A stretch of DNA of 39,296 nucleotides, from IMG/VR virus record IMGVR_UViG_2541047784_000014. The stretch is one strand, 5' to 3'. Both the position numbers and the translations under genes were made by a program. Below are positions 1 through 39,296 of the stretch, in pieces (positions within the stretch are counted from its first letter, which is position 1; each line of letters begins with the position of its first letter). The notes beneath the pieces are model-generated. The model ran no database searches, was not told where the DNA came from, and was given only the letters and a program-made list of their open reading frames with translations. The stretch comes from a virus. Lineage: Duplodnaviria; Heunggongvirae; Uroviricota; Caudoviricetes.

Positions 1-516
1 ATGAAATTTAAAAAATGTCTTCTGCCTGTGGCAATGTTAGCGTCATTCACTCTGGCAGGATGCCAGTCAAATGCTGATGATCATGCCGCCGATGTTTATC
101 AAACCGATCAACTGAATACCAAACAAGAAACTAAAACCGTTAATATTATTTCCATTCTTCCCGCAAAAGTTGCCGTAGACAACGCCCAAAATAAACGGAA
201 CGCACAAGCCTTCGGCGCGCTTATTGGCGCTGTCGCTGGCGGTGTTATCGGCCACAACGTCGGGTCTGGCAGCAATTCCGGAACGACGGCAGGTGCAGTT
301 GGCGGCGGAGCTGTAGGCGCGGCAGCGGGTTCTATGGTGAATGATAAAACCTTAGTGGAAGGTGTTTCTTTAACATATAAGGAAGGCACCAAAGTGTATA
401 CCTCCACCCAAGTGGGTAAAGAGTGCCAGTTTACGACAGGTTTAGCCGTTGTTATTACCACGACGTATAACGAAACGCGTATTCAGCCAAATACCAAATG
501 TCCTGAAAAGAGCTAA
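1..516 (+). CDS. yfgH: Host outer-membrane lipoprotein with glycine-zipper region (YfgH-like)
   Basis: ORF from position 1; N-terminal lipoprotein signal with lipobox LAGC; Gly/Ala-rich zipper segment; size (171 aa) and position next to a 179-aa yfgI-like gene and a guaA 3' remnant match the E. coli yfgH-yfgI-guaA neighbourhood. Symbol assigned from synteny and size, not alignment. Confidence 0.7.
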   Translation: MKFKKCLLPVAMLASFTLAGCQSNADDHAADVYQTDQLNTKQETKTVNIISILPAKVAVDNAQNKRNAQAFGALIGAVAGGVIGHNVGSGSNSGTTAGAVGGGAVGAAAGSMVNDKTLVEGVSLTYKEGTKVYTSTQVGKECQFTTGLAVVITTTYNETRIQPNTKCPEKS

Positions 517-531
517 TAATCAGGAGGAGTC

Positions 532-1071
532 ATGAAGAAAGTTTTTCTTTGCGCCATCTTAGCCTCCTTAAGCTATCCGGCTATCGCCTCATCATTGCAG
601 GATCAACTCTCGGCTGTCGCAGAAGCGGAACAGCAAGGTAAAAATGAAGAGCAAAGGCAGCATGACGAATGGGTCGCGGAGCGCAACAGGGAAATCCAGC
701 AAGAGAAGCAACGTCGCGCAAACGCCCAGGCCGCGGCTAATAAAAGAGCGGCAACGGCAGCAGCGAATAAGAAAGCTCGTCAGGATAAACTGGACGCCGA
801 AGCCACTGCGGACAAAAAACGCGATCAAAGTTATGAAGATGAGCTACGTAGCTTAGAGATTCAGAAACAAAAACTGGCGCTGGCGAAAGAAGAAGCCCGC
901 GTTAAGCGCGAAAACGAATTTATCGATCAGGAACTGAAGCACAAAGCTGCGCAAACCGATGTGGTGCAATCTGAAGCTGACGCAAACAGAAATATGACTG
1001 AAGGCGGTCGCGATCTGATGAAAAGCGTGGGTAAAGCAGAAGAGAATAAATCAGATAGCTGGTTTAACTAA
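532..1071 (+). CDS. yfgI: Host secreted coiled-coil protein (YfgI-like)
   Basis: ATG at 532 preceded by AGGAGG; N-terminal signal peptide; Lys/Glu/Ala-rich helical body; 179 aa as for E. coli YfgI; followed by a hairpin terminator. Symbol from synteny and size. Confidence 0.7.
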   Translation: MKKVFLCAILASLSYPAIASSLQDQLSAVAEAEQQGKNEEQRQHDEWVAERNREIQQEKQRRANAQAAANKRAATAAANKKARQDKLDAEATADKKRDQSYEDELRSLEIQKQKLALAKEEARVKRENEFIDQELKHKAAQTDVVQSEADANRNMTEGGRDLMKSVGKAEENKSDSWFN

Positions 1072-1110
1072 ACGATGTTAGTAACTTCAAACCTATAATT
1101 CTTTAGGATA

Positions 1111-1140
1111 AAAAACCCTCTGTAGTAACAGAGGGTTTTG
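1111..1140. terminator. Rho-independent terminator, probably bidirectional
   Basis: Hairpin CCCTCTGT-agta-ACAGAGGG (1116-1135) flanked by an A-run (1111-1115) and a T-run (1136-1139); lies between yfgI and the prophage end. Confidence 0.7.
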
Positions 1141-1163
1141 TTCATTCATAGTGCAGGGTCAAA

Positions 1164-1178
1164 TCATTCCCACTCAAT
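1164..1178 (-). other. Displaced guaA 3' end (att core remnant) at the prophage left junction
   Basis: Reverse complement reads ATT GAG TGG GAA TGA = I-E-W-E-stop, the remembered C-terminus of GMP synthase; the reading frame upstream is immediately broken by a stop, so only the terminal codons are present, as expected for the duplicated core of a 3'-end-integrating element. Confidence 0.6.
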
Positions 1179-1288
1179 TATTTACGGATACCATAACCAA
1201 TTGAGTGATAACATTTTTCCAAAGATGAATTTTTCTCGTACCGTTTTATATACCGTCACCGGAAATCAGTACCATGAAAAATGCCATG

Positions 1289-1771
1289 CTATCTGGTCAG
1301 GGTGTCGTACTGTTTTTCGCAGACTCTTCCGGCTTCGGCTGCCCGGTCAGCATACTCTGCCAGTTGTCTATTTCTCTCGAGAGATTTGCTGAACACGTCG
1401 GCAAGCAAAACTCCGGTGTCTGCGGCTGACGACCCAGCGCCGACAATGGCGTTATAGTGCCTGAGCTGCTCACGGATGGCAACGAGCTGTTGCTGCAACC
1501 GGCCAGCGCGAGCGGCAGCATCAAGAGCATCATTGCGCGCCTGGTCGATCCTCTGCTGAGCTTCACGTTCATTGGTCACTTTCTCCTGTTCGTAGTACTG
1601 ACGAACTTTTTCTTCTTCGGCTTTGCAGTCTTCTTTCGCCTGCGCATACCCGGCGTCGTACTGACGGCTACCGTGTACATTCCAGGCAACAACTCCTGAT
1701 ATGACCAGAACAGCAAGCACTGCCACGATAATCAACTGTTTCCAGTATGCTTTTACGAATGCCCAGATCAT
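1289..1771 (-). CDS. Rz-like i-spanin
   Basis: N-terminal transmembrane segment followed by a coiled-coil periplasmic domain; start overlaps the endolysin stop (ATGA at 1768-1771); last gene of the lysis cassette. Confidence 0.7.
1297..1572 (-). CDS. Rz1-like o-spanin lipoprotein, embedded in Rz in another frame
   Basis: ORF entirely inside the Rz gene in a different frame; signal peptide ending in lipobox LAGC followed by a Pro/Ser-rich mature peptide. True start may be an internal Met. Confidence 0.55.
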   Translation of the reverse strand: MNVKLSRGSTRRAMMLLMLPLALAGCSNSSLPSVSSSGTITPLSALGRQPQTPEFCLPTCSANLSREIDNWQSMLTGQPKPEESAKNSTTP

Positions 1772-2397
1772 ACCGCCAGCACCTTACTGGCAGTGACGTA
1801 CCGCGCGCGCCGGTCGTCGATGCCATTCCTGCCACCATTGATAATCAGAGTTACACGTGCAATATCGCCGGTATACTTCATGCAACCTTTGCTGGAGAAG
1901 AACCACGCCGCGCTACGAGCCGCGTATTCGTCCTGCGCCAACAGTTCAGGATTCTCCAGCAGGTCCACTTTCAGGCCGTTTCCGCAATCACGATAGTTAT
2001 TCAAACCGGTAATCTGGATAAGTCCGCGGCCACGGTAATTCCAGCCATCGCCGGGGGCATTGTTCCCCATGCGTTTGCTGTACACCAGATTGGCAATCGC
2101 TCGCTGGCGCTCGAGTGGCAATGGTGGTTCACCAGCATGGCGACCCAGTGCATTAGCCTGCCCCTGAGTGAGACGCCCAGCCCGAACGAAGTTAGCCAGT
2201 CCGCTGACACTGTAGTTGAAATTCTCCTGCAACCTGGTGAAGCCCCCAGACTCATGCCCGACTTGAGCAATAAACATTGCCTGATCTTCTGCTTTGCTGA
2301 TACCAAACTCTTTCATCGCAGAAGTTATATGCGAGAACCAGCGTGCGGCCAGCGCCTCGCTAATACCAGCAGCTCGCTGGAATTGTTTAATCTCCAT
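1768..2397 (-). CDS. Endolysin, glycoside hydrolase family 19 (chitinase-like lysozyme)
   Basis: Start set at the internal ATG (MEIKQ...) preceded by GAGGT; motif [12 protein letters not shown]...ENFNYS typical of GH19 catalytic domains; the longer upstream ORF extension overlaps the holin gene and is rejected. Confidence 0.8.
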
Positions 2398-2695
2398 GTT
2401 TAGACCTCGATATTTTGAAAATCTGAACAACGTTACCGCGTGTTTTAATAACCGCGGCAAGCATGACAGCGTTGATAATGACCTCAGATAAATCCACAGC
2501 CATTGGCGTGCGTAACCAGATTGCATAGACGACACGAACAGGAATACTGGCCGCAGCAACAATAAGGAAATAAGCAAGCCACCCTCCCCATCTTCGATGT
2601 TGAGAGCCGTTACGCCGGAATGTGACAACGCGAATTGCTATGCCAGTACAAATAACTGCATTGGTGATAAGCAAAAAAAACTCATGCGTTACCAT
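2387..2695 (-). CDS. Holin-like membrane protein (3 predicted TM segments)
   Basis: Small hydrophobic protein immediately upstream of the endolysin with overlapping stop/start; typical holin/antiholin position. Confidence 0.55.
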
Positions 2696-3086
2696 CGTCT
2701 TTTCTCCCCGGAATTAAATCGCGTGGATTGTCTGAACGGTGGTAGAGCCATATACCAATACGCACAGCGACAATTGCTGACACGAATGCGCCAGCAGAGA
2801 AAACAATCCCTTTTTCAAAAGAGTCCTGCGTGATGGTAGGGATCAGGCTGGCTATGCCGATAAGAATTGATGCTGCTGGTTTGTAGAAAAGAAGTCCACA
2901 GAGAAAGCTAAGCATCGATAAGAGTACGCGACGATGAATTGGGTACTCTACCGCAGAGGTAACAAAAATTACCGCACCAGCAAGAGCACCGAGCGCCACC
3001 TCTGGCGGAACGCCTACGATAACTGCAGCAAGAGAGCTCACACTAAGCCATTGATTTAAAGAATCAGTAGTTAGATGGGCTGACAT
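2682..3086 (-). CDS. Holin-like membrane protein (about 4 predicted TM segments)
   Basis: Hydrophobic 134-aa product from the first ATG (MSAHL...); first gene of the lysis cassette. Start uncertain: an AAGGAG lies 25 nt upstream and a GTG three codons upstream is possible. Confidence 0.55.
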   Translation of the reverse strand: MSAHLTTDSLNQWLSVSSLAAVIVGVPPEVALGALAGAVIFVTSAVEYPIHRRVLLSMLSFLCGLLFYKPAASILIGIASLIPTITQDSFEKGIVFSAGAFVSAIVAVRIGIWLYHRSDNPRDLIPGRKDDGNA

Positions 3087-3249
3087 AATGAACACCGTTT
3101 ATTACGCATAACAATCTCCTTACTATTGAAGATTCACACATAATAAACCATTTAAGGATAATAGTTACCTCAAAACGCTGTATTTCTACCTTCTACGGCA
3201 ATGAAAATTTCGTTCAGAAAATGGTCTAGTGTACCTCTCAGTCACAATT

Positions 3250-3294
3250 AAAGAAGAAAGAAGCCGAACTTACTTCGTAATAAGCAAGCCGGCT
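3250..3294 (-). terminator. Putative terminator downstream of the tailspike gene
   Basis: Imperfect hairpin (AGCCG ... CGGCT with internal pairing) followed on the minus strand by a U/C-rich tract (UCUUUCUUCUUU). Confidence 0.35.
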
Positions 3295-3315
3295 ACTAAG
3301 ATTAATCCTCAATAT

Positions 3316-6072
3316 TTAGCTACTTTCAAGCATTGCAAGACGTGATTCTATTTTTTCGATTCTTCTACGCAAATAAGCTGACTCAAGCCATAAACACTGG
3401 TCAGTACGGATACCCCACCTATTTCCAGCCTTGCAAACCAGAGTTCGCTCTTCTGTTTCGTATTCTTCTTCCATCTCAATTTCGACGCCATCCACAACTT
3501 TAGTGATCATCCTTACCGCCATCACTGGCGCGTATTTATCATCCCATTCATCGTAACAGAGAAGGCCAAATCTGGTTCCATCAATCCCATGCGCGAGGAA
3601 AGTGTCTCTCACTTGTTGTGCTATAACACCAAAATGCCAGCGGGCACCATCTCCCTTTTCCCTGACGGCATCAAGCCAGCGAAAAGCTACAATCCTGATA
3701 TCTCCCCATGCATCCAGAATTGCATCACCTTCATAACCACGAGACATATACAAGCTGAGCTCACTTGTACTAATCGGTTCACTTTTTTCTCTACCATCTG
3801 ATGTGTTTATCGAACCGTTCGCAGAATAAACCTGTGCCCATCTAAATGATGGTGCACCAAGAGATTTGCTGTTATCAATAATTGGTGAAAAATTACCTTT
3901 AATGGCAATATTTCCAGAGTCGCCGAATATATTAATAACTGCAGAGTCATCACCATGGTTTTTTACGCTTAAGTTTCTTGATGAAATATTTATATCTTTG
4001 TTATATCCACTAACATTAATCCATCTTTTACCATCAATGTGATACCCGTAAATATTTCCGTCTGATTGTTCGTCAGGTGACTCTCTAAGAACAATAGCAT
4101 CTGCTCCAGACGACCATTGTATTTTTGTATCTGTAGGCCTCCAGTTCTTTATAATGAACGAACCATCAGTAAACTCCGTTTTTATTTGTCTATTGTCTAC
4201 AAATGCGTCTCTTGGTTTAAACTCACTTGTGTTAACGCTGCTCTGAAGATCAGAAGCAAAAAATCTAAGATTTCCTGTATAACCCTGAGTCTCGGTCTGG
4301 TTATACGCAATCATAATTCCATTTTCAAACTCAGATGATGTTATTTTAACATCACGGCAATCACCAAAAATGCAATTTCCTTTATCAAATGTTGTTTGAG
4401 CTTTGAATTTATCAAACCTTAAATTACGAACAGGGAAACCATCAACCTCTAATGCAAAGGATGCAGGAAGGCCAAAGTATTCTGATGGCTTACCTGATGT
4501 ATGATCAAGAGTAGTGGCTACTGTATTCTCAAAAACAGTCCCGCTAAAATTATTACCAATTGACGGAAACCTGATTACACTTATTGTACCTTGTATTTCA
4601 GGAGAAATACCAGATAGTGTGATGTTAGCTCCATCAAATGATGCATCTGAATACGTATATACTGATTCACTGCCAGCAATTTTAAACTGTTTAACTGAAG
4701 TTATTCTCATCGACTTTTTATGTTTAAATGTCACTGAGCTTTCAGTATTACTTACAAGATCAATCTGAGGGCTATTCCTTATCGCGATCCCTGACTGGAC
4801 ATAAACGTTATTAAAGTGCGTTTTTTCAGGATTTCCCTTCATTGAAAGGCTCCCGTCATTTTCTGTCAGTAGTAGTCCTTTTACCCTCCAATAGCCGACA
4901 ATCTGTACGTTATCAATAACTGAATCACAGCTATCGTATACATGCAACCCTATATCCCAGTCATCACCCAATGAATAAGAATCAGGGTTATTGTATCCTT
5001 CAATACCATTTTTACTTACCATTATTCTCAGGTTGCGTAACTGTGATGCCCTGTTGATACTAACAGCTACGCTCATGGCTTTTGGTGTAGCAGGAGTAAC
5101 ACCTACAGAATCTTCATTTGTAAACTCAGTGAACTTACAAGATATCCCTTCAACAATTTTAATTGGTCTTTCATTAGAGATGTTAAAAAAATATTTGTTT
5201 TTTTCTCCATCACCAGTAAATACAAGATGGGTTCCTTTACTCCAACTTTTTAATAATCTTTCAGGCGCTGGTCTATATGTATCCCAATAATCAATGCCAT
5301 CACCAATTAAAGACACTCCAGGAGGCACATCTATGTTCTTAGAAATCATCCATTTACCTGCAGGTATTCTAACGACACTTGCACCAGAATTTATCGCATT
5401 AATTAACCATTCAGACGCATCAACTTCAAAATTTAATGCAGCATATCTTTGCTCAAACGGAACAAAATCAAGAGCGTTAACGTTATCCCGCATCTTATCC
5501 TGGAACGTTCGGTATACTGCTCCAGAACCATACTGAATAAACCAACCAAAACCACCAACAACTCCGGCGATTGCAGCATCAACATAATTACGCATTGAGC
5601 GATTATTTACAGCATCCTGCTCAAGTGATGGATCTGCAAGGTTAGAAATTCTGTTTTGCTTTGCATCGTAATATTTTGCAAGCAAAGATGGTTTCATCAA
5701 TGCACGTCTGAACCACCCAAAACATTGCTGGATCAGCATCGTCAGGTAGTCAAAAGCATCTTCATGCACTTCGGGGAAAAATTTTCCCTGATTGCGAAGG
5801 TCTGTCTCCTGCACTACATCAAGCACACGATCTATCGTAATTCGCCATCCAGCAGCAAGCGGCGACGGAAGAACAACAGAACCGCCACTATAAGTGCCCG
5901 CCCCAGTTACCGTATAACCGGTATCCAGAACCAATTCTGTTACGTTCCCGTTCAGGTCAGACACCTGAACAACCAGGTCGGATTTTTTGAAAATACGGAA
6001 GGTATACGGAAATGATGTCGTAGCGCCGTTACCGGTGTATTCGTTGTGGTCAACTTCGGTTGAGACCGTCAT
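3316..6072 (-). CDS. Tailspike / tail fibre with T7 gp17-like N-terminal tail-attachment domain and C-terminal S74-type intramolecular chaperone domain
   Basis: GGAG 9 nt before the ATG; N-terminus (YTGNGATTSFPYTFRIF..DLVV) resembles the T7 tail-fibre N-terminal domain; AT-rich central receptor-binding region; C-terminus carries SDGREK and HFGVIAQQV motifs typical of auto-cleaving chaperone domains. Confidence 0.85.
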   Translation of the reverse strand: MTVSTEVDHNEYTGNGATTSFPYTFRIFKKSDLVVQVSDLNGNVTELVLDTGYTVTGAGTYSGGSVVLPSPLAAGWRITIDRVLDVVQETDLRNQGKFFPEVHEDAFDYLTMLIQQCFGWFRRALMKPSLLAKYYDAKQNRISNLADPSLEQDAVNNRSMRNYVDAAIAGVVGGFGWFIQYGSGAVYRTFQDKMRDNVNALDFVPFEQRYAALNFEVDASEWLINAINSGASVVRIPAGKWMISKNIDVPPGVSLIGDGIDYWDTYRPAPERLLKSWSKGTHLVFTGDGEKNKYFFNISNERPIKIVEGISCKFTEFTNEDSVGVTPATPKAMSVAVSINRASQLRNLRIMVSKNGIEGYNNPDSYSLGDDWDIGLHVYDSCDSVIDNVQIVGYWRVKGLLLTENDGSLSMKGNPEKTHFNNVYVQSGIAIRNSPQIDLVSNTESSVTFKHKKSMRITSVKQFKIAGSESVYTYSDASFDGANITLSGISPEIQGTISVIRFPSIGNNFSGTVFENTVATTLDHTSGKPSEYFGLPASFALEVDGFPVRNLRFDKFKAQTTFDKGNCIFGDCRDVKITSSEFENGIMIAYNQTETQGYTGNLRFFASDLQSSVNTSEFKPRDAFVDNRQIKTEFTDGSFIIKNWRPTDTKIQWSSGADAIVLRESPDEQSDGNIYGYHIDGKRWINVSGYNKDINISSRNLSVKNHGDDSAVINIFGDSGNIAIKGNFSPIIDNSKSLGAPSFRWAQVYSANGSINTSDGREKSEPISTSELSLYMSRGYEGDAILDAWGDIRIVAFRWLDAVREKGDGARWHFGVIAQQVRDTFLAHGIDGTRFGLLCYDEWDDKYAPVMAVRMITKVVDGVEIEMEEEYETEERTLVCKAGNRWGIRTDQCLWLESAYLRRRIEKIESRLAMLESS

Positions 6073-6175
6073 GTTAAATCTCCAGATAGTCGCAGCACCC
6101 GTTGCGCCGCATATCTGGTTATTCTATTACCTGAAAAACCACATATGGATAGATAATCCATAAATACGAAAAGAT

Positions 6176-6192
6176 ATTACCTTTCAGGTAAT
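6176..6192. promoter_or_regulatory. Dyad operator-like site ATTACCTTTCAGGTAAT
   Basis: Perfect 6-bp inverted arms around a 5-bp spacer; member of a motif family found at about twelve intergenic sites; sits between the tailspike start and the LexA-box promoter. Confidence 0.5.
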
Positions 6193-6230
6193 TTGCAAAA
6201 CGTGCTGGATAGCAAACAAATTATTTGCTA

Positions 6231-6246
6231 CTGTATAAATATACAG
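6231..6246. promoter_or_regulatory. LexA (SOS) box CTGTATAAATATACAG
   Basis: CTGT-N8-ACAG with an AT-rich centre, near-identical to the E. coli consensus TACTGTATATATATACAGTA; 22 nt upstream of the ATG at 6268; an internal TATAAAT could be the -10 element. Confidence 0.7.
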
Positions 6247-6267
6247 TTATTGCATGGAGAAGATAAG

Positions 6268-6525
6268 ATGCAGCAGTATCACTATCCACTGGAAGACGGA
6301 TTTACCGAAAGGATTCACACGCCGGGAGGCGTCAGGTCACTGGTGGAGGGATCGCACTTGATGAAATTACTCCGGGATCTCGATAAGGATGGATTTAATG
6401 TCGATGGCCCACTTGCCGAACTGACTGCACTGATTAACTACGTCACCAGCTCACAGATGTCTATGCAGGATCTGCAAACACATCTCGACTATTGTGCCGA
6501 ACAATTACGAAAGCAAACCAGATAA
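6268..6525 (+). CDS. Small antirepressor-like protein, paralog of the C-terminal domain of the adjacent Bro-N antirepressor
   Basis: ATG with GGAG 10 nt upstream; residues TPGGVRSLVEGSHLMKLLRDL...DLQTHLDYCAEQ parallel SPSGVLGLTENSLLMNLLNQL...DIQTHAEYINDK at the end of the 6839-7531 product; directly downstream of the LexA box. Confidence 0.6.
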   Translation: MQQYHYPLEDGFTERIHTPGGVRSLVEGSHLMKLLRDLDKDGFNVDGPLAELTALINYVTSSQMSMQDLQTHLDYCAEQLRKQTR

Positions 6526-6555
6526 GGTTTGCAATTACCAAGTGGAGTGCTTATA

Positions 6556-6572
6556 TTTACCTTTGCGGTAAA
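6556..6572. promoter_or_regulatory. Dyad operator-like site TTTACCTTTGCGGTAAA
   Basis: Same motif family; nested in a longer inverted repeat GGAGTGC...GCACTCC (6544-6587). Confidence 0.45.
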
Positions 6573-6664
6573 TTTACATCGCACTCCTCTTGTGCCATAG
6601 TAATCGGGCACTGGCAAAATCCAGTGCCGGGATTGGTCTCCCGGATTACTACAGAGGCACATAT

Positions 6665-6684
6665 GCCGCATAAGCGGTTTTTTT
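6665..6684 (+). terminator. Putative Rho-independent terminator
   Basis: Short hairpin CCGC-ataa-GCGG followed by seven T; preceded by a stable hairpin GGCACTGG-caaaat-CCAGTGCC (6607-6628). Confidence 0.45.
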
Positions 6685-6838
6685 ATGTGTAAAGCGCACC
6701 TATTCTATGGTGGGCTGTGTGGGGGCACCGAAAGGTGCGCCGGGTTCCTTTGTAGCCGGTAAGACCAACTCTGCACAGTTCACCACCATCTGATTGGTCT
6801 CAGCGGTGGTGATTAACCTAACTACAAAGGTGATCGCC

Positions 6839-7531
6839 ATGAATACCAAACCTTCCATCTTTTCCTTTGAGTCATCCTGCCAGATCCGTATGTTCATGAT
6901 TGACGGAGAACCTTGGTTTGTCACCAAAGATGTGTGCAATGCTTTGAATATTGATGTTACACAAGCGAGAAAACTTGATAAAAAAGGCTGGAACAAAAAG
7001 GGGCTGTATTCAATACAGACCCCTGGTGGAATACAAGAACTATCCATCGTTTCAGAATCAGGTCTCTACATCCTTATTCTGCGTTGCAAAGAGGCTATGA
7101 CAGAGGGAACGAGAGCATTCAGATTTCTTGAATGGGTTACAGGTGAGGTTCTTCCTCAGATCCGCCGCACCGGAAGTTACATTAAAAACTCGCTCCCGCA
7201 GGAAGAACGCATAAAGATGGTTGCCGACCAGGTAGCCAACGCCACGGCGTCAGCAGTAATGCAGGCGATGAAGATAGAGAACAAAACCTACAGTGCCCCG
7301 CTGAAGCCCGGCTACCGCAGCCTGATTCACTCGCCGTCTGGTGTTCTCGGCCTGACGGAGAACTCACTGCTGATGAATCTGCTGAACCAGTTACAGGAAG
7401 ACGGGCACGACGTATCGGGCGCGGCGGCGGAGCTGACCACCATGTTCTGCTACATCGTCGGTGTGAGTAAATGCCTGCGTGATATCCAGACGCACGCGGA
7501 GTACATCAACGACAAGGCTGGGTTCTTCTGA
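6839..7531 (+). CDS. Antirepressor with Bro-N domain
   Basis: Start set at the ATG (MNTKPSIFSF...) with AAGGTG 8 nt upstream; N-terminus has the Bro-N pattern (F.F......R....DGEPWF.A.DV...L); C-terminal domain is paralogous to the 6268-6525 product. Confidence 0.8.
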   Translation: MNTKPSIFSFESSCQIRMFMIDGEPWFVTKDVCNALNIDVTQARKLDKKGWNKKGLYSIQTPGGIQELSIVSESGLYILILRCKEAMTEGTRAFRFLEWVTGEVLPQIRRTGSYIKNSLPQEERIKMVADQVANATASAVMQAMKIENKTYSAPLKPGYRSLIHSPSGVLGLTENSLLMNLLNQLQEDGHDVSGAAAELTTMFCYIVGVSKCLRDIQTHAEYINDKAGFF

Positions 7532-7596
7532 CGGGCGGCGGCACATGGATGTGCCTTTAAAATAATCATTGGCGATGTGATGTAGATTCGCGTAAT

Positions 7597-7613
7597 ATTA
7601 CCTTAAAGGTAAA
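7597..7613. promoter_or_regulatory. Dyad operator-like site ATTACCTTAAAGGTAAA
   Basis: Same motif family; 26 nt upstream of the ATG at 7639, close to its strong ribosome-binding site. Confidence 0.45.
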
Positions 7614-7638
7614 CCATGTGTTTACATGAGGAGGAGAT

Positions 7639-7848
7639 ATGGGATTTTGGTTCGCTCGTACAAAAACGAGGGATAATGCACCCAGCCCTCAGGCAAAAAA
7701 TGCAGAAGTTCCGGCGTCAGCGCAGGTTAACAAGCGTGGTGGAGTATATATCTCATCACAGCAAATTTCTGAGCTTCCTGAGGTTAAGGAGATGCGTCGT
7801 CTCGCTGCTGCAATTGTTAAACAGGATCTTGCCACTGTAAGGAAGTAG
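7639..7848 (+). CDS. Hypothetical small protein (69 aa), first gene of an accessory two-gene operon
   Basis: ATG preceded by GAGGAGGAG; stop TAG overlaps the GTG of the next gene (TAGTG). Confidence 0.6.
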   Translation: MGFWFARTKTRDNAPSPQAKNAEVPASAQVNKRGGVYISSQQISELPEVKEMRRLAAAIVKQDLATVRK

Positions 7849-8714
7849 TGTTGCTAGCTCTTCTAATTATCCCAATCCTGGTTAGCGGTTATATTATGAT
7901 AACCGCTAACCAGTATCATTATTTCCGTTTATACCGACACGAAGGCCAGCTTCTTTATATGAAAGTAGCGGCACTAGGTACATATTGCCTTGTTGCATCA
8001 GTAATAATTGCAGCCGCTATAAAATATAAATGGCCTGATTTTCACCTAGTTCACGATATGGTGGAAACTTTTAATGTAACATCAAAACCAGAAACAGATA
8101 GAATTTACATGTGGCTGCTTCTTCTCTCAGCCACATCCATTTGCTTCTCTTTGTGTTATGTGTCTGTTGTGTGGGTGAAAGATTTTCTTCTTGGTTGTTT
8201 TTATAAACGTGATATTTACGAGCAAAAAACAGAGGCAATGAAGGCCAGAGTACTGCGAAAAACTTACTCGCAAGGTTCTTTAGACTTACTATTGCTTGAT
8301 GCTATTGAATCGGATCCTAAACGACCAATGCTGATTACTTTATCATCAAACAAAGTGTATGTTGGAATAATAAATGGTTCTGGTGAACCAACGGAAAATC
8401 AGGGTCCGCATCAGCACATATCTTTTGTTCCTTTAATGTCAGGATACAGGAACAAAGAAAACTTATCTGTCACATTCACTAATGCTTATCCAGGAGAAAT
8501 ACAGGTCAAGCGGACTGCAGCAATAAGAGGAATTAGCAGAAAGAAAGTGCCAGGACTTGAGATCATGGTGTCTATTGACGAAATAAGTTATATATCATGG
8601 TTTGATTTTGAAGTATATAAAGCAACAAATAACAAAGTAGAATCCAGGGGGCACGTTATTCGTGTTACCAAAAATGGAAGAAATATATATCAAAGAAATA
8701 GCAAAAAAGAATAG
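7848..8714 (+). CDS. Hypothetical inner-membrane protein (about 3 N-terminal TM segments plus a roughly 170-aa soluble domain); candidate superinfection-exclusion or abortive-infection factor
   Basis: Long AT-rich ORF with hydrophobic N-terminus, translationally coupled to the 69-aa gene and followed by a strong terminator. Start uncertain (GTG 7848, TTG 7851 or ATG 7896). Function is inference only. Confidence 0.65.
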   Translation: MLLALLIIPILVSGYIMITANQYHYFRLYRHEGQLLYMKVAALGTYCLVASVIIAAAIKYKWPDFHLVHDMVETFNVTSKPETDRIYMWLLLLSATSICFSLCYVSVVWVKDFLLGCFYKRDIYEQKTEAMKARVLRKTYSQGSLDLLLLDAIESDPKRPMLITLSSNKVYVGIINGSGEPTENQGPHQHISFVPLMSGYRNKENLSVTFTNAYPGEIQVKRTAAIRGISRKKVPGLEIMVSIDEISYISWFDFEVYKATNNKVESRGHVIRVTKNGRNIYQRNSKKE

Positions 8715-8735
8715 CCCGCGCTGCGGGCTTTTTTG
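8713..8735 (+). terminator. Rho-independent terminator
   Basis: Hairpin AGCCCGC-gct-GCGGGCT followed by a T-run, immediately after the stop at 8712-8714. Confidence 0.8.
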
Positions 8736-8772
8736 TGTCTGCGGATTCCCGCCCGGGCGGCGGTGGCATTCG

Positions 8773-8798
8773 TTAAAAACAAGGCCGCGAAAGCGGCC
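8773..8798 (-). terminator. Rho-independent terminator for the minus-strand gene 8813-9262
   Basis: Hairpin GGCCGC-gaaa-GCGGCC (8783-8798) followed on the minus strand by UUGUUUUU. Confidence 0.7.
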
Positions 8799-8799
8799 T

Positions 8800-8811
8800 G
8801 TGACATGTCAC
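8800..8811. repeat. 12-bp perfect palindrome GTGACATGTCAC (copy 1 of 3)
   Basis: Identical 12-mer also at 25802-25813 and 28066-28077, each next to a terminator-type hairpin; here it lies between the stop codon (8813-8815) and the terminator hairpin. Confidence 0.6.
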
Positions 8812-8812
8812 G

Positions 8813-9262
8813 CTACTTGCGAAATCTTTCTTTACCCTTCCAGCCAGTAGATGTTAGTTCAGGATGAATGGTTCCCAATATAAAGCCAACCATAGCGGAG
8901 CGAGGATCTTCTATTTTATCCGTTAATTCTTCGGCATAACTCACAGGCAACCAAGCAACAAGATCACCAATCCTCAGCTTTGGTCCTTTGCTGTAAGATG
9001 AATCGGCAATAACAAAAAATCCACCATCAGCTGAGCACACCTTCAGCATTGCCCTTTGTCTTCCAGAATCTAGCAAAACTGGCTGTTCCCCACTTGGACC
9101 AGGTATGATGATGGCTGGCATTGGTTTATTGGCTGAAAGGCTTGTGTCAAGATACTTACACGCATACTCAAAAGCTGAAAAGTTATCCTTAAAGATAAGA
9201 GGTTGAATTTTATTGCTAACCTCCTTACCACCGATTAATCTGTTGATCATCTTCTTGAACAT
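8813..9262 (-). CDS. Hypothetical protein (about 149 aa)
   Basis: ORF with in-frame ATG codons at 9262 and 9250 (the track start is a GTG at 9271); moderately AT-rich; followed by palindrome and terminator. Confidence 0.55.
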   Translation of the reverse strand: MFKKMINRLIGGKEVSNKIQPLIFKDNFSAFEYACKYLDTSLSANKPMPAIIIPGPSGEQPVLLDSGRQRAMLKVCSADGGFFVIADSSYSKGPKLRIGDLVAWLPVSYAEELTDKIEDPRSAMVGFILGTIHPELTSTGWKGKERFRK

Positions 9263-9274
9263 AAAGGTCACCTA

Positions 9275-9715
9275 ATGATTAAGCCGATGCACGCTATTAC
9301 AGCTACCGTTTTGTTTATCCTACCAATTTTTTCGTTTGCAAACGACATATGTTTTAAGAATTTAATAAATGAGGATATGTGTGCACATGCAAACAAAATT
9401 GCATCAGAAGCAGGAAAGTCACTTCCCATAAAATTGAATGATAATATGTCTATTGTTTCAATAAATGCAATACTAAACAAACTTTTAGTTGTAGCGCATC
9501 TTAATTACAACAACAGCTATTTATCAAAAGTTTATAACGGTGATGTAACCTTAGAAAATAAATTAAAGAGTGTAATGCGAAATTATTCAAAATCGAGCAT
9601 TTGCTCCAACAGGCAAATGAAAGCATTTATTCACCTTGGCGGAGAGATTGAATATAGGTATGTATTTAGTGATGGCAATATATTTGATACATACGCCATC
9701 ACTAATTGTGAATAG
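9275..9715 (+). CDS. Secreted (signal-peptide) Cys-containing protein, AT-rich accessory gene
   Basis: Predicted signal peptide (probable cleavage after FSFA); 4 Cys in the mature part; very AT-rich; on the strand opposite to the flanking late genes, its stop codon abutting the convergent stop of the 1129-aa gene (TAG/CTA at 9713-9718). Confidence 0.6.
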   Translation: MIKPMHAITATVLFILPIFSFANDICFKNLINEDMCAHANKIASEAGKSLPIKLNDNMSIVSINAILNKLLVVAHLNYNNSYLSKVYNGDVTLENKLKSVMRNYSKSSICSNRQMKAFIHLGGEIEYRYVFSDGNIFDTYAITNCE

Positions 9716-12700
9716 CTATTTCATCTGCTCTTCAACTTTATTTAGTAACGGTGATATCGCCCACAGGTTCTGAAAAGGTAGCATTTTACGGACCGCGTGG
9801 GTTTGCTGGCTGTCAAATTCTCCGTTAAGTACACCATTCGCAACCGTCGCGGCATCACCGCCAAGATCAAAGGTAGGACCAAGTAAAGCACCAATAGCAT
9901 TACGACTCTGAAACCTTGATACCGGAGGCGCACCAAACATCGCGCCAAGACCAAACCTACCGCCGCTTATGTTCTCAACGGTATTCAGCGGCTCAGAGAG
10001 CCAGCCAAGCATTCCGCCCCGGTCGATCCCCTCTTTCACAAGGTTATTCCAGCTGTAGTCGATATCGCGACCGCTTAACTTCTGTTTCATCATATAGACC
10101 ATTGAGCCAAGCGCAATCGTGCCAAGCGCACCAAGATAGAATGCAGCATCGCCCTGCTGGATACCAGATACTAGCACCCTGTTATGCTGTGCGAAGATAA
10201 ACGTTTTGAACTGCGTGATCATCTTCCAGCCTTCTTTACTAAAAAACAGCGGTGTATCACCTACGCCAGGCGTTACAATCACTGAGTCTACATCTTTCAG
10301 CACTGCAGACTGGAAAATCTCTCTAGCGAAACGGTCATCCCACAGATGACTATGCCCGGTTAACAGCCCGTCCATATCCTCTCCGTGCTTCCCGAATTGC
10401 TCCCCGATTCGGCGCAGAACATCTTCATTGATGCCGACCTGTGCCATCTTCCGCATTTCACTTTTGGAGAGCGTGCCACCAGCAGAAACTTGGCGAGCCG
10501 CGTCAAGTATCCTCGACTGCACTATCATCCCGGACCATGATTTAAGTGCGCTGTTCCACTGATTCATCAGCGTCCAGTTACCGAATTTCTGCGTCATCCA
10601 GTTCAGACCTCGCTCAGCGGCGCTTCTCCGGCTATAGGGGTCAGTAAGATCCGCTATAGCCTTTGTACGCGTAGACAGGACATAATCAAGCCCAACGGCC
10701 ATTTCTCGCAAATCCCTGGTTGCAATTTTCACTGAGTCCATATTTTTAAGCATGCTTACCATTGGTCCGAGAGATTTTCTCAGGCCATGCTGCATCATCG
10801 GTCGCATCAGATCAGTTGCAGCGGAGACAGTCATTCCACCAAGCAAACGGAGGAAGTTAATATTCCTAGCAACTCGCCCGGCACGAACAAAGAAACTGCG
10901 TGGATCTTGAGGTGCACCGTAAGTACCAAGCAGTCGATCACGCATAGCCGTAATATCCCTAATATCAGCCTCCCGTTGCTTCTCAAGAACTGCACGTCGT
11001 TTAGGTGTTTTAGCCTCTTTTATTAGCCGGGTATATTCCTCACTAACCTGACGGATTTGCTCCCCCATATCTTTACGGCCAAACTGCGCAGTCAGCTCAA
11101 TTTCTGGTGCCACCTGCCGGAGATAACTTTCCATGATGTAGTTAACATCTGATTCAAGAAAATCTTCTATACGCTCATCAGGAATAAGCAGCGTTCTGCT
11201 TTTAGTGAAACCAGCCCGACCAACGAGTCTCTCTGGGATAATATCGGCTGGTACAAGCCCGGAAGGTGCGCCTATTATTTTATTCACGATCTCGTCAGCA
11301 GCGTCCTCTGCTTCCTCTCGGGATAGAGGCTCCATCTGCTTCAGTGCTCGTTCGCGGCTTGCATTCAGCCTTGTGGTTGAATTTGCCCGTTTTTGCAGTC
11401 GGCGAAGCTCAGAACGATATTTCCGTGGATTATCCAGCAACTCCATATGGCGCTGATAGACAGGAAGCTCACTCTTTGCCTGCGCTATATCATCAAGGCG
11501 TGTTTTAAGGTCAGAGCTTTCTTTCATCATTCTTGCCTGAAGTTTTTCTGATGAAGTCTCGGCCAACTCTTTTTCTATTCTTGTAAGACGCGCCTGTGTG
11601 TCAGTCTCCTGAGATATAAGCTTATTTCGTTTATCCAGTTCTTCCATGAGTAGAATTTTTTTACCAGACCATTTCTCCGCTTCAGCGATTTCACTAGCGA
11701 GAGCATCAGCGCGCGGTGCCGATTCCTCTGCAGTTTTTAGCAATGAATTTATCCTTTCAATTCGCTGACCTGCTTTGTCAGCACCTTTGGCACTAATCCC
11801 TTGTATCCAGTTGGCAATTCGCCCTCTGAATTCAGTGCGGTCGGAAAGTATCTTATCGAACTTATAAATGCGGGGAAGATAACTTTTCGCCGTCACGACA
11901 TCGATATCCTCAGGAAGGATCCCCAGTTCCTGCATACGGGCTTTTGTGGTCTCGAAAATGGGGCGGATTCTGGCGGCTGCTTGTGAAACCTCAGGAATAT
12001 CACTCTGATCACCACGGCGCATAGCCATGCCAACAGCTTCATTGAACTCAATAAAGTTCATCCTCTTCACGCCGCGGGCGCTAACAGATTTGCTGTACTG
12101 CTGGTAAGCATCACGAGTGGCTTCCATCTGCTTATAAAGCATGGCGTCGTATTGCTTAATCTTAGTCTCGACTGCCGTAAACGTAGCCAACCCCTCATCA
12201 TTTTTGGCGAAGAAATAGTTATTTTCGGCAAGCTGCTGGTTAATCTGACGGGAGACAAGAGATGGTGATTGAGCCAAGCGGCCAGCAGGAGTGACACTCA
12301 ACGTTTTGTTAGCAAGTCCAAGTCCAGCGAGCTGTTCCTGATCGAGTGTGGTATTGAAAACCTGAGCTGCACCAATGCTTTGAGGAGAATCCATACCTCG
12401 CAAATGATTACCTACTGAGTTAACCACTGCCTCGCGCGCGCTAGGTCCAGCAAGTAGCTGTGCACCAGCACCAAGGATCCCACCAACGAGAGCATCAACA
12501 ACAACGTTCGATACGCTCTCCATCGGTGAGCGAGCTTCCTGAGTGGCCTGTAATGCGGCTTCTGATACTCCCCCACCAGCAGCATTCGCCAGGGCAAAAC
12601 GCCCTGCCGTCTCAGCAATACTTCCTCCACGCGCTACCGCCCCTACAGGGATAAACATTGCAGCCACATTAACCGGGTCTATCATTCCCATTGCTAAGCT

Positions 12701-13105
12701 TGAAATAGTACCAGCACCACCCATTTCAGATAGATATTCTCTATCTGTTCTTTGCTTATCGATTCGATGTTTAATTGCCATTGTTTCTTCATGCGAACCG
12801 GAGTTGATAAACGAATCTGCAAAATCTTCATAGCCTTTAATATCTGCTGCATCGTTATCAAATGGGTTATATCCTTCAACCCTGTCAAACTGACTGAAAG
12901 GAGCACTGGCAATAAAGCTACCCAGCGTGTTATCTATACGAAATGCTGCTTGTCTAGACCTTTGAACGCGTTGATCACTGGTAAATGGGTTCACAGCAGA
13001 AAGCAAAGAAGGTGTTTCCATATAGAAATTACTGTCATCAGGTGCTGCTATTTGCTGAATATCCTCGCCAAGCAACTCTTTAGGATCCTGTTCATATATC
13101 GGCAT
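9716..13105 (-). CDS. Internal virion (ejection/core) protein, T7 gp16-like position
   Basis: 1129 aa; Gly/Ala-rich hydrophobic stretches and long coiled-coil region; last large gene before the tail-fibre position in T7 order. Confidence 0.75.
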   Translation of the reverse strand: MPIYEQDPKELLGEDIQQIAAPDDSNFYMETPSLLSAVNPFTSDQRVQRSRQAAFRIDNTLGSFIASAPFSQFDRVEGYNPFDNDAADIKGYEDFADSFINSGSHEETMAIKHRIDKQRTDREYLSEMGGAGTISSLAMGMIDPVNVAAMFIPVGAVARGGSIAETAGRFALANAAGGGVSEAALQATQEARSPMESVSNVVVDALVGGILGAGAQLLAGPSAREAVVNSVGNHLRGMDSPQSIGAAQVFNTTLDQEQLAGLGLANKTLSVTPAGRLAQSPSLVSRQINQQLAENNYFFAKNDEGLATFTAVETKIKQYDAMLYKQMEATRDAYQQYSKSVSARGVKRMNFIEFNEAVGMAMRRGDQSDIPEVSQAAARIRPIFETTKARMQELGILPEDIDVVTAKSYLPRIYKFDKILSDRTEFRGRIANWIQGISAKGADKAGQRIERINSLLKTAEESAPRADALASEIAEAEKWSGKKILLMEELDKRNKLISQETDTQARLTRIEKELAETSSEKLQARMMKESSDLKTRLDDIAQAKSELPVYQRHMELLDNPRKYRSELRRLQKRANSTTRLNASRERALKQMEPLSREEAEDAADEIVNKIIGAPSGLVPADIIPERLVGRAGFTKSRTLLIPDERIEDFLESDVNYIMESYLRQVAPEIELTAQFGRKDMGEQIRQVSEEYTRLIKEAKTPKRRAVLEKQREADIRDITAMRDRLLGTYGAPQDPRSFFVRAGRVARNINFLRLLGGMTVSAATDLMRPMMQHGLRKSLGPMVSMLKNMDSVKIATRDLREMAVGLDYVLSTRTKAIADLTDPYSRRSAAERGLNWMTQKFGNWTLMNQWNSALKSWSGMIVQSRILDAARQVSAGGTLSKSEMRKMAQVGINEDVLRRIGEQFGKHGEDMDGLLTGHSHLWDDRFAREIFQSAVLKDVDSVIVTPGVGDTPLFFSKEGWKMITQFKTFIFAQHNRVLVSGIQQGDAAFYLGALGTIALGSMVYMMKQKLSGRDIDYSWNNLVKEGIDRGGMLGWLSEPLNTVENISGGRFGLGAMFGAPPVSRFQSRNAIGALLGPTFDLGGDAATVANGVLNGEFDSQQTHAVRKMLPFQNLWAISPLLNKVEEQMK

Positions 13106-15852
13106 TATTTGCCCCCTGCGTATATATTGCTCGGAAGGTAATTGGCTGAACCATAACCGAATGGTTTGGTCAGATCTGGAGGAGTATATCCATCTTTATT
13201 GCTGAACTGCGGCAGCGGATTGCCTTCTCTCCGCACTCTAGCCTCATCAACACGTTGTTGCTGGAACTGAATGGTTTGCCTGTACATTGGAGATGTCAGC
13301 TGATCCGGCTTGAAACGAACAGGGAGACCATTTTCTCCAATATAATTTCTCGGTTCTATCGCTCCGTTTGCGTCAGGCTGTAAAACCATAACAGCATAAC
13401 TCCTATCCCTTGCCGTAAGGCCATCAGAAACAAGTATTAAGTCCGTATCACTGCGAGGACCGCCAAAGGATTTTGATTTAAGCTCGCGTTTTTCCTGCTC
13501 CCACTGCCCCTGTATCCAGTTACCAGCACCATTATTTACTCCGTACAATGCCTCAGGTGCATACTTCATAACCTCTGCTTTGCCATTAACCGTAGAAACT
13601 CCCCAGGTGGTTCTGATCATGGCATTGGTCATTTTCTCAGCCTGTTCTGCATCGCCACCTGTCTGTACAAAGTTAGCATCGTAAATTGTCTGGTAATCTC
13701 GCTGATAGGCCGCATTTGATTTTCCTGGATCGGTAATATCCGGAGACCACGAACCAAAGGAAGTCAGACTGCTGGCGTTATTTTGTGCAGCAGTTGCCCT
13801 CGCCGCGACATATTTTTTGTCTCGCATGGCAGTGGAAAGCATCTGTTTCATTCGGTCATCCTGTTGGAACACCTGGCTGTAAGCCATATCAACAGCCTTA
13901 TCCTCCGGCACGCCAGCGCGGGAATAATCGTAAACCTTGCCGTAAAATGCCATCGTACTTTTATCAAGTGTTGCCGCTGCCGCCGGATTATTATCGAATA
14001 ACTGACCGTAGAATTTTGCCATCGGGACAACCAGCGCAGGATCTCTTGATGTTGCTCCACTGTTAAGCATTGTTTTAACCTGAGTTGGTATCATGCCGCT
14101 TTTAGTTGTGACGGTGACCAGTGTATTGATGCTCTGCGGATCAGATATGGAAAACGAAGGCGCGATATCCTGCGCGAAATAACGGTCTACCGCTGCCTGA
14201 TTGTTTTTGTCGTTCGGGTCCAGCGGGAAGTTATTTTGCATTGAAGACACGAACCTGTTTCTTCCCTGCTGAATCTCCCACTCCCTATCCATCTCTTTAA
14301 ATTTGGCCTGCATTTTCTCCCAGCGTTGCTGGTTAGCTGCAAATCCAGGAGCGTTTGGATCCTGTGGACGTAAACGTTCAAGAATGTCTTGTCGTCCTTC
14401 TGGAGTGAGGTCTTTAGCGGCACCAATGACACCTCCATATTGTATCTGCGCCTGCATATCCTTCCACTTCATAGCGCCAATGCGCGGACCATTGGCCCGG
14501 ATAAAATCGTCCTCAGAAGGTAACTTCTCAGGTTTCAATCCTTCATCAAGGGCTGAATATGCATCTTTAACTACGGTGCTAAGCTGGTCCGCATACTGCT
14601 GGCGGTACTGATTTCTCAGCTCATTAGCCTGCCTCAATGCCTGTATTTGCATTTGAGGGCTCATAGCATCAAATGCCGCATTGCCCGTATAACGCTTAGG
14701 TGAATCAAGGTTAGTTAGACCAAGGGCTGCCGAGATACCAGTTTCAAGCTGTTCGGTGCTATAAGGCATACTGCCATTTTCGTGTTTAATAATCCCAGCA
14801 CATAAAGCAGCTAGTGTCTTTGGGTTAGAGATATCAAGCTGATCATTCTCCCCAACACCAAGCTCACCACACAATGCCCTAATATAAGCATCAGTATTAT
14901 TACCATCACTAGCCGGAGCATAGCGATTAACAATCTCGCTAACGGTGTCATAGCCTTGACGCTGGTAAGACAACATATTTTTACCCAACGCGCGGATTCC
15001 ATGCTCAGGGGTAGCAAACGTTGCAAAACGTCCATCGCTACCGATCTGACCTTCCCACGGGTTAGATTTGCTCGCTTCAATATTACCAGGGTTATTATTA
15101 CGTAAACCACGAGCATCCAATGAATTACCATGTGATATTGCACGACTCACACCATCAAGATCCCCTGGCTCTCCATTAACCTGAAGAAACTCGTTGTATT
15201 TTTGAGCGATATTTCCTATCCATGCTTGCTGCCCCATTTGTTCCTTGAGCTGAGTTTTCTGCTGAACACGCCACTCATCAGGAAGCCCATGCGCATCAGC
15301 GTATTGATCAATAGATTCAAATCGCTGCTTGGCTAAATCGACAAATGCTTGGTTATCGCTATATAGCCCCGCAGACTGAGTGACAGCCAATGCATTTCCT
15401 GACAAATACGTTTGATCTTGGAATTGCTGAAACTGCCCAACTTCATATCGACGTGCCTGATTGTAATAAGACTGCATAGACTGCTGGAGTTGAAAGGATA
15501 ATTTATTCCTTTCCTCACTTTCAGGAATTGAGCCTAATAATGCCTGAGCCCTTTCCTGCATATTTTTCATAACAGCGTCACTCTGACCAAGAGCGTTTTT
15601 ACCCTGTTTAGAAATCAGCCCACTTTCAGGGTTGTTAATCTGGTCATCTGCAAATTGGTTAAATTGCAGTAACGCCTCCTGGGCCATAGCAACATTCGCT
15701 TTCTGCCTGGCTTCACCATATGCCACCGCATACTGATCTGCGACATTCGCCAGCACCTGACCTGCTTGAGGAACATCGAAGATCTGAAAACCACCGGTTT
15801 GCACACCACGACTTTGCACCTGGCGTCCGGATGTAGTAGGAACAACAGGCAT
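13105..15852 (-). CDS. Internal virion protein with putative peptidoglycan-hydrolase motif (T7 gp15/gp16-like)
   Basis: 915 aa; central motif GLRNNNPGNIEASKSNPWEGQIG...YAPASDGNN resembles virion-associated cell-wall hydrolase domains; start overlaps the upstream stop. Confidence 0.75.
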   Translation of the reverse strand: MPVVPTTSGRQVQSRGVQTGGFQIFDVPQAGQVLANVADQYAVAYGEARQKANVAMAQEALLQFNQFADDQINNPESGLISKQGKNALGQSDAVMKNMQERAQALLGSIPESEERNKLSFQLQQSMQSYYNQARRYEVGQFQQFQDQTYLSGNALAVTQSAGLYSDNQAFVDLAKQRFESIDQYADAHGLPDEWRVQQKTQLKEQMGQQAWIGNIAQKYNEFLQVNGEPGDLDGVSRAISHGNSLDARGLRNNNPGNIEASKSNPWEGQIGSDGRFATFATPEHGIRALGKNMLSYQRQGYDTVSEIVNRYAPASDGNNTDAYIRALCGELGVGENDQLDISNPKTLAALCAGIIKHENGSMPYSTEQLETGISAALGLTNLDSPKRYTGNAAFDAMSPQMQIQALRQANELRNQYRQQYADQLSTVVKDAYSALDEGLKPEKLPSEDDFIRANGPRIGAMKWKDMQAQIQYGGVIGAAKDLTPEGRQDILERLRPQDPNAPGFAANQQRWEKMQAKFKEMDREWEIQQGRNRFVSSMQNNFPLDPNDKNNQAAVDRYFAQDIAPSFSISDPQSINTLVTVTTKSGMIPTQVKTMLNSGATSRDPALVVPMAKFYGQLFDNNPAAAATLDKSTMAFYGKVYDYSRAGVPEDKAVDMAYSQVFQQDDRMKQMLSTAMRDKKYVAARATAAQNNASSLTSFGSWSPDITDPGKSNAAYQRDYQTIYDANFVQTGGDAEQAEKMTNAMIRTTWGVSTVNGKAEVMKYAPEALYGVNNGAGNWIQGQWEQEKRELKSKSFGGPRSDTDLILVSDGLTARDRSYAVMVLQPDANGAIEPRNYIGENGLPVRFKPDQLTSPMYRQTIQFQQQRVDEARVRREGNPLPQFSNKDGYTPPDLTKPFGYGSANYLPSNIYAGGK

Positions 15853-16427
15853 CAGTAACCTCCTATTTTGAATCGGGAGTCAGAATTCATAAAACCTGAG
15901 TTAGATAACATTGGCGTCCCACCACTAGATGTACTTCCTTTAGAGAACGGACTCCACGTCCCACCAAACATCTGGTACGCACCGTATGCCTTCAGAGGCG
16001 CAGTGAGCAATGTTGTTGCTGCTCCCACATTCCCCTGTTTACGGGCTGAACTGGCTTCTGCTTTATAGTTGGCAGCCTGAACCTGATAACCGTAAGCCTC
16101 GCGTTGCGCGTTATTCACCGTCGTCAGCGAATCAAGAGCGCCAAACTGGGCAGTGTCGCCAAATATATCCAGCGCGTTACCTGTAGATAAATCAGCGCCG
16201 GTAGCCCCCATTGTCGCCGCCTGTGTACCAAGCCGCTGTCGGGTCTCTCTGCGCCGTTGCTCAGCTTCAGCGTTACCTCTGTTTATTGCATCATTTGCCT
16301 GAGCTGTGGCTATATCTGCGTTCGCTTCTGCAACCTTCGAGGCATACTTTCCCTGTTGGTACTGGGTGTATGCCTGAATGCCACTCATGGCGAGCATTGC
16401 GCCACCAGCAATAACCGGATCGCACAT
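15852..16427 (-). CDS. Internal virion protein B-like (T7 gp14-like)
   Basis: 191 aa; N-terminus MCDPVIAGGAMLAMSGIQAYTQ parallels the T7 gp14 N-terminus (MC...A..I..SG.QA); correct position in T7 order. Confidence 0.65.
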   Translation of the reverse strand: MCDPVIAGGAMLAMSGIQAYTQYQQGKYASKVAEANADIATAQANDAINRGNAEAEQRRRETRQRLGTQAATMGATGADLSTGNALDIFGDTAQFGALDSLTTVNNAQREAYGYQVQAANYKAEASSARKQGNVGAATTLLTAPLKAYGAYQMFGGTWSPFSKGSTSSGGTPMLSNSGFMNSDSRFKIGGY

Positions 16428-16891
16428 TATTTTCTCTCCATGTGAAATCTGTGGAAATTAAGACCAAGAGCACCATAAGGCGCGGCTTCTTCAAGCCTGA
16501 ATCCAAGCCAGTGCAGCCATGCTTTGGCAACATGGTTTCGCTCGTCGACGTAGTTTTCCAGGCGCGGATAAACTGCCAGCATCTGCTGCAATACAGGGCG
16601 GCAGTGGCGAAGAAATGTCTTCTGATATTTTTCAATACGGCTGGTTCCTACCAGCCAGGGCGTACCATTGCCACCGATCATTGACGCCGGAGATACGCCA
16701 AACATGGTTACCAGTTCTCCGTTCGCAAATCCTGACCAGGCCATAGTCGCAGTACGCAGACCAACACGCAGCGCATCTTCGGTAGTCATCAGTGATACCG
16801 CATACAGTTCGTCAATATCAGCCTGACGAACATCCGGCAAAATCATCTGAAGATGCTCTTCGGTTGCGGGAATAATTTGAACATCGATCAT
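16427..16891 (-). CDS. Hypothetical virion protein (T7 gp13 position)
   Basis: 154 aa; translationally coupled between tail tubular B-like and gp14-like genes. Confidence 0.55.
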   Translation of the reverse strand: MIDVQIIPATEEHLQMILPDVRQADIDELYAVSLMTTEDALRVGLRTATMAWSGFANGELVTMFGVSPASMIGGNGTPWLVGTSRIEKYQKTFLRHCRPVLQQMLAVYPRLENYVDERNHVAKAWLHWLGFRLEEAAPYGALGLNFHRFHMERK

Positions 16892-19362
16892 CAGAATCCC
16901 CCAACAGTAAGGCGAGGAATAACGGCAAGAACAGACAGCGGCAACGGGTCAAGCTGACGGATTTTTACACGCCCGTTTTTGCCCCAGTTACTGTCCAGTT
17001 TCACTTCTACTTTTCCGGTAGCATCATCAACAGGATCATCGTAGAACTCGAATTCACGCTGTGGATATTCGTACCATTTACCGCCGGGCGTAGTCGCCCA
17101 GATGCCGCGACTGGCATTCACAACCAGAGTAACGGACGGGATCACCTGTTTTTTGTCCAGCAGCGTTTCCTGTCCGTTAATGTTGATATCCAGTGTTTCG
17201 AATTCAGCAGTTATTGGCAGGCCGATGTGCACAACAGCCCCCGGTGATTCCAGCGTGACGGCACCTCCGGAAACTACTTTCTGTGGTTCCACGTTCGCAT
17301 CAGAGAGGATGTTTACGGTCTGACCTTCAAGATGAGACAGGCCTCCAAATGTCCGGCGCGCCATCTGCCAGTTCGTGGTGGCCGCATTCCTGAGGGATGG
17401 CGGGACGTTCCTGTTAGCACGAACCACTACAGCGGTGTTGCTGGTTACAGAAATAATGTCGCAACGTAATTCTTTTGACACTTCATCGCCAGTATCAGGA
17501 TCAGTTCCGGTATAAGGGAACTGTAGTTGCGCACCGACATCACTACTGGTGAAGTACGCACCACCAGAAACACTGATTGTATATTCAGCGCGGTAATCCC
17601 ATTTGCCAGAACCACCAGTGATGGTCATCGTTCTGTCAGACGTATTTCTTCCATCATAGCTAAGGCCAGAATCAACAAAGAAAGCATCTTCATCGCTGGT
17701 AAATAAACGGCTGGACAGTCTCTCGATGTATCTCACTGTTTGCCCGTTAACGGTTCTGTTAACGACGAAATACACCGCATCTTCATTGCCTTCGCTGATA
17801 CTGCATGTGCTTTCATATTTTCCGGTACTGGATTGTGGTGCCCATGCAAAAACCTGCTGATCACGCAAATAGGTCATCACCAGTAATTTACCGTCATCAC
17901 GAATGCAGAAGGCACTGGAGTAAGGGACAATCGAGAAGCACCAGTCAACAATGCTGTGCTTCTGAAAAAGATGATTGGCAAGGATGGTCAGGTCGTTCCC
18001 CTGATAGCCGTCAACATCGAATGAGTAGGCCAGATCACGGACAACGCTGCCTTTCTCCTGGACGAACAGAGCAATATTCGCCACAGCAATTGGTGGGACG
18101 TTGCTTGAGCCATTTGATCCCTGAGAGCTGAATGCAAATGATGATGGGGTTAACACTTTGTTCTGGTCGCCAGTGATGACGTACTCACCTCCGGAAGTCA
18201 GCGCCACCAGCGAACCAACATCAATCAGGTGGCGGATCTCATTAACCTGACGCCCGGCATAGGTGTAGATAATTCTGTCGTCATCCTGCGTAGGATTGCT
18301 TTTGCCAAAATCCTTATAATCCCCGGTACGGCTGGCCCAGATAGTCTGAGGGAACGCGGTCGATGCGGCGAAGTAAAGACGTTGTTGATAATAAACAACA
18401 GTGCCAGGATAACCATTAACACTGTTCCAGGCATATTTAGCCCATTTATAGCTGGCATTATCCTCGCCAACTACCTGCGAAGGGATATAGGAAATCACCT
18501 CGGCAGTTGCAGTAGTTCCATTTGCAGCAGTGATACGGGCAATGCCAAAACCACTGTGCAGATACTCCCACTCAATGCCGGTATCATCATCACCGGATCC
18601 GCCCCAGCCATCCCATGATGTGCCTTCTGTATGCGAAGGGCGCAAAGTACCTGTTTTGCCTGCTGTAACGGCGCGATAGTAGTTACTGTCTGCACGGCGA
18701 ATATCGCCAATCGACGTACTCTTACTGGTTTCCCATACCGGCACTGAATCCACTGCAGGCTGTTCCAGATAGAACAATTTGCCTACCTGCTCCGCGCCAA
18801 AAATAGAGGCGCTTGCCGTTAACGTAATTGTCCCAGTGCTGGCGCTGGCATAAACCGTCACTGACTCGTCAATATTGATATCTTCAAATGGCCCGTTCTT
18901 CGTTACCACATCAACCAGTTGCCAGTTATCATGCGCATAGCGGCGCAACTCTTTCGGCGGGTATGCCGGGTGAACCAGCGTAAGCACGTCGGCGCTTTGC
19001 GTAAATTTAATTCGGAACAGATCAGCTTCAGTATATGGCGTGGCAATTTCATAAATAACATTGCTGCTGTTCAGCACCAACGCACCATCTTTGATAACGC
19101 GCATGTACTGGTGTCCGAACTCCAGAACATAGGTCTGAACAGTCGAGAACTGGAACGGGATCAGGCGGCATTTCCGATTTGGGTATTTGGCGGCACCAAC
19201 AAAACGCGTACCAGGTCGATTCTCAACGCCGCCATACTGCCGCACGATAAAGTTATCGCACTTGCGCAATGCCACCTGGTACTTCGCCATGTCGATACGA
19301 CCGTACAACGACGGTCCAATCTCACCACCGGCAAAGCTGGGCTGGATCCAACTGATAGCCAT
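16891..19362 (-). CDS. Tail tubular protein B-like (T7 gp12-like)
   Basis: 823 aa (T7 gp12 is about 794 aa); N-terminal motif SFAGGEI parallels the T7 gp12 N-terminus; directly follows the gp11-like gene. Confidence 0.75.
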   Translation of the reverse strand: MAISWIQPSFAGGEIGPSLYGRIDMAKYQVALRKCDNFIVRQYGGVENRPGTRFVGAAKYPNRKCRLIPFQFSTVQTYVLEFGHQYMRVIKDGALVLNSSNVIYEIATPYTEADLFRIKFTQSADVLTLVHPAYPPKELRRYAHDNWQLVDVVTKNGPFEDINIDESVTVYASASTGTITLTASASIFGAEQVGKLFYLEQPAVDSVPVWETSKSTSIGDIRRADSNYYRAVTAGKTGTLRPSHTEGTSWDGWGGSGDDDTGIEWEYLHSGFGIARITAANGTTATAEVISYIPSQVVGEDNASYKWAKYAWNSVNGYPGTVVYYQQRLYFAASTAFPQTIWASRTGDYKDFGKSNPTQDDDRIIYTYAGRQVNEIRHLIDVGSLVALTSGGEYVITGDQNKVLTPSSFAFSSQGSNGSSNVPPIAVANIALFVQEKGSVVRDLAYSFDVDGYQGNDLTILANHLFQKHSIVDWCFSIVPYSSAFCIRDDGKLLVMTYLRDQQVFAWAPQSSTGKYESTCSISEGNEDAVYFVVNRTVNGQTVRYIERLSSRLFTSDEDAFFVDSGLSYDGRNTSDRTMTITGGSGKWDYRAEYTISVSGGAYFTSSDVGAQLQFPYTGTDPDTGDEVSKELRCDIISVTSNTAVVVRANRNVPPSLRNAATTNWQMARRTFGGLSHLEGQTVNILSDANVEPQKVVSGGAVTLESPGAVVHIGLPITAEFETLDININGQETLLDKKQVIPSVTLVVNASRGIWATTPGGKWYEYPQREFEFYDDPVDDATGKVEVKLDSNWGKNGRVKIRQLDPLPLSVLAVIPRLTVGGF

Positions 19363-19967
19363 CAGGACAACCTCGCAATGGTAAACTCGTCAACCGGTGG
19401 CTGTGGTTCCTGTGATTCATTCTGGCTATGCGAACCAGCACTAAGAATCACGCGATTGTACATATTGAGGGAAAACGTACCGAGGTCTGCATTCCCAGTC
19501 AGCGCCATGTTAATAGCTGCCGCAAGACGCCAGGCCAGCGCCTCCATAAAAATGGCATCAAACATGTTCACATCTGTAACACGAGAGACATACTTGAGCC
19601 ATGCCTGCGGCTGGTCTGTGTAGATCAACTTTCCTGTTCCGTTGGCGTCTGCACCAACTTCGTACTGAACACGCATTGCTGCTGTTGGATTGCGTACACC
19701 AGGAAGCATAATTTCAGTAATGCGCAGACAATCGGACGGGTACTGGTATGCGTATTCCCAGTCTGGCGGCGGATTGTTCGTATCTGCAAGCGCCACGCGT
19801 TTGGTAGCAAAGTTCCAGTCAAAATCAGAAAGCACAGCATCACGGCAGGCCTCAAAGTGCAGCGAACATTCCCCCGCTTCCTTACTGGCTTCCGTCAGGC
19901 TGTTAATGCTGCGGCTGTTGCCAATATTGGACAGCGCACGATTACAGATCTCTACTACAGAGGCCAT
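19362..19967 (-). CDS. Tail tubular protein A-like (T7 gp11-like)
   Basis: 201 aa (T7 gp11 is about 196 aa); N-terminal ALSNIGNSRSINSL resembles the gp11 N-terminus. Confidence 0.7.
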   Translation of the reverse strand: MASVVEICNRALSNIGNSRSINSLTEASKEAGECSLHFEACRDAVLSDFDWNFATKRVALADTNNPPPDWEYAYQYPSDCLRITEIMLPGVRNPTAAMRVQYEVGADANGTGKLIYTDQPQAWLKYVSRVTDVNMFDAIFMEALAWRLAAAINMALTGNADLGTFSLNMYNRVILSAGSHSQNESQEPQPPVDEFTIARLS

Positions 19968-20290
19968 TACTCACCCCCATTGCCGTACAGAGTTTCAGCC
20001 GCTGATTTTTCTACATCCCCGGAAACAGGAGCGATCGCCATATCAGTGATCTGCAGATCGACGCTGCGATTAACACCATCGTCAGTTTCTCTGGCAGACA
20101 GGCCTCGAATAACAGCCTTTGCAGTTATCATCACTTCTGTTCCGACGCCCTGAGGTTGCGCCTTCAGCTTATTCAATGTGTCGTTATTAAGAGTGATGCA
20201 CAGCCCCCACGGGTATTCATCGCGAGTTCTGGTTTCTCCGCTCTCATCCTGGTAGCTGTCAGTGCCGGTTTTGAGGTTTACGAGTTCCAT
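19967..20290 (-). CDS. Hypothetical head/neck protein
   Basis: Start set at the ATG (MELVN...) preceded by AGGAG; the track start is a GTG two codons upstream. Confidence 0.55.
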   Translation of the reverse strand: MELVNLKTGTDSYQDESGETRTRDEYPWGLCITLNNDTLNKLKAQPQGVGTEVMITAKAVIRGLSARETDDGVNRSVDLQITDMAIAPVSGDVEKSAAETLYGNGGE

Positions 20291-20340
20291 ATACACTCCT
20301 GCAATAAAGGGGCCGAAGCCCCTTGTCTGATTCGCGAGGC

Positions 20341-20685
20341 TTACACGCCCAGTTCTTTACGCTTATCTGCGATCTTCTCGCGGAGCGTTTCGGCTTTGGC
20401 GTTATGGTGTGGCTTCTCGTTAAAGAGCAATTCGTACTCTTCACGGAGCTTATCCAGTTCACCATCATCTGACACATCGTTGATGATTTTGGTGCTGGTT
20501 GCTGCCATAGACACCTTTCCTGCTACCTTTGCTTTTGCCTGTCTGGCTGCATCGTTAACAGGTTCCAGTGCGCTACCAGGCTCACCTTCGTATTCGATTT
20601 CTGCCCCCTCCGGCCACAGTGTGTTATGGATATGAGAGAGGCGCAGAACGCGGTATCTTGGTTTCTCACCTGACATCGAAATCAC
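20341..20685 (-). CDS. Hypothetical head/neck protein
   Basis: 114-aa ORF in the capsid-to-tail interval, followed by an intercistronic hairpin (20307-20324). Confidence 0.55.
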   Translation of the reverse strand: MISMSGEKPRYRVLRLSHIHNTLWPEGAEIEYEGEPGSALEPVNDAARQAKAKVAGKVSMAATSTKIINDVSDDGELDKLREEYELLFNEKPHHNAKAETLREKIADKRKELGV

Positions 20686-20686
20686 C

Positions 20687-21124
20687 TTAACCAGTTACTT
20701 TTGAGCGGATCGGGTACGGCGTATTGGCATCAACATCAAGATTGATACCAGCAGTGAATTCGCCAGCCGTTAGTGGGCCAGTTGCGACGGAGTAGTTAAC
20801 ACGCAGATATCGCTGAACACCGGCAGGAACCTTTGCAGAAACAACTCGTTTACCTGCTGTCAGGGCGGTCTTTGCCAGTGCGCCACTATCATAAATAGTG
20901 GTCCATGAGCTGTTATTCTCACTCGTCTGCAACTGGATGTTTACAGTTGCATCACCGCTTGCCGCGGCGGCTGTGTTAACCAGCGCCCAAAACTCAAGCG
21001 GGTAACCCACGCCGATATCACGACATTTTCCGTCAATTGGACCGAGATCGATTACGTCAGTAGAAGCCGCGGTATTCGTAACCGCCTGAGCTTCGGAGAA
21101 CATCAACAGTTTGTCGGTGATCAT
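20687..21124 (-). CDS. Hypothetical capsid-associated protein (possible decoration protein)
   Basis: 145-aa Thr/Ala/Gly-rich ORF immediately after the capsid gene, GGAG before the ATG; decoration role is a positional guess. Confidence 0.55.
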   Translation of the reverse strand: MITDKLLMFSEAQAVTNTAASTDVIDLGPIDGKCRDIGVGYPLEFWALVNTAAAASGDATVNIQLQTSENNSSWTTIYDSGALAKTALTAGKRVVSAKVPAGVQRYLRVNYSVATGPLTAGEFTAGINLDVDANTPYPIRSKVTG

Positions 21125-21139
21125 CTTCTTTCTCCATTA

Positions 21140-21159
21140 GTGGGCCTGTTGCGGCCCAC
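21140..21159 (-). other. Intercistronic stem-loop downstream of the major capsid gene
   Basis: Hairpin GTGGGCC-tgttgc-GGCCCAC with no U-tract; sits between the capsid stop (21176) and the next start (21124). Confidence 0.45.
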
Positions 21160-21175
21160 AGGTTAATAACAGGCG

Positions 21176-22168
21176 TTACACCACGCGGGCTTCTGTTTCC
21201 AGAAGCGCATCAGTTTCACGAATTGGTACACCACGGAATGAAGTCCACCACTCGCCTTCTGTCTCTTTTACGCTGATCGCCAGAGATGTTTTCTCCAGAG
21301 ATTGCAGATCAAGAGCCTGGCCTACAGTGCGGTTCATGTAGAACACTGGGCGCCCCATGCCACGGTTTGGAATGCGATGCAGTGCTTTAACCATCAACTT
21401 CGCAATATTTGCGGCAGAGGAAGGTTCTGAAAGATTGCTGACATCGATGTTTGCAATGCGAACAACATAACGCCAGTCACGCAGAGCAAGTCCGTTGTCC
21501 CATTTGTAATGGGTGCGATAGCCTTCGTACTTGCCGCCATTAGCATCTTCCAGTGTCACCTGGCCTTTATCTTCCATCTGGATGCCAGCCTTCTGCCCTT
21601 TCGGGAAGATGCCATGCACGGTGTTTTCGCCCCACACCACTAACCAGATTGAGGTGTTATCTGTACCCGTGCCACCAGCATCAATGATGTTCTGAGCATT
21701 ACCCGCAGACAGGCTGGAATAGCGGGAGGACAGTCCCATAAACTGCTGAGGGTTAACGCTGGAATCACCATAAAACAGCGTCTGCGCCATCTGCTGATTC
21801 ATCGCTTCAATAAATGCGCGGTCTTCAGACAGGCGGAATTCAGCGGTATTGCCGTTCAGATCAGCCAGTGACTTATCGACTTCAGCATAGGTTTCCAGCA
21901 TGCCAACGGAATCGGTTACCTGCACTGTGGTTGATTTGCTTGGCTGTACGCCATAGTTCAGCAAACGCCAGGTAGCTGAAGGTAAACCAGAACGAATGGT
22001 GGTTCGGTGTCCGGTAGGAAGGTTCCCTTCGACAAAAGGCATATCCTGAAGGATCGGGTTAGTTTGACCGAGAAGCTCGATAATCTTATCGACTTTCCCG
22101 TTTGGATCGACGCGCTTACCCCAGTCAGCCAGCGTTAGCGCAGTTAAGCCTTTAACAGCCATTGTCAT
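21176..22168 (-). CDS. Major capsid protein
   Basis: 330 aa (T7 gp10A is about 345 aa); follows the scaffold gene; RBS GAGAGG. Confidence 0.8.
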   Translation of the reverse strand: MTMAVKGLTALTLADWGKRVDPNGKVDKIIELLGQTNPILQDMPFVEGNLPTGHRTTIRSGLPSATWRLLNYGVQPSKSTTVQVTDSVGMLETYAEVDKSLADLNGNTAEFRLSEDRAFIEAMNQQMAQTLFYGDSSVNPQQFMGLSSRYSSLSAGNAQNIIDAGGTGTDNTSIWLVVWGENTVHGIFPKGQKAGIQMEDKGQVTLEDANGGKYEGYRTHYKWDNGLALRDWRYVVRIANIDVSNLSEPSSAANIAKLMVKALHRIPNRGMGRPVFYMNRTVGQALDLQSLEKTSLAISVKETEGEWWTSFRGVPIRETDALLETEARVV

Positions 22169-22176
22169 TTCCTCTC

Positions 22177-22878
22177 TTATTTGCCATAGAGCACTTCGGC
22201 CGCACTACGCTGGCCTTCATTACCACCGGTGACCATGCCATCTTCAGACATCGCCTTTCCGATTTTCACGAACGTTTTGACCAGATCAGGGTGATTACCC
22301 AGCCCGGTGGTGTTCAGATATTCTTTGAGTTCAGGTGTCCCGAACTGGTCAAGCGCACGCTGTGCGGCGCTAAGGTTAGAAATCAACTTGTCGCCACCGA
22401 TTTCTTTGTCAGCTTTTACATCCGCAGCCCACTGCTCGGTTGTTTTCTGCCAGGCTTCTGCCTGGCGCTGCTGAACACCTGCCAGAATCTTCGGATAAGC
22501 ATCAACCAGCTTTTGCGCTTGCTCGTTGGTCAGGTTAAGTTCTCGCGCCACCGGCTCGAATTCCTTCAACGCTTCTGTATCCAGCTCTACGCCTTCGGCA
22601 GCCTGAAACTCGTACTTCTCAGGCGCACCCTCTGGTTTATCGCCGTCCTTTTTTTCATCCTGCTTATCGTTTTCAGGCTTTTTGTCATCAGCAGGTTTAT
22701 CGCCATCAGCAACAGGTTGTGGCTTATCACCTTCCTGTTGTGATGGATCACCAACTGGAGCAGGGTTATCACCTGCAGGCGCTGACGGTTCTGACGCAGC
22801 CGGAGCTGCTCCACCATCGACTGGTTGCTCATTGCAAAGACGGCGATACAGCAAACGCTCAAATAAATTCATGATCAC
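22177..22878 (-). CDS. Scaffolding protein
   Basis: Acidic, Ala/Pro/Lys/Asp-rich low-complexity N-terminal half with a helical C-terminal half; located between portal and capsid genes. Confidence 0.7.
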   Translation of the reverse strand: MIMNLFERLLYRRLCNEQPVDGGAAPAASEPSAPAGDNPAPVGDPSQQEGDKPQPVADGDKPADDKKPENDKQDEKKDGDKPEGAPEKYEFQAAEGVELDTEALKEFEPVARELNLTNEQAQKLVDAYPKILAGVQQRQAEAWQKTTEQWAADVKADKEIGGDKLISNLSAAQRALDQFGTPELKEYLNTTGLGNHPDLVKTFVKIGKAMSEDGMVTGGNEGQRSAAEVLYGK

Positions 22879-23171
22879 TCCTGTTCACTGGCCTCTTTGG
22901 CCATCTTCAAATACTGTTCAGGGCAATGCGCCATAACGCGCTGAAACAGTTCCAGCGCCAGATTGCGTTGCCCCTCATTAAATGCCATTGCCATAGCATC
23001 CATCGGAGAGATAGCGGAAAACACACGGCCTTTCTCCAGCACCGACCAGACAACGCGACGCCCCTGTTCACTGCTCATGACAAAGCGAATGTCATCAATT
23101 TCACGCTGTGCCATGTCACGTTGCTTACGGGCGTTTTCTTCTTTCAGTTGATCGTCTTCGTAATCTGTCAT
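22875..23171 (-). CDS. Hypothetical protein between portal and scaffold
   Basis: 98-aa ORF, start overlapping the portal stop (translational coupling). Confidence 0.55.
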   Translation of the reverse strand: MTDYEDDQLKEENARKQRDMAQREIDDIRFVMSSEQGRRVVWSVLEKGRVFSAISPMDAMAMAFNEGQRNLALELFQRVMAHCPEQYLKMAKEASEQE

Positions 23172-24847
23172 TGTGATTGCCCACCCTGACCACTAACTGC
23201 ATTCGCCATAGCTGACAAAACACTCGGATCCGAAGTTTTAGCTTCGCTTAGCGTCTTGGCACCCTGTGCCGCCGCCATCCCCATCGCCATCATTTGTTGC
23301 TGCTGTTGTTGCTGTGCCCGTTGCTGGCGAGCCTGCTCAACCTGTTCCTGCGGAACAATGACGGTTGGAGACACTCCGGACATATCAGCGAATGCATCGA
23401 TCGCCTGATCAACGTTGAGTTTGTCGAGAGCTTCTGGTTTCGCTTGCGCAAGTTGACCAATGAAGTTGACCGTAGACGCCAGACTGGACAGGCCGATAGA
23501 CTTCTGCGCCTGAGCCATGACGGAAATGTATTCGACCTTCAGGGGCATACCTTCCATCGCGTCAGGCGGTGGCGGCAGCATGTTTTTACGCACCATCATC
23601 GAGAAAGCGCGGTCAATGAGAGGATTAAGACATTCGTCGTTCAGACGCTCCAGAACCGGCCCCAACATCAGAAGTTTTTCTTCTTTCATTTCGATCACCG
23701 CTTCAACAGGCATCGAGCGGGTATTGATGTTCTGCAACATCATGAACAGATCGACAAAGTAGGCGCTGTTAATGATTTGACGAGTGTCCTGAATGTCTGC
23801 CACCAAATCTGCTGTACTGGGGTTAACCAGATAAGCAGGTCTGAAACCATCCTGACCAGTAATCTGATCGATATACGTGATGTCGCCAGGAAGAAGGGAG
23901 GCACGCTGATTCTTGAGGGAAGTCGGAGCAACCATCGGCGGATTGGTGGCTTTATCAATCAACTGCGACTTGCGCTTCTGGAGAAGCTGCAATGCCTTAA
24001 CAGGTCCAAGCGCCAGCATACCCGGGCATGATGATCCATAAACATCTTCGCCGTTAACTTCCCAGCGCGGAGCCATAATTGGAAACTCATCGAATCCGGA
24101 CTCACGCAACAACTTGTCGTTATCGCCACCAACCTCGTAATAAACCGATTTGAATGGCTTGTTCTTGCTATCCAGCTTCGATGTATCGCGGTCAATGTTC
24201 GGGTAAACCGAATGCATCACTTCGATCCACTTCTCGTAGGTGCCGCTTTCCCACATGCTTTTTACGGATTCGCTGACGTTATTTAGCCCGAACTCCTGAA
24301 CAAGCTGACGAACAGTCATAGAGAACTTGCGAAAACAGGTGTCAACACTGCCACGAGGTGAGTTAGCCAGGTAGTAACTGCCTATCGGGAATGGCATTGT
24401 GCGAATGATGTCCTCGTCATCCTCCAGCACTGCCATTGCACCAGTGCTGTATGTGCCGAGGCTTCCGTATAACTGCGGCAGCGACTGATAGAGATTCGAC
24501 TTATTGAACATATCGTTCATGCGGTTCTGCACCGCCTCAAGCCACAACTTAACAGGGCCATAATCCATCATTTCAGGATCTGGCGTAGCCAGGCGAAACC
24601 ACGGACGCGCGGGGCTTGTGATGCCTGACATCATGCCGCTGGCGAGAGTGCGCGCCGCCATAGTCCCGGTCGAATCAATAATGCGTGTATTGCGTCGATC
24701 GTTACGGTTGACCTCAGAAGTCAGAAAGCGGGAACCACGCGGGTTGATGTAATCACTCAACTCGCGCCAGTGCGGCTCGAACGACTGACGCTCGCTTTCA
24801 AGTTGTGCGAACTGTTTGTTCAATCGCTCTTTAGTTGTTTCCGCCAT
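23168..24847 (-). CDS. Portal (head-to-tail connector) protein, T7 gp8-like
   Basis: 559 aa; Gln/Ala/Met-rich C-terminal tail (QQQQQQQMMAMGMAAAQG) resembles the T7 gp8 C-terminus; RBS GGAGTCATTGAA. Confidence 0.85.
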   Translation of the reverse strand: MAETTKERLNKQFAQLESERQSFEPHWRELSDYINPRGSRFLTSEVNRNDRRNTRIIDSTGTMAARTLASGMMSGITSPARPWFRLATPDPEMMDYGPVKLWLEAVQNRMNDMFNKSNLYQSLPQLYGSLGTYSTGAMAVLEDDEDIIRTMPFPIGSYYLANSPRGSVDTCFRKFSMTVRQLVQEFGLNNVSESVKSMWESGTYEKWIEVMHSVYPNIDRDTSKLDSKNKPFKSVYYEVGGDNDKLLRESGFDEFPIMAPRWEVNGEDVYGSSCPGMLALGPVKALQLLQKRKSQLIDKATNPPMVAPTSLKNQRASLLPGDITYIDQITGQDGFRPAYLVNPSTADLVADIQDTRQIINSAYFVDLFMMLQNINTRSMPVEAVIEMKEEKLLMLGPVLERLNDECLNPLIDRAFSMMVRKNMLPPPPDAMEGMPLKVEYISVMAQAQKSIGLSSLASTVNFIGQLAQAKPEALDKLNVDQAIDAFADMSGVSPTVIVPQEQVEQARQQRAQQQQQQQMMAMGMAAAQGAKTLSEAKTSDPSVLSAMANAVSGQGGQSQ

Positions 24848-24861
24848 TTCAATGACTCCGG

Positions 24862-25068
24862 TTACTGACCAAGTAGCGTTTTACCGCTGGTATTAGCGGT
24901 TGATGTGTCGCCCTGAGAACCGGTAAGCAGCGTAGAACTACGACCAGCAGCAGCGCGACGGCGACGAGTTTCTTCGTCGCGGGCATCAACAACGGCGGCA
25001 TCCTGCTCCTGTGGTGCTGCCTGAACTTCTGGTGTTGCAGGCACTGATGGTGAGCTACCCATGCACAT
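24862..25068 (-). CDS. Hypothetical small protein (68 aa) upstream of portal
   Basis: ATG preceded by GGAGTCATTGAT, nearly identical to the portal initiation region; an overlapping alternative frame (24849-25088) is less likely. Confidence 0.4.
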   Translation of the reverse strand: MCMGSSPSVPATPEVQAAPQEQDAAVVDARDEETRRRRAAAGRSSTLLTGSQGDTSTANTSGKTLLGQ

Positions 25069-25157
25069 ATCAATGACTCCGTACGCAATTAAATTATTAC
25101 CAATTTAACCACATATGATTTATTTATCGTAGGTAGTTGACATTTAACGCACAAATT

Positions 25158-25174
25158 ATTACCTTTCAGGTAAC
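25158..25174. promoter_or_regulatory. Dyad operator-like site ATTACCTTTCAGGTAAC
   Basis: Near-identical to the 6176-6192 site; preceded by a TTGACA hexamer (25137-25142) and a shared AACCACATA element (25107-25115). Confidence 0.45.
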
Positions 25175-25494
25175 CAAAGAGTTCATTCCGGTTACTAACC
25201 TGACTGGCTTGTCGTTAAATTGAACAGGTGGAGTGAGCTTTTATTTTGAGCAGTACGGCGTATGGCACATGCGCCGATAGCGGTCTGGATACGTTTAAGG
25301 GGCACCCTCCCTTGCTCGGGCAACGAACCAGGTAGCCGGAATGTGCAAGTCGAGCGGTTTTATTCCGCGCACGGGGATTCACCATCCTGGCGATTCGGTG
25401 TGACGCCTCGGAAGAGACGAGGGTACAACGATGAGAGCATTTATGAAGCCGCGACAAAGTGTGGCGTCTTAACAGGCTAAGTGCTCTCAGCGTT

Positions 25495-25571
25495 GTGGCA
25501 TTAGCTCAGTTGGACAGAGCAACCGCCTTCTAAGCGGTTGGTCGCAGGTTCGAATCCTGCATGCCACGCCA
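25495..25571 (+). tRNA. tRNA-Arg, anticodon UCU
   Basis: Full cloverleaf: acceptor GTGGCAT/ATGCCAC, D-arm GCTC-AGTTGGACA-GAGC, anticodon stem ACCGC/GCGGT with loop CTTCTAA, T-arm GCAGG-TTCGAAT-CCTGC, discriminator G and encoded CCA; close to E. coli argU. Confidence 0.9.
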
Positions 25572-25614
25572 GAATCACGCCTAAGGACCGTGATGCCAGA
25601 AGTTCCAGGGGCTT

Positions 25615-25657
25615 GGCGGTGATGGTTTCCCTTGAAGGACTATCACCGCCCTTTTTA
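25615..25657 (+). terminator. Rho-independent terminator downstream of the tRNA
   Basis: 9-bp stem GGCGGTGAT/ATCACCGCC with a large loop, followed by CTTTTT. Confidence 0.6.
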
Positions 25658-25734
25658 CAGCAGGACGCCATTGCGATGACTTCATGCTGTAAACCCGTAC
25701 AGCCACGGAAGGCAAAACTCATTGCTTCCAGTTC

Positions 25735-25758
25735 GCCCGGTTCGCCGGGCATTTTTTT
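25735..25758 (+). terminator. Rho-independent terminator
   Basis: Hairpin GCCCGG-ttcg-CCGGGC followed by seven T. Confidence 0.75.
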
Positions 25759-25801
25759 AAGGTGTGAATCATGAAATACGAATTCGATGGATTTTGATGT
25801 C

Positions 25802-25813
25802 GTGACATGTCAC
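25802..25813. repeat. 12-bp perfect palindrome GTGACATGTCAC (copy 2 of 3)
   Basis: Identical to copies at 8800-8811 and 28066-28077; followed 4 bp later by a terminator hairpin. Confidence 0.6.
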
Positions 25814-25817
25814 AAAC

Positions 25818-25844
25818 AGCCAGCCGATGAGCTGGCTTTGTTTT
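25818..25844 (+). terminator. Rho-independent terminator
   Basis: Hairpin AGCCAGC-cgatga-GCTGGCT followed by TTTGTTTT. Confidence 0.7.
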
Positions 25845-25887
25845 ATCCTCATCAGAGGATATCAACGATATTATCCCCTCAAGCGGA

Positions 25888-27363
25888 TTAAGCATAGGGA
25901 TCGTAATCTGTGATGGCCTTGCCTTGCTGGTTCTGCTGCCCGGGAATTCGCAGACGCTTCGACACAGGGAACGCAAACGTCAGCAGTAGCGCATCGCCTT
26001 TACCAGGCGAACGCCCAAGCCGCTCCTTGATATCTTCCTTCGGTTCGATAACGATTTTACCGTCCACTCGAACTTTGTACTCTGCCGCCGACAGATCGTC
26101 CGCTGTTTCCTGGTCATCCAGCATCCCGCCCAGCCTCAGCCATGTCTTGCATGAGTTGAACATCTCCCCACGCTTGTTGAGCATCTGCTGGTCAGTAGAC
26201 GCGCCACCGAACGGAACAAGTTGCCATGTGCGCCCCCAACCGTCACCGATTGACTTCAGACCGGTACCGTAACCAAAGTCGATGAACACTGCGTCAGCCT
26301 GATACAGGTCTTCAAAGTCAGCAATACGCTTCGCCATAATCAGATCGTCGGTAGTCTTGTTGCCAGTCCACAGCACCTTACTGTGTAGCCCCTGCCGCAG
26401 GTATATCACCGCGTCATCAACGCCTGAATATGCCGGGTCAACACCGATTATCACCGGAGCATGCGCCACCTGCGCAGCGGTTACCACCCGTTTCATTGCC
26501 TCATCAGTAAGACCGGTAGGGATAAACTGCAATTCAGATGCATCAGGGAATATGCCGCGCACACGGATTTTAACGAAGTCGCTGTCTTCCCCGTAGTCAT
26601 CAACCCATTTCTGCAACTGCTGTTTGTTAGTGCCTTCCACCGTCCGGCTGTCAATCTGCGCAGTTTTCCAGCGGTGTTTATATTTGCGGAAACATTCACG
26701 GAATCGCCCGGTATTACGCGTCGGGTTTCCGAACGCCACCCAGATAATCTCAGTGTCTTCGTCCGTTAGCGCACCTTCGGCAACTTCCCACACCAGATCC
26801 GCAATGTTCGACGCTTCATCGAATACCACGATGATGCGTTTGCGCTCGTTGTGTAGTCCGGCGAATGCCTCAGTGTTGTGCTCAGACCAGGGGATTGCGT
26901 CAGCTCGCCACCGCTTGTCGTGCCCAGGATCATTGCTGTACATCGCGGTAGCGGTACAGGTAAACCAGTCTTTCGTGATAGCAAGGTTCGACCACTTGAT
27001 AATTTCCGGCCAGGTCTTCGTTCGTAGCTGGTTGTCGGTGTTGGCGGTCACCACGACCTTACAATCCTCGCAAGTGGACATGCCCCAGTTGATCAGCATT
27101 GAGATGAATGCGGATTTACCAATACCGTGACCAGAAGCGCGTGCCAGCATAAGCGGCTGATAGCGCGTCTCTGGATTCTGCAGGTGATCACGTATCTCTC
27201 GGAACGCATCAGCCTGCCACTGACGTGGGCCGGTGGCATGTGCCAGTTCAGTCCCCTCTTCCCCCCACGGGAACGCATAGAGGGCATAGCCAAGCGGATC
27301 GTGAGTGAACCCTGCAATATCCTCGATCAACTGCTCTTCAGGAGATAACGCTGTATCTGTCAC
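25888..27363 (-). CDS. Terminase large subunit
   Basis: 491 aa; Walker A-like ARASGHGIGKS in the N-terminal ATPase region; overlaps the small-subunit gene end. Confidence 0.85.
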   Translation of the reverse strand: MTDTALSPEEQLIEDIAGFTHDPLGYALYAFPWGEEGTELAHATGPRQWQADAFREIRDHLQNPETRYQPLMLARASGHGIGKSAFISMLINWGMSTCEDCKVVVTANTDNQLRTKTWPEIIKWSNLAITKDWFTCTATAMYSNDPGHDKRWRADAIPWSEHNTEAFAGLHNERKRIIVVFDEASNIADLVWEVAEGALTDEDTEIIWVAFGNPTRNTGRFRECFRKYKHRWKTAQIDSRTVEGTNKQQLQKWVDDYGEDSDFVKIRVRGIFPDASELQFIPTGLTDEAMKRVVTAAQVAHAPVIIGVDPAYSGVDDAVIYLRQGLHSKVLWTGNKTTDDLIMAKRIADFEDLYQADAVFIDFGYGTGLKSIGDGWGRTWQLVPFGGASTDQQMLNKRGEMFNSCKTWLRLGGMLDDQETADDLSAAEYKVRVDGKIVIEPKEDIKERLGRSPGKGDALLLTFAFPVSKRLRIPGQQNQQGKAITDYDPYA

Positions 27364-27956
27364 TGATTACCATCCTGACGTTCTTTGAGTCGCTTCCTGG
27401 CTGCCGCTATGCGATCAGCAATTGTCACATTCACATTAACATCCAGGCGTTCTTTGAACGCGTTGACGTCGACGTGCTTACCAATCAGTTCGAGGTTCTT
27501 CACCTTGTCAGGCCATTTAATTTTTTTGAGGATTGTCTCTATCGAATCCTCGTTCATGTTCATGATGGTCGATGACAGATCAAAGCCACTAAGCGTAGTG
27601 CGCCAGATTTTCGGCCACTCGCGGATTGGCTTAAGGCTCCCATCGTCGTTGAGGATGTCGATCACGTCCATCTGGTCGATCTCCACTAGGCGCATGAGAA
27701 CGTAATCAGCACTGACGCGCATTCGTTTGTTGCGCTCCTCCATCAACTCGGCAATCCGTTTTTGAATGCGTTCATCGCGCATCATGACACTGGCTTTAAC
27801 TGCCGCTGTATTTGGGGAGAATCCTGCGTTAATCGCTGCCTGAGTCTGGTTTTCAGGCGTTTTGATGTATGACTGGCAATAAGCCTCCTGCATTGCTGTT
27901 AGTGGCTTAAATTGCGTTGATTTGCGTTTATAGGTTTTAGGTTCAGCAGGCATCAT
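27360..27956 (-). CDS. Terminase small subunit
   Basis: Start set at the ATG pair (MMPAEPK...); helix-turn-helix-like N-terminus; the longer track ORF (to 28052) would run through a terminator hairpin and operator motifs and is rejected. Confidence 0.75.
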   Translation of the reverse strand: MMPAEPKTYKRKSTQFKPLTAMQEAYCQSYIKTPENQTQAAINAGFSPNTAAVKASVMMRDERIQKRIAELMEERNKRMRVSADYVLMRLVEIDQMDVIDILNDDGSLKPIREWPKIWRTTLSGFDLSSTIMNMNEDSIETILKKIKWPDKVKNLELIGKHVDVNAFKERLDVNVNVTIADRIAAARKRLKERQDGNQ

Positions 27957-27972
27957 AACCACCGTGGTAATA

Positions 27973-27989
27973 GTTACCGTTGTGGTAAT
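27973..27989. promoter_or_regulatory. Dyad operator-like site GTTACCGTTGTGGTAAT upstream of the terminase genes
   Basis: Same TTACC-N5-GGTAA family; 17 bp upstream of the terminase small-subunit start; flanked by GGTAATAGTTACC-type repeats (27966-27995). Confidence 0.45.
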
Positions 27990-27997
27990 AGTACCAT

Positions 27998-28025
27998 GCA
28001 AAATAAAGCCGCCATAGTTGGCGGC
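27998..28025 (-). terminator. Rho-independent terminator between the early (Nin-like) genes and the terminase genes
   Basis: Hairpin GCCGCCA-tagt-TGGCGGC (28008-28025) followed on the minus strand by UUUAUUUUG. Confidence 0.65.
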
Positions 28026-28065
28026 AGTATTCAAAACCATCAAATTCATCATGCATAATCTACTC

Positions 28066-28077
28066 GTGACATGTCAC
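28066..28077. repeat. 12-bp perfect palindrome GTGACATGTCAC (copy 3 of 3)
   Basis: Overlaps the stop codon of the 28074-28415 gene; a terminator hairpin lies about 40 bp downstream on the minus strand. Confidence 0.6.
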
Positions 28078-28415
28078 ACTATTAATTTCGTTTCATGCCA
28101 GCCTTTAGTCACCCAGCATTGTGAGTCACCATTACACGGACATGAATTAACTGGAACTCTCTCGCCGCACTTACCGCAACGTTTTCTAATGATCGATTTT
28201 ATACGCCCGCGCACGCGTGCATCATCCTGGCGGATCAGTAACGCTATATACTCACAAAATTCGTAAGGCGCACGCCCGGGGCGACGCGCAGCACAGTTAC
28301 GCTCAAGCATTTCAATTTCCTGAGCATCAAGCACAATTTCCAGCTTACGCACACCAGATGCAGCTTGTCTGGCTCTCTGAGCGGCTTTGCGCTCTGCTGC
28401 TGATTTAGCCATCAA
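28074..28415 (-). CDS. Hypothetical basic zinc-ribbon protein (Cys cluster CGKCGERVPVNSCPC); candidate late-gene regulator by position
   Basis: 113 aa, Arg/Lys-rich N-terminus and C-terminal Cys cluster; last gene before the terminator and terminase genes, i.e. the position Q occupies in lambda. Regulatory role is inference only. Confidence 0.55.
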   Translation of the reverse strand: MMAKSAAERKAAQRARQAASGVRKLEIVLDAQEIEMLERNCAARRPGRAPYEFCEYIALLIRQDDARVRGRIKSIIRKRCGKCGERVPVNSCPCNGDSQCWVTKGWHETKLIV

Positions 28416-28686
28416 TATTTACCTTTATCGCGAACACCTTTACCGGTTTATCACCGAAGTGGGGATGTGTGATTGTCTTGATTTCATATCCGTCATACTG
28501 GACGTTAATTCTGCGGCTGGAGTCGTCGCGCTTCGGATATCCCTTTGTGATAATCAGGCGGTCATACTCCCGGAACATAATTCGCTTATTCCAGTAGTCA
28601 TTACACAGGCGATACTCTTCCGTTTTCTCTCCGCGAATCATGGCATCGAAGTATTCACCTTTAACGGCAAGTTGCAGGTTAGCCAC
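28405..28686 (-). CDS. Hypothetical protein, possibly ASCH/PUA-like
   Basis: Start set at the GTG preceded by AAGGAG just after the upstream stop; motif GEKTEEYR resembles the ASCH-domain G.KT.E.R pattern (weak). Confidence 0.5.
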   Translation of the reverse strand: MANLQLAVKGEYFDAMIRGEKTEEYRLCNDYWNKRIMFREYDRLIITKGYPKRDDSSRRINVQYDGYEIKTITHPHFGDKPVKVFAIKVNIDG

Positions 28687-29038
28687 GGTTAACTCCTTGC
28701 TGTGTGGCGTCGAGTAATAAATCCCACAACCGCTGAGAGCAATTTCCGCATGTACAGCGTTGACCCACAACGTTTATCGCGTTGCTGATTTCCGGCGTTA
28801 CCTGTTTAGGAACCATAACCCAACCATCCGGAGTTACCGGAGAGTTGCCATCCAGCGCGTTCAACTTGTAAGCCTGGCTTACAGGTTCTGCACTATCAGC
28901 TTCGCGCCGCTTCTGTAGCTCTGCTGCCATCGCTCTCACGACTTCAACTGGTGCCCTTGCAGCAAACTCTATGTTGGTGATCAGCTCATTAAGATATTGC
29001 TCGCTGGGATACTGTTTCTTATTGGTAATAGTGGTCAT
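28679..29038 (-). CDS. Hypothetical early protein
   Basis: 119-aa ORF in an operon-like array with tight junctions; no family recognised. Confidence 0.55.
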   Translation of the reverse strand: MTTITNKKQYPSEQYLNELITNIEFAARAPVEVVRAMAAELQKRREADSAEPVSQAYKLNALDGNSPVTPDGWVMVPKQVTPEISNAINVVGQRCTCGNCSQRLWDLLLDATQQGVNRG

Positions 29039-29041
29039 GTG

Positions 29042-29329
29042 TTAGTCCTCATCCACTTCAACGCCATCTTTCAGCGTGATGCCGTGCCAATCATCAGCCC
29101 AACTGGTTAGCCCTGGCGCATCAATGCTAGGCATATAGACGCTTGCAGTGTGGTAGCCCTTATCGTTATCAATGCTGGCAACGTGCTCGCCGTTGTATGC
29201 GCTCAGCGTGTCCAGGACGCTATAAAACTTTCCTCCGGCTGCCCTGAAATCCTTTACAGCCTTCACAAGGCGATTCCACGCTTTTTCCTGTTCTGGCGTC
29301 AGGTCGATTAATTCCTGCAAAGTTGCCAT
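29042..29329 (-). CDS. Hypothetical early protein
   Basis: Start set at the ATG (MATLQELIDL...) with AGGAGAG upstream, immediately after the upstream stop; the longer track ORF overlaps the upstream gene. Confidence 0.5.
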   Translation of the reverse strand: MATLQELIDLTPEQEKAWNRLVKAVKDFRAAGGKFYSVLDTLSAYNGEHVASIDNDKGYHTASVYMPSIDAPGLTSWADDWHGITLKDGVEVDED

Positions 29330-29330
29330 A

Positions 29331-29954
29331 TCACTCTCCTTTGATGCGAATGCCAGCGGCGCGCTCGGATTCACTTTGTTCCCAAAACCACTTGTGAAGC
29401 TCCATAAGCTTTTCGTCAATCGGTGCATATTTGCGATTAAAGTAGGCCTGAGCATCTTTCTCAGATTCGTCCGGCAATTCGCCAGGGCCAAACAGTGTGT
29501 TATAAATCCATGCCAGTCCGCTCTTAGCGTCGCCAGTTGCCTGCCATTCGATAATCGCAGCCTGCATGACCAGAATGTTTTTCCCGATTAACAGGTCCAG
29601 TTCTTTGAACCGGTTGCGGATGTATGCATTCTCGCTTTGTAATTCAGCGTTGCGCTTCTCTGCGGCTTCCAGCTCAACTCGCAGCTTCCCAACCGTAAGC
29701 GCAATATCCTCGTTCTCCTGGTCACGGCGTTTTATGTATTGCTGGTTTCTTTCCCGTTCATCCAGCAGTGCCAGCACCGTTTCCGGGCCGGTCAGCAGTT
29801 TGAAGTTGTTAATCGCATCAATATCAACATCGCTATCTTTAAGCTCCTTTTCGCTTAACAAGTCATCATCGGCTGGCAACGTTAACAGGCGTTCCATTGC
29901 CGGAATTGCGCGTTCTGCCGCTTCACGCAGTGCCTGATAGTCAATCTTGCTCAC
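29331..29954 (-). CDS. Hypothetical coiled-coil early protein
   Basis: 207 aa with a central coiled-coil segment; start overlaps the upstream stop. Confidence 0.6.
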   Translation of the reverse strand: MSKIDYQALREAAERAIPAMERLLTLPADDDLLSEKELKDSDVDIDAINNFKLLTGPETVLALLDERERNQQYIKRRDQENEDIALTVGKLRVELEAAEKRNAELQSENAYIRNRFKELDLLIGKNILVMQAAIIEWQATGDAKSGLAWIYNTLFGPGELPDESEKDAQAYFNRKYAPIDEKLMELHKWFWEQSESERAAGIRIKGE

Positions 29955-30484
29955 TGGTTGCCTCCTTTGCGAAGCTTCGCCGCAAAATCAGCCGCAACCT
30001 CTTTGACCATATTGGATAGCGGAGTGCCACCTCCGAATTTTTCTGAGAACATCTCTACCCCCTGCGCCCGTACTTCAGCCAGGAAAGCATCGGTGGCTGG
30101 GGTTTCGATATCGTTAATTTCAGGAAGAATCTCTTCCCATGTAGCGATATCGCCATTCAAATGCCATCCGGCAATTCCACTGGAGTTATCCGCAACACTC
30201 CGAACGGCTTCAATAGCTTCATGCATTGCCGCATTCTCCGCCGCCAGCGCCGAAAACTTCTCGTGTGCCAACTTAACAGCCGAATCAGCCTGCTTAATTG
30301 ACTCAATCGCTTTCTGCTGGTCTTCGGCCATCGCATTAGCACGCACCAGTTGCACTTCCAGTTGCGTTGCCAAATCGCTGATCAGCTTTGCCACACTGCG
30401 CATATCAACGGCACCACATTCTGCTTTCAGTTCCGAAGCCATCTCATGCCCGGCGGCAACTAACCCTTTGATATTACTTTCCAT
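29951..30484 (-). CDS. Hypothetical helical early protein
   Basis: 177-aa Ala/Glu-rich ORF. Confidence 0.6.
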   Translation of the reverse strand: MESNIKGLVAAGHEMASELKAECGAVDMRSVAKLISDLATQLEVQLVRANAMAEDQQKAIESIKQADSAVKLAHEKFSALAAENAAMHEAIEAVRSVADNSSGIAGWHLNGDIATWEEILPEINDIETPATDAFLAEVRAQGVEMFSEKFGGGTPLSNMVKEVAADFAAKLRKGGNQ

Positions 30485-30545
30485 CTTTACCCTCGCTTAT
30501 CCACATAACTTATTGATTACATTGATAACTAAAAAGATCGTCGAT

Positions 30546-30890
30546 TCAGAACTCTTCGATGTTCCAGCCACCACCTGCTTTCTTTGGTTTAACCGTTACC
30601 CCGATGATTCGGAACGGATACTGATCTGCGGCGACTTTGGTTTTCACCCTGGCGTCGTCGGTCCAGAAACCTTTCACTTCGTGCAGTTCCATCTCGCCGG
30701 TGGCGAGCATCACAGCAAAATCTGGCGTATAGAACGTGTTGTCAGCTAACCGCAGCTTGATACCCTCAAATCGATACCAGACGATTTCTCCTGCACGTTT
30801 ACGCAACTCAAGGTGCTGGCAATACGCAGATTCTGTTTTGTTCATCTGGCCTGTTTTGAGTCGACCAAGAGCCTGTATCTGTTTTCTCAT
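30546..30890 (-). CDS. DUF1064-like phage protein (putative nuclease/resolvase fold)
   Basis: 114 aa; family assignment from remembered sequence pattern; the start codon abuts an operator-like site (30893-30909). Confidence 0.6.
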   Translation of the reverse strand: MRKQIQALGRLKTGQMNKTESAYCQHLELRKRAGEIVWYRFEGIKLRLADNTFYTPDFAVMLATGEMELHEVKGFWTDDARVKTKVAADQYPFRIIGVTVKPKKAGGGWNIEEF

Positions 30891-30892
30891 AA

Positions 30893-30909
30893 TTTACCCC
30901 TGAGGTAAT
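30893..30909. promoter_or_regulatory. Dyad operator-like site TTTACCCCTGAGGTAAT
   Basis: Same motif family; immediately upstream of the DUF1064 start codon; followed by AACCACATA (30914-30922). Confidence 0.45.
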
Positions 30910-30954
30910 TAAAAACCACATAAGACACGAAATCAATAGAGTTTAGAATACTTT

Positions 30955-30971
30955 GTTACCCAGAAGGTAAC
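30955..30971. promoter_or_regulatory. Dyad operator-like site GTTACCCAGAAGGTAAC
   Basis: Perfect 6-bp arms; second site of the module between the P-like gene and the DUF1064 gene. Confidence 0.45.
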
Positions 30972-31007
30972 TATCAAGGCGTAAAAAAATGCGCTATCGC
31001 GCTGGTA

Positions 31008-31808
31008 TTACTTGATAAATCCTGCCGCCTTTCCCCGCCTGTATTCCTCCATCAGCCACTGTGCCGGTGTTATTCCCCCCAATGTGGCGGCGTTAGGCAT
31101 ACACCCGAAACTTCGCCCTGGTGGATGGTAAACGTCTCTCCCTGTGTCCGGAGGCGTACTCATGGGTTCTGGCTTTGCCTGTATGCTGATCACCGGATCG
31201 GGTATCTGCTGTCCGGAAGCTACCTTTTTCGCCCAATCATCGAGCAGCCTGCGCGCGTGTTTCTCAACCTCAATCTCGCTAAGCTGGCGCTGATACATTG
31301 CACGGCGGGTATCACATACGACCCAGTACATAACCGGATGTCGCCACGGGAATCTTTCGGGACCACCAGGATATAAACTTTTTTCCTTGCTGTACCGGTG
31401 AAACTCCGCCATCACATCGTCAATGGTGACGCCAAGAACCATCTTGCTGTCTTTACACCACTTGATGAATTGCCCTGGCGACGGCCAGAACGGAGATTCA
31501 CTGGCGCGGGCGTGGCGCATACCAGCAGAAACCTGTTCACGGGTTCGGATCCCCCCTTCGGCAAACGCAGCAATCCACTGCTGTTTTGCAGCAACTTCCT
31601 GCTCTGGAGTCTTCAGGTTGGTTACTACTGCCGCCGGAAACAGTTGTTTCAGCTGTTTGAAAAGGGCATCAACAAGCCTCTCTGCTGACATGTTCACCAC
31701 ATTGTCATTGTTGACGTACTGATGCTCATAACCTGACATGCGAGAAAGGGCTTCTCCGTCACGGTTTTGTATCGCGGTAAAAACGTTGTTCACAAGAAAT
31801 CCTCCCAC
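31008..31808 (-). CDS. Replication protein P-like (helicase loader)
   Basis: Central segment GMRHARASESPFWPSPGQFIKWCK parallels lambda P (GMRVARRQNRPFLPSPGQFVAWCR); directly downstream of the O-like gene. Confidence 0.8.
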   Translation of the reverse strand: MGGFLVNNVFTAIQNRDGEALSRMSGYEHQYVNNDNVVNMSAERLVDALFKQLKQLFPAAVVTNLKTPEQEVAAKQQWIAAFAEGGIRTREQVSAGMRHARASESPFWPSPGQFIKWCKDSKMVLGVTIDDVMAEFHRYSKEKSLYPGGPERFPWRHPVMYWVVCDTRRAMYQRQLSEIEVEKHARRLLDDWAKKVASGQQIPDPVISIQAKPEPMSTPPDTGRDVYHPPGRSFGCMPNAATLGGITPAQWLMEEYRRGKAAGFIK

Positions 31809-32629
31809 GCTTCAGGGCTGTTCCAGTGCGGAACGTTGTTATCAGGTAATGTTGATTGCTTCTGTCTGCTAATCTGCAGCCGCCTTGCCAGCTTCTGCTC
31901 CCACTGTGCCTGATGGTATGCCTTACCCTCAGCCATCCAGTAAATTCTGAACTCTGCAAGCTCCTGTGCCGTTGGCAGACTGTCCAGGTAGATCCCCTGC
32001 AATGAGCTTTTCCGAAGAAAGTCATCTGATGGCTGCCATTGTTCATGCATGACAAATTTGCCTAATTGCCCTGGCCCACCAGGAGGAACAAAGTTATTCA
32101 TCACGGCGTTGTTTGCGCCGGGGTCATGAGGCACAGAATCCCCGCTTTTTGTCCTGCTCTCCCTCTCTTGGTTAAATGACTGGTTATATGACTGGTTCTG
32201 GATCCCGTTTTTGGGATCATTCAACATCCCGTTTTTGGGATCATTCAACATCCCGTTTTTGGGATCATTCAACATCCCGTTTTTGGGTATATTCCCGTTT
32301 TCGGTAACATTACCGTTTTCGGGTTCATTACCCCCTTCCCGGTTGCCTTTAATGTTCCCGTTTTTGGTTATATTAAGAGAGAAAACCCGCACTCTTTTCG
32401 TCGCACCCTTTCTCTCTCCGGTATCTGAAATAAGCCCCATTTTCATGAGCGATATAAGCCCGGCCTGCACGGTTTTTTTATTCAGGCAAGTGTCTTTAAC
32501 GAGGCGTTCTATGCTGGGGTAGCAGAGGTTATATTCATCGGCTCTGTCAGCCATCGAGAGCAGTATGAGCTTTAATGACGAGCTACCTGGATCTGTCTCC
32601 CAGGCCCAATCTGTTGCATGTCTGCTCAT
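31790..32629 (-). CDS. Replication initiator O-like protein with embedded origin iterons
   Basis: N-terminal DNA-binding-like domain; central PKNGMLND x3 repeats encoded by three perfect 24-bp tandem iterons; gene order O-P as in lambdoid phages. Confidence 0.75.
   Translation of the reverse strand: MSRHATDWAWETDPGSSSLKLILLSMADRADEYNLCYPSIERLVKDTCLNKKTVQAGLISLMKMGLISDTGERKGATKRVRVFSLNITKNGNIKGNREGGNEPENGNVTENGNIPKNGMLNDPKNGMLNDPKNGMLNDPKNGIQNQSYNQSFNQERESRTKSGDSVPHDPGANNAVMNNFVPPGGPGQLGKFVMHEQWQPSDDFLRKSSLQGIYLDSLPTAQELAEFRIYWMAEGKAYHQAQWEQKLARRLQISRQKQSTLPDNNVPHWNSPEAWEDFL
32202..32273. repeat. Origin-like iterons: three perfect 24-bp tandem repeats ATCCCGTTTTTGGGATCATTCAAC
   Basis: Each unit contains the dyad ATCCC-N6-GGGAT; degenerate copies of CCCGTTTT(T)GG continue to about 32370; located inside the O-like gene as in lambda ori. 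Confidence 0.75.
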
Positions 32630-32644
32630 GATTAATCTCCGCTA

Positions 32645-32845
32645 TCAGCTTGAATGTTGTGGGGAGGAATTAATCATGATCTGCTTAATCTCTGCCCTGA
32701 TGCGACGGTTTGATTCCATAGTGCACTCAACACAGTGTCCGTTGTAAACCCAGCGTTCACTGTCATGTCCGTGCTTACATGGTTTTCCGGTGTAGTAGCG
32801 TTTAAGTCCGCGCTTTGCGGCATCAATACGTGTAATAATTTCCAT
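32645..32845 (-). CDS. Hypothetical small Cys/His-containing protein (cII position)
   Basis: Start set at the internal ATG (MEIITRIDAAKRG...); contains C.H.H...C..C; between the Cro-like gene and the O-like gene. Confidence 0.45.
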   Translation of the reverse strand: MEIITRIDAAKRGLKRYYTGKPCKHGHDSERWVYNGHCVECTMESNRRIRAEIKQIMINSSPQHSS

Positions 32846-32924
32846 GGTAAGCCCTGTTATTAGTATTGGGATTACGGTCATTTTGTGCTGACACAAAAAA
32901 AAGATCAACCAGATTTGGTTTTTT

Positions 32925-32941
32925 ATTACCTTTGAGGTACG
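32925..32941. promoter_or_regulatory. Dyad operator-like site ATTACCTTTGAGGTACG (imperfect right arm)
   Basis: Same motif family; just downstream of the tR1-like terminator. Confidence 0.4.
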
Positions 32942-32944
32942 AAT

Positions 32945-32974
32945 AGATATGAAAAGACCGCCGGATGGCGGTCT
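32945..32974 (-). terminator. Putative terminator downstream of the Cro-like gene (tR1-like position)
   Basis: Hairpin AGACCGCC-ggat-GGCGGTCT followed on the minus strand by UUUCAUAUC. Confidence 0.5.
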
Positions 32975-32995
32975 ACAGAGGGTTGTGGATGGATA

Positions 32996-33226
32996 TCATG
33001 AGTAGAAGAAGTATGCCAGTTCTGCTTTTGAGCGCAGCCATTGTCTTGTTTTACAGGCTTTAAAAAGCCCATTCATCAATACCTTACCTGGCATTTTGCG
33101 CTTACCTGTTAAGTGAGTCTGGATATAGTGACTCGTCGTTCCGGCTTCCTGTGCGAAGGCTTCACGCTCATCCGGAGTAAGTGCAAGCCAGTGCTTTTTG
33201 AAATCGAAATGTCCGTTATCGCTCAT
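32996..33226 (-). CDS. Cro-like HTH regulator
   Basis: 76-aa helix-turn-helix protein transcribed divergently from the repressor-like gene toward the replication genes. Confidence 0.65.
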   Translation of the reverse strand: MSDNGHFDFKKHWLALTPDEREAFAQEAGTTSHYIQTHLTGKRKMPGKVLMNGLFKACKTRQWLRSKAELAYFFYS

Positions 33227-33292
33227 AGCTATTGCCTGATATTTATTTCAGATAATAAATATTCACCCATAAGGTAACAAAAATCAAGGATA

Positions 33293-33309
33293 GTTACCTA
33301 TGAGGTGCA
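33293..33309. promoter_or_regulatory. Dyad operator-like site GTTACCTATGAGGTGCA (imperfect)
   Basis: In the divergent Cro/repressor intergenic region, directly abutting the next site; a GGTAAC half-site lies at 33273-33278. Confidence 0.4.
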
Positions 33310-33326
33310 TTTACCTGTTGGGTAAT
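33310..33326. promoter_or_regulatory. Dyad operator-like site TTTACCTGTTGGGTAAT
   Basis: Near-perfect dyad in the divergent Cro/repressor intergenic region. Confidence 0.5.
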
Positions 33327-33380
33327 ATTGCTTTAAATTGAATCATCTACTGATTCATATATGAGGCGATTTTCCAGAAA

Positions 33381-33965
33381 ATGAAAAGTATCCAGGACGT
33401 CCGCAGGCAAAATCTCAACGACTTGATCGACCGTGAATTCAATGGTGTTCAGACGCGGATGGCAGAAAAACTTGGAACTCAGGCAAATCTGGTAAACCGC
33501 TGGGCTCTTGGCAAGAAGGTTATCGGCGACCAGGTTGCGCGAAAAATTGAAGCTGCCGCCAATAAACCCCGTAACTGGCTTGATATCGATCGCTCGCTTT
33601 CTCAGGAAGGTTTTCAGCCTGTCGGCCCAAGCGACATTGGTCAGCTGGCGGCTCACAACCTGGAACGCTGGATGAGCGAAAGCCGCGACCTTTCAACGCA
33701 GGGAAAACTTCACCGCGCATCCGGCGTCGCCCAGGTGACAATCAGTCGCCTGTTAAACAATGAGGTCAGCGTTTCCATTTCCACCCTGGAGAATGTTGCA
33801 TCCGCATTCGGGCGTCACGGATATGAACTACTGATTCACCCGCACGACCCTGCGACTATCAACTATGACCGCTCGCGCTACGCATTGTTACCCGAAACCG
33901 AGAAAGCAAAGATCGAAAGTTACATTGAATTTGTCATCAACCAGAACGAAAAAAGCAAACAATAA
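33381..33965 (+). CDS. Repressor-like protein with two predicted HTH regions and no recognisable S24 peptidase domain
   Basis: HTH-like segments near residues 25-45 and 115-135; no Ala-Gly/Ser-Lys autocleavage signature seen by eye; cI-like position; followed by a strong terminator. Confidence 0.7.
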   Translation: MKSIQDVRRQNLNDLIDREFNGVQTRMAEKLGTQANLVNRWALGKKVIGDQVARKIEAAANKPRNWLDIDRSLSQEGFQPVGPSDIGQLAAHNLERWMSESRDLSTQGKLHRASGVAQVTISRLLNNEVSVSISTLENVASAFGRHGYELLIHPHDPATINYDRSRYALLPETEKAKIESYIEFVINQNEKSKQ

Positions 33966-33986
33966 AACTATATTTTTCAGTAAGTA

Positions 33987-34009
33987 AGCCGCCTCATGGC
34001 GGCTTTTTT
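33987..34009 (+). terminator. Rho-independent terminator after the repressor-like gene
   Basis: Hairpin AGCCGCC-tcat-GGCGGCT followed by TTTTT. Confidence 0.8.
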
Positions 34010-34021
34010 ATTGCCAGATAG

Positions 34022-34038
34022 ATTACCTTACGGGTAAT
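34022..34038. promoter_or_regulatory. Dyad operator-like site ATTACCTTACGGGTAAT
   Basis: Perfect arms; upstream of a TTGACA hexamer (34057-34062) at the head of the + strand early operon (pL-like position). Confidence 0.5.
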
Positions 34039-34083
34039 TTTTTTAACTCATATCTATTGACACCAAACCAAATAAGCATAATT

Positions 34084-34100
34084 ATTACCTCAACGGTAAC
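34084..34100. promoter_or_regulatory. Dyad operator-like site ATTACCTCAACGGTAAC
   Basis: Second site of the pL-like region, about 20 bp downstream of TTGACA. Confidence 0.45.
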
Positions 34101-34118
34101 AGACCGAGGTAACAAGTT

Positions 34119-34271
34119 ATGCAGTGGAAAATCATCAACGGTTGGTACTGCGTTACTGCATGCGGATTCATGAGCTGGAAGTTCCGCACCTTACAGGAAG
34201 GCATTAAGTGGGCTTTCGTCAGCAAAGAAGCTCGCGATGTAGCCAACGATAATGAGATATGGGAGGGCTGA
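34119..34271 (+). CDS. Small ORF (50 aa), first gene of the early + strand operon
   Basis: ATG with GAGGTAAC 7 nt upstream; hydrophobic/aromatic, Cys-containing N-terminal half; stop 2 nt before the next start; below the ORF-track size cut-off. Confidence 0.4.
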   Translation: MQWKIINGWYCVTACGFMSWKFRTLQEGIKWAFVSKEARDVANDNEIWEG

Positions 34272-34273
34272 TA

Positions 34274-34573
34274 ATGAACGTTAATCAGCAGAAAAATCTT
34301 CAAAAAATCATGCTGGCATTCGACAAGGACTACCGCCTGTCAGAACAGCTATATGACCGACAAGTTGAACTGATTGAGAGCATCCGACTTCATCAACTGT
34401 CCTCAACTTTCGACGTTGTAACAGGCAAAGGCGTTCGTCAGGAAGTGCTGGAGGCTGCTAAAGACAGCCCTGAGTTCGAAGAACTGATGGATGCCTACCG
34501 GCGCGAGGCAATGGCAATTATAGCGCGCTGGGATCTGGCGGATCAGCTTGATGGGCAGAGGGACGCGGCATGA
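34274..34573 (+). CDS. Hypothetical early protein
   Basis: Start set at the ATG (MNVNQQ...) preceded by GGGAGGG; stop overlaps the exonuclease start. Confidence 0.6.
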   Translation: MNVNQQKNLQKIMLAFDKDYRLSEQLYDRQVELIESIRLHQLSSTFDVVTGKGVRQEVLEAAKDSPEFEELMDAYRREAMAIIARWDLADQLDGQRDAA

Positions 34574-35469
34574 TGCGGAACGCTGGAATCATGGATAGAA
34601 CAAAATACATCGGAGGAAGCGATGTTGCAGGGATTCTTGGAATTAGCCCATGGCGCACCCCGCTTGAGGTTTATCTGGATAAGGTCCAGCCACGTGTCAA
34701 ACCAGTAGACCAAAGCAAGCAGAAAGTTTTCACGCGTGGCCAGCGTATGGAGCCATACGTAATAGACCTGCTTTCTGAGGAAACAGGGATGGAAATCGTT
34801 CATCGCGGAAACCGCTATATCCACCGTGATTACGATTTTATTGCAGCTGAGATCGATGCAGAAGCAGCGTCAGGCGAGAACATTGAGATCAAAACAGTTA
34901 GTCCGTTCAAGGCCAAAGAATGGGGAGAAATCCAGACAGATGCAATTCCTGTGCATTACACGGCCCAGGCCATGCACGGGTTGATGGTTACAAACAAACA
35001 GGTATGCGTTTTCGGTGTGCTTATCGGTGGCGACGACTTCCGAATCTATCGGGTTGAGCGTGATGAAGAAACTATCCAGGCGATCTTAGAAAAAGAAATC
35101 GCTTTCTGGGACCGAGTGAAAAATCTTAACCCGCCGGAAGCTACCAGCGTAAGCGATGTATCGCTGATGTTTGAGAAAGATGCCGGGACAAGTATCGAGG
35201 CTGACGGAAAGGCACTCGCACTATTCAACGATCTACGAGACATGAAATCACGCAGAAAATCACTGGAAGAAGAAATAGCTATATCAGAAGAGAAGCTGAA
35301 GATGTACATGCAAGAGCACTCAGTCCTGACCCTGGACGGAAAGCCGCTCTGCACATGGAAATCTCAGATCAGCAACAGATTCGACCAGAAGCTATTCCAG
35401 TCAGTACACCCTGAGTTATTCGAAAAATTCAAAACAACAACGACACAACGCGTCTTCAGAATGAAGTAA
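34570..35469 (+). CDS. YqaJ-like recombination exonuclease
   Basis: N-terminal IGGSDVAGILGISPWRTPLEVY pattern of YqaJ/lambda-exonuclease-like proteins; immediately upstream of RecT. Confidence 0.8.
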   Translation: MMRNAGIMDRTKYIGGSDVAGILGISPWRTPLEVYLDKVQPRVKPVDQSKQKVFTRGQRMEPYVIDLLSEETGMEIVHRGNRYIHRDYDFIAAEIDAEAASGENIEIKTVSPFKAKEWGEIQTDAIPVHYTAQAMHGLMVTNKQVCVFGVLIGGDDFRIYRVERDEETIQAILEKEIAFWDRVKNLNPPEATSVSDVSLMFEKDAGTSIEADGKALALFNDLRDMKSRRKSLEEEIAISEEKLKMYMQEHSVLTLDGKPLCTWKSQISNRFDQKLFQSVHPELFEKFKTTTTQRVFRMK

Positions 35470-35478
35470 GGAGAAAAA

Positions 35479-36501
35479 ATGTCTATCAATGCACTTAAGG
35501 CAGCGGCTACCGGTAACCAAGTTGCACATCATAATGAGAAACCAACAACTCTGGCCGGACTTCTGGCAGACCCAAAAATTAAAGCTCAGATGGCTTTGGC
35601 ACTTCCAAAGCACATGACAGCAGACCGTCTGGCGCGCATAGCAACCACAGAGATCAGAAAGGTTCCAAAACTTGCATCATGCGACCAAGCCAGCTTCCTG
35701 GGGGCAATTATGCAATGTGCCCAATTGGGTCTTGAACCAGGCGGAGCTCTTGGACACGCTTACCTGATACCGTTCGACAAACGCCAGAAAGTAAATGGAA
35801 GATGGGAAACCGTATCTACAGAAGCACAGCTGATTATCGGCTATCGCGGAATGATTGACCTTGCCCGCCGCTCTGGGCAGATCCTGAGTATCTCGGCTCG
35901 TACCGTACATACAAACGACAAATTCAGCTACTCATACGGCCTGGAAGAAACGCTCGAGCATTTACCTTGCGAAACAGGTGACCGCGGAGAATTAACGCAC
36001 GTTTACGCCGTTGCACGACTGAAAGATGGCGGAGTCCAATTTGAAGTTATGAGCCGGGCAGACGTTGAGAAAGTTCGTGCACTGAGCAAAGCCGGTAGCA
36101 GTGGCCCATGGGTTGATCACTTCGATGAGATGGCTAAAAAAACAGTAATTCGCCGACTGTTCAAATATCTTCCTGTTTCTATTGAAATGCAGAAGGCTGT
36201 TGTTATGGATGAGCGCGCTGAAGCTGGACTTAGCCAAGATAACGCAGCTGTTATCACTGGTGAATATTCCGTAGTTGACGATGAGCGTCAACACCTGTCG
36301 CCAATTTCAGATTCAGAACGAGAAGAAGCTCGAGAATATATCATCGCGATACTTAATAGCCTGGATCCATCTGCTGAAGATGCAAAAACGATGTTCAAGC
36401 GCGCTGAAAATGAAATTAACACCATGGCTGAAAAGCTCGGTGATGAATATCACCAAAAATTCATGATGACGCTTAACGATATGCGTCCAGAATTCGAGTA
36501 A
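35479..36501 (+). CDS. RecT-like single-strand annealing recombinase
   Basis: 340 aa; AAGGAG RBS; paired with the upstream exonuclease as in Rac/lambdoid recombination modules. Confidence 0.75.
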   Translation: MSINALKAAATGNQVAHHNEKPTTLAGLLADPKIKAQMALALPKHMTADRLARIATTEIRKVPKLASCDQASFLGAIMQCAQLGLEPGGALGHAYLIPFDKRQKVNGRWETVSTEAQLIIGYRGMIDLARRSGQILSISARTVHTNDKFSYSYGLEETLEHLPCETGDRGELTHVYAVARLKDGGVQFEVMSRADVEKVRALSKAGSSGPWVDHFDEMAKKTVIRRLFKYLPVSIEMQKAVVMDERAEAGLSQDNAAVITGEYSVVDDERQHLSPISDSEREEAREYIIAILNSLDPSAEDAKTMFKRAENEINTMAEKLGDEYHQKFMMTLNDMRPEFE

Positions 36502-36550
36502 CCACCACCGCGGCGCCACGTGCGCCGCACTGCAACCAAGAGAGGTATTC

Positions 36551-36799
36551 ATGAAAGGTGCATTAGGTAAGAAAGAACTCCTGGCGGTGGTGCCACTGTC
36601 ATGGAGCACTATCGACCGTATGGAGCGCGCAGGGGAATTTCCTAAACGCTGGTATATCACCGATAAACGCTGCGCATGGAACCGTGATGAAGTTGAGCGT
36701 TGGCTTGATGAACGTCAGGCAGCAAGCCCGGCAGAGTTCCAGGGTAAAAAGCCTCCTGTTCAGCAACGTGTATATCGTCCCGTGAGCAACGCTGCATGA
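36551..36799 (+). CDS. AlpA-family HTH protein (putative excisionase or regulator)
   Basis: 82 aa; HTH core LSWSTIDRMERAGEFPKRWYITDKRCAWNRDEVERWL typical of AlpA/Xis-like proteins associated with P4-type integrases. Confidence 0.65.
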   Translation: MKGALGKKELLAVVPLSWSTIDRMERAGEFPKRWYITDKRCAWNRDEVERWLDERQAASPAEFQGKKPPVQQRVYRPVSNAA

Positions 36800-36908
36800 G
36801 TGCGCTGCTAAGGCACTGGAGCAAATGGTCAGGATGGTACTTATTCCTGGCCTCTGTTTCAGCATGGCTTTATCTGCTGGCATTAATTTTCAGAGAGGGT
36901 TGGATTAA

Positions 36909-37208
36909 GTGAGAAAGTTAAGCCGACTTGAAAAATATCACATGAATAAGGTTTCAATGCGCAGTCCGTCAAAGATTGTCGCCGTTACTCCTGCGGCGAT
37001 AGAGATCGAAAAACGCGCGATTGAAAGAGAGAAAAAAGGGCAATTCCGCATTGCCGCTCACCTTTGGCTTCAGTGTATGGATGTTGCTTCTGGTGATGTT
37101 GAACGTGCAAGGATCGCGGTTCGCAGGGACCAATGTATCACAAAAGGTAACGGCCTTCGCCGTGGCGACTATAGCGGCATAGGATGTTGTGGGGTGGTTT
37201 ATGACTAA
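36909..37208 (+). CDS. PerC-like putative transcriptional regulator
   Basis: Pattern KKGQFRIAAHLWLQCMDV...RRDQC resembles PerC-family proteins; start ambiguous (GTG 36909, ATG 36942 or 36957). Confidence 0.45.
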   Translation: MRKLSRLEKYHMNKVSMRSPSKIVAVTPAAIEIEKRAIEREKKGQFRIAAHLWLQCMDVASGDVERARIAVRRDQCITKGNGLRRGDYSGIGCCGVVYD

Positions 37209-37851
37209 GAAATACACACTAATCTATGCAGATCCACCCTGGGTATACCGGGACAAAGCCGCAGATGGTAATCGCGGTGCCGGTTTTAAATATCCGGTTA
37301 TGAGTGTGCTGGATATCTGCCGCCTTCCTGTGTGGGATTTGGCCGATGAAAACTGTCTGTTGGCCATGTGGTGGGTGCCAACACAACCACTCGAAGCACT
37401 AAAAGTTGTTGAAGCCTGGGGATTCCGTCTGATGACGATGAAGGGCTTCACGTGGATAAAATGTGGTAGTCGACAACCAGATAAACTGGTTATGGGTATG
37501 GGACACATGACTCGCGCCAATAGTGAAGATTGCCTGTTTGCGGTAAAGGGAAAACTACCTACGCGCATTAATGCAGGGATCGTTCAGTCATTTACCGCAC
37601 CGCGGCTTGAGCATTCAAGAAAGCCAGATATCGTTCGTGAAAAACTTGTGCAATTATTAGGCGATGTTTCTCGCATTGAACTGTTCGCCCGCCAGACGTC
37701 TCATGGCTTCGATGTTTGGGGTAATCAGTGCGAAGACCCGGCAGTGCAACTACACCCTGGATACGCGTTGGATATTGGCGGATTAACAAATGCATTCAGC
37801 AATGCTCCGCTGTCACCAACAGACATCCAGGGGCGGGAGCGTGCTGCATGA
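37201..37851 (+). CDS. DNA N6-adenine methyltransferase (orphan, phage Dam-like)
   Basis: N-terminal IYADPPW motif (DPPW catalytic signature); no adjacent restriction endonuclease gene seen. Confidence 0.8.
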   Translation: MTKKYTLIYADPPWVYRDKAADGNRGAGFKYPVMSVLDICRLPVWDLADENCLLAMWWVPTQPLEALKVVEAWGFRLMTMKGFTWIKCGSRQPDKLVMGMGHMTRANSEDCLFAVKGKLPTRINAGIVQSFTAPRLEHSRKPDIVREKLVQLLGDVSRIELFARQTSHGFDVWGNQCEDPAVQLHPGYALDIGGLTNAFSNAPLSPTDIQGRERAA

Positions 37852-38042
37852 ACAGGGCATCACCAGCAGATTTAAGAAAATGCCTTGAAACTGCAAACAT
37901 GCTTGCACACAGCGGGATCAGGTTTGTTCCAATTCCCGCTGTCACTGATGCTGAATTTGCAACACTGTCAGCAATATTCGAAAACAAAATTGAATCACTG
38001 GCAGCAGAAGCAGAGATGGAAGAAAATCAGCAGAACTATTAA
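37848..38042 (+). CDS. Hypothetical small protein (64 aa)
   Basis: ATG overlapping the methyltransferase stop (ATGA); stop lies 3 bp from the convergent integrase stop. Confidence 0.45.
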   Translation: MNRASPADLRKCLETANMLAHSGIRFVPIPAVTDAEFATLSAIFENKIESLAAEAEMEENQQNY

Positions 38043-38045
38043 ACG

Positions 38046-39296
38046 TTATTCCCCCGCCATCCACTTCTCAAACTTCGACGGGGAGAACGGAATCAGATCC
38101 GTATGCTCCCCGTCAATCCATGAATCAATCATATCGGCCCACTGCTGCAACATGTAGGCGCGCTGTCTGGCGTATTCCGCTTTGTTATATACGGCGCGCA
38201 CACCTTTCTGCTCATGTGCCAGAGCCTTTTCAATCCAGTCTGAAGGATAACCAGCCTCATGCAACAACGTACTGGCTGTACGGCGCATATCATGTACAGT
38301 GAAGTCCTGAATATGCTCACCATCTTCATTTATTATTTTCACCGTTCTGTCGATCAGAGAGTTCAGCGCGGCATTAGATAATGGCTTCCGGATATTGTAA
38401 CGACCAGGAACCAGATATTCACTTCCACCAGCGCACATCTGCAACCCGACCAATATATCCTGTGCCTGTTTAGGCAGGTAAATAACGTGCGCCCGGCTTC
38501 CCTTCATGCGGTCTGGAGGAATTGTCCATGTCCATTTTTTAAAATCTATTTCATCCCACGTTGCATTGGTGAATTCGCCCTTACGAACCATAGTGATAAG
38601 CACCAGTTTTAAAGCCATTTTCATAGTGCCCATAGCACCAATGGCATCCAGCGTGCGGAAGAACAGGCCAATTTCTTCTGGTGTCAGTGTTCGCTCTCGT
38701 GGTTTAAATATGGCGATAGACGAAGGTTTAATGTCAGCCGCAGGATTAAACAAACCATGACCACGGTCATTGGCGTGACGGTATACGCTACTGATGATCT
38801 CCCTGGCCTGCACTGCTGTTGCCCGGCCACCGCGTTCGACAATCCGGTCACACAAATCACGAACCATCGATGTGGTAATTTCAGCCATCATTTTATTGCC
38901 AAGAACCGGAAGTATGTCACGGTCGATCACCGCCTGTTTCATTGCGCGGGTACTGTCAGCCAGGATGACGTGTTTCATATAACTGTCGGTATGTACCGCA
39001 AACGTCTCGGCACCACGAATCTTTTTGATACCGTCACGTTTAGCCGCAGCCGGTGACTGGCCTGCTTTAAGCAGCTTCTTTGCAGCAATCAGTTCTTCTC
39101 GCGCTTCTGCCAGGCTGATACCGTCACGCCCATACTGCCCGATTACCAGTGTTTCGCGGCGACCGTTGATACGGTAGTCATAGCGAAACGAGACCGTGCC
39201 TGACGTAAGCACAGCTACATACAGCCCGTCACGATCGGAAACCTTGTACAGTTTGTCCTGCGGCTTGAGGTTTTTTAATTTTGTATCGGTAAGCAC
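38046..39296 (-). CDS. Tyrosine integrase, P4-type (N-terminus truncated by the window edge)
   Basis: N-terminal LTDTKLKNLKP..YKVSDRDGLYVAV...FRYDYRINGRR pattern of P4-like integrases and a C-terminal catalytic region (R...HDMRRT...H..Y); the ORF is open at position 39296. Confidence 0.85.
   Translation of the reverse strand: MLTDTKLKNLKPQDKLYKVSDRDGLYVAVLTSGTVSFRYDYRINGRRETLVIGQYGRDGISLAEAREELIAAKKLLKAGQSPAAAKRDGIKKIRGAETFAVHTDSYMKHVILADSTRAMKQAVIDRDILPVLGNKMMAEITTSMVRDLCDRIVERGGRATAVQAREIISSVYRHANDRGHGLFNPAADIKPSSIAIFKPRERTLTPEEIGLFFRTLDAIGAMGTMKMALKLVLITMVRKGEFTNATWDEIDFKKWTWTIPPDRMKGSRAHVIYLPKQAQDILVGLQMCAGGSEYLVPGRYNIRKPLSNAALNSLIDRTVKIINEDGEHIQDFTVHDMRRTASTLLHEAGYPSDWIEKALAHEQKGVRAVYNKAEYARQRAYMLQQWADMIDSWIDGEHTDLIPFSPSKFEKWMAGE

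Follow-up and report, generated by a model that had tools for sequence, protein, structure and literature searches.

We identify positions 1141-1210 of the window, the whole 39,296-nt stretch of DNA analysed here, as the attL junction of a complete Uetakevirus prophage, a phiV10/epsilon15-like podovirus integrated at the 3' end of guaA by means of a P4-like integrase, and we place the probability of this reading at about 95%. Nothing that we found speaks against it, and it rests on the two junctions, on the attP of free phages and on a published attachment core. The site, the core, the integrase cluster and the phage genus have all been published, and the finding is thus a correct rediscovery of something already known. 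A preliminary description of the window had proposed integration into guaA at its 3' terminus, and this proved right, with an intact guaA beyond the integrase end and a direct repeat at both junctions. The window ends match E. coli record NZ_OZ040490.1 at 100%, and this record was used for the sequence beyond the right window end (in its extended form, L001).

At the left junction, the minus strand reads I-E-W-E-stop, as had been noticed from the sequence; the plus strand carries TCATTCCCACTCAAT, the reverse complement of which is ATTGAGTGGGAATGA, and the C-terminus of E. coli GuaA is PPATIEWE-stop. Translation of the minus-strand frame through the fragment gives WLWYP-stop-IIEWE-stop. The preliminary description was correct in treating the segment as a displaced fragment and not a gene, although it had placed the in-frame stop four codons upstream, whereas the stop is the TAA at 1182-1184, two codons upstream of ATT. 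The fragment lies within a 17-bp core, AATCATTCCCACTCAAT, that is common to attL, attR, attB and attP and spans the last four codons of guaA, its stop codon and two bases beyond. The other copy, at attR, occupies L001 5688-5704, which is window-equivalent 39487-39503, or 191-207 nt beyond the right window end. In a three-way alignment, homology of the left host flank to the K-12 empty site stops exactly at 1178, and right host homology starts past those same core bases at attR. The attP/attB core reported at the guaA 3' end for vB_EcoP_ZX5, attgagtgggaatgatt (PMC9782041), is the exact reverse complement of the core described here; the same study verified attB, attL and attR of vB_EcoP_ZX5 by PCR and Sanger sequencing and states the same sequence as the attP of phiV10 and epsilon15. 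The core is also present in the free-phage attP of phiV10, epsilon15, Tyrion and BUCT554. Coordinates are collected in Table 1.

Table 1. Features of the attachment region, the host flank and the terminal prophage genes, in window positions.
Feature	Position	Strand	Remarks
Host flank, yfgH (1-516) and yfgI (532-1071)	1-1071	+	Per annotation of the source record and of K-12
Native yfgI/guaA hairpin, predicted bidirectional terminator	1112-1139		Stem AAAACCCTCTGT / ACAGAGGGTTTT, loop AGTA
attL core AATCATTCCCACTCAAT, 17 bp	1162-1178		Alignment of attB (K-12), attL (window) and attR (source genome)
Displaced native guaA end, last four codons and stop (ATT GAG TGG GAA TGA)	1164-1178	-	Non-coding remnant
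Putative overlap (strand-exchange) region, TCCCACTC, which is GAGTGGGA in guaA sense	1168-1175		Inferred from the TCCCACTCAAT block and the GIsul2 core
Imperfect palindrome with 9-bp repeat	1171-1207		Two inverted IHF-like sites
P' arm of attP, core to first prophage gene	1179-1288		Phage DNA
First prophage gene, Rz-like spanin (DUF2514)	1289-1771	-	Pfam 4e-42; PGAP annotation
Integrase, 416 aa, last prophage gene	38046-39296	-	5' end faces attR and guaA

Past the integrase, the source record continues on the same strand with an intact guaA, followed by guaB and xseA. This guaA encodes 525 aa, and 192 nt separate its stop codon from the integrase start codon. The preliminary description had also called for a direct repeat of 1164-1178 at this junction and for an alignment with an uninterrupted yfgI-guaA locus. 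The repeat is present there, within a full identity block of 17 bp, and in K-12 the empty site runs in the order yfgH, yfgI, hairpin and convergent guaA, with yfgI, hairpin, core and guaA contiguous. The core-to-core length of the prophage is 38,325 bp (~38.3 kb). When the left host flank, one core and the right host flank are joined into a 118-nt empty site, this matches the uninterrupted sites of many E. coli genomes at 100% identity, and the insertion was therefore exact. The inner flanks joined through one core give attP, and the P arm, core and P' arm are contiguous in phiV10, epsilon15, Tyrion and BUCT554. Among 5426 complete E. coli genomes, the yfgI-guaA site is contiguous in 4571 and split in ~15%, and the integrase occurs in 554 (~10%). 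Close to the core, guaA of the source genome carries three synonymous differences from K-12 within 10 bp (L001 5705-5716; AGTTGCTGGTGG against GGTAGCTGGCGG). A longer, phage-derived replacement of guaA was considered here and ruled out, since the same allele is found at 100% identity in uninterrupted, prophage-free sites; the allele beside attR is natural variation and not a phage scar.

A 9-bp inverted repeat at the junction, to which the preliminary description had drawn attention, is indeed present and perfect (CACTCAATT at 1171-1179 and AATTGAGTG at 1199-1207; 9/9, 19-nt spacer), and it can be extended with two mismatches to 12/14 (CACTCAATTATTTA at 1171-1184, TAACCAATTGAGTG at 1194-1207). 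Given that a shuffled 39-kb window holds about four such 9-mer inverted pairs in total, one of them would hardly fall on the junction by chance, although the statistic is post hoc. The suggestion that the two arms are a core-type integrase binding pair flanking the crossover draws on this rarity, on the perfect 9 bp and their extension, on the overlap of the repeat with the core, and on the invariance of the left arm and TATTTAC in six phages. We nevertheless consider it unlikely. The overlap region of a tyrosine recombinase is typically 6-8 bp, and the spacer exceeds this at 19 nt, or 9 nt between the extended arms. Moreover, attB lacks both the spacer (1180-1198) and the right arm, which occur in phage DNA only; as the exchange must lie within 1162-1178, the pair cannot be the one that flanks the overlap. 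Across the six phages the right arm is kept only in part, as TCAA-N4-TTA, and epsilon15 retains 6/9 of the mirror despite having the same core. The bases that are kept are those of the IHF consensus, WATCAANNNNTTR, to which each of two IHF-like arms conforms at 12/13 positions (ACTCAATTATTTA at 1172-1184 on the plus strand and ACTCAATTGGTTA at 1206-1194 on the minus strand), and in the GenBank record of epsilon15 both corresponding positions are labelled as IHF sites. Judged from these sequences, the inverted repeat is likelier a pair of inverted IHF-type bending sites than a core-type pair. In a weaker version of the core-type proposal, the right arm is possibly an extra site for the core domain of Int.

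Besides the IHF-like pair, three blocks of the P' arm are invariant in the six phages, namely TATTTAC (1179-1185), GTACCGT (1238-1244) and ATACCGTCAC (1250-1259). The last of these is found on both arms, the second copy lying in the P arm by int (L001 5554-5563), with GTACCG near each copy. In the epsilon15 record, ATACCGTCAC is entered on each arm as a protein_bind feature for 'integrase', and we infer that the repeats are Int arm-type sites.

In this insertion, the P4-like tyrosine integrase recombined the phage attP with the chromosomal attB at the 17-bp core. The identical bases carried by attP rebuild guaA intact at attR, and the native codons, together with the native yfgI/guaA bidirectional terminator, remain at attL. 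A Klebsiella pneumoniae lysogen of a related phage, available with both junctions in the record of phage ST11-OXA245phi3.2 (L007 1692-1910 and L008 6590-6860), narrows the region of exchange. Its attL holds the native GAG TAA end (TTACTCCCACTCAAT), whereas guaA at its attR ends with the phage GAA TGA; in that genome, therefore, the final Glu codon and stop of guaA come from the phage. The two junctions of the lysogen share only TCCCACTCAAT, 11 bp, which places the exchange within this block (1168-1178 in window terms). For the island GIsul2, the sequence used at the 3' end of guaA is GAGTGGGA (PMC9376610). Taking this one Klebsiella lysogen and the more distant island together, strand exchange would probably occur within the ~8 bp TCCCACTC. 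A symmetric core-type pair around a 7-bp overlap (TAATCATT-CCCACTC-AATTATTT) was tried as a separate candidate and rejected, as it is symmetric at 6/8 positions, too weak to claim.

The assignment of the element to a phage genus comes from its ends and its gene content. At both ends, the prophage has 94-99% identity to phage isolates of Uetakevirus (among them phiV10, vB_EcoP_ZX5, phiv142-3, TL-2011b, and O157 typing phages 9 and 10) and is ~81% identical to Salmonella epsilon15 and SPN1S and to Enterobacter Tyrion and BUCT554. The spanin gene is followed by a GH19 endolysin and holins, and this lysis cassette has 94-98% DNA identity to the phiV10 group. The source annotation lists the terminase subunits, portal, major capsid, a T7 gp14-like core protein and a tail fibre, and in addition replication genes, RecT, YqaJ, an MT-A70 methylase, a repressor-like HTH protein and the integrase. 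The phiV10-like phage TL-2011b likewise sits at guaA (PMC3293862). GIsul2-like islands use the same guaA 3' end via related integrases, and the element could on that ground be taken for a guaA-targeting genomic island of the GIsul2 or CMGI-3 type, or for a decayed remnant, and not for a phage. We regard this as very improbable, given that the 38.3-kb element encodes phage structural, lysis, replication and repressor-like genes, that its ends are so close to those of isolated phages and, with respect to a remnant, that one small pseudogene (DUF551) is all that is annotated. The notion that I-E-W-E-stop is a chance 15-mer, the real junction lying elsewhere, has the shortness of the match in its favour and nothing more, and can be dismissed: the window has a single copy of the 17-mer AATCATTCCCACTCAAT, 100 shuffles gave no match to it even with up to two mismatches allowed, homology to the K-12 empty site ends at its last base, it is repeated at the other junction, and it is a published core.

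Several features of the prophage interior may be recorded here. A tail fibre or tailspike of 918 aa (3316-6072, minus strand) has a C-terminal Peptidase_S74 chaperone domain. It falls in the region 3100-9800, comprising the tail fibre and cargo, most of which matches one partial phage record only (Phi05_1387 B); it is here that the prophage is mosaic, in its host-range and cargo genes. An O-antigen-modifying gene like that of phiV10 or epsilon15 was not seen in the prophage. A hypothetical ORF (7848-8714, plus strand) has, close to its 5' end, a perfect 15-bp inverted repeat beginning CTGGTTAGCGGTTAT (7878-7892 and 7899-7913, 6-nt loop), the longest short-range inverted repeat of the window bar the host terminator. 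A tRNA-Arg gene (anticodon TCT; 25495-25571, plus strand), also present in the source record, is located between the terminase and portal regions. The truncated DUF551 pseudogene, which lacks its C-terminus (~29352-29489, source record), is the sole sign of decay.

That the integrase at the other end is of the P4 type, as first described, was borne out by its domains, Arm-DNA-bind_3 (PF13356), Phage_int_M and Phage_integrase. The P4-type arm-DNA-binding domain (PF13356/DUF4102) covers residues 2-87 (3.9e-20) and Phage_integrase (PF00589) residues 204-375 (3.4e-19), and the N-terminus matches the solved N-domains of CP4-like integrases 3ju0 and 3jtz. The protein is identical to epsilon15 Int at 360/412 positions (87%), and in this alignment the motifs HDMRR (HxxR), AHE and RAVYNK (tyrosine) are found, with residue roles assigned by inspection. 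At the DNA level, it is 98% identical to phiV10 int, and the phiV10 ortholog is annotated as cd00801 INT_P4. Smyshlyaev et al. 2021 (PMC8138268) define an 'epsilon15 cluster' in the IntSXT subgroup, all members of which target the guaA 3' flank, and the integrase described here is a close member of that cluster.

A survey of one genome per species gave 47 relatives of the integrase. Thirty of these (47-90% identity) lie 190-360 nt downstream of guaA in Gamma-, Beta- and Alphaproteobacteria, with hosts that include Citrobacter, Klebsiella, Edwardsiella, Morganella, Chromobacterium, Cupriavidus, Aromatoleum, Caulobacter and Phenylobacterium. In these thirty, guaA ends AT(T/C)GAGTGGGA(A/G)-stop, and GuaA ends IEWE in 30/30. 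The relative from Rahnella sp. PCH160 (L034; 57% identity) has no guaA upstream and is the sole such relative above 47% with a full 2.5-kb flank; it may have inserted at a secondary site or have changed its target. For three relatives, the upstream sequence is too short to decide on guaA, and none of the relatives at <=39% identity adjoins the gene.

Insertion at this site also bears on how guaA transcription ends. A terminator hairpin directly outside the junction had been proposed, and it was found, with the same hairpin between yfgI and guaA in K-12. The native hairpin folds at -19.3 kcal/mol on the plus strand and -17.8 kcal/mol on the minus strand (z ~-5), has U runs on both strands and is identical in the K-12 yfgI-guaA spacer. 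A simple terminator scan of 1000-1400 found nothing and so missed the native hairpin, an artefact of the tail rule, since the A/T runs on either side are taken up into the stem. Going by its structure, the native hairpin would serve both yfgI and guaA, which are convergent; after integration it is left beside yfgI, to the host side of attL.

A second hairpin, AACCCTCTGTAAAAACAGAGGGTT (L001 5620-5643), belongs to the P arm; it lies 41 nt after the new guaA stop and is 22/24 identical to the native one (window 1114-1137). In the guaA/int sense it has a 10-bp stem and the tail TTTGTTTTTA, folds at -16.4 kcal/mol and is picked up by the terminator scan; read the other way, it is without a T tract. 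In epsilon15, a substitution in the stem leaves it fully paired in the int sense, by way of a G-U pair, but produces a C-A mismatch in the other sense. Because guaBA and int share a strand, with int downstream, the P-arm hairpin probably ends guaA transcription and shields int from read-through, and the P arm would supply a replacement intrinsic terminator for guaA. Set beside the phage AACCCTCTGTAAAAACAGAGGGTT, the native hairpin of E. coli reads AACCCTCTGTAGTAACAGAGGGTT and that of Klebsiella (L007 ~1720-1745) reads ...AAAC..., and this near-identity to both native hairpins suggests that the P arm descends from a bacterial guaA flank. We would give even odds to the proposal that the P arm is a captured host guaA 3' flank, with its hairpin acting as a surrogate, one-directional terminator that ends guaBA transcription and silences int. 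Depositors annotate the P-arm hairpin as a terminator only, and neither its dual role nor its host origin was found stated in the literature cited here.

The attachment system can be compared with several that are known. The Uetakevirus phages phiV10, vB_EcoP_ZX5 and epsilon15 have the identical 17-bp core at the guaA 3' end. phiV10 and epsilon15 have the same attP layout as the prophage, in the order int, arm repeats, terminator hairpin, core, IHF-like sites, arm repeats and Rz, and the prophage departs from them by ordinary mosaic differences only, in that 3100-9800 is partly matched and the arms carry small substitutions. With the 'epsilon15 cluster' of IntSXT, it has in common the P4-like arm-binding N-terminal domain and the guaA 3' flank as target, and no difference was found. 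GIsul2 and related guaA islands insert at GAGTGGGA, which is inside the core described here. The GIsul2-type islands differ in being non-phage, in carrying resistance genes and in having a shorter, 8-bp core and a presumably more distant integrase. Phage P4 has the same integrase architecture, as judged by domains; its attP likewise lies upstream of int, which is transcribed away from the core, and its core is a copy of a host gene's 3' end, so that this gene stays intact. The target of P4 is the tRNA gene leuX, not a protein-coding gene. The P4 integrase falls in a different cluster from that of epsilon15 (PMC8138268).

Altogether, the value of this analysis as discovery is small, and its use is practical. 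The exact boundaries of the prophage are now available for annotating the genome, guaA is confirmed as undisrupted, and figures are given for the prevalence of the integrase and of the occupied site in E. coli. The conservation of the IEWE-stop end of GuaA means that one integrase lineage can use the site from Alpha- to Gammaproteobacteria.

Follow-up and report, generated by a model that had tools for sequence, protein, structure and literature searches.

An apparently intact phiV10/epsilon15-group prophage with T7-type portal, tail and ejection proteins and lambda-like early genes

The window, by which we mean the whole 39,296-nucleotide stretch of DNA analyzed, carries a block of virion genes on the minus strand, running from the portal through a 98-aa Bbp19-like protein, a 233-aa protein, the capsid, a Bbp16 cement, a 114-aa protein and a gp10-type staple to the 201-aa adaptor, the 823-aa nozzle, the 154-, 191-, 915- and 1129-aa proteins and, after a 3.64-kb gap (6073-9715) that follows the 1129-aa protein gene, the tailspike. 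As a first-pass annotation had proposed, the genes follow the order of T7 gp8-gp17, apart from four additional small head genes. The head and packaging region contains:

27360-28052, minus, terminase small subunit
25888-27363, minus, terminase large subunit
25495-25571, plus, tRNA-Arg (TCT)
23168-24847, minus, portal, T7 gp8 family (PF12236, 1.6e-187)
22875-23171, minus, Bbp19-like 98-aa protein (PF25181, 2.8e-17)
22177-22878, minus, 233-aa head-assembly protein (phrog_458)
21176-22168, minus, major capsid protein, epsilon15 gp7 family (PF20911, 2e-149)
20687-21124, minus, Bbp16-type cement
20341-20685, minus, epsilon15 gp9-like protein, 114 aa
19967-20296, minus, gp10-type staple

T7 gp8 belongs to the same family as the portal (2.8e-113), which also matches the portals of Carin-1 (8ck0_A, 5.7e-179) and cyanophage P-SCSP1u (1.9e-5). 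A T7 gp10-type capsid is ruled out, the window capsid being PF20911 and T7 gp10A PF21703. The staple and cement genes match PF21628/PF21190 (1e-51/6.5e-47), and the capsid accessory genes (19967-21124) are 96-100% identical to phiV10 p11-p13. The 233-aa protein, probably the scaffold, has no Pfam, NCBIfam or PDB match and no detectable link to T7 gp9, whose position it holds, and its database label of “peptidase/protease” is without domain support. The terminase pair (phrog_2/PF03592) is 99% identical to phiV10 p01/p02, is not T7-like and is encoded upstream of the portal. The head is predicted to be an epsilon15-type HK97-fold shell with staple and cement proteins, filled by this non-T7 terminase through a T7-type portal.

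The tail and ejection proteins are encoded as follows:

19362-19967, minus, portal-tail adaptor, 201 aa, T7 gp11-like (tubular tail protein A; AF2 model and Foldseek)
16891-19362, minus, tail nozzle, 823 aa, T7 gp12-like (tubular tail protein B; Carin-1 “Tail Nozzle” 8ck1_A, 4.5e-234)
16427-16891, minus, internal virion protein, 154 aa, T7 gp13-like (phrog_308, 9e-63)
15852-16427, minus, internal virion protein, 191 aa, T7 gp14 family (PF24072, 4.4e-8, 33.7 bits against a cut-off of 27)
13105-15852, minus, internal virion protein, 915 aa, in the gp15 position (phrog_1044, phrog_992, phrog_7182)
9716-13105, minus, internal virion (ejection) protein, 1129 aa, with a T7 gp16-like body (phrog_342, 2.7e-235, profile positions 192-1227)
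3316-6072, minus, tailspike, 918 aa (phrog_1171, 6e-300; Peptidase_S74, 3e-10)

Pairwise BLASTP and phmmer searches against T7 proteins returned nothing significant, including for the portal, gp11, gp12, gp14 and gp17 N-terminus similarities named in the first-pass annotation, all of which emerged once profiles or structures were compared; the evidence for each T7 link is thus a profile match, a shared PHROG or a single predicted structure. Relatedness held for gp8, gp11, gp12, gp13, gp14, gp16 and the gp17 N-terminal anchor, ranging from strong for gp8 to weak. For the adaptor, the AF2 model (pLDDT 85) supports a gp11-like fold, matching the Carin-1 connector (2.9e-16), T7 gp11 (7box_M, 2.6e-6, TM 0.56) and KP32 tail tubular protein A. 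The structure prediction of the nozzle gave no usable model (pLDDT 37); a diverse nozzle profile matched nozzle gp13 (23sh_T, 8.5e-7) and Kp7 tail tubular protein B (2.9e-4), and hhalign against aa 351-466 of T7 gp12 gave a modest match (E 6e-5, 65% probability). T7 gp13 likewise falls in phrog_308 (1e-42), with an equally modest hhalign match to the 154-aa protein (E 6e-5, 65% probability), and T7 gp14 in PF24072, PGAP naming the 191-aa protein “virion core protein, T7 gp14 family”. T7 gp16 shares phrog_342 with the 1129-aa protein, their hhalign match being weak (E 1.2e-3, 20% probability).

Unlike T7 gp16, the 1129-aa protein has no transglycosylase domain; whereas the muralytic domain of T7 lies on gp16, here it lies on the 915-aa protein, as a lysozyme/endolysin-like domain at aa 247-399 (9vvp_L Gp29, 5e-35; 7q47 endolysin, 4e-15). 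The 915-aa protein shares 44% identity with phiV10 p18 over the N-terminal half of the latter and showed no link to T7 gp15 by pairwise search or hhalign. The tailspike comprises an N-terminal anchor (aa 1-166), a variable receptor-binding body and a C-terminal endosialidase-type intramolecular chaperone (aa 758-829). Its N-terminus is 68% identical to phiV10 p25 and has phrog_1640 and phrog_27277 in common with the T7 gp17 N-terminus; further tailspike matches are the Carin-1 Dpo31 N-terminus (8.7e-32) and 3gw6 (4.8e-34). The tail would be built from an adaptor ring of the gp11 type, a nozzle of the gp12 type and tailspikes attached through the conserved anchor. The gp14-like, 915-aa and 1129-aa proteins would be packaged in the head and, at infection, ejected to form an envelope-spanning channel, with the peptidoglycan opened by the lysozyme-like domain that the 915-aa protein carries.

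The proposal of a T7-type virion module is accordingly narrowed: it stands for the portal, adaptor, nozzle, ejection proteins and spike anchor and fails for the capsid, the terminase and the genes in the gp9 and gp15 positions, so that the T7-type part is portal, tail and ejectosome only. Profile searches of the virion proteins found no tape-measure, tube or sheath gene that would point to a siphovirus or myovirus. The reported absence of a phage RNA polymerase also holds, tblastn with T7 gp1 giving no match and no unassigned gap exceeding 426 nt; all genes would be transcribed by the host RNA polymerase.

A lysis cassette with gene names from the PGAP annotation of the 99.5%-identical NZ_OZ040490 occupies 1289-3095, in the order of phiV10 p27-p30 and at ~90% nucleotide identity to phiV10:

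2682-3095, minus, membrane protein/holin
2387-2695, minus, holin
1768-2397, minus, GH19 endolysin
1289-1771, minus, Rz-like spanin (DUF2514)

The gap before the tailspike had been described as a 3.6-kb accessory island, which applies to ~2.1 kb of strain-specific cargo; the left 1.5 kb is instead a family-conserved antisense unit.

6268-6525, plus, 85-aa protein, epsilon15 gp19/phiV10 p24 homologue (phrog_450, 9e-48)
6608-6684, plus, isrK-like small RNA (Rfam RF01394, 74.7 bits, gathering score 50)
6703-6790, plus, C4 antisense RNA (Rfam RF01695, 78.6 bits, gathering score 45)
6839-7531, plus, Bro-N domain antirepressor, Ant (PF02498, 2e-13; phrog_130 “anti-repressor Ant”, 3.5e-51)
7848-8714, plus, cargo, 288-aa membrane protein
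8713-8729, bidirectional terminator
8799-8782, minus, terminator
8813-9271, minus, cargo, 152-aa protein
9275-9715, plus, cargo, 146-aa protein with a signal-peptide-like N-terminus

The 85-aa protein is 97.6% identical to phiV10 p24 and related to the antirepressor C-terminal domain, and Ant is 75% identical to phiV10 p23. The cargo (7848-9715) has no Pfam, NCBIfam or PADLOC match, its PHROG matches are all function-less, and it is complete in 2 of 5426 E. coli genomes.

The early region, together with the integrase, comprises:

28074-28415, minus, phrog_536 regulator, among small early/middle genes spanning 28074-30890
29331-29954, minus, Ead/Ea22-like
30546-30890, minus, DUF1064 resolvase-like
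31008-31808, minus, lambda P family loader (PF06992, 1.5e-56)
31790-32629, minus, initiator with an HTH_36/O-like N-terminal half and a DnaT C-terminal domain (PF17948, PF13730)
32924-32939, fourth inverted-repeat operator
32996-33226, minus, Cro-like gene, 76 aa
33261-33278, 33293-33310 and 33312-33327, inverted-repeat operators between the Cro-like gene and the repressor
33381-33965, plus, HTH repressor, 194 aa, divergent from the Cro-like gene
34570-35469, plus, YqaJ exonuclease (PF09588, 1e-23)
35479-36501, plus, RecT (PF03837, 4e-57)
36551-36799, plus, AlpA-like, probably the excisionase
36909-37208, plus, PerC-like
37189-37851, plus, MT-A70 methyltransferase
38046-39296, minus, P4-type tyrosine integrase (98.6% identical to that of phiV10)

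The first reading had assigned a lambdoid character to this region. Its divergent Cro-like/repressor pair with operators, O-like initiator with iterons, P-like loader, YqaJ-RecT pair and tyrosine integrase were all recovered, the replication module by Pfam and PHROG matches (phrog_1032, phrog_391, phrog_678). Regulation is nevertheless lambdoid only in part: the repressor has two HTH domains and lacks an S24 self-cleavage domain, neither an N nor a Q antiterminator was detected, and an antirepressor module is present. Repressor and Cro-like protein are 99.5-100% identical to phiV10 p40 and p41 (repressor 99.5%), and the ZX5 repressor has been reported as identical to that of phiV10 (PMC9782041). 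Lysogeny would be maintained by the two-HTH repressor binding the inverted repeats between its own gene and the Cro-like gene, and because it has no self-cleavage domain, escape most likely proceeds through the Bro-N antirepressor. Two RNAs, one isrK-like and one C4-like, lie upstream of the Ant gene, an arrangement known from Gifsy-1 isrK-anrP and P1 immI, and from these homologous systems we infer that induction runs through Ant and both RNAs. Within the family, the roles of the antirepressor homologue and the repressor were tested by overexpression in ZX5 (PMC9782041). Replication would start at the iterons inside the initiator gene, four spaced by 24 bp (32178-32294) and three degenerate copies up to 32375, with the lambda P-type protein loading the host DnaB helicase.

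At the other end of the window lies the junction with the host:

1163-1179, junction of prophage and host, 17-bp att core duplicating the 3' end of guaA

The core, AATCATTCCCACTCAAT, reads ATTGAGTGGGAATGATT on the opposite strand, a sequence that in NZ_OZ040490, whose prophage is near-identical, stands both at the 3' end of guaA and at the far end of the prophage; the same 17 bp are given as attP of phiV10, epsilon15 and ZX5 (PMC9782041). The start first assigned to the element, 1164, falls on this core. The window stops precisely at the start codon of the integrase, which places the right att copy just outside it. Integration at guaA would be carried out by the P4-type integrase through ATTGAGTGGGAATGATT.

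The megablast top DNA matches are all Uetakevirus phages. For about 20 products, among them the terminase, portal, capsid, adaptor, nozzle, integrase, repressor, Cro and replication proteins, identity to the phiV10 counterpart is 95-100%. The isolated phage EC.W1-9 aligns over 78% of the prophage with 97% identity, and NZ_OZ040490 over 97% with 99% identity. Differences from phiV10 lie in the ejectosome genes, the region 28412-30060 and the exonuclease/RecT pair, which has no BLASTP match to the phiV10 RecE-RecT fusion. Hence positions 1163-39296 very probably constitute a complete-looking prophage that belongs to the temperate podoviruses of the phiV10/epsilon15 group (genus Uetakevirus) and is integrated at the guaA 3' end, and an apparently intact, ordinary copy of this well-known E. 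coli temperate short-tailed phage group. The first reading was right about a temperate prophage with a podovirus virion module and did not recognize this membership. Of this explanation, the genes present, their order and the near-identity to isolated phages are read directly from the sequence.

A defective, cryptic Uetakevirus remnant, having kept its genes and lost excision or infectious particles, is improbable. The window is without a second att site, and the segments that differ from phiV10 might bring incompatibilities, but the near-identical NZ_OZ040490 prophage has both att copies, the variant ejectosome pair also occurs in isolated phage EC.W1-9, and the structural, lysis, replication and integration ORFs are all of full length, with 95-100% identity to their counterparts in plaque-forming phages. 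Much less probable still is a true member of the T7 family (Autographiviridae) turned temperate, like LUZ100-type phages, rather than a separate lineage. Homology to T7 and a shared gene order do extend over the portal, adaptor, nozzle, the gp13-, gp14- and gp16-like proteins and the spike anchor, but the single-subunit RNA polymerase that defines the family is missing, which refutes membership. Moreover, tblastn with 16 T7 proteins (RNA polymerase and gp6.7-gp19) gave no match at E <= 0.01, replication genes were identified as a lambda-type initiator and a P loader, the families of capsid and scaffold are not those of T7, the terminase differs in type and position, and pairwise comparison detects no identity to T7. 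A P22-like (Lederbergvirus) prophage, the other common enterobacterial temperate tailspike podovirus with lambdoid early genes, would share the anchored tailspike, ejection proteins, small-RNA-controlled antirepressor region and lambdoid replication genes, but is refuted by the PF12236 portal, the PF20911 capsid and the lack of P22 coat, portal, gp4, gp10 or gp26 family matches, with the best DNA matches and the att site those of the phiV10/epsilon15 group.

The joining of T7-like tail and DNA-injection proteins to lambda-like early genes in this Uetakevirus prophage is real and was described years ago, the T7 homologies of epsilon15 having been published by Hardies et al. in 2016 (PMC4819975). 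The portal-to-nozzle block is found in 504 of the 5426 complete E. coli genomes.

The prophage is a common, named phage type in a known and well-characterised group, the phiV10/epsilon15-type temperate podoviruses of E. coli (genus Uetakevirus). Megablast of its virion region returned Uetakevirus phages, with the isolated phage EC.W1-9 (PP445227) covering 97% of that region and phiV10, TL-2011b, ZX5, PAS61 and phiv142-3 matching it from about position 15950 onward at 98%. Around 20 of its proteins are 95-100% identical to those of phiV10 (NC_007804), including packaging and head proteins (TerS, TerL, portal, Bbp19-like protein, a 233-aa protein, capsid, cement, gp9-like protein and staple), tail and internal proteins (adaptor, nozzle, gp13-like and gp14-like proteins) and early proteins (integrase, repressor, Cro-like protein, initiator and P-like loader). 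The core proteins of the genus (terminase, portal, gp7 capsid, gp10 staple, gp11/gp12, gp13/gp14, integrase and repressor) stand in their conserved order, and gene order is identical to that of phiV10 throughout. The portal-to-nozzle block, at a coverage of at least 80%, occurs in 504 of the 5426 complete E. coli genomes, or about 9%.

Over the entire prophage, megablast coverage reaches 61% for phiV10 (at 90-98% identity), 78% for EC.W1-9 (at 97.2% identity, about 75% overall), whose record bears no genus assignment, and 97% for the prophage of the E. coli genome NZ_OZ040490 (at 99.2% identity). The ICTV genus guideline is about 70% nucleotide identity over the full length, and the phiV10 coverage lies below this value. 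phiV10 and epsilon15, both placed in Uetakevirus, are less similar to each other than EC.W1-9 is to the window prophage (PMC9782041). Compared with phiV10, the prophage has a tailspike that differs past residue 166, lacks the O-acetyltransferase gene (oac) after the spike, and carries another exonuclease/RecT pair and an additional 2.1 kb of cargo. EC.W1-9 shares its two-gene ejectosome variant but differs in tailspike body, cargo and recombination genes, while the NZ_OZ040490 prophage differs at 28852-29934 and around a tRNA gene. More distantly, epsilon15, BPP-1 (Bordetella) and Carin-1 (Cobetia) share the gp7-type capsid, gp10 staple, Bbp16 cement and Bbp19-like protein, whereas their hosts, tailspikes and early regions are different; the solved Carin-1 structures 8ck0 and 8ck1, the latter entry identified through its fold-search description, match the portal, connector, nozzle and tailspike anchor, although amino-acid identity to Carin-1 is only about 50% or less.

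Prophage genes occupy the window from 1163 through its end, next to two host genes:

1-516, host gene yfgH
532-1071, host gene yfgI

Adjoining yfgI, positions 1163-1179 read AATCATTCCCACTCAAT, the reverse complement of ATTGAGTGGGAATGATT, a 17-mer that ends guaA on one flank of the NZ_OZ040490 prophage, inserted at the same guaA site, and recurs beside yfgI on the other. For phiV10, epsilon15 and vB_EcoP_ZX5, all of which insert at the guaA 3' end, the same 17-mer is reported as attP core (PMC9782041). The window core, the NZ_OZ040490 flanks and the published core thus agree on guaA 3'-end integration through ATTGAGTGGGAATGATT, a Uetakevirus trait, and because this att core matches both the guaA end and the published attP core, the start at 1164 proposed in the first-pass annotation is the true prophage end. 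Position 39296, the last of the window, falls on the start codon of the integrase gene, so that the second att copy, about 190 bp beyond, lies outside. A terminator hairpin (AACCCTCTGT..ACAGAGGGTTTTT) is found on both prophage flanks, at 1113-1139 of the window and at 4480-4506 of L002, the native copy beside yfgI and the phage-borne copy past the reconstituted end of guaA; by this arrangement, guaA seems to receive both a new 3' end and a new terminator from the prophage.

The first-pass annotation had described a T7-type virion module running from portal to tailspike. Pairwise BLASTP and phmmer comparison of 17 window virion proteins with 16 T7 proteins gave no significant match; the best pairwise hit, portal against T7 gp16 at E 0.002, was spurious, and pairwise comparison is uninformative at such distance. 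For this reason, links to T7 were tested by family profiles, with the T7 proteins as positive controls, by one predicted structure and by profile searches of solved structures, which yielded the following correspondences.

Window virion proteins and their T7 counterparts
23168-24847, minus strand, portal (T7 gp8): PF12236 at 1.6e-187 for the window and 2.8e-113 for T7, with PHROG cross-matches both ways
201-aa adaptor (T7 gp11): AF2 model, pLDDT 85, matching the Carin-1 connector at 2.9e-16, LME-1 and PhiM1
823-aa nozzle (T7 gp12): Carin-1 'Tail Nozzle' at 4.5e-234
154-aa protein (T7 gp13): phrog_308 common to both; hhalign E 6e-5
191-aa protein (T7 gp14): PF24072 common to both; window score 33.7 bits (cut-off 27)
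1129-aa protein (T7 gp16): phrog_342 common to both; window 2.7e-235 over profile positions 192-1227
Tailspike residues 1-166 (T7 gp17 N-terminus): phrog_1640 and phrog_27277 matched by both over the same profile region

The adaptor model also matched T7 gp11 itself (7box_M) at 2.6e-6, with a TM score of 0.56. With alignments A1 and A2 (Neff 1.3-2.1), hhalign gave no signal against T7 gp11 and gp12, and AlphaFold2 run on a shallow nozzle alignment returned an unusable model (pLDDT 37), such that the link between the nozzle and T7 gp12 required a diverse nozzle alignment. The resulting profile matched a 'nozzle gp13' chain (8.5e-7) and Kp7 tail tubular protein B (2.9e-4), and hhalign aligned nozzle residues 322-439 with T7 gp12 residues 351-466 at E 6e-5; the same gp12 region was significant for epsilon15 gp12 in Hardies et al. 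(PMC4819975). Because shallow hhalign of the gp14-like protein against T7 was silent, that link rests on the Pfam match above the gathering threshold. By hhalign, the 1129-aa protein is weakly linked to T7 gp16 (E 1e-3), and its phrog_342 coverage, which begins at profile position 192, indicates that it lacks the N-terminal transglycosylase domain. For the 915-aa protein, hhalign detected no link to T7 gp15 (E 0.2) or to gp16; homology of IVP-C was likewise undetected for epsilon15 (PMC4819975).

A T7-type portal, adaptor, nozzle and internal core is thus supported for gp8, gp11, gp12, gp13, gp14 and gp16, with gp15 not detectable, and these proteins, together with the gp17 N-terminus, stand in the same order in T7 and in the window. 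In epsilon15, gp11, gp12, gp13, gp14 and gp17 have been described as homologues of T7 tubular tail proteins A and B and internal virion proteins A, B and D, while the capsid and terminase were placed with siphovirus types (PMC4819975). Correspondingly, profiles and structure uphold the T7-type reading for the portal, the tail, several internal proteins and the spike anchor, but not for the head and packaging genes. The window capsid belongs to PF20911 and T7 gp10 to PF21703; the terminase is of another family than that of T7, its genes lying upstream of the portal; and four small head genes (Bbp19-like, Bbp16 cement, epsilon15 gp9-like and gp10 staple) have no T7 counterpart. Unlike T7, the phage is temperate and bears tailspikes rather than fibres.

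In the scaffold position, the 233-aa protein (22177-22878, minus strand) matched neither PF05396 nor phrog_1052, the families searched for T7 gp9. Its only match was phrog_458 'protease', with none in Pfam, NCBIfam or the PDB, and its homologue search retrieved only relatives of at least 80% identity that are called 'peptidase' and carry no domain, so that the 'peptidase' or 'protease' label in NCBI and PHROGs looks inherited. Residues 1-90 form an acidic, low-complexity stretch rich in Pro and Ala. On composition, namely this N-terminus and the short remaining C-terminal part, a scaffold would be favoured over a protease.

Two further observations bear on the kind of phage. In keeping with the first-pass annotation, no phage RNA polymerase is present: tblastn with T7 gp1 found no match in the window, whose largest unassigned gap does not exceed 426 nt, and the single-subunit polymerase characteristic of Autographiviridae is therefore missing. 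No long-tail genes were found, every large ORF being accounted for; the lone 'tape measure' PHROG match falls on the muralytic region of the 915-aa protein only.

The ejectosome genes are where the virion module varies. After gp14, the window and EC.W1-9 have two large internal-protein genes (encoding 915 and 1129 aa), whereas phiV10 has three (837, 600 and 824 aa), and the stretch at 9716-15852 (minus strand) constitutes a variant ejectosome cassette. The 1129-aa protein falls with T7 gp16 in phrog_342, the 824-aa phiV10 p20 in phrog_684. The 915-aa protein (13105-15852, minus strand) contains a lysozyme/endolysin-like muralytic domain at residues 247-399, placing this activity in the middle of the protein at the gp15 position, in contrast to T7, where it lies at the gp16 N-terminus. 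Among 80 related IMG/VR loci, the window type is a minority of about 10 and the phiV10 type accounts for about 40-56, in a scan with the diverse nozzle alignment that reached only relatives of at least 70% identity and served to survey the variants rather than to build deep profiles. The pattern resembles the exchange of a cassette in a virion module that is near-identical elsewhere. It is conceivable, though somewhat improbable, that this lineage swapped its ejectosome cassette within a near-uniform phiV10-type module and that, separately, the rare three-gene cargo at 7848-9715 has an undescribed superinfection-exclusion or defence function. Were the exchange truly horizontal, sets of ejection proteins would be interchangeable modules, each able to function with an identical nozzle and gp14-like protein. 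As the variable parts, the ejectosome genes and the adjoining cargo slot merit attention.

Between the last internal-protein gene and the tailspike, the 3.64-kb separation at 6073-9715, previously taken for an accessory island, is real, but its left part is a conserved antirepressor module, an antisense gp19-like/Bro-N unit kept at the same place in phiV10 (p24, p23):

6268-6525, epsilon15 gp19-like gene, 85 aa
6608-6684, plus strand, isrK-like RNA (isrK being an Hfq-binding RNA), Rfam gathering-level, 74.7 bits
6703-6790, plus strand, C4 antisense RNA, Rfam gathering-level, 78.6 bits
6839-7531, Bro-N antirepressor gene, phrog_130 'Ant' at 3.5e-51

The two RNAs lie back to back, immediately upstream of the Bro-N gene, and are unannotated in the phiV10, EC.W1-9 and NZ_OZ040490 records. 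This arrangement resembles P1 immI (c4-icd-ant). With its isrK-like and C4-like RNAs directly preceding an antirepressor gene, it also has the layout of Gifsy-1 isrK-orf45-anrP, in which IsrK controls antirepressor translation (PMC4825925). In contrast to Gifsy-1 and P1, the present module sits among late genes, with the ejectosome genes on one side and the tailspike on the other, and RNA control may operate here by analogy. In ZX5, overexpression of the Bro-N protein shifts the phage toward lysis, and overexpression of the repressor blocks transcription of lytic genes (PMC9782041).

The right part, at 7560-9715, is cargo of low GC (about 0.39-0.40), bounded by terminators on both sides. Its three ORFs encode a membrane protein of 288 aa and two further proteins of 152 and 146 aa, the shorter of which has a signal-peptide-like N-terminus. 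None of these ORFs matched Pfam, NCBIfam or PADLOC, nor did the early genes of unassigned function match PADLOC or NCBIfam. The full cargo is present in only 2 of the 5426 complete E. coli genomes, while the 288-aa gene alone recurs at the same site in swine ETEC prophages.

In the early region, regulation proved not to be purely lambdoid, although the components named in the first-pass annotation (Cro/repressor pair, operators, initiator with iterons, P-like loader, YqaJ plus RecT, integrase) were all confirmed. The 194-aa repressor (33381-33965, plus strand) has two HTH regions and the Cro-like protein has 76 aa (phrog_35); operators of the form TTACC-N6-GGTAA lie between their genes at 33261-33278, 33293-33310 and 33312-33327, with a fourth at 32924-32939. 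Despite this divergent pair and its operators, the repressor is not of the lambdoid CI type, having no S24 peptidase domain, which speaks against induction by RecA-mediated cleavage. Given this, the isrK/C4/Ant layout and the ZX5 overexpression results, induction would most likely proceed through the Bro-N antirepressor. No N- or Q-type antiterminator family was matched among the ORFs searched, and such antitermination control was not found here, a divergent N or Q analogue being possible; the gene upstream of the terminase belongs to phrog_536 'transcriptional regulator'.

Replication genes follow the lambda scheme of an O-type initiator with an internal iteron origin and a P-type helicase loader, except that the initiator joins an O-like/HTH_36 N-terminus (O-like PHROGs) to a C-terminal DnaT domain, unlike lambda O. 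Four iterons (ATCCCGTTTTTGGGATCATTCAAC) with 24-bp spacing lie inside the initiator gene at 32178-32294, followed by three degenerate ones up to 32375, and the loader after the initiator belongs to the lambda P family (PF06992, 1.5e-56). As in lambda, there are also an exonuclease-annealase pair and a tyrosine integrase, but the former is YqaJ/RecT instead of Exo/Beta and the latter P4-type (Arm-DNA-bind_3, Phage_int_M and Phage_integrase domains). AlpA-like and PerC-like proteins and an MT-A70 methylase are encoded near the integrase. BLASTP detects no similarity between the separate YqaJ exonuclease and RecT genes (34570-36501, plus strand) and the phiV10 RecE-RecT fusion, so that this recombination module has been swapped between members of the phiV10/epsilon15 group.

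In outline the first-pass annotation is upheld, with amendments on three points: the head and packaging genes, the regulation, and the content of the island. The chimeric T7-like/lambda-like nature of these phages is already in the literature. The group has been sequenced since 2007-2009, has a genus name, cryo-EM structures and an experimentally tested att site and repressor/antirepressor pair, and the T7 homology of its tail and internal proteins was published in 2016, so the window matters little as a discovery. The gain is in annotation: the adaptor, nozzle and internal proteins, mostly 'hypothetical' in RefSeq, can now be named, the 'peptidase' label on the 233-aa gene is seen to be domain-less, and the isrK and C4 RNAs are added. 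Lastly, a tRNA-Arg(TCT) gene lies at 25495-25571 (plus strand), between the portal-side and terminase genes, and the surrounding 25069-25887 shows a difference of about 330 bp from the NZ_OZ040490 prophage, which is 99% identical elsewhere and has a 'Gp49 family' gene at this place.

Follow-up and report, generated by a model that had tools for sequence, protein, structure and literature searches.

Introduction

Binding sites of the ε15 repressor were reportedly described by Kropinski et al. in 2007 (Virology 369:234), and the Rep/Ant/LexA switch of SPC32H is said to have been worked out by Kim & Ryu in 2013 (J Virol) and Kim et al. in 2016 (PNAS); we take PDB entries 5D50 and 5D4Z to be structures of this Rep/Ant system. 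In the ε15 record (AY150271.2), seven protein_bind features labelled "repressor" (lysogeny) coincide exactly with that phage's seven perfect matches to the dyad ATTACC-N5-GGTAAT, and these annotated sites precede the terminase, portal and tailspike genes, PL and the nin-like operon. Rep homologues are built in the order DBD, MDD and tetramerisation domain, and the tetramer-interface residues of SPC32H Rep have been described (PMC9986798). According to a secondary account, Rep occupies palindromic sites as a tetramer whose DNA-binding pairs are drawn from different dimers, and Ant disassembles this tetramer (PMC9638917). When the ZX5 repressor was overexpressed, the mRNAs of holin and endolysin fell by over 99.9% (PMC9782041).

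Here we analyse a 39,296-nucleotide stretch of viral DNA (IMG/VR record IMGVR_UViG_2541047784_000014; hereafter the window), which is an integrated ε15/φV10-like podovirus (Uetakevirus), a common E. coli prophage type. With ε15/SPC32H it shares the genus, the gene order and the identical dyad, with sites at terS, gp3/portal, ant-tailspike, PL, OR and the nin-like operon, as well as a homologous Rep (43% identical over its full length), a homologous Ant (88%) and a LexA box before ant. It differs in belonging to the E. coli φV10-type lineage, whose public records leave the sites unannotated, and most of its copies carry one or two mismatches (two perfect copies, versus seven in ε15). The window adds a module of isrK, C4 and Bro-N under a predicted operator (6556) and an accessory operon (7597), whereas the holin-operon site and the third PL site of relatives are absent; the position of their int-upstream site would fall past the window end. 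The operator-set idea is already present in the ε15 annotation, so the feature is sound and essentially known. What we add is the quantised spacing of the sites, the 62-bp pairs around the -35 and -10 elements of PL and Pnin, and the proximal dyads lying over -10 elements and a ribosome-binding site.

Results

A sequence-only reading of this DNA had reported a recurrent 17-bp dyad at about twelve intergenic sites, and our counts bear this out. ATTACC-N5-GGTAAT occurs 13 times in the window at two or fewer mismatches (twice exactly), where dinucleotide shuffles lead one to expect 0.97±0.97; none of 100 shuffles reached 13, which places the motif's frequency beyond random expectation. When all dyads of the form 5-mer-N(1-11)-reverse-complement in the window were enumerated without bias, TTACC-N5-GGTAA ranked first, with 10 exact copies; in 100 Markov-2 simulations the commonest dyad reached 4 copies at most (mean 2.4). 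Of the 13 matches, twelve are non-coding, though non-coding DNA makes up 7% of the window (binomial P=1.8e-13) and a non-coding-only null predicts 0.19 dyads. The single match attributable to chance, at 13126-13142, has two mismatches and lies within coding sequence.

The copies at 6176 and 34022 are perfect, those at 7597, 25158, 27973, 30893, 33310 and 34084 have one mismatch, and those at 6556, 30955 and 32925 have two. Eleven of the twelve coordinates listed earlier therefore stand; 33293-33309, with four mismatches and GGTGCA as its right half, is not the near-perfect copy it was taken for, and holds the conserved middle position among three OR sites. Two sites had been missed, 27955-27971 (one mismatch, pairing with 27973) and 33262-33278 (three mismatches, the third OR site). 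The resulting 14 dyads are spread over 10 regulatory regions of the prophage, in keeping with the earlier view that the putative operators extend well beyond a classical OL/OR pair. Almost all transcription units open with a terminator followed by one or two dyads. Spacings between neighbouring sites are quantised at 17-18 (12 cases), 30-31 (3), 62-63 (15) and 72-76 bp (6).

The sites are symmetric dyads, and one information profile fits the full set of 63 sites, OR, PL and dispersed copies alike. The half-sites depart from consensus independently of one another. This bears on the reading in which the dyads work as hairpins in RNA or DNA (as RNase III targets, attenuators of translation or parts of terminators, for instance) and not as protein-bound DNA. 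Each can fold a 5-7 bp stem, some overlap ribosome-binding sites and some come right after terminators. Their predicted stability, however, is merely -1 to -5 kcal/mol, deviations from consensus are uncompensated (0 of 21 among inner pairs, with 4 of 41 deviating outer pairs still Watson-Crick), and distal sites lie upstream of their own promoters. On these grounds hairpins were already disfavoured, and we regard them as hardly credible.

The dyads are, with a probability of about 0.85, operators of the prophage lysogeny repressor Rep, a 194-residue protein encoded at 33381..33965 on the plus strand and the probable reader of the dyads. SPC32H Rep (PDB 5D50) is its full-length homologue (E=3.5e-42; the alignment covers residues 1-190), and the φV10 and ZX5 repressors share 99.5% identity with it. 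A Pfam search found HTH families only, HTH_3 at residues 106-147 and a weak N-terminal HTH at 21-61, and no Peptidase_S24 domain. Within the N-terminal HTH, N36, R40 and W41 are invariant family-wide and residues 37-39 vary only conservatively (L/V, V/I, N/S), so that invariant residues of the presumed reader match a half-site that likewise does not change. The tetramer-interface residue F190 of SPC32H aligns with an invariant F (F184 in the window); the position of F187 is Y in the window and non-aromatic in some homologues. The sequence-only reading had proposed that many promoters are under a single phage-encoded regulator, with the 33381-33965 protein as the candidate. Identity of the dyad to the ε15 repressor sites, the homology of Rep, and the placement of three sites between rep and the cro-like gene and of two around the PL-like promoter all argue for that proposal. 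So does positional retention of the sites in each Rep-encoding relative examined, with no enrichment in a Rep-less one. The regulator had also been called dimeric; the characterised homologue is, by secondary accounts (PMC9638917 and PMC9986798), a tetramer (dimer of dimers). Each dyad is probably read by two DNA-binding domains.

Across six phages with Reps 43-100% identical, the dyads hold orthologous positions, with invariant half-sites and drifting N5 spacers; the positions aligned were the OR triple, the PL pair, the nin-like pair, the terS pair, gp3/portal and ant-tailspike. This pattern recurs in prophages of Serratia, of E. coli and from metagenomes, and also at loci of Citrobacter, Erwinia, Pseudocitrobacter and Scandinavium, the copies in prophages of these last four genera being linked to Ant. 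Site positions, invariant half-sites and drifting spacers are common to phages of at least seven enterobacterial genera. In phiSG1, which has a related portal and lacks Rep, the dyad is not enriched (2 matches, 1.4 expected). Every Rep homologue found uses the same dyad, and our covariation comparison therefore offers no Rep/dyad contrast: TTACC-N5-GGTAA accompanies Reps that are no more than 42-55% identical and come from Escherichia, Salmonella, Enterobacter, Klebsiella and Serratia phages.

In the immunity region, the three OR dyads (33262-33278, 33293-33309 and 33310-33326; centres 31 and 17 bp apart) lie between the cro-like gene and rep, at positions kept in the six-phage alignment. Flanking the 33262 site, and overlapping it, is a minus-strand PR-like promoter with its -35 at 33280-33275 and its -10 at 33257-33252. 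The cro-like gene (32996..33226, minus strand, 76 aa) is divergent from rep, matches PHROG phrog_35 "transcriptional repressor" (E=5.6e-13) and has homologues in φV10 (p41) and ε15 (gp39). Downstream, the PL-like promoter (34022..34100, plus strand) carries dyads at 34022-34038 and 34084-34100 with centres 62 bp apart; its -35 TTGACA begins at 34057 and its -10 AATTAT ends at 34085, a layout unchanged in six phages. A single dyad on the minus strand (32925..32941) sits just past the cro terminator (32955-32974) and has orthologues in φV10 (33111), Tyrion (35364) and BUCT711 (6031). The replication operon (p42-like, dnaT-like and P-like genes) has a candidate -35, TTGATC, about 16 nt downstream of this dyad.

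Sharing of operators by CI and Cro is the rule in lambdoid phages, and the cro-like protein could be the main or an additional reader of the dyads, especially at OR and the lytic-operon sites. It is a small repressor-family protein encoded divergently from rep with three adjacent dyads in between. Such a reader would be compatible with Rep binding, an addition and not an alternative; moreover, we saw no link from the cro-like protein to sites outside OR, and the ε15 annotators credited the repressor. We consider this role possible but doubtful.

Upstream of the nin-like operon (promoter region 30893..30971, minus strand) a distal dyad at 30955-30971 and a proximal one at 30893-30909 are again 62 bp apart, and the proximal copy overlaps the -10 and provides the Shine-Dalgarno sequence for the DUF1064 gene (ATG at 30890). 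An adjacent minus-strand pair, 27973-27989 and 27955-27971, 18 bp from centre to centre, comes after a terminator (28008-28025) and before the probable terS start codon at 27953. The earlier terminase label for this site needs a small correction, in that the pair abuts the probable true start. The pair is also found ahead of terS in φV10, ε15, Tyrion and two further loci (L012 and L013), and the ε15 copy is annotated as a repressor site. The dyad at 25158..25174 (minus strand), which had been assigned to a tRNA unit, instead precedes the gp3-portal-capsid late operon, with its gp3 homologue at 24862-25068, by about 90 bp; the position of the dyad is kept in six phages, and the ε15 orthologue, 2931-2947, is an annotated repressor site. 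Closer to this operon is an element reading, in gene direction, CATATGTGGTT-N5-GGTAAT (25098..25118, minus strand), a block with one half-site that is invariant in six phages and is a candidate late promoter or activator site. A second copy, ATTACC-N5-AACCACATATG on the plus strand (6127..6147, oriented to the minus strand), occupies invariant alignment columns upstream of the tailspike gene, with an exact match to AACCACATA at 6137. In the late operons the full dyad is set 49-60 bp upstream of this conserved promoter-like element and not over it, so that these dyads could repress only by looping or with the help of a second, weak site.

A rival view is that only the OR and PL dyads are true operators, the copies at terS, portal, tailspike and the accessory operons being promoter or ribosome-binding-site sequence that merely looks alike, or sites of some other protein, perhaps a late activator. 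With purines of the spacer, the right half GGTAA gives a Shine-Dalgarno-like GAGGT near several start codons, the late operons share their separate invariant element with its single half-site, and the window encodes a PerC-like activator at 36909-37208. The dispersed copies are nevertheless full dyads with the same invariant TTACC/GGTAA and free spacer as OR and PL, the 63 sites follow a single profile, and the distal copies upstream of -35 elements cannot serve as ribosome-binding sites. Positions are kept across genera, and the Rep-less phage shows no enrichment. We therefore judge this view quite improbable and retain Rep as the predicted reader of the dispersed sites as well.

The perfect dyad at 6176..6192 lies between two divergent genes, tailspike (3316-6072, minus strand) and ant; its ε15 orthologue (19895-19911) is an annotated repressor site, and five more prophages, from other genera, carry the exact dyad core about 97 bp ahead of ant. 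Between dyad and gene is a LexA (SOS) box, TACTGTATAAATATACAGTT (6229..6248, plus strand), with two mismatches to the 20-bp consensus, a match expected 0 times by chance; its CTGT...ACAG is invariant in six phages. The small antirepressor gene ant (6268..6525, plus strand, 85 aa) encodes a protein 88% identical to SPC32H Ant (SPC32H_020). A plus-strand promoter, TTGCAA-17-TATATT (6529-6557), follows, with the dyad 6556-6572 over its -10/+1 (orthologues in φV10 at 20496, Tyrion at 21392 and BUCT711 at 17376). It drives, on the same strand, an isrK-like sRNA (6608-6684; Rfam isrK, 74.7 bits), a C4 antisense RNA (6703-6790; Rfam C4, 78.6 bits) and a Bro-N antirepressor-like gene (6794-7531; Pfam Bro-N, E=2e-13). 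This module (6608..7531), downstream of the 6556 dyad, resembles P1 immI and Gifsy-1. The dyad at 7597..7613 (plus strand) precedes a two-gene accessory operon (7639-7848 and 7848-8714) whose genes match phrog_5739 and phrog_3630, PHROG families of unknown function.

Discussion

Tetramer formation, binding of palindromic DNA, the mechanism of Ant and silencing of lysis genes by overexpressed Rep come from the literature on homologues; the sites, their enrichment, placement and conservation, and their co-occurrence with Rep come from the present analysis. Rep follows the ε15/SPC32H plan of an N-terminal HTH for DNA binding, a middle dimerisation domain and a C-terminal domain for tetramerisation and Ant binding. 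Both TTACC half-sites of one 17-bp dyad would be read by two N-terminal domains, and since a tetramer would have two such pairs, it could hold two dyads simultaneously. At PL and Pnin, the -35 and -10 are enclosed by two dyads with a spacing of exactly 62 bp, or about 6 helical turns, and the proximal dyad overlaps the -10 and transcription start, at Pnin the ribosome-binding site too; with this geometry, one tetramer could clamp the promoter. A straight 62 bp of DNA spans about 210 Å, whereas the two ends of the tetramer core are reported to lie about 100 Å apart, and bridging would therefore require the DNA to bend. We regard bridging of a 62-bp pair by one tetramer as an evenly balanced question. 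Quantised spacing, 62-bp bracketing and the proximal overlaps all fit the published tetrameric Rep.

OR, with its three sites between rep and the cro-like gene, resembles a switch of the lambda type. Rep would directly silence early, late and accessory units (terS, portal/capsid, tailspike/ant, isrK-C4-Bro-N and the accessory operon); we infer Rep binding at each listed site and repression by the late-operon sites. Induction would proceed by antirepression: DNA damage would release LexA from the 6229-6248 box, and the Ant then made (6268-6525) would remove Rep from all operators together.

Operator specificity may be frozen in this family, likely because at least 10 dispersed, geometrically constrained operator regions would have to change together, among them 62-bp pairs that one Rep tetramer would clamp around a promoter and operators doubling as -10 and Shine-Dalgarno sequences. 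In that case broad cross-immunity through Rep would be expected among these phages, and immunity would have come to diversify in the layer of Ant, C4 and isrK, as it does in P1 and P7. Taken as one joint reading of specificity, constraint, cross-immunity and diversification, this is tentative and rather unlikely to hold in full.

Among other known systems, C1 of P1/P7 acts at more than a dozen dispersed operators, and immI comprises c4 antisense RNA, icd and ant. The window resembles it in having one predicted repressor for many scattered operons, a C4-guarded antirepressor module behind a putatively repressor-controlled promoter, and repressor specificity kept among relatives. P1 operators, in contrast, are asymmetric 17-mers, P1 is a plasmid prophage, and C1 is not known to be related to Rep, with no Pfam or PDB link between the two; Rep matches HTH_3 and PDB 5D50 only. 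The window system works like P1 global repression and is not a member of it. As in lambda, three adjacent dyads separate rep from a divergent cro-like gene, and rep is followed, in its own orientation, by a promoter of the PL type with operators. Unlike lambda, Rep lacks the RecA-stimulated S24 self-cleavage domain, induction would occur by antirepressor, there are 10 operator regions and not two, and the PL pair brackets its promoter at 62 bp where lambda has a tandem array. The stoperators of mycobacteriophage L5 gp71 are asymmetric 13-mers in one orientation inside transcription units. They too are repressor sites numbering dozens genome-wide, late regions included, and serve global silencing, whereas the window sites are symmetric and lie at promoters, between terminators and gene starts.

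A recurrent intergenic dyad in an integrated prophage

The window carries an integrated temperate podovirus, ε15/φV10-like and belonging to the genus Uetakevirus, with an immunity region that shares 97% identity with that of φV10. The att core reported for ZX5, a sister phage (PMC9782041), was found at 1162-1178 (ATTGAGTGGGAATGATT), so that positions 1-1161 are host flank and the window is an integrated prophage. Two proteins are encoded in the flank, a glycine-zipper/TraT-like lipoprotein at 1-516 and, at 532-1071, a DUF5384 protein. Of 5,426 complete E. coli genomes, 539 contain the region spanning the repressor gene rep, the OR operators beside it and the PL-like promoter (PL).

The sequence-only reading had claimed that a 17-bp dyad, ATTACC-N5-GGTAAT, recurs across the window at intergenic sites. 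The dyad is real and exceeds random expectation: there are 2 exact copies and 13 matches at ≤2 mismatches, against 0.97 expected, and none of 100 dinucleotide shuffles reached 13. When all dyads of the form 5-mer-N(1-11)-reverse-complement were counted without bias, TTACC-N5-GGTAA came out on top at 10 exact copies; no dyad in 100 Markov-2 simulations exceeded a count of 4. Placement is intergenic as claimed: under a gene model derived from φV10 and ε15 homology, non-coding DNA makes up 7% of the window and holds 12 of the 13 matches (P=1.8e-13). A null restricted to non-coding DNA gives 0.19 expected matches. The match at 13126-13142, with 2 mismatches in coding sequence, was rejected as an operator, since a single match is expected by chance. 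Eleven of the twelve sites originally listed carry 0-2 mismatches; the other, 33293-33309, has 4 yet lies at a conserved operator position, and dyads at 27955-27971 and 33262-33278 had been overlooked.

A symmetrised profile from 63 sites in five divergent genomes holds 1.6-1.9 bits at T2 T3 A4 C5 C6, ~0.5 bit at position 1 and ~0.2 bit at positions 7-8, and its centre is W. Deviations from the consensus were compensated on the opposite arm in 0 of 21 inner-pair and 4 of 41 outer cases, and hairpins formed by the dyads are predicted to be worth only −1 to −5 kcal/mol. Because deviations go uncompensated and the hairpins are weak, this pattern argues for a protein site whose halves are read independently, and against an RNA or DNA hairpin.

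Predicted operators of the Rep family

The proposed repressor at 33381-33965 (plus strand; Rep) is a full-length homologue of SPC32H Rep (PDB 5D50, E=3.5e-42). The idea of one dimeric phage regulator acting at many promoters was essentially right, except that the homologue is a tetramer and not a plain dimer. According to secondary accounts, the N-terminal domain of Rep binds DNA, its middle domain serves dimerisation and its C-terminal domain serves tetramerisation and Ant binding; the tetramer binds palindromic DNA through DNA-binding pairs that are each formed across two dimers, and the tetrameric antirepressor Ant takes Rep off DNA (PMC9638917; PMC9986798). A 2023 paper describes the mechanism of Rep repression as not yet extensively characterised (PMC9986798). 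Overexpression of the ZX5 repressor abolished free phage and lowered holin and endolysin mRNA by >99.9%, in a study that did not map operators (PMC9782041). We found this repressor to be 99.5% identical to the window Rep.

The small antirepressor Ant (6268-6525, plus strand) is 88% identical to SPC32H Ant. Directly upstream of ant, at 6229-6248, lies a near-consensus LexA (SOS) box, TACTGTATAAATATACAGTT, that is invariant in six related phages. The two binding partners have diverged unequally from SPC32H, with Ant 88% but Rep only 43% identical.

Control of many dispersed promoters by one repressor is already part of this family's public annotation, because the GenBank entry for ε15, the type phage (AY150271.2), contains seven 'protein_bind / repressor / lysogeny' features. 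These are exactly ε15's seven perfect dyad matches, and they lie upstream of the terminase gene terS, gp3/portal, the tailspike gene, PL (three sites) and the nin-like operon. Judged by sequence, the window's predicted operators are an instance of what that record annotates and are not new. The consensus string in the ε15 paper is reportedly ATTACCWDWWNGGTAAT; a search for that string gave no match.

The dyad is similarly enriched in each Rep-encoding relative examined, where ~1 or fewer matches are expected per sequence. At ≤2 mismatches we counted 15 matches in φV10, 18 each in ε15 and SPC32H, 16 in Enterobacter phage Tyrion, 14 in Klebsiella phage BUCT711, 9 and 10 in 20-kb stretches of a Serratia and an E. 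coli prophage, respectively, and 12 in a 16-kb stretch of a metagenomic prophage. The Sodalis phage phiSG1, which has a related portal and lacks Rep, served as negative control and showed no enrichment (2 matches vs 1.4 expected). Five Ant-encoding prophages (Citrobacter, Erwinia, Pseudocitrobacter, Scandinavium) carry an exact core ~97 bp upstream of ant, matching the position of the 6176 site in the window. In alignments of the six phages, sites occupy orthologous positions and the TTACC/GGTAA halves are invariant, with the five spacer bases free to drift.

We sought relatives with another repressor specificity, and all portal-related phages at ≥60% identity encode Rep. A dyad that changes with the recognition helix was not found either: Rep homologues down to 52% identity keep the same dyad, including N39S variants and the Serratia prophage, and the aligned ε15 and Klebsiella Reps are 42-44% identical. 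Among Reps otherwise 42-80% identical, N36, R40 and W41 of the N-terminal HTH are invariant and residues 37-39 vary only conservatively (L/V, V/I, N/S). These near-constant residues match the unchanged half-site; since the motif is the same in all Rep homologues found, covariation of helix and operator has no contrast to draw on. In summary, every testable defining feature of the ε15/SPC32H Rep operator family was found here, and on this comparison the dyads are predicted operators of that family.

Arrangement of predicted operators and promoters

The minus strand is a chain of units, each of which opens with a terminator followed by candidate operators. The order is PR/OR, the cro-like gene (32996-33226), a terminator, the 32925 site, replication genes and a terminator; then the pair at the nin-like operon promoter (Pnin), nin-like genes, a terminator, the terS pair and terminase; and finally the portal and capsid operon together with the 25158 site. 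OR comprises three sites between rep and the cro-like gene, spaced by 31 and 17 bp, with a PR-like promoter overlapping the one at 33262. PL and Pnin have one layout in common, unchanged in the six phages: a distal dyad, ~18 nt, a −35 (TATTGAC/T), 17 nt, and a −10 that runs into the start of the proximal dyad. The ATG at Pnin lies 2-4 nt beyond the proximal dyad, so the spacer and right half (GAGGTAA) double as Shine-Dalgarno sequence.

Over nine genomes, distances between neighbouring dyads fall into four classes: 17-18 bp (12), 30-31 bp (3), 62-63 bp (15) and 72-76 bp (6). Dyads 31, 62 and 74 bp apart are separated by roughly 3, 6 and 7 helical turns, which suits a protein with two DNA-binding modules engaging two sites on one helix face. 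One Rep tetramer could clamp each 62-bp pair around its promoter; as a distance of ~100 Å is reported between the ends of the tetramer core (PMC9986798), this would need DNA bending. A partner 62 bp from the 32925 dyad on the O-proximal side was looked for and not found.

A consensus promoter scan gave no more matches than shuffles did, so the ant, terS and late promoters could not be placed in this way. For terS, the probable start codon is the ATG at 27953, which immediately follows the dyad pair. A longer ORF starts at 28052, and φV10 is annotated with the corresponding start at 41 (φV10 41-122); either start would place both operators and a terminator inside coding sequence.

Three adjoining tandem arrays in the dnaT-like replication gene (32169-32332) look like origin iterons: 12 bp ×2.4, a perfect 24 bp ×3.6 (ATCCCGTTTTTGGGATCATTCAAC, 32202-32287) and 18 bp ×3.1.

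Late operons and accessory modules

An element CATATGTGGTT-N5-GGTAAT, invariant across the six phages, occurs at 6127-6147 upstream of the tailspike gene and at 25098-25118 upstream of the gp3-portal operon, both genes units of the minus strand. It includes one half-site, and the full dyad is 60 bp (gp3) or 49 bp (tailspike) away. We consider it a candidate late promoter or activator site. As a separate second motif, AACCACATA was rejected, being not significant alone at 1 mismatch (14 vs 8.5 expected), and was retained only within the longer invariant element. A related sequence, ATGTGGTT, occurs within the spacer of Pnin (30914-30922), and the gene for a PerC-like activator is at 36909-37208.

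The 25158 dyad had been assigned to a tRNA unit; the portal operon explains it better. The tRNA-Arg gene (anticodon TCT; 25495-25571, plus strand) lies between terminase and the portal operon, a region where SPC32H also has a tRNA-Arg. At the holin operon, where relatives have a dyad, the window has only a half-site at ~3165-3171. The O-antigen acetylase gene found between tailspike and holin in φV10 and SPC32H is absent from 3096-3315. The int-proximal operator of relatives would fall just past the window end.

The dyad at 6556 lies over the −10/+1 of a promoter, TTGCAA-17-TATATT, that starts at 6529 and drives an isrK-like Hfq-binding sRNA (6608-6684; terminator 6665-6685), a C4 antisense RNA (6703-6790) and a Bro-N antirepressor-like gene, the module ending at 7531. 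This second antirepressor layer is missing from ε15 and SPC32H. Near the start of a gene of unknown function (7848-8714), at 7878-7913, is a 36-nt inverted repeat, CTGGTTAGCGGTTATATTATGATAACCGCTAACCAG, in which 15 positions pair.

Proposed silencing and comparison with known systems

Rep would occupy nearly every transcription unit directly and so keep the prophage silent. On induction, LexA cleavage would allow Ant synthesis, and Ant would then remove Rep from all sites together; a single SOS-controlled Ant could thereby release all units at once. As predicted operators, the dyads would explain the silence of a very common E. coli prophage. They are also ready promoter and operator landmarks for annotation and correct gene starts, such as that of terS in φV10-type records. 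New details may be that dyad spacing is quantised, with promoters bracketed at 62 bp, that operators overlap ribosome-binding sites, and that specificity stays constant throughout the Rep family. These yield modest, testable predictions; bracketing and constant specificity in particular offer cheap ones on how the structurally unusual Rep tetramer engages DNA.

The arrangement is lambda-like at OR and PL, whereas the window Rep has no self-cleavage domain. Direct silencing of many units recalls P1 C1 and L5 gp71, but the dyad set is not a member of either family, because its sites are symmetric and the protein is unrelated. The isrK-C4-Bro-N module at 6529-7531 resembles that of Gifsy-1 and, with its dyad at 6556, parallels P1 immI as a repressor-controlled operon.

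Follow-up and report, generated by a model that had tools for sequence, protein, structure and literature searches.

The phage genome analyzed here (IMG/VR record IMGVR_UViG_2541047784_000014, 39,296 nucleotides; hereafter, the window) contains three modules, R1 to R3, that appear to be real, conserved control regions of three predicted lytic promoters and that combine the known operator of the Rep repressor with a second symmetric motif, apparently undescribed. This motif is a 14-bp dyad of imperfect symmetry, AWCCA-N4-TGGWT, and the 9-mer AACCACATA shared by the three modules is its better-conserved half (TAT-N-TGGWT on the transcribed strand). The dyad was found neither in the literature searched nor in the annotation of the epsilon15 and phiV10 records; at AWCCA-N4-TGGWT, the epsilon15 record, which lists repressor, IHF, RNase III and integrase sites only, has no annotation. 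The sequence features, counts and conservation described below suggest that the dyad is under selection and distinct from the Rep operator.

The window is the genome of a temperate Uetakevirus of the epsilon15/phiV10/SPC32H type, with 96-98% identity to phiv142-3, PAS61, phiV10 and ZX5 in the aligned segments. It encodes the Rep repressor (33381..33965, plus strand; E = 3.5e-42 against SPC32H Rep, PDB 5D50_A), which recognises TTACC-N5-GGTAA and is 99.5% identical to the repressors of phiV10, ZX5 and phiv142-3, and the antirepressor Ant (6268..6525, plus strand; E = 4e-47 against SPC32H Ant, PDB 5D50_E), the gene of which is LexA-controlled and preceded by a LexA box, CTGTATAAATATACAG, at 6231-6246. 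The Rep operator system is already known: the repressor site is the same as in the epsilon15 GenBank record AY150271.2, which annotates repressor sites at the homologs of R1, R2, R3, PL and terS, and the dispersed 17-bp ATTACC-N5-GGTAAT operators, the homologs of the 5D50 chains and the LexA box upstream of ant are all shared with epsilon15 and SPC32H. The differences are that the public annotation lacks the dyad and that the window Rep is only about 43% identical to Rep of the Salmonella phages, yet the operator is the same. Altogether, the window contains 10 exact and 4 one-mismatch copies of TTACC-N5-GGTAA, against 0.65 expected.

The initial annotation had described three regions with a common architecture, and both this architecture and the positions of all the motifs proved exact. 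In R1, which serves the tailspike or tail-fibre gene (3316..6072, minus strand; annotated in relatives), the proximal Rep half-site ATTACC (6126..6131; GGTAAT on the minus strand) lies 5 bp from the minus-strand dyad AACCACATATGGAT (6137..6150, a perfect match, with the 9-mer at 6137-6145); the distal full operator ATTACCTTTCAGGTAAT (6176..6192), the homolog of which is annotated as protein_bind 'repressor' at 19895-19911 in epsilon15, also adjoins the plus-strand ant promoter region. Positions 6126-6136 are a perfect 11-nt inverted copy of 6182-6192. R2 serves the portal/head operon, in which the gp3-like gene (phrog_831; 24862..25068, minus strand) comes first, and consists of the minus-strand half-site ATTACC (25096..25101), the minus-strand dyad AACCACATATGATT with one mismatch (25107..25120; 9-mer at 25107-25115) and the distal full operator ATTACCTTTCAGGTAAC (25158..25174; annotated repressor site at 2931-2947 in epsilon15). 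R3 serves a middle transcription unit led by the DUF1064 gene (PF06356; 30546..30890, minus strand); its proximal Rep site is a full operator (30893..30909), rather than the single half-site of R1 and R2, its distal operator is at 30955..30971 (annotated repressor site at 35906-35922 in epsilon15), and its minus-strand dyad is reduced to the TGGTT half within the 9-mer (30914..30922). In every module, 5 bp separate the 5-nt half-site core from AACCA, whereas the full operator lies at a variable distance from the 9-mer (30, 42 and 32 nt in R1, R2 and R3, respectively).

The claim that the modules head accessory or early units needed correction. The side with the half-site and the 9-mer faces late or middle lytic units on the minus strand; plus-strand accessory units do adjoin the full operators of R1 (ant) and R2 (tRNA-Arg, 25495-25571), and no plus-strand gene lies beside the operators of R3. 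The exact 9-mer is indeed present three times, but related copies exist at three further sites. The PL promoter (34057..34099, plus strand; -35 TTGACA at 34057-34062, -10 AATTAT at 34080-34085; promoter scan 10/12) contains AACCAAATA in its spacer (34066-34074, plus strand) and has a proximal operator at 34085-34099 and a distal one at 34023-34037; in the Salmonella group, the PL copy is degenerate. Downstream of cro (32907..32940, plus strand), a perfect dyad, AACCAGATTTGGTT (32907-32920), is separated by 5 bp from a one-mismatch operator (32926-32940), in the order dyad, -10-like hexamer, operator. A degenerate copy at the lysis promoter (3146..3169, minus strand) comprises the half-site GGTAAC (3169-3164), the dyad TAAATGGTT with one mismatch (3159-3146) and then TATTAT; the homologous site is a perfect dyad in phiV10, Tyrion, SPC32H and BUCT554. 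No copy of the dyad is present in the rep-cro switch region.

The strongest evidence that the shared motifs did not arise by chance is their conservation at homologous positions in a seven-genome comparison spanning four host genera (the window, epsilon15, SPC32H, phiV10, Tyrion, BUCT554 and BUCT711): R1 to R3 are present in all six other genomes, and each module has been conserved at its own locus despite divergence of the bases around it. In R1, CATAT..GGTT is invariant in all seven genomes and GGTAATAGAAT in six of the seven; in R2, the block TAT(G/A)TGGTTAAATTGGTAATAATTTAA is invariant in all seven and nearly so in approximately 80 IMG/VR loci; in R3, the 9-mer is less variable than the neighbouring spacer bases among approximately 40 natural variants. 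Among natural E. coli variants, N is the sole freely varying position of TAT-N-TGGTT. In the window, this relaxed motif was counted 9 times against 1.1 expected (maximum of 5 in 200 simulations), and the composite TGGWT-N5-(TTACC|GGTAA) 5 times against 0.27; over the seven genomes, the composite reached 27 copies, against 1.8 expected, and the perfect dyad 11, against 1.2, the modules that carry it differing between genomes. The exact 9-mer by itself (3 copies, all on the plus strand, against 0.32 expected) is weakly significant within the window alone, 2 of 100 shuffles reaching three copies, and k-mers near operators are modestly enriched, TATGTGG ranking fourth; these observations would suit a single copied cassette or a fortuitous 9-mer in A/T-rich intergenic DNA. 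The composite and dyad counts, roughly tenfold or more above expectation, the cross-genus conservation and the alignment largely refute this explanation, which we regard as very improbable. In particular, the proposal of duplicated promoter cassettes was not supported by a three-way alignment, in which, beyond the operator halves and TATGTGGTT, R1 to R3 have just a few A/T positions in common, R2 has a 12-nt insertion, and the regions cannot be aligned outside the motifs. Because only functional motifs align, the modules are not recent duplicates, and since the same modules are already separate in phages of Salmonella, Klebsiella and Enterobacter, they are old, independently maintained sites.

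The proposed regulatory role of the modules and their location in promoter regions are supported. A strict consensus scan detected no minus-strand promoter at R1, R2 or R3. In a position weight matrix scan, the predicted tailspike promoter of R1 (6121..6149, minus strand; -35 TCCATA at 6149-6144, 17-nt spacer, -10 TAGAAT at 6126-6121) ranked third in the window, and the same position (TTCATA-17-TAGAAT) was top or tied-top in epsilon15, SPC32H, BUCT711, BUCT554 and Tyrion. The predicted middle promoter of R3 (30908..30936, minus strand; -35 TTGATT at 30936-30931, 17-nt spacer, -10 TTTAAT at 30913-30908), with a conserved terminator just upstream, was top-scoring in six genomes; BUCT711, missed by the scan, has TTGATA at the alignment position of the -35. 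The edge of the predicted -10, +1 and the Shine-Dalgarno sequence all fall within the proximal R3 operator, and the 9-mer forms the last 9 nt of the predicted spacer. R2 allows two competing assignments; on its plus strand, a perfect TTGACA (25137..25142), 15 nt before the operator, is a candidate element of a divergent promoter of the tRNA-Arg/moron unit and is retained in six genomes (TTGACC in BUCT711), with the same spacing in all seven.

Every copy of the dyad lies within a predicted promoter core, and a core-promoter role in RNA polymerase recognition deserves consideration: the motif could contribute to the -35, act in the spacer or serve as an extended -10-like element. In R1, the 3' part of the predicted -35 (TTCATA/TCCATA) comes from the CATA of CATATGTGGTT, a -10-like hexamer directly follows TGGTT in R3, in the lysis promoter and in one reading of R2, and TGTGgTTAAAT in R2 resembles an extended -10. 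However, AACCACATA is not in itself a -35 or -10 hexamer, nor is it a half-site for Rep, and it falls mostly within predicted spacers; the best-supported R3 assignment lacks TG at -15/-14; and the distance to the -10 differs among promoters, with the TGGTT end near -13 in R3 and near -23 in R1, and with the AACCA half, inverted within the PL spacer, at approximately -26 to -22. In R3 and PL, the spacer is occupied by the dyad as far as the -10; in R1, the dyad overlaps the -35 and the early part of the spacer. Repeated perfecting of dyad symmetry at differing sites across genomes would not be expected of a polymerase element either, and we consider this reading improbable. Action of the motif at the RNA level, in a 5' leader, as a hairpin arm or as a target of a small RNA or protein, appears remote. 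R1 of the E. coli phages does contain an inverted copy, AACCAGATA (plus strand 6112-6120 = TATCTGGTT), 16 nt away, with the potential for an 11-bp stem about the -10 region, and the motif would fall in a leader if transcription began at a possible upstream promoter, TTGCAA-16-TATCTT; but the partner arm is not conserved in Tyrion and BUCT711, the motif of R3 and PL lies between -35 and -10 and would not be transcribed from those promoters, and no module has an Rfam match.

The operator starts of R3 and of PL are exactly 62 bp apart in all seven genomes, as they are in 99 of the 101 operator pairs spaced 61-63 bp in approximately 80 IMG/VR loci, and the R2 pseudo-operator TGGTT-AAATT-GGTAA (25097-25111) also starts exactly 62 bp from the full operator; in R1, the distal and proximal sites are 50 bp apart. 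True tandem operators, at PR and terS, are 17-20 bp apart. The dyad could be an auxiliary, low-affinity Rep site used like these tandem pairs, replacing the missing operator half in R1 and R2 or lying one helical turn upstream of the proximal operator in R3 and downstream of cro. TGGTT occupies exactly the place of TTACC in the R1 and R2 pseudo-operators and is 10 bp from TTACC at the other two sites; the centers of dyad and operator are about 19.5 bp apart, within the tandem range; in Tyrion and the E. coli phages, GGTTA replaces GGTAA in the second terS operator; and Rep has four flexible DNA-binding domains (PMC9638917). The fixed register of the dyad, 5 bp from the neighbouring Rep half-site, with rigid 10-bp phasing, is equally well explained by auxiliary Rep contacts. 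Against this possibility, the inverted element is AACCA, unlike GGTAA, and almost every motif copy has T at position 4 of the half-site, where almost every operator half-site has A, the second terS operator being an exception. The dyad has the form ACC-N6-GGT, as opposed to ACC-N5-GGT in the operator, and with its halves 1 bp further apart, both can never be in Rep register together. Furthermore, the tolerated TGGAT variants break the invariant GGT core, the TAT upstream of TGG is conserved in the dyad copies whereas operator centers vary freely among natural variants, and R3 would present five half-sites to four domains. We deem an auxiliary Rep site unlikely, although less so than the preceding alternatives.

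The best reading, which we hold with about even confidence, is that of sigma-70 promoters clamped by Rep and equipped with a second, dyad operator for another factor. Each module would control a minus-strand sigma-70 promoter that Rep keeps off in the lysogen, serving the tailspike gene (R1), the gp3/portal/head operon (R2) and the DUF1064-led middle operon (R3). The strong distal 17-bp operator and the proximal Rep site, which would overlap the -10/+1 region 50 bp (R1) or 62 bp (R2, R3) away, could be held together by tetrameric Rep through its two pairs of DNA-binding domains, enclosing the promoter; the promoters, their transcription starts and the bridging or looping by Rep are predictions from the sequence. 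SPC32H Rep is a tetramer that binds palindromic sites via pairs of domains from different dimers (PMC9638917), with two dimerisation-domain pairs about 100 A apart, and it shares the TetDloop domain and resembles in architecture the DNA-looping repressor Rco, the structural mechanism of Rep repression being described as not well characterised (PMC9986798). As with tetrameric looping repressors (Rco of pLS20, lac, gal and lambda CI), two DNA-binding pairs point apart and operator pairs at a fixed distance, here 62 bp, flank a promoter. The Rco operators are 75 bp apart, compared to 50-62 bp for the putative bridging by Rep, and, unlike in those systems, the second site at R1 and R2 is only a half-operator.

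The suggestion of a second binding partner remains the leading idea, given that the shared element exceeds the operator alone. No candidate could be assigned to the dyad. The Cro-like protein more probably uses the Rep operators, judging from its only distant homolog, in Psychrobacter phage pOW20-A, which is encoded beside TACC-N5-GGTA operators. The gp49-like regulator is also an accessory gene in a lambdoid phage, and its structure model is poor. In phage P1, the single repressor C1 directly controls structural and lytic operons through many dispersed operators, and in the Lpa-dependent late promoters, a conserved dyad in the spacer region replaces a good -35; neither system is known to be related to the present one in sequence or protein. 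Unlike in the Lpa promoters, the dyad occurs here also at a middle promoter and at PL, and no counterpart of the Lpa activator was identified. In phage TP901-1, a second short motif is likewise fixed beside the main operator and conserved across homologous phage switches, and a CI-MOR repressor:partner complex has been proposed to act on the composite OM-OR site (PMC7250872). That composite is located at the bistable switch, where it serves to repress the repressor gene, whereas the dyad is spread over lytic promoters; the proteins are unrelated, and the counterpart of MOR is only presumed here. Most likely, the dyad is the operator of a second dimeric DNA-binding factor, the existence, identity and sign of effect of which are deduced from sequence features; this factor would act on the lytic promoters except PR, probably by blocking access of RNA polymerase and possibly through contact with Rep.

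Three segments of the window, R1, R2 and R3, combine a half-site or operator of the phage repressor Rep, the 9-mer AACCACATA and a full Rep operator, and in this respect the initial annotation proved exact, with the coordinates of the half-sites, 9-mers and operators all confirmed. R1 consists of ATTACC (6126-6131), the 9-mer (6137-6145) and the operator ATTACCTTTCAGGTAAT (6176-6192); in R2, the same elements occupy 25096-25101, 25107-25115 and 25158-25174, respectively; R3 is bounded by two operators (30893-30909 and 30955-30971), with the 9-mer at 30914-30922. The 9-mer is present in the window in three copies, all on the plus strand, against the expectation of 0.32, and is located 30, 42 and 32 nt from the full operator in R1, R2 and R3, respectively. 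The regulatory nature that was originally assigned to these modules is right; the accompanying suggestion that they are duplicated promoter cassettes is not borne out because the three-way alignment, which includes a 12-nt insertion in R2, is invariant only at the operator halves, at TATGTGGTT (the 9-mer as read on the transcribed strand) and in a few A/T columns. Each module is found at its own locus in epsilon15, SPC32H, phiV10, Tyrion, BUCT554 and BUCT711, and the sequence between the motifs diverges; thus, the similarity among the modules reflects shared function rather than recent copying.

Judging from its sequence, the window is the genome of a temperate, epsilon15-like podophage of the genus Uetakevirus, with aligned segments that are 96-98% identical to phiv142-3, PAS61, phiV10, ZX5 and TL-2011b; the structural genes lie on the minus strand because the window is oriented opposite to the epsilon15 record. 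It encodes, on the plus strand, homologs of the SPC32H repressor Rep (33381-33965; PDB 5D50_A, E = 3.5e-42) and antirepressor Ant (6268-6525; 5D50_E, E = 4e-47), and a consensus LexA box, CTGTATAAATATACAG (6231-6246), precedes ant as it does in SPC32H. The Rep operator, TTACC-N5-GGTAA, is represented by 10 exact and 4 one-mismatch sites in the window compared to 0.65 expected, and its 17-bp inverted repeat form, ATTACC-N5-GGTAAT, occurs in many copies; the operator consensus of Kropinski et al. (2007) is reportedly ATTACCWDWWNGGTAAT. The operator part of the modules is already known because the GenBank record of epsilon15 (AY150271.2) annotates repressor sites at the homologous positions, namely 19895-19911 (R1), 2931-2947 (R2) and 35906-35922 (R3), along with repressor features at 32479-32632 for the PL promoter region and at 12 for terS. 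Thus defined at the level of sequence features, the window belongs to the epsilon15/SPC32H Rep-Ant regulon. In ZX5, overexpression of the repressor lowers the levels of lysis-gene transcripts, the sites not having been mapped (PMC9782041). The start of terS is overlapped by tandem operators 18 bp apart (27956-27988); in the second of these, the half that reads GGTAA in epsilon15 is GGTTA in Tyrion and the E. coli phages.

The neighborhood of ant contains several additional features. A 10-nt inverted repeat, TAGCAAACAA/TTATTTGCTA, adjoins the LexA box (6210-6230). Two Rfam families score above the gathering threshold on the plus strand, isrK at 6608-6684 (74.7 bits) and the C4 antisense RNA at 6703-6790 (78.6 bits), and an ORF for a Bro-N antirepressor (6794-7531) follows immediately. 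By its sequence features, the segment 6608-7531 is an antisense-controlled antirepressor module similar to immI of P1/P7, located beside the LexA-controlled Ant, and therefore, the phage appears to possess two antirepressor systems. Rep operators at 6557 and 7598 flank this module.

The 9-mer belongs to an imperfect dyad, AWCCA-N4-TGGWT, of which it represents the stronger half. The pattern conserved across genomes is TAT-N-TGGWT, in the form of CATAT-NN-GGTT at R1 and T-W-W-T-R-TGG-W-T at R3, and the natural E. coli variants show free variation at the N position only. In the seven genomes (the window and the six phages listed above), there are 11 perfect 14-bp dyads compared to 1.2 expected, and the modules that carry them differ between genomes: perfect dyads are found at R1 in the window and phiV10, at the lysis promoter in phiV10, Tyrion, SPC32H and BUCT554, at PL in Tyrion, and at a site downstream of cro in the window, phiV10 and Tyrion. 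In the window, the cro-downstream dyad (32907-32920, plus strand) is followed, after 5 bp, by an operator (32926-32940), the PL spacer contains the copy AACCAAATA (34066-34074), and the lysis-promoter copy (3146-3159) has one mismatch. On the minus strand, at 3107-3120, a short ORF begins with a strong Shine-Dalgarno sequence, AAGGAG, and an ATG at 3109; it lies immediately upstream of the gp23-like gene of the lysis cassette (ATG at 3086) and is read in a different frame. Within the window alone, k-mer enrichment is weak, and the 9 occurrences of TAT-N-TGGTT (1.1 expected) include copies inside genes that may be fortuitous. A related variant, TATCTGGTT/AACCAGATA, occurs five times (6112-6120, 6516-6524, 23825-23833, 37475-37483 and 38409-38417), in four cases within or at the ends of coding regions (the 3' end of ant, portal, int and others); the one at 6112-6120 and the R1 9-mer make up an inverted repeat, with 8 of 9 positions matching, that surrounds the predicted -10.

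The dyad is held in a rigid register with the Rep sites. From TGGWT to the neighboring half-site, the start-to-start distance is exactly 10 bp in R1, R2, R3 and the cro-downstream site, with a 5-bp gap between dyad and half-site at all four; measured from the half-site core to AACCA, the gap in R1, R2 and R3 is likewise 5 bp. This composite of TGGWT and a half-site occurs 5 times in the window compared to 0.27 expected, and 27 times in the seven genomes compared to 1.8 expected. The extended pattern TGGTT-N5-TTACC-N5-GGTAA, being short, yielded nearly exclusively chance matches in 596 Gb of genome contigs, with one true instance, in a Citrobacter prophage. At the rep-cro switch region (PR/PRM), there are three operators and no dyad in all seven genomes. 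A full-text literature search with the motif strings returned nothing relevant to the dyad, and neither the epsilon15 nor the phiV10 record annotates it.

Conserved -35/-10 pairs of the sigma-70 type are predicted at R1 and R3 by a position-weight scan; a strict consensus scan, run separately, found no minus-strand promoter at R1, R2 or R3. The pair predicted at R1 on the minus strand (-35 at 6149-6144, -10 at 6126-6121) has the form T(T/C/A)CATA, 17 nt, TAGAAT across the genomes (TAAACT in BUCT554), and is the top-scoring one or tied in five of the six genomes scanned and the third in the window. The R3 pair, also on the minus strand (-35 at 30936-30931, -10 at 30913-30908), reads TTGAWW, 17-18 nt, TTTAAT/TAAATT and is predicted at the same position in six genomes; R3 of BUCT711 was missed by the scan and has TTGATA at the same alignment position. 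The prediction for R2 is ambiguous, with either ACGATA-17-TAAATT or ATCATA-17-TAATTT. At PL, the predicted plus-strand promoter consists of TTGACA at 34057, a 17-nt spacer and AATTAT ending at 34085 (10/12 in a separate, tool-based scan); here the 14-bp dyad occupies the final 14 nt of the spacer and is followed by the -10-like hexamer and TACC of the Rep operator. In R3 and the cro-downstream site, the dyad position similarly abuts a -10-like hexamer followed by TACC; in R3, this position lies in the spacer, with the dyad consensus matched by the TGGTT half only, and for the cro-downstream site, no -35 was identified. In R1, and in R2 under one reading, the dyad overlaps the predicted -35 and the early spacer, and a single half-site, GGTAA, lies between the dyad and the predicted -10. 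The cro-downstream unit (32907-32945, plus strand), comprising the dyad, the -10-like hexamer TTTTAT (AATAAT or AATTAT in Tyrion and BUCT711) and the operator, is directed towards cro and rep and is followed by a 17-codon ORF; its position is reminiscent of lambda PRE or of an antisense promoter against cro.

The transcription units that were originally assigned to the modules turned out to be wrong. In every module, the half-site and the 9-mer face a minus-strand gene: the tailspike gene (3316-6072) at R1, the gp3-like gene (24862-25068) followed by the portal gene at R2, and the DUF1064 gene (30546-30890) at R3. Plus-strand units adjoin the full operators of R1 (ant) and R2 as well. At R2, a perfect TTGACA (25137-25142, plus strand) is located 15 nt ahead of the operator, with the hexamer retained in six of the seven genomes (TTGACC in BUCT711) and the spacing identical in all seven; the gene for tRNA-Arg(TCT) (25495-25571, plus strand) lies 3' of it, in a tRNA/moron unit that is probably under Rep control. 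The predicted -10/+1 of the TTGACA promoter is covered by the R2 operator. The tRNA is encoded on the strand opposite to that of the flanking late genes, and in the phiv142-3 record, the tRNA is annotated on the other strand. No plus-strand gene is associated with R3, the neighboring gene (31008-31808) being convergent on the module.

The arrangement of the operators follows a strict geometry. In all seven genomes, both R3 and PL contain paired full operators whose starts are separated by exactly 62 bp; R2 contains a pseudo-operator, TGGTT-AAATT-GGTAA, the start of which is also exactly 62 bp away from the full operator, and the equivalent distance in R1 is 50 bp. The predicted late promoters carry half-operators. 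A TerL search of IMG/VR retrieved only 98-100% identical relatives, which provided population-level footprints and no heteroimmune relatives; among about 80 IMG/VR relatives, 99 of the 101 operator pairs spaced by 61-63 bp have the 62-bp spacing. Rep of SPC32H reportedly binds DNA as a tetramer, with DNA-binding domains of different dimers forming the pairs (PMC9638917). It consists of an N-terminal DNA-binding domain, a middle dimerization domain and a C-terminal tetramerization domain of the type found in the looping repressor Rco, with the two pairs of dimerization domains separated by about 100 A (PMC9986798). The paired operators of the window resemble those of tetrameric looping repressors (PMC9986798), and paired sites around a promoter would fit a tetrameric Rep, from which we infer bridging.

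The initial annotation also raised the possibility of a second binding partner. This remains plausible inasmuch as there is a second motif in a conserved register; for the partner itself, there are only candidates. From the sequence features, we put the chances of a distinct dyad-binding factor at roughly even and consider it likelier than the alternative, that the dyad is an auxiliary contact of Rep itself, which appears improbable. Such a contact would account for the rigid phasing of the dyad with the Rep half-sites, and the distance between the dyad and operator centers, 19.5 bp, is near the 17-20 bp of the true tandem operators (PR and terS), of which the second terS operator even has a GGTTA variant half. 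However, the halves of the dyad are 1 bp farther apart than those of the operator (ACC-N6-GGT versus ACC-N5-GGT), the element that would serve as the inverted half-site is AACCA rather than GGTAA, the GGT core is broken in the TGGAT variants, and TAT is conserved in the dyad whereas operator centers are free to vary. A more specific and rather speculative scenario, which we rate as unlikely, would have the lytic promoters of Uetakevirus carry hetero-operators, in which a Rep site and the dyad, at a fixed distance of 5 bp, are recognized by different DNA-binding modules, so that one repressor complex would read two kinds of sites and the dyad would set promoter-specific strength or timing of repression. 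The dyad might then be read by a dimer of phage or host origin that is distinct from Rep and contacts it or, alternatively, by a second HTH_3-type domain of Rep; Rep contains a second helix-turn-helix (HTH_3, residues about 104-147) within the region described as the dimerization domain.

Among the candidates for a distinct dyad-binding factor, the Cro-like protein (32996-33226) has a helix-turn-helix that is invariant in all seven genomes, and its gene always accompanies rep. The case for this protein is weakened by the absence of the dyad from PR/PRM and by its sole distant homolog, in the Psychrobacter phage pOW20-A, which is encoded beside TACC-N5-GGTA operators and therefore suggests that the Cro-like protein uses the same operators as Rep and not the dyad. 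The operators of this unrelated marine phage, which encodes a CI-like repressor along with the Cro-like homolog, have the form ATACCT-N3-AGGTAT (2516-2553 and 3398-3460) and share the TACC-N5-GGTA core with the Uetakevirus operator, with four sites compared to 0.04 expected. The gp49-like protein (112 aa; 28074-28412, minus strand), the product of the last gene before terS, belongs to phrog_536, 'transcriptional regulator', and has a basic N-terminus, an N-terminal segment that by eye resembles ribbon-helix-helix, and a Cys-rich C-terminus with conserved C79, C82, C91, C93 and C99. Homologs are found in N15 (gp46), phiKO2, and phages of Yersinia, Vibrio and Aeromonas; the homologs of the protein are all 'hypothetical', and its AlphaFold model is poor (pLDDT 55). 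We considered it for the role of late regulator or dyad binder; it has no match in Pfam, NCBIfam or PDB, and it is also an accessory gene in the lambdoid phage Chlobot, which lacks perfect dyads. AlpA-like (36551-36799) and PerC-like (36909-37208) proteins, also encoded in the window, are further candidates, as is a gp40-like protein (32645-32908). Published consensus sequences of host factors were compared with the 9-mer by eye, and none of them fits: TTAACCACA differs from the DnaA box TTATCCACA at an invariant T; the TCACA partner 6 nt away that CRP would require is missing; WATCAA-N4-TTR of IHF is absent; the halves are everted relative to TTGAT-N4-ATCAA of FNR; and sigma-54 and PhoP were rejected as well. 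A perfect DnaA box, TTATCCACA, is present elsewhere, at 30497-30505, in the intergenic region that separates the DUF1064 gene from the next gene on the minus strand, and is conserved in phiV10.

The closest functional analog of the composite is the OM-OR region of TP901-1, where short sites for a second protein, MOR, flank a CI operator in a conserved topology (PMC7250872). As in TP901-1, a second motif is placed in a fixed register beside the repressor site and is conserved among homologous phages; unlike in TP901-1, where the composite is located at the switch itself, here the rep-cro region is devoid of the dyad in every one of the seven genomes.

As prophages, the epsilon15-like phages convert the serotype of E. 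coli O157, Salmonella and Klebsiella, and their Rep/Ant switch is a structural model for non-canonical repression. The manner in which Rep represses transcription on DNA is poorly characterized (PMC9986798). Rather than a new kind of system, the dyad is a concrete cis-element within a repressor system that has been studied structurally. The regulon acquires several testable features: strict 62-bp pairing of operators around promoters, half-operators at late promoters, and a second conserved dyad that is present in nearly all predicted cores of lytic promoters and absent from the switch. Should a separate factor bind the dyad, a missing regulatory layer, such as timing or fine-tuning of the lytic genes, would be added; if, instead, the dyad is a contact of Rep, it would define the use that the tetramer makes of its four DNA-binding domains.

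Follow-up and report, generated by a model that had tools for sequence, protein, structure and literature searches.

The DNA analysed here, a stretch of 39,296 nt that we call the window, is an epsilon15/phiV10-type (Uetakevirus) temperate podovirus prophage. The type is common, with a match in 543 of the 5,426 complete E. coli genomes, and phages of O157 and other STEC strains are among its relatives. At the locus described here, two genes lie on the same strand and 313 nt apart: a small gene, ant, which is preceded by a LexA box, and a larger gene whose product carries a Bro-N domain (Table 1). The sequence-only reading had presented them as an SOS-controlled antirepressor beside a Bro-N antirepressor. 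Both genes are there, but the second is not simply another SOS gene. It is preceded by a separate, operator-flanked promoter and by isrK and C4 RNAs, and C4 is complementary to its ribosome-binding site. The earlier reading overlooked this intervening region, with its operator-flanked promoter, isrK RNA and C4 antisense RNA.

Table 1. Coordinates of the features discussed in the text, numbered from the first letter of the window.
Feature	Position	Strand	Details
Rep operator-type dyad	6177..6191	.	TTACCTTTCAGGTAA; tail-fibre/ant intergenic region
Inferred ant promoter	6206..6234	+	-35 TGGATA (6206-6211), 17 nt, -10 TACTGT (6229-6234)
LexA (SOS) box	6229..6248	.	core 6231-6246; 18/20; unique in window
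ant	6268..6525	+	85-aa antirepressor, SPC32H Ant orthologue by homology
Second Rep operator-type dyad	6557..6571	.	TTACCTTTGCGGTAA; between two promoter-like sites
isrK-type small RNA	6608..6684	+	a1 (6631-6640), b1 (6649-6657), intrinsic terminator
C4 antisense RNA	6703..6790	+	b' loop CCUUUGUAG (6747-6755); a' AAGACCAAC (6761-6769)
C4 target sites, Bro-N leader	6792..6830	+	a2 GAUUGGUCUC (6792-6801), b2 CUACAAAGG (6822-6830)
Bro-N::Ant-like gene	6839..7531	+	Bro-N residues 16-106; Ant-like C-terminal domain residues ~149-225
Third operator-type dyad	7598..7612	.	TTACCTTAAAGGTAA; TAATAT before it; upstream of 7639-7848 and 7848-8714 genes
Operator cluster	33263..33325	.	between cro-like gene (32996-33226, minus) and rep
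rep	33381..33965	+	prophage repressor, presumed target of both antirepressors

By homology, the small gene behind the LexA box is the E. coli counterpart of the characterised antirepressor Ant of Salmonella phage SPC32H. Its open reading frame (ATG at 6268, stop at 6525, GGAG at 6256-6259) encodes a protein that matches PDB 5D50 chain E ('Anti-repressor protein') with an E-value of 4e-47 over residues 2-84 and is ~88% identical in tblastn to the SPC32H product annotated 'ant: anti-repressor protein', the homology spanning the full ~86-aa protein. The SPC32H orthologues are labelled ant and rep in GenBank; the database labels for the small Ant are 'hypothetical protein' and 'unknown function'. 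Its profile matches are confined to PHROG 450 (E 9e-48), 15539 and 1760; no Pfam or NCBIfam family scored above threshold and PADLOC returned nothing, and the same three sources returned nothing for the downstream cargo genes. In the family search of Ant and the cargo genes, a DUF724 match (E 0.0038, under the cutoff) was dismissed as noise. The ant reading frame is intact, at 58-100% identity, across phages of Escherichia, Salmonella, Enterobacter and Klebsiella, further homologues occur in Citrobacter, Kluyvera and Cronobacter, and the slot it occupies adjoins the tail-spike/tail-fibre gene, as in SPC32H.

The near-consensus LexA box is present where the earlier reading had placed it, with CTGTATAAATATACAG as its CTGT-N8-ACAG core, and the surrounding 20-mer TACTGTATAAATATACAGTT has 18 of 20 identities to the consensus TACTGTATATATATACAGTA. 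It is the sole LexA-consensus match at three or fewer mismatches in the window, where 100 shuffles give an expectation of 0; three other occurrences of CTGT-N8-ACAG, at 5051, 21146 and 25687, have spacers that contain G+C and were treated as chance. The position before the ATG of ant also stood, although the distance from the end of the box is 21 nt rather than the 22 nt first given. The box can be aligned column for column with that of SPC32H. In the 1,049-nt ant-tailspike stretch compared, SPC32H and SPC32N differ by only 2 bases, and one of these, the C-to-A change in SPC32N, lies in the right-hand half-site of the box, at the column that corresponds to window position 6244. A LexA-type box that ends 20-22 nt before the ant ATG was found in 86 of the 89 related loci whose upstream sequence was long enough (the IMG/VR part being the best 80 of 351), counts that are dominated by E. 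coli-type phages, since the species-representative genome scan yielded only 5 loci and nearly all of those from IMG/VR have a 99-100% identical Ant.

The placement that we infer for the promoter of ant has only 7 of 12 consensus positions and comes from conservation, as the sigma-70 scan did not report this promoter, which lies below its threshold; a CTGGA block and a TAC/TAT-TGT block are invariant in the nine phages compared. The hexamers thus placed are weak, and the -10 would overlap the left half of the LexA box.

The presumed target of Ant lies far to the right. The product of rep matches 5D50 chain A ('Repressor') with an E-value of 3.5e-42 and is 43% identical over its full length to SPC32H Rep; it is a cognate Rep homologue with two HTH-type domains, a profile search returning HTH_3 only, and peptidase S24, the autocleavage domain, was looked for in the same way and is absent. 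The earlier expectation of a repressor that cannot autocleave is borne out by this domain content. As the two repressors share only 43% identity, Ant-Rep binding in this phage is inferred from the SPC32H pair.

The operator-like dyad that had been noted just upstream of the LexA box is real, though it is not a local element: TTACC-N5-GGTAA occurs at 13 sites in the window (9 perfect and 4 with one mismatch), and the motif TTACCT-N4-GGTAA, at one mismatch or fewer, has 24 strand-matches against 0.48 expected. It is present in the rep/cro intergenic region of the window and of SPC32H alike, and the copy at 33263-33277 fills the spacer of a leftward promoter, TTGTTA/TATTAT. Judged by its sequence and placement, the dyad is the phage (Rep) operator, with some copies in classical promoter-overlapping positions. 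A copy upstream of ant was found in 88 of 89 loci (again with the best 80 of 351 as the IMG/VR part).

The copy at 6177-6191 lies ~15 bp upstream of the inferred -35 of ant and may for that reason serve a leftward promoter of the tail-fibre gene (3316-6072, minus strand) and not ant, which would then be under LexA alone. In the leftward direction, TTGCAA (6198-6193) and TATCTT (6176-6171) are separated by a 16-nt spacer that the dyad occupies, a geometry suggestive of a tail-fibre promoter under Rep control and the same as that at 33263-33277 on the cro side; the centre of the dyad lies ~57 bp before the predicted ant start near 6241, which is unfavourable for simple occlusion. On the other hand, the leftward hexamers have only 8 of 12 consensus positions and went unreported by the scan, and Rep, described as a DNA-binding tetramer (PMC9638917), could extend or loop as far as the ant promoter, so that we regard exclusive service to the tail-fibre promoter as a serious candidate that falls a little short of even odds. 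A more sceptical account of this region, in which the LexA box has arisen by chance and the small ORF is a decaying, functionless duplicate of the Bro-N C-terminus, could point to the shortness of the ORF and its 'hypothetical protein' label, and there is nothing else for it. It is refuted by the zero expectation for the box, the fixed position of the box in the 86 of 89 loci (best 80 of 351 for IMG/VR), the intact ORF with homologues in the phages of several enterobacterial genera, and the crystal structure of the orthologue in complex with Rep, and we give it almost no credence.

Between the two genes, the isrK-type RNA matches Rfam RF01394 over its full length at 74.7 bits (gathering score 50) and, upstream of the antirepressor gene, has an intrinsic terminator made of a stem at 6665-6678 and a U-run (6665-6684). 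The C4 RNA that follows matches RF01695 at 78.6 bits (gathering score 45) over model positions 1-87 of 87. Its a' and b' segments are complementary to a1 and b1 in isrK on one side and to a2 and b2 in the Bro-N leader on the other, and b2 overlaps the Shine-Dalgarno sequence AAGGUGA (6827-6833) of the Bro-N gene. Whole-RNA predictions with RNAduplex, which ignores intramolecular structure, gave long, uninformative duplexes and were replaced by short-segment duplexes and a comparison of alleles: with short segments, the cognate duplexes come to -9 to -12 kcal/mol against -0.5 to -6.5 for non-cognate alleles. The pairings co-vary across five b and three a alleles in 94 related loci (the IMG/VR part being the best 80 of 351), every b'/a' allele having an exact complement in isrK and in the leader with the exception of b2 in the CCGTTTAG class (two loci), which pairs with one G-U.

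Two promoter-like sites surround the second operator, TTGCAA-17-TATATT (6529-6557), which ends at the start of the dyad, and TTTACA-17-CATAGT with an upstream TG (6573-6601), which begins 1 nt past its end; their predicted start sites lie near 6564 and 6608, and the start of the isrK model coincides with the latter. The order dyad then TTTACA is kept in seven of the eight phages with the module, phiV10 having the dyad followed by aATATAA. A stable hairpin is predicted at 6526-6607 (-24 kcal/mol, z -3.5), and the middle of isrK is predicted to pair in cis with downstream RNA (-100.5 kcal/mol, z -4.6). No icd gene, that is, no icd-type upstream ORF coupled to ant, was found at this locus. An orf45-like ORF at 6707-6793, which overlaps C4 and whose stop lies 45 nt upstream of the Bro-N ATG, was rejected as a counterpart: it has 28 codons and no Shine-Dalgarno sequence, and its length varies between alleles, the ZX5-type version having 37 codons and the annotation 'ash family protein'.

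The Bro-N domain of the second gene is secure (E 1.8e-13; 51.4 bits against a Pfam gathering score of 25.6), and the whole protein matches PHROG 130 'anti-repressor Ant' (E 3.5e-51) as well as PHROG 450. The small protein had been called a paralogue of the C-terminal domain of its neighbour, and this holds: Ant and residues 149-222 of the Bro-N protein are 42% identical over 74 aa (E 6e-16), and the same domain matches 5D50_E at 9e-14. It is presumed from this resemblance that the Bro-N C-terminal domain binds Rep. A homologue search with the Ant-like domain hints that it may also exist by itself or after an AntA/AntB domain, but only 33 proteins, mostly fragmentary, were returned, too thin a sample for a claim of modularity. 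ORF4 of the E. coli phage vB_EcoP_ZX5 is 80.6% identical to the Bro-N protein over its whole length by BLAST, with the match running from about residue 100 onward when the sequences are inspected, and its overexpression lowers prophage titre from 10^9 to 10^6 with a shift towards lysis (PMC9782041). That work, the single functional analysis in a close E. coli relative, concerns the Bro-N protein only and mentions neither Ant nor LexA (PMC9782041). The Bro-N gene of phiV10 is frameshifted and SPC32H and epsilon15 do not have the module, so the second antirepressor is dispensable for the basic life cycle.

The precedent for the ant side of the locus is SPC32H, for which Kim & Ryu in 2013 (J Virol 87:11775) and Kim et al. 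in 2016 (PNAS 113:E2480) are said to have established that LexA-controlled Ant inactivates a non-cleavable Rep. The authors of that work reportedly set Ant apart from Tum and GfoA/GftA. A review names Kim & Ryu 2013 as the source for SOS/LexA-dependent synthesis of Ant (PMC7380047), and Ant has been described as tetrameric, engaging two Rep dimers and disrupting the Rep tetramer (PMC9638917). The LexA-dependent antirepressor induction that had been proposed here matches this orthologous system (5D50 chains E and A), and since the LexA-Ant-Rep switch is already published for SPC32H, the core of the locus is already known. The two phages share Ant (88%), a Rep (43%) without a peptidase domain in either case (structures PDB 5D50, 5D4Z), a LexA box at the same aligned position at the ant promoter, 21-22 nt before the ATG, an upstream TTACC-N5-GGTAA dyad and the same slot beside the tail-spike/tail-fibre gene of a Uetakevirus genome. 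They differ in that Rep has diverged far more than Ant, and in that the SPC32H slot holds ant and a hairpin only whereas in the window ant is followed by the isrK-C4-Bro-N::Ant-like cassette and ~2 kb of cargo genes. The comparison with 186 Tum and the Gifsy phages, which the sequence-only reading had favoured, holds for the logic, a small LexA-repressed antirepressor encoded outside the immunity region that binds a non-cleavable repressor (PMC3121763), but apparently not for the family, which is that of SPC32H Ant (PHROG 450); the matches of the small protein, to PHROG 450, 15539 and 1760, point to no sequence family shared with Tum or GfoA/GftA. The Gifsy antirepressor follows a dinI homologue in its operon and Tum has a DinI-like half, whereas neither a DinI-like domain nor a dinI neighbour was seen at the window locus in the gene list and profile search.

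For the RNA side, the closest parallel is immI of P1 and P7, which consists of a C1-controlled promoter, the c4 antisense RNA, icd and ant, and in P1 processing by RNase P frees C4 from its precursor. Common to both systems are a C4 RNA of the same Rfam family, a'/b' set against a1/b1 upstream and a2/b2 downstream with b2 covering a ribosome-binding site (for P1, see PMC7313666), a primary-repressor operator at the operon promoter with further operators scattered over the genome, as for P1 C1, and allelic a'/b' specificities. Here, however, icd is missing, the Shine-Dalgarno sequence that b2 covers directly is that of the antirepressor gene itself, and a1/b1 form part of an isrK sRNA with a terminator. 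The antirepressor, a Bro-N fusion, has no relation to P1 Ant1/2, nor has Rep to P1 C1. The isrK-orf45-anrP-isrJ locus of Gifsy-1, which contributes to prophage induction (Hershko-Shalev et al. 2016, PMC4825925), shares the order of parts, from an isrK sRNA whose terminator is leaky through a processed, C4-like RNA region to an antirepressor gene (PMC4825925), and the cis pairing predicted here resembles its 'structure A'; it differs in orf45, the basis of translational coupling there, which has no clear counterpart in the window, and in isrJ and antQ, neither of which is found near the locus. N15 likewise combines an SOS-regulon antirepressor, AntC, with an anti-immunity operon under a small processed RNA (PMC4488713, PMC3121763), but immA (antA-icd-antB) and antC are described as separate loci (PMC4488713), whereas the two antirepressor genes of the window are adjacent and have a homologous C-terminal domain. 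The locus is a new combination of known parts, each component having a precedent in SPC32H, P1, Gifsy-1 or N15.

Taken together, we consider it probable, at about 0.8, that the locus is a two-antirepressor module in which one gene is SOS-gated, the other is RNA-gated, and both products share a repressor-binding domain. The first gate, LexA-ant-Rep, is drawn from homology to a characterised system, the second, isrK-C4-Bro-N, from the layout of the locus, the covariation and the parallels with P1 and Gifsy-1. In a lysogen, LexA of the host would sit on its box, overlapping the ant promoter, and keep ant off; upon DNA damage LexA would be removed and Ant produced, which would bind the C-terminal domain of the non-cleavable Rep, so that Rep tetramers dissociate and the TTACC-N5-GGTAA operators are vacated. 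The Bro-N::Ant-like gene would be transcribed from the promoters that flank the second operator, with most transcripts ending at the isrK terminator and the read-through RNA carrying C4, whose b' on the Shine-Dalgarno region and a' on a site 30 nt upstream would block translation. The a1/b1 segments of isrK may be decoys of the C4 targets, in which case an excess of short IsrK should relieve the block; IsrK would thus act as an activator, a direction of action taken over from Gifsy-1. As Rep guards the Bro-N promoter, Ant made in the SOS response should also derepress the second antirepressor, a possible feed-forward commitment step, and the cassette could act in superinfection too, as in P1.

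Could the module be wired more simply, as a single SOS operon in which the LexA-controlled ant transcript continues past isrK and C4 as far as the Bro-N gene, with LexA as the sole true gate and the RNAs doing no more than adjust the level? In the terminator scan, the stretch from the ant stop to isrK was free of intrinsic terminators, the GC hairpin that directly follows ant in the module-free SPC32H is missing from the window, and the two genes are close together on one strand. Yet the isrK terminator intervenes, as does the stable hairpin at 6526-6607, two promoter-like sites flank the conserved operator, one with its predicted start where the isrK model begins, and in TL-2011b and many IMG/VR loci a ~1 kb insert between ant and isrK leaves the module with its own operator and promoter, all of which make such an operon unlikely in our view. 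Alternatively, the cassette might have no role in resident induction and be an anti-immunity device on infection (cf. P1, P22 Ant). An incoming phage would use it to inactivate Rep in a lysogen of a related phage, except where that lysogen provides a C4 RNA that matches, and C4 alleles would thus define heteroimmunity groups. The reassortment of five b and three a alleles among otherwise near-identical phages is the pattern expected of immunity specificities, with the c4 alleles of P1/P7 as a parallel (Citron & Schuster, as cited in PMC7313666), and SPC32H induces with Ant alone while phiV10 tolerates a frameshifted Bro-N gene. Against a purely infective role, deletion of the isrK promoter in Gifsy-1 leads to no phage being produced (PMC4825925), and the Rep operator at the promoter ties the cassette to the resident repression state. 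We hold this restriction to infection to be possible but on balance improbable; the induction and anti-immunity roles are not mutually exclusive.

It is tempting to speculate further on the two-antirepressor module, although with less conviction than doubt, that the paralogues dock on the same Rep surface as a two-stage switch, in which SOS-made Ant strips Rep from its operators, among them the one at the isrK-C4-Bro-N promoter, a burst of IsrK titrates C4 and the second antirepressor locks induction. Independently, the C4/isrK alleles, of which there are at least five for b and three for a, may by their reassortment set up heteroimmunity classes in E. coli Uetakevirus prophages that are otherwise nearly identical. 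No description of such a two-stage switch or of C4/isrK heteroimmunity was found in the literature for this phage group. If true, induction of a lysogen by a superinfecting relative would depend on the C4/isrK alleles of the two. More immediately, relating the E. coli gene to the SPC32H Ant-Rep complex, whose structure is solved, corrects the annotation of the gene and leads to the prediction that DNA-damaging antibiotics induce these prophages via LexA. The RNA-gated paralogue, for its part, would offer a compact natural system in which SOS and RNA-immunity signals are integrated on one repressor.

By homology, the small gene ant is the E. coli member of the Ant family of SPC32H, a Salmonella phage with a characterised Ant/Rep pair. 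Its product matched one PDB entry, 5D50 chain E ('Anti-repressor protein', E 4e-47), and the SPC32H orthologue is labelled ant in GenBank and occupies the equivalent slot adjoining the tail-spike gene. The 33381-33965 protein, Rep, matched 5D50 chain A and 5D4Z ('Repressor', E 3.5e-42); 5D50_E, and 5D50_A with 5D4Z, are the Ant and Rep of SPC32H. The window Rep carries HTH domains and a domain search found no S24 peptidase domain in it, in agreement with the sequence-only reading, which had supposed a repressor unable to autocleave. According to one secondary account, Ant is tetrameric, binds two Rep dimers and disrupts the DNA-binding Rep tetramer (PMC9638917). Between the E. coli and Salmonella phages, window and SPC32H, the conservation of Ant (88% identity) far exceeds that of its target Rep (only 43%), which may mean that the Rep surface touched by Ant is conserved and that Ant, like the Gifsy antirepressors, can cross-induce related prophages.

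The near-consensus LexA box proposed upstream of ant is indeed there, the sole site of its kind in the window, where chance would supply none; it ends 21 nt before the ATG rather than the 22 nt first given. When ant upstream regions are aligned, the SPC32H box falls in the same columns. SPC32H and its variant SPC32N show exactly two base differences within the 1,049-nt stretch compared (ant plus the beginning of the tail-spike gene), one of them a C-to-A change in the ACAG half of the box, matching window position 6244. In their abstract, the SPC32H authors reportedly tied this box mutation of SPC32N to constitutive Ant. Our survey covered 94 loci, made up of the window itself, 8 phage records, 5 genomes and 80 contigs from IMG/VR; these contigs are the best 80 of 351 matches and nearly all E. 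coli-type, so that counts are phylogenetically unbalanced. In 89 loci the sequence extends 130 nt or more upstream of ant, and 86 of the 89 have a LexA-type box whose end lies 20-22 nt before the ATG (82 CTGT...ACAG, 4 Klebsiella-type ATGT...ACAG). In three records of Klebsiella phage relatives (~2440-2475) the left half is ATGT, not CTGT (TATATGTATATACATACAGTA), and LexA may exert a weaker or different control in these phages. Ant synthesis in SPC32H is SOS/LexA-dependent, according to a review citing Kim & Ryu 2013 (PMC7380047). Because ant and rep are homologues of the SPC32H genes and the box aligns with the SPC32H box, the earlier interpretation, LexA-dependent antirepressor induction, is right in substance, and already published for the orthologous system; its comparison with coliphage 186 Tum and the Gifsy antirepressors holds for the logic (PMC3121763), not for the family.

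The TTACC-N5-GGTAA dyad is the phage operator. The window has nine perfect and four one-mismatch copies (~0.5 expected), dispersed across the whole prophage and mostly intergenic, with clusters in the interval between a cro-like gene and rep (33263, 33311) and just downstream of rep (34023, 34085). Two of these occupy classical repression positions: that at 33263-33277 fills the spacer of a leftward TTGTTA/TATTAT promoter, and that at 34085 adjoins the -10 of a TTGACA/AATTAT promoter. SPC32H has the same motif in equivalent places, the ant/tail-spike intergenic region included, despite the divergence of Rep, and this scatter is reminiscent of P1 with its many C1 operators. The dyad upstream of ant, present in 88 of the 89 loci, is not a local feature; it is one of ~13 copies, three of which lie in the ant/Bro-N region. 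Read leftward, it fills the spacer of TTGCAA / TATCTT and thus may control a tail-fibre promoter. Between the tail-fibre start and this operator, a block at 6119-6150, ATTCTATTACC-N5-AACC-N-TATATG-N-AT, is invariant across nine phages of four genera and includes an operator half-site; it could serve the tail-fibre gene as a late promoter or activator site.

The neighbouring gene encodes a second antirepressor, in which a Bro-N domain (residues 16-106) is fused to an Ant-like C-terminal domain. The paralogy claimed for this domain is borne out: residues 149-222 share 42% identity with the ant product (E 6e-16), and the domain also matches 5D50_E directly (E 9e-14) and PHROG 450. From residue ~100 onward the protein matches ORF4 of vB_EcoP_ZX5 by inspection (80.6% identity over the whole protein by BLAST), and its N-terminal part is mosaic across phages. 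Overexpression of ZX5 ORF4 brought the prophage titre down from 10^9 to 10^6 and decreased transcription of the repressor, in a paper that mentions neither a small Ant, LexA nor RNAs (PMC9782041). In phiV10 (record 3071-3750) a frameshift falls within the Ant-like domain of this gene, which the annotation splits into two ORFs, p23 and p22; perhaps this reference phage of the group has no functional second antirepressor, or perhaps a sequencing error crept into its record.

Between the two genes lie two full-length Rfam RNAs overlooked in the sequence-only reading, isrK and the C4 antisense RNA. An intrinsic terminator (stem 6665-6678 plus T-run) closes isrK, and a promoter scan placed promoter-like sites on either side of the 6557 operator, the second with a predicted start at ~6608, the beginning of the isrK model. 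A terminator scan found none between ant and isrK, whereas SPC32H has a hairpin after ant. The 6557 operator sits inside a longer inverted repeat, GGAGTGC...GCACTCC (6526-6607; predicted RNA fold -24.3 kcal/mol, z -3.5), whose phiV10 equivalent is a perfect palindrome with 17-nt arms. The repeat could influence transcripts reading through from the ant promoter. TL-2011b (2780-3868) and many IMG/VR loci have a ~1 kb insert between ant and isrK, with an extra operator dyad at record position 3529 in TL-2011b. That the isrK-C4-Bro-N cassette retains its own operator and promoter at TL-2011b-type loci supports its being an independent transcription unit.

Features of the ant/Bro-N region and related sites in the window
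Feature	Position	Sequence	Remarks
Operator dyads, all	2948, 6177, 6557, 7598, 25159, 27974, 30894, 30956, 32926, 33263, 33311, 34023, 34085		
Dyad	6177-6191	TTACCTTTCAGGTAA	upstream of ant
LexA box	6231-6246	CTGTATAAATATACAG	20-mer matches 18/20 consensus positions
ant	6268-6525		ATG to stop; 85 aa; GGAG 8 nt upstream
Promoter-like site 1		TTGCAA-17-TATATT	3' end at dyad start
Dyad	6557-6571		between ant and Bro-N gene
Promoter-like site 2		TTTACA-17-CATAGT	upstream TG; begins 1 nt past dyad 6557-6571
isrK	6608-6684		Rfam 74.7 bits (gathering score 50)
a1 (isrK)	6631-6640	GAUUGGUCUC	partner of a'
b1 (isrK)	6649-6657	CUACAGAGG	pairs with b', one G-U
C4 antisense RNA	6703-6790		Rfam 78.6 bits (gathering score 45)
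ORF	6707-6793		28 codons; overlaps C4
C4 b' loop	6747-6755	CCUUUGUAG	
C4 a' segment	6761-6769	AAGACCAAC	
a2 (Bro-N leader)	6792-6801	GAUUGGUCUC	partner of a'
b2 (Bro-N leader)	6822-6830	CUACAAAGG	pairs exactly with b'; overlaps SD AAGGUGA
Bro-N gene	6839-7531		
Dyad	7598-7612		ahead of next two genes
Cassette gene 1	7639-7848		69 aa; PHROG 5739
Cassette gene 2	7848-8714		288 aa, N-terminal half hydrophobic by eye; PHROG 3630
Divergent gene	8813-9271		minus; PHROG 9944
Divergent gene	9275-9715		plus; PHROG 8772
tRNA gene	25495-25568		plus; Rfam 73.3 bits

The cassette has the a1 b1 / a' b' / a2 b2 arrangement known from the P1 c4 system and the Gifsy-1 isrK locus. In the predicted fold of the long transcript (-100.5 kcal/mol, z -4.6) isrK is paired to the C4 a'/b' region, resembling the inactive structure of Gifsy-1, where read-through of the isrK terminator yields a translationally silent mRNA and short IsrK activates this mRNA (PMC4825925). 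Gifsy-1 and P1 have a coupled upstream ORF, whereas no convincing one was found before the Bro-N gene; the candidate considered, 6707-6793, shares the Bro-N frame and is ended by TGA at 6791, and was rejected for its want of an SD, its variable length between alleles and its 45-nt gap to the ATG. The equivalent ORF of ZX5-type alleles, annotated 'ash family protein', has 37 codons and ends 5 nt before the antirepressor ATG; as ORF length varies with the C4 b' allele, constraints acting on the RNA probably produce this ORF incidentally.

Five b' alleles (CCTTTGTAG, CCTTTTAG, CCACTTAG, CCTACTAG, CCGTTTAG) and three a' alleles (cores GACC, CGCC, TCTC) occur in the survey. Every class has its complement in both isrK and the leader, exact except for one G-U at b2 in the two CCGTTTAG-class loci, and a and b alleles reassort among loci; predicted short-segment duplexes fall at -9 to -12 kcal/mol when the partners are cognate and at -0.5 to -6.5 when they are not. 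This three-way covariation is strong evidence, from sequence comparison, that the antisense interactions of C4, isrK and leader are functional. Sequence reaches 2.5 kb or more past ant in 79 loci; of these, 71 have a downstream gene with the Ant-like C-terminal domain and 66 have C4, all 66 with both. The window's order of ant, isrK, C4 and Bro-N::Ant-like gene recurs in seven phage records from Escherichia, Enterobacter and Klebsiella (eight genomes including the window); the isrK-C4-Bro-N module is absent from SPC32H.

The prophage that makes up the window is a temperate podovirus of the epsilon15/phiV10 type (Uetakevirus). Its 6073-7640 region is 92-98% identical to Escherichia phages EC.W1-9, ZX5, TL-2011b and phiV10 and is matched in 543 of 5,426 complete E. 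coli genomes. The ant/Bro-N locus sits between the divergent tail-fibre gene (3316-6072, minus strand) and the remaining structural genes. Directly behind the 7598-7612 operator, itself preceded by TAATAT, is a two-gene cassette for which Pfam, NCBIfam and PADLOC returned nothing; the pair may be Rep-repressed cargo or early genes. The divergent genes beyond are probably morons; SPC32H has only a 46-aa membrane protein in that slot. The tRNA gene, with an operator dyad close by at 25159, probably corresponds to the annotated tRNA-Arg of SPC32H.

On the strength of homology to the solved SPC32H system, LexA would keep ant repressed until DNA damage, whereupon Ant would bind the non-cleavable Rep and take it off its operators. 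Anatomy, covariation and the P1, Gifsy-1 and N15 precedents suggest that promoters guarded by Rep drive the Bro-N::Ant-like gene, that most transcripts would end at the isrK terminator, that C4 would stop translation at the Bro-N SD, and that IsrK, with its decoy target sites, should lift the C4 block. Given a Rep-guarded Bro-N promoter and no terminator between ant and isrK, SOS-made Ant should turn on the second antirepressor, a feed-forward step. The allele diversity is equally consistent with a role for the cassette in superinfection and heteroimmunity, as in P1/P7, whether instead of this SOS-driven cascade or alongside it.

The core finding holds up and was known before from SPC32H, to whose family the E. 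coli gene adds a member, and the isrK-C4-antirepressor cassette is of a known kind: it has been noted beside a Bro-N gene in APSE phages (PMC7313666) and is found in many Stx phages, and N15, with an SOS antirepressor and an RNA-controlled anti-immunity operon in one phage, is a precedent for the pairing. In the literature we found no description, for phiV10-type phages, of the adjacency of SOS and RNA-gated systems or of reassorting C4/isrK alleles, nor of a homologous Rep-binding domain common to both antirepressors or a Rep operator at both the ant and Bro-N promoters. The locus offers no new principle, but annotating it is worthwhile and it makes a neat system for experiments.

Follow-up and report, generated by a model that had tools for sequence, protein, structure and literature searches.

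The DNA analysed here (39,296 nucleotides, hereafter the window) is a phiV10/epsilon15-like Escherichia coli prophage. It carries a two-gene operon for which our leading, still tentative, reading is that of a conflict module, i.e., an exchangeable cargo of temperate phages and other mobile elements whose larger product would be a gated membrane effector acting by abortive infection or exclusion, in a toxin-antitoxin-like arrangement. The functional role is assigned by guilt by association. Three lines of evidence bear on it: the slot in which the operon lies and the operator that it shares with the rest of the phage, the architecture of the two proteins, and the neighbourhoods in which their homologues are found.

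A cargo operon under a phage-wide operator

Read from the sequence, the operon consists of a promoter, an operator dyad, a strong ribosome-binding site, a gene encoding 69 aa, an overlapping gene encoding 287 or 288 aa, and a terminator. It occupies a cargo site, with antirepressor genes on one side and virion genes on the other, and the lysis cassette of the prophage is located elsewhere. The small gene (7639..7848, plus strand, phrog_5739) is preceded by a strong Shine-Dalgarno sequence (GAGGAGGAG, 7628..7636, plus strand) and runs from ATG 7639 to TAG 7848. The large gene (7848..8714, plus strand, phrog_3630) could start at GTG 7848 (288 aa), which overlaps the stop codon of the small gene (TAGTG), or at TTG 7851 (287 aa). 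Judging from the alignment, the TTG is the likelier start, since the homologues all begin with M-L/I/F-A-L-L, and weak TTG starts are conserved among them. Both genes can be taken as real on comparative grounds, because each has conserved homologues and their pairing is kept across phyla. A preliminary description of this locus had proposed an accessory operon between antirepressor and virion genes, with translational coupling, an operator dyad, a strong ribosome-binding site, and a terminator, and all these elements were found. It had also described both genes as AT-rich. This is true of the large gene (36.9% GC, for 49.9% in the structural region), but the small gene, at 47.6%, is close to the 48.0% of the whole window.

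The putative sigma-70 promoter (7569..7598, plus strand) is composed of TTGGCG (7569-7574), a spacer of 18 nt, and TAATAT (7593-7598). Its score of 8/12 is under the cut-off of the scanner. The stretch encompassing promoter and operator (7540-7613) is found with 95-99% identity upstream of differing cargos in around 100 E. coli genomes and in phage HEMP4. The operator itself is a perfect palindrome of 15 nt (TTACCTTAAAGGTAA, 7598..7612) that abuts the -10 box and is a copy of TTACC-N5-GGTAA. This motif has 10 perfect and 4 one-mismatch copies in the window, for 0.65 expected by chance. The copies are located between the repressor and cro genes, at the promoter of ant, and at the early promoters, and each abuts or overlaps a -10 box. 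Hence, the dyad is present as previously described, but it is not specific to the operon: it is one of the ten perfect copies and, by its sequence, the general operator of the phage. The phage repressor presumably binds there, which predicts that a stable lysogen keeps the operon off; it is probably repressed in that state and expressed early after infection or induction. This prediction sets it apart from classic exclusion genes such as P22 sieA, whose expression comes from the prophage. Such repression is awkward both for a defence system that protects the prophage and for a classical toxin-antitoxin module with an unstable antitoxin. We searched the lambdoid relatives for operators common to the promoter of the cassette and the cI-cro region, and found none. 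The cassette has its own promoter in these phages, which would fit expression from the prophage.

Two further elements of the transcript are conserved. Folding predicts an mRNA hairpin in codons 10-22 of the large gene (7878..7913, plus strand; stem of 15 bp, loop of 6 nt), with folding z between -5.8 and -8.3. The homologues from Enterobacterales keep this hairpin, with compensatory changes at two pairs and 79% of cells paired (21-59% in slid controls), and it is absent from distant homologues. Together, the conserved weak TTG and the conserved hairpin fit a tight limitation of a potentially toxic product. The operon is closed by an intrinsic terminator (8713..8735, plus strand, also readable on the minus strand) with the sequence AGCCCGC-GCT-GCGGGCT followed by TTTTTGTG. 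Its 7-bp stem (8713-8729) has 6 GC pairs and the T-run reaches position 8735. An identical terminator ends the alternative cargos of HEMP4 and of other E. coli prophages.

Sibling E. coli prophages have matching promoters and terminators that frame other cargos: some encode toxin modules of the YafO family, others a DUF4760 protein or a different protein pair (55 and 147 aa). Among prophages that are otherwise nearly identical, the slot is therefore dispensable and its content interchangeable.

A membrane protein with an Hfq/Sm-like domain and its small partner

The large protein was previously described as having about three N-terminal transmembrane (TM) segments followed by a soluble domain. 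Hydropathy agrees with this, giving TM segments at residues 1-20, 39-60, and 87-112, and then a soluble C-terminal part of 176 aa. The predicted topology is that of an inner-membrane protein with three TM helices, N-out and C-in, in which linker helices, a cytoplasmic Hfq/Sm-like barrel (around residues 160-252), and a C-terminal helix follow the membrane part. Near-invariant residues are found in TM1, at the start of TM2, and in TM3 (P9, G14, G33-Q34, Y37, G44, and a serine stripe at S94/S97/S101). Therefore, the membrane part is more than an anchor.

The C-terminal domain could not be assigned to any family in the preliminary description, and no sequence family matches it in our searches either, but its fold is Hfq/Sm-like: an N-terminal helix followed by a strongly bent antiparallel sheet of five strands. 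A low-confidence insertion of roughly 25 residues (219-232) precedes the last strands. The domain has conserved motifs of its own (K-V-Y-V-G, G-E-P-x-E, and P-L-M-S-G-Y-R), and the Sm1/Sm2 motifs were not recognised, as neither the protein of the window nor 85 diverse relatives match the Pfam LSM or Hfq profiles. A profile search of the PDB sequences with the large-protein family found nothing, and Foldseek gave no match at E<=0.001 among viral structures (BFVD). Small barrels of the Sm/SH3-like type are very common, so that the structural match says little on function.

The small protein has a conserved core made of a beta-hairpin-like V-x-G-R-G-x-V-x-I/V, followed by a helix ending in A-x-x-I-V. 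The pattern V-x-G-R-G-x-V-x-I-P-x-E is reminiscent of AbrB/MazE, but this assignment was rejected because hhalign gave probabilities of only 1.6% for AbrB and 0.4% for MazE. More generally, no antitoxin DNA-binding fold was found in the small protein, neither by direct comparison with AbrB and MazE nor, for the RHH and HTH folds, by searches of Pfam and of PDB sequences. In every one of the 19 loci inspected, the large gene is immediately preceded by a homologue of the small gene, at a distance of -1 to 24 nt, and this pairing spans Gammaproteobacteria, Betaproteobacteria, and Acidobacteria.

A large family and its relation to known systems

The large protein belongs to a family of 2338 cluster representatives (50% identity, E<=1e-3) in Proteobacteria and beyond. 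We found no match in Pfam, NCBIfam, or PADLOC for the proteins of the window or for the 85 relatives, in line with the earlier statement that they could not be placed in a known defence family. In PADLOC-DB 2.0.0, which was also searched with the phage homologues, the only hit was one at chance level among the relatives (E 0.0094). Profiles built from the relatives of either protein found nothing in Pfam, NCBIfam, PADLOC, or the PDB sequences. Literature searches (accessions, Sm-like or Hfq-like together with defence, DUF4760, DefensePredictor) revealed no description of the large-protein family. The locus had been put forward as a candidate for an undescribed system; its conflict context and its unnamed family agree with this, but it is not a one-off, being part of a large and widespread family.

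The cassette is found in 28 of 5426 complete E. coli genomes, a patchy distribution. In three independent phages, the cassette occupies the P2 gpA-portal site, which was defined experimentally as an anti-phage hotspot (PMC9122126); a bSEFIR gene (E 7e-103) adjoins one of these copies, and Peptidase_S8 and AAA genes adjoin another. Other copies are at lambdoid int-att ends and at the right end of a lambda-like prophage. A Mu-like prophage also carries the cassette, as does an island that encodes Mrr_cat, ParE, and a transposase, and further copies lie in ICE or IME elements, of which one has an E2/E1/JAB protein. Prophages, ICEs, or islands make up most of the contexts inspected, and some relatives are in ordinary chromosomal neighbourhoods (Bowmanella, Brachymonas, and one metagenomic contig). 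This comparative context favours a conflict or defence role, in line with the exclusion or defence module proposed in the preliminary description, with defence proper suggested by the neighbourhoods.

Several known systems resemble the cassette in part. SieA of P22, a protein of 162-164 aa with the cytoplasmic motif FxRYPxEAxxFNK, works without a partner and is produced by the prophage; its gene is located between genes 16 and 9 (PMC10883804). Like SieA, the large protein is predicted to be in the inner membrane with three TM helices, and its gene has an equivalent position in a temperate podophage, with the ejection/core genes on one side and the antirepressor-tailspike region on the other. 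It differs in its length of 287/288 aa, in its extra Hfq/Sm-like domain, in its constant small partner, and in the predicted control by the repressor. Hence, when compared with a SieA-type protein, i.e., the product of a single gene with 160-200 aa and three or four TM helices, it agrees in TM count and position and differs in size, domain, and partner. The comparison by published motif found no FxRYPxEAxxFNK in the large protein, whose sole YP is in FTNAYPGE.

The cassette has the layout of type II toxin-antitoxin systems, being bicistronic and tightly coupled with the small gene first. As in YafN-YafO, a larger gene follows the small one, overlapping or tightly spaced, and a YafO-family toxin module fills the identical promoter-terminator slot of sibling prophages. 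The large product, however, is a membrane protein and not a ribonuclease, and the antitoxin traits are missing: the small protein has no recognised DNA-binding fold and, in place of autoregulation, the operator is part of the repressor regulon of the phage. The cassette shares with abortive-infection systems such as San Juan, lambda RexAB, and hydrolase-TM the presence of two genes, one of which encodes a multi-pass membrane protein lacking an enzymatic domain. The San Juan system sjdAB, which was compared by its description and not by sequence, has two genes and provides MOI-dependent protection against T4 and T7 (PMC12366544). Neither RexAB nor any other system with a PADLOC model matched the proteins of the cassette. 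The cassette may nevertheless be identical with a system validated in the screens of Brenes & Laub 2025 or in those of San Juan.

The Hfq/LSm/Sm proteins, and the WYL sensor domains, are among the known systems closest to the large protein, which differs from the former by the fusion of its domain to three conserved TM helices. Sm proteins generally form rings by oligomerisation, and ring formation and nucleic-acid binding may be properties of the domain studied here. MscS has three TM helices (N-out, C-in) and a cytoplasmic Sm-like beta domain, and its subunits oligomerise into a heptameric channel. The large protein has a similar arrangement of three TM helices, N-out and C-in, followed by a cytoplasmic Sm-like beta domain; we found neither an MS_channel profile match nor a structural match encompassing TM3, the beta domain, and the alpha-beta domain. 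TM effectors of Cap15-like CBASS or of Pycsar would have a cyclase-type gene as neighbour, and none of the inspected loci has such a gene next to the cassette. A TIR-like gene next to a homologue in a Klebsiella phage suggested that the cassette might be a component of the "2TM-1TM-TIR" system of Rousset, but this neighbour is the single-gene bSEFIR and the proteins of the cassette match no PADLOC model.

Possible modes of action

If the cassette is a conflict module, its mode of action might be as follows. The large protein would insert in the inner membrane with its three predicted TM helices, N-out and C-in, and its Hfq/Sm-like domain could drive the assembly of a ring whose 18-21 bundled TM helices might form a pore or a blocking plug. 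The small protein would be made in excess from its strong ribosome-binding site and ATG, whereas the large one would be made sparingly, by coupling from a TTG or GTG start followed by the conserved hairpin. Because the two genes are always paired, we infer that the small protein binds the effector and holds or tunes it. Speculatively, a phage cue (possibly a nucleic acid on the Sm-like domain) or the loss of the small protein would free the effector, which might then de-energise the membrane or block entry, so that the competing phage fails. In a phiV10-like phage, the module would stay off once lysogeny is established and would come into play while the phage grows lytically or lysogeny is being set up. 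Pore, ring, and interaction between the two proteins are candidate features. A more specific version, in which a membrane-tethered Hfq/Sm ring senses phage RNA or ssDNA and gates a TM pore with the small protein as latch, and in which the cargos of the repressor-wired slot, toxins of toxin-antitoxin modules included, are deployed only in lytic growth or establishment, seems unlikely as a whole.

Among the alternatives, superinfection exclusion by a block of DNA entry, similar to that of P22 SieA or T4 Imm and targeting the conduit made by podophage ejection proteins, is improbable but deserves consideration. The three TM helices in the inner membrane and the sieA-like position between the ejection/core genes and the ant-tailspike region are in its favour. 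Since the operon would be derepressed only on infection or induction, it would have to exclude secondary infections during lytic growth. T4 Imm and Sp do this, and the early-lytic wiring fits an Imm-like role. Yet, the SieA motif is absent and the PHROG of the large protein has no known function, the cassette always includes a second gene whereas SieA acts alone, and the large cytoplasmic Sm-like domain would be left unexplained. The cassette is also carried by P2-like, Mu-like, and lambdoid phages and by ICEs, elements that differ in their route of entry, which argues against a block specific to the podophage conduit. We regard a plain toxin-antitoxin or addiction module, stabilising the mobile element with no anti-phage role, as rather unlikely. 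The order and tight spacing of the two genes, the weak start codon of the second, the YafO modules in the identical slot, and the presence on ICEs and on islands beside ParE are all compatible with it. However, control by the repressor would shut down production of the antitoxin each time a new lysogen forms, no antitoxin fold is recognisable in the small protein, and the cassette recurs in anti-phage hotspots that were defined experimentally.

A helper of the lytic cycle is distinctly unlikely. It could be a membrane-tethered Hfq-like factor that binds RNA and thereby positions transcripts or holds them back, or it could modulate the energetics of the membrane or the timing of lysis; in both cases it would be expressed early. 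The operators predict early-lytic expression together with ant and the early operons, and the fold matches that of the RNA chaperone Hfq, but no Hfq or LSm sequence motifs were detected, the lysis cassette is elsewhere, the slot is dispensable and interchangeable among near-identical prophages, and the cassette shifts between unrelated types of phages and non-phage elements. Finally, a cellular housekeeping or stress membrane module occasionally acquired by phages would account for the broad distribution of the family and for the members that have ordinary chromosomal genes as neighbours (Bowmanella, Brachymonas, and one metagenomic contig). The foreign base composition of the large gene, the patchy spread (28 of 5426 E. 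coli genomes), and the predominance of prophages, ICEs, or islands among the contexts inspected make this highly improbable.

If the pair does protect against phages, it would add to the catalogue of defence systems a widespread one with about 2300 representatives that is entirely unannotated. It would also give a membrane-anchored Hfq/Sm-like domain its first role in phage-host conflict, and a latch-gated Hfq/Sm ring would represent a class of abortive-infection effectors that has not been described before. The repressor-controlled slot downstream of ant is a natural system to ask why a temperate phage might reserve toxin-antitoxin-like cargo for the derepressed state. E. coli prophages commonly carry the cassette: one member of the cluster of small proteins is present on at least 1000 contigs, and members of this cluster are named from O25b:H4-ST131 strains. 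The cassette may therefore affect the phage susceptibility of clinical strains.

Structure of the operon and of its protein family

The operon extends over positions 7569-8735 of the window, where we found all the signals of the preliminary description: the overlap TAGTG, the dyad, the strong ribosome-binding site and the terminator. The sequence reads as a sigma-70-like promoter on the plus strand (TTGGCG-18-TAATAT, from 7569), the 15-nt sequence TTACCTTAAAGGTAA (7598-7612), which is a perfect palindrome, a strong ribosome-binding site GAGGAGGAG upstream of the 69-aa gene (7639-7848), the large gene, whose GTG overlaps the stop codon of the small one and which ends at 8714, and an intrinsic terminator at 8713-8729 with a T-run after it. 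The operon had been described as AT-rich, which holds for the large gene (36.9% GC) but not for the small one (47.6%, the whole window being at 48%). Since all homologues of the large protein begin with M-L/I/F-A-L-L and start on TTG, the TTG at 7851 is a likelier start than the GTG. The RefSeq (PGAP) start is the ATG at 7896 (272 aa; 9357-10175 in locus L001), which removes the most conserved transmembrane helix and the invariant N-terminal motif LLIIPILVSGY, and the 69-aa gene has no annotation in NZ_OZ040490.1.

The small gene has a strong ribosome-binding site and an ATG, and the large gene a weak TTG or GTG. Codons 10-22 of the latter, inside the region encoding the first transmembrane helix, contain a stable and perfect 15-bp hairpin (7878-7913, z -5.8 to -8.3). 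Enterobacterales homologues retain it through compensatory changes at two pairs (CG/UA/UG/AU at one, CG/UA/UG at the other), with 79% of the alignment cells paired against 21-59% in slid controls in a small sample of 9 sequences; distant homologues have no such hairpin. It may control translation or stability, or allow processing by RNase III. Together, the start signals and the hairpin suggest sparing synthesis of the membrane protein and an excess of its small partner.

Neither protein has a match in Pfam, NCBIfam, PADLOC, or PDB sequences, and the PHROGs that contain them are of unknown function. A word-indexed search retrieved only 28 clusters, in which every organism named by the source belongs to Enterobacterales. 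The full profile search with the large protein retrieved 2,338 representatives (E<=1e-3), of which 901 pass E<=1e-10; among the matches listed, nearly all have 240-340 aa and align over nearly their entire length. The members with names are called "hypothetical", and 85 diverse ones gave no Pfam or PADLOC match. The absence of PADLOC matches, for the proteins of the window and these 85 relatives, is in line with the previous remark that neither could be placed in a known defence family. We found no published description of the family, which recent E. coli prophage screens may have touched. Within the databases searched it is a new, unnamed and widespread two-gene family, in agreement with the proposal of a candidate for a previously undescribed system.

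Hydropathy analysis places three transmembrane helices (1-20, 39-60, 87-112) before the last 176 residues of the large protein, which matches the expected architecture of about three N-terminal segments and a soluble C-terminal domain. By the positive-inside rule, the N-terminus would be outside and these 176 residues cytoplasmic. Across the 85 sequences, the (near-)invariant positions are K169, Y171, G173, P181, E183, P195, S198, G199, Y200, R201, Y214, and F252 in the C-terminal domain, and L11, G14, G33, Q34, L36, Y37, and G44 in the membrane part. A closer alignment adds the invariant P9 and, in the third helix, the near-invariant S94, S97, and S101. This conservation indicates that the membrane part is functional, more than an anchor. 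The C-terminal domain had been considered unassignable; its predicted structure now puts it in the Sm/Hfq fold class, outside the Sm/Hfq sequence families. The core of the small protein is a hairpin-like segment V-x-G-R-G-x-V-x-I/V followed by a helix ending in A-x-x-I-V.

The two genes are conserved as a unit. In every locus inspected, the large gene is preceded by a homologous small gene at a distance of -1 to 24 nt, with the homology in the most distant loci resting on alignment pattern, at scores below significance. The pair occurs in Escherichia, Providencia, Citrobacter, Pectobacterium, Yersinia, Arsenophonus, and Symbiopectobacterium, in phages of Cronobacter, Klebsiella, and Salmonella, and further in Shewanella, Vibrio, Pseudomonas, Novosphingobium, Bowmanella, Brachymonas, and Acidobacteria.

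A phage-wide operator and an exchangeable cargo slot

The window is a phiV10/epsilon15-like E. coli prophage, 100% identical to NZ_OZ040490.1, where it adjoins yfgI. The repressor encoded at 33381-33965 (194 aa) shares 99.5% identity with those of phiV10 and vB_EcoP_ZX5, and the ZX5 repressor was experimentally demonstrated to block the lytic cycle (PMC9782041). The motif TTACC-N5-GGTAA, frequently with ATA just 5', is present in 10 perfect and 4 one-mismatch copies, for a chance expectation of 0.65. Perfect copies precede a small gene whose product resembles the C-terminus of Ant (6177-6191), ant itself (6557-6571), and the cassette, where the motif (7598-7612) abuts the promoter -10. Another (33311-33325) lies with a one-mismatch copy (33263) in the interval that separates the repressor gene from the divergent cro-like gene, and one (34085-34099) is at the strong early promoter TTGACA-16-TAATTA. 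The other perfect copies are at 25159-25173, 27974-27988 (with a one-mismatch companion at 27956), 30894-30908, 30956-30970, and 34023-34037, and the last one-mismatch copies at 2948 and 32926; those at 25159, 27974/27956, 30894, 30956, 32926, and 34023 are mostly intergenic. In nearly every case the operator touches or overlaps a -10 hexamer.

The dyad of the cassette is thus the general operator of the phage, which would place the operon in the repressor regulon. Only 26 nt separate it from the ATG, so a downstream promoter would not fit. Judging from these sites, the repressor would occupy a scattered set of operators that governs the cI/cro region and the early promoters as well as ant and the cargo slot. 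In an established lysogen the operon is expected to be off, and infection or induction should switch it on together with the early genes. The Symbiopectobacterium homologue has an identical operator at the same place, and the Providencia one a related dyad (TTAACC-N5-GGTTAA). In Citrobacter and Pectobacterium the cassette has a promoter of its own (TTGCCA-17-TAAGAT), and no operator common to it and the cI-cro region was found.

In phage HEMP4 and about 100 other complete E. coli genomes, the match is confined to the promoter-operator (7540-7613) or the terminator stretch. These flanks (7540-7613 and 8704-8760) are identical in the sibling loci L002 and L033-L036 around differing cargos: a YafO-family toxin (joined in one genome by an upstream partner of 108 aa), a DUF4760 protein, or an unrelated gene pair encoding 55 and about 147 aa. 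The breakpoints fall immediately 3' of the operator and exactly at the stop codon, which delimits a promoter-to-terminator slot with interchangeable, mostly two-gene, toxin-antitoxin-like cargo. Each cargo inherits this promoter, with its presumed control by the repressor.

Genomic contexts and candidate functions

The cassette occupies the moron region of epsilon15-like prophages (E. coli, Providencia, and Symbiopectobacterium), with the tailspike gene on one side and the core/ejection genes on the other. In E. coli it is directly downstream of ant, which confirms for the window the location between antirepressor and virion genes. Lambdoid prophages (Citrobacter, Pectobacterium), Cronobacter phage phiES15, and a soil metagenome have the cassette as the last pair between int and the attachment site. 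Between gpA and portal it is found in three P2-like phages (Salmonella SEN4/SEN5, Klebsiella ST15-OXA48phi14.1, and an Enterobacter hormaechei prophage); this is the hotspot that Rousset et al. showed to serve as a reservoir for anti-phage systems (PMC9122126). In the Klebsiella phage (L031 4856-6495), a single 69-aa gene separates it from a downstream bSEFIR defence protein (477 aa, PADLOC E 7e-103); in the E. hormaechei prophage, its neighbour is a Peptidase_S8 and AAA pair. Elsewhere, it follows Mor and DUF4145 in a Shewanella Mu-like prophage, lies in a mobilisable element in Vibrio, two genes from an E2/E1/JAB protein in a Pseudomonas ICE, with a transposase, Mrr_cat and ParE in a Novosphingobium island, and in a resolvase-linked contig.

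These contexts are strong evidence for a conflict or defence role of the family, and we favour, as the reading with the best support, a self-contained conflict module, a candidate phage-borne membrane-effector system of the exclusion, abortive-infection or toxin-antitoxin kind. The large protein would be an oligomeric inner-membrane effector, its cytoplasmic Sm-like domain serving assembly and perhaps ligand sensing; the small partner in excess would restrain or tune it, and competing phages would be excluded or abortively infected. The sequence analysis establishes how the two genes are organised and that they stay paired, the fold predicted for the large protein, the settings in mobile elements and the hotspot, and the operator regulon as a set of sites; we infer the topology, ring formation, an interaction between the two proteins, toxicity, a protective phenotype and repression in the lysogen. 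The main oddity of this reading is the repressor wiring. It argues against a classic exclusion expressed from the prophage, such as P22 sieA. Activity in lytic growth or during establishment, comparable to that of T4 Imm and Sp, would fit it better, or else leaky expression. There are four rival readings. Injection of DNA could be blocked in the manner of SieA, or the cassette could be a plain addiction module or a lytic-cycle helper with an RNA-binding Hfq-like domain. Finally, the cassette could be a housekeeping membrane module; a minority of relatives do lie in ordinary chromosomal neighbourhoods.

Comparison with known systems led us to reject several identities: SieA (its motif is missing, the size differs, and there is a partner gene), an MscS-type channel for the large protein, an AbrB/MazE-type antitoxin for the small one, and all PADLOC-modelled systems. 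By architecture, the nearest validated analogue would be a two-gene abortive-infection system with a multi-transmembrane component, for example "San Juan".

Other features of the prophage

The tailspike/tail-fibre gene (3316-6072, minus strand, 918 aa) has a conserved N-terminal part at 46% GC and a distal part at 38.6%, which fits an exchange of receptor-binding domains; among sibling prophages, an endosialidase-type protein replaces it in L034. The small gene at 6193-6525 (PGAP start 6268) is served by an operator of its own (6177) and encodes a free-standing copy of the antirepressor C-terminal domain. Both it and Ant match phrog_450 and phrog_15539, and homologues also adjoin the tailspike gene in Providencia and other E. 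coli prophages. The ant leader (6529-6678) comprises a promoter (TTGCAA-17-TATATT), the operator at 6557, and, over 100 nt ahead of the ant start, a hairpin that resembles a terminator and carries a T-run (6665-6678). The arrangement could represent an attenuator or a unit for a small RNA, and recalls the control of the P22 antirepressor. A second terminator (8782-8799) serves the minus strand. Two further AT-rich accessory genes lie at 8813-9271 (minus strand) and 9275-9715 (plus strand) (phrog_9944 / phrog_8772, GC 41.8% / 31.7%), and the 146-aa product of this pair has an N-terminal signal-peptide-like segment. Absent from the other siblings inspected, the pair is identical in sibling prophage L033, which has a different slot cargo.
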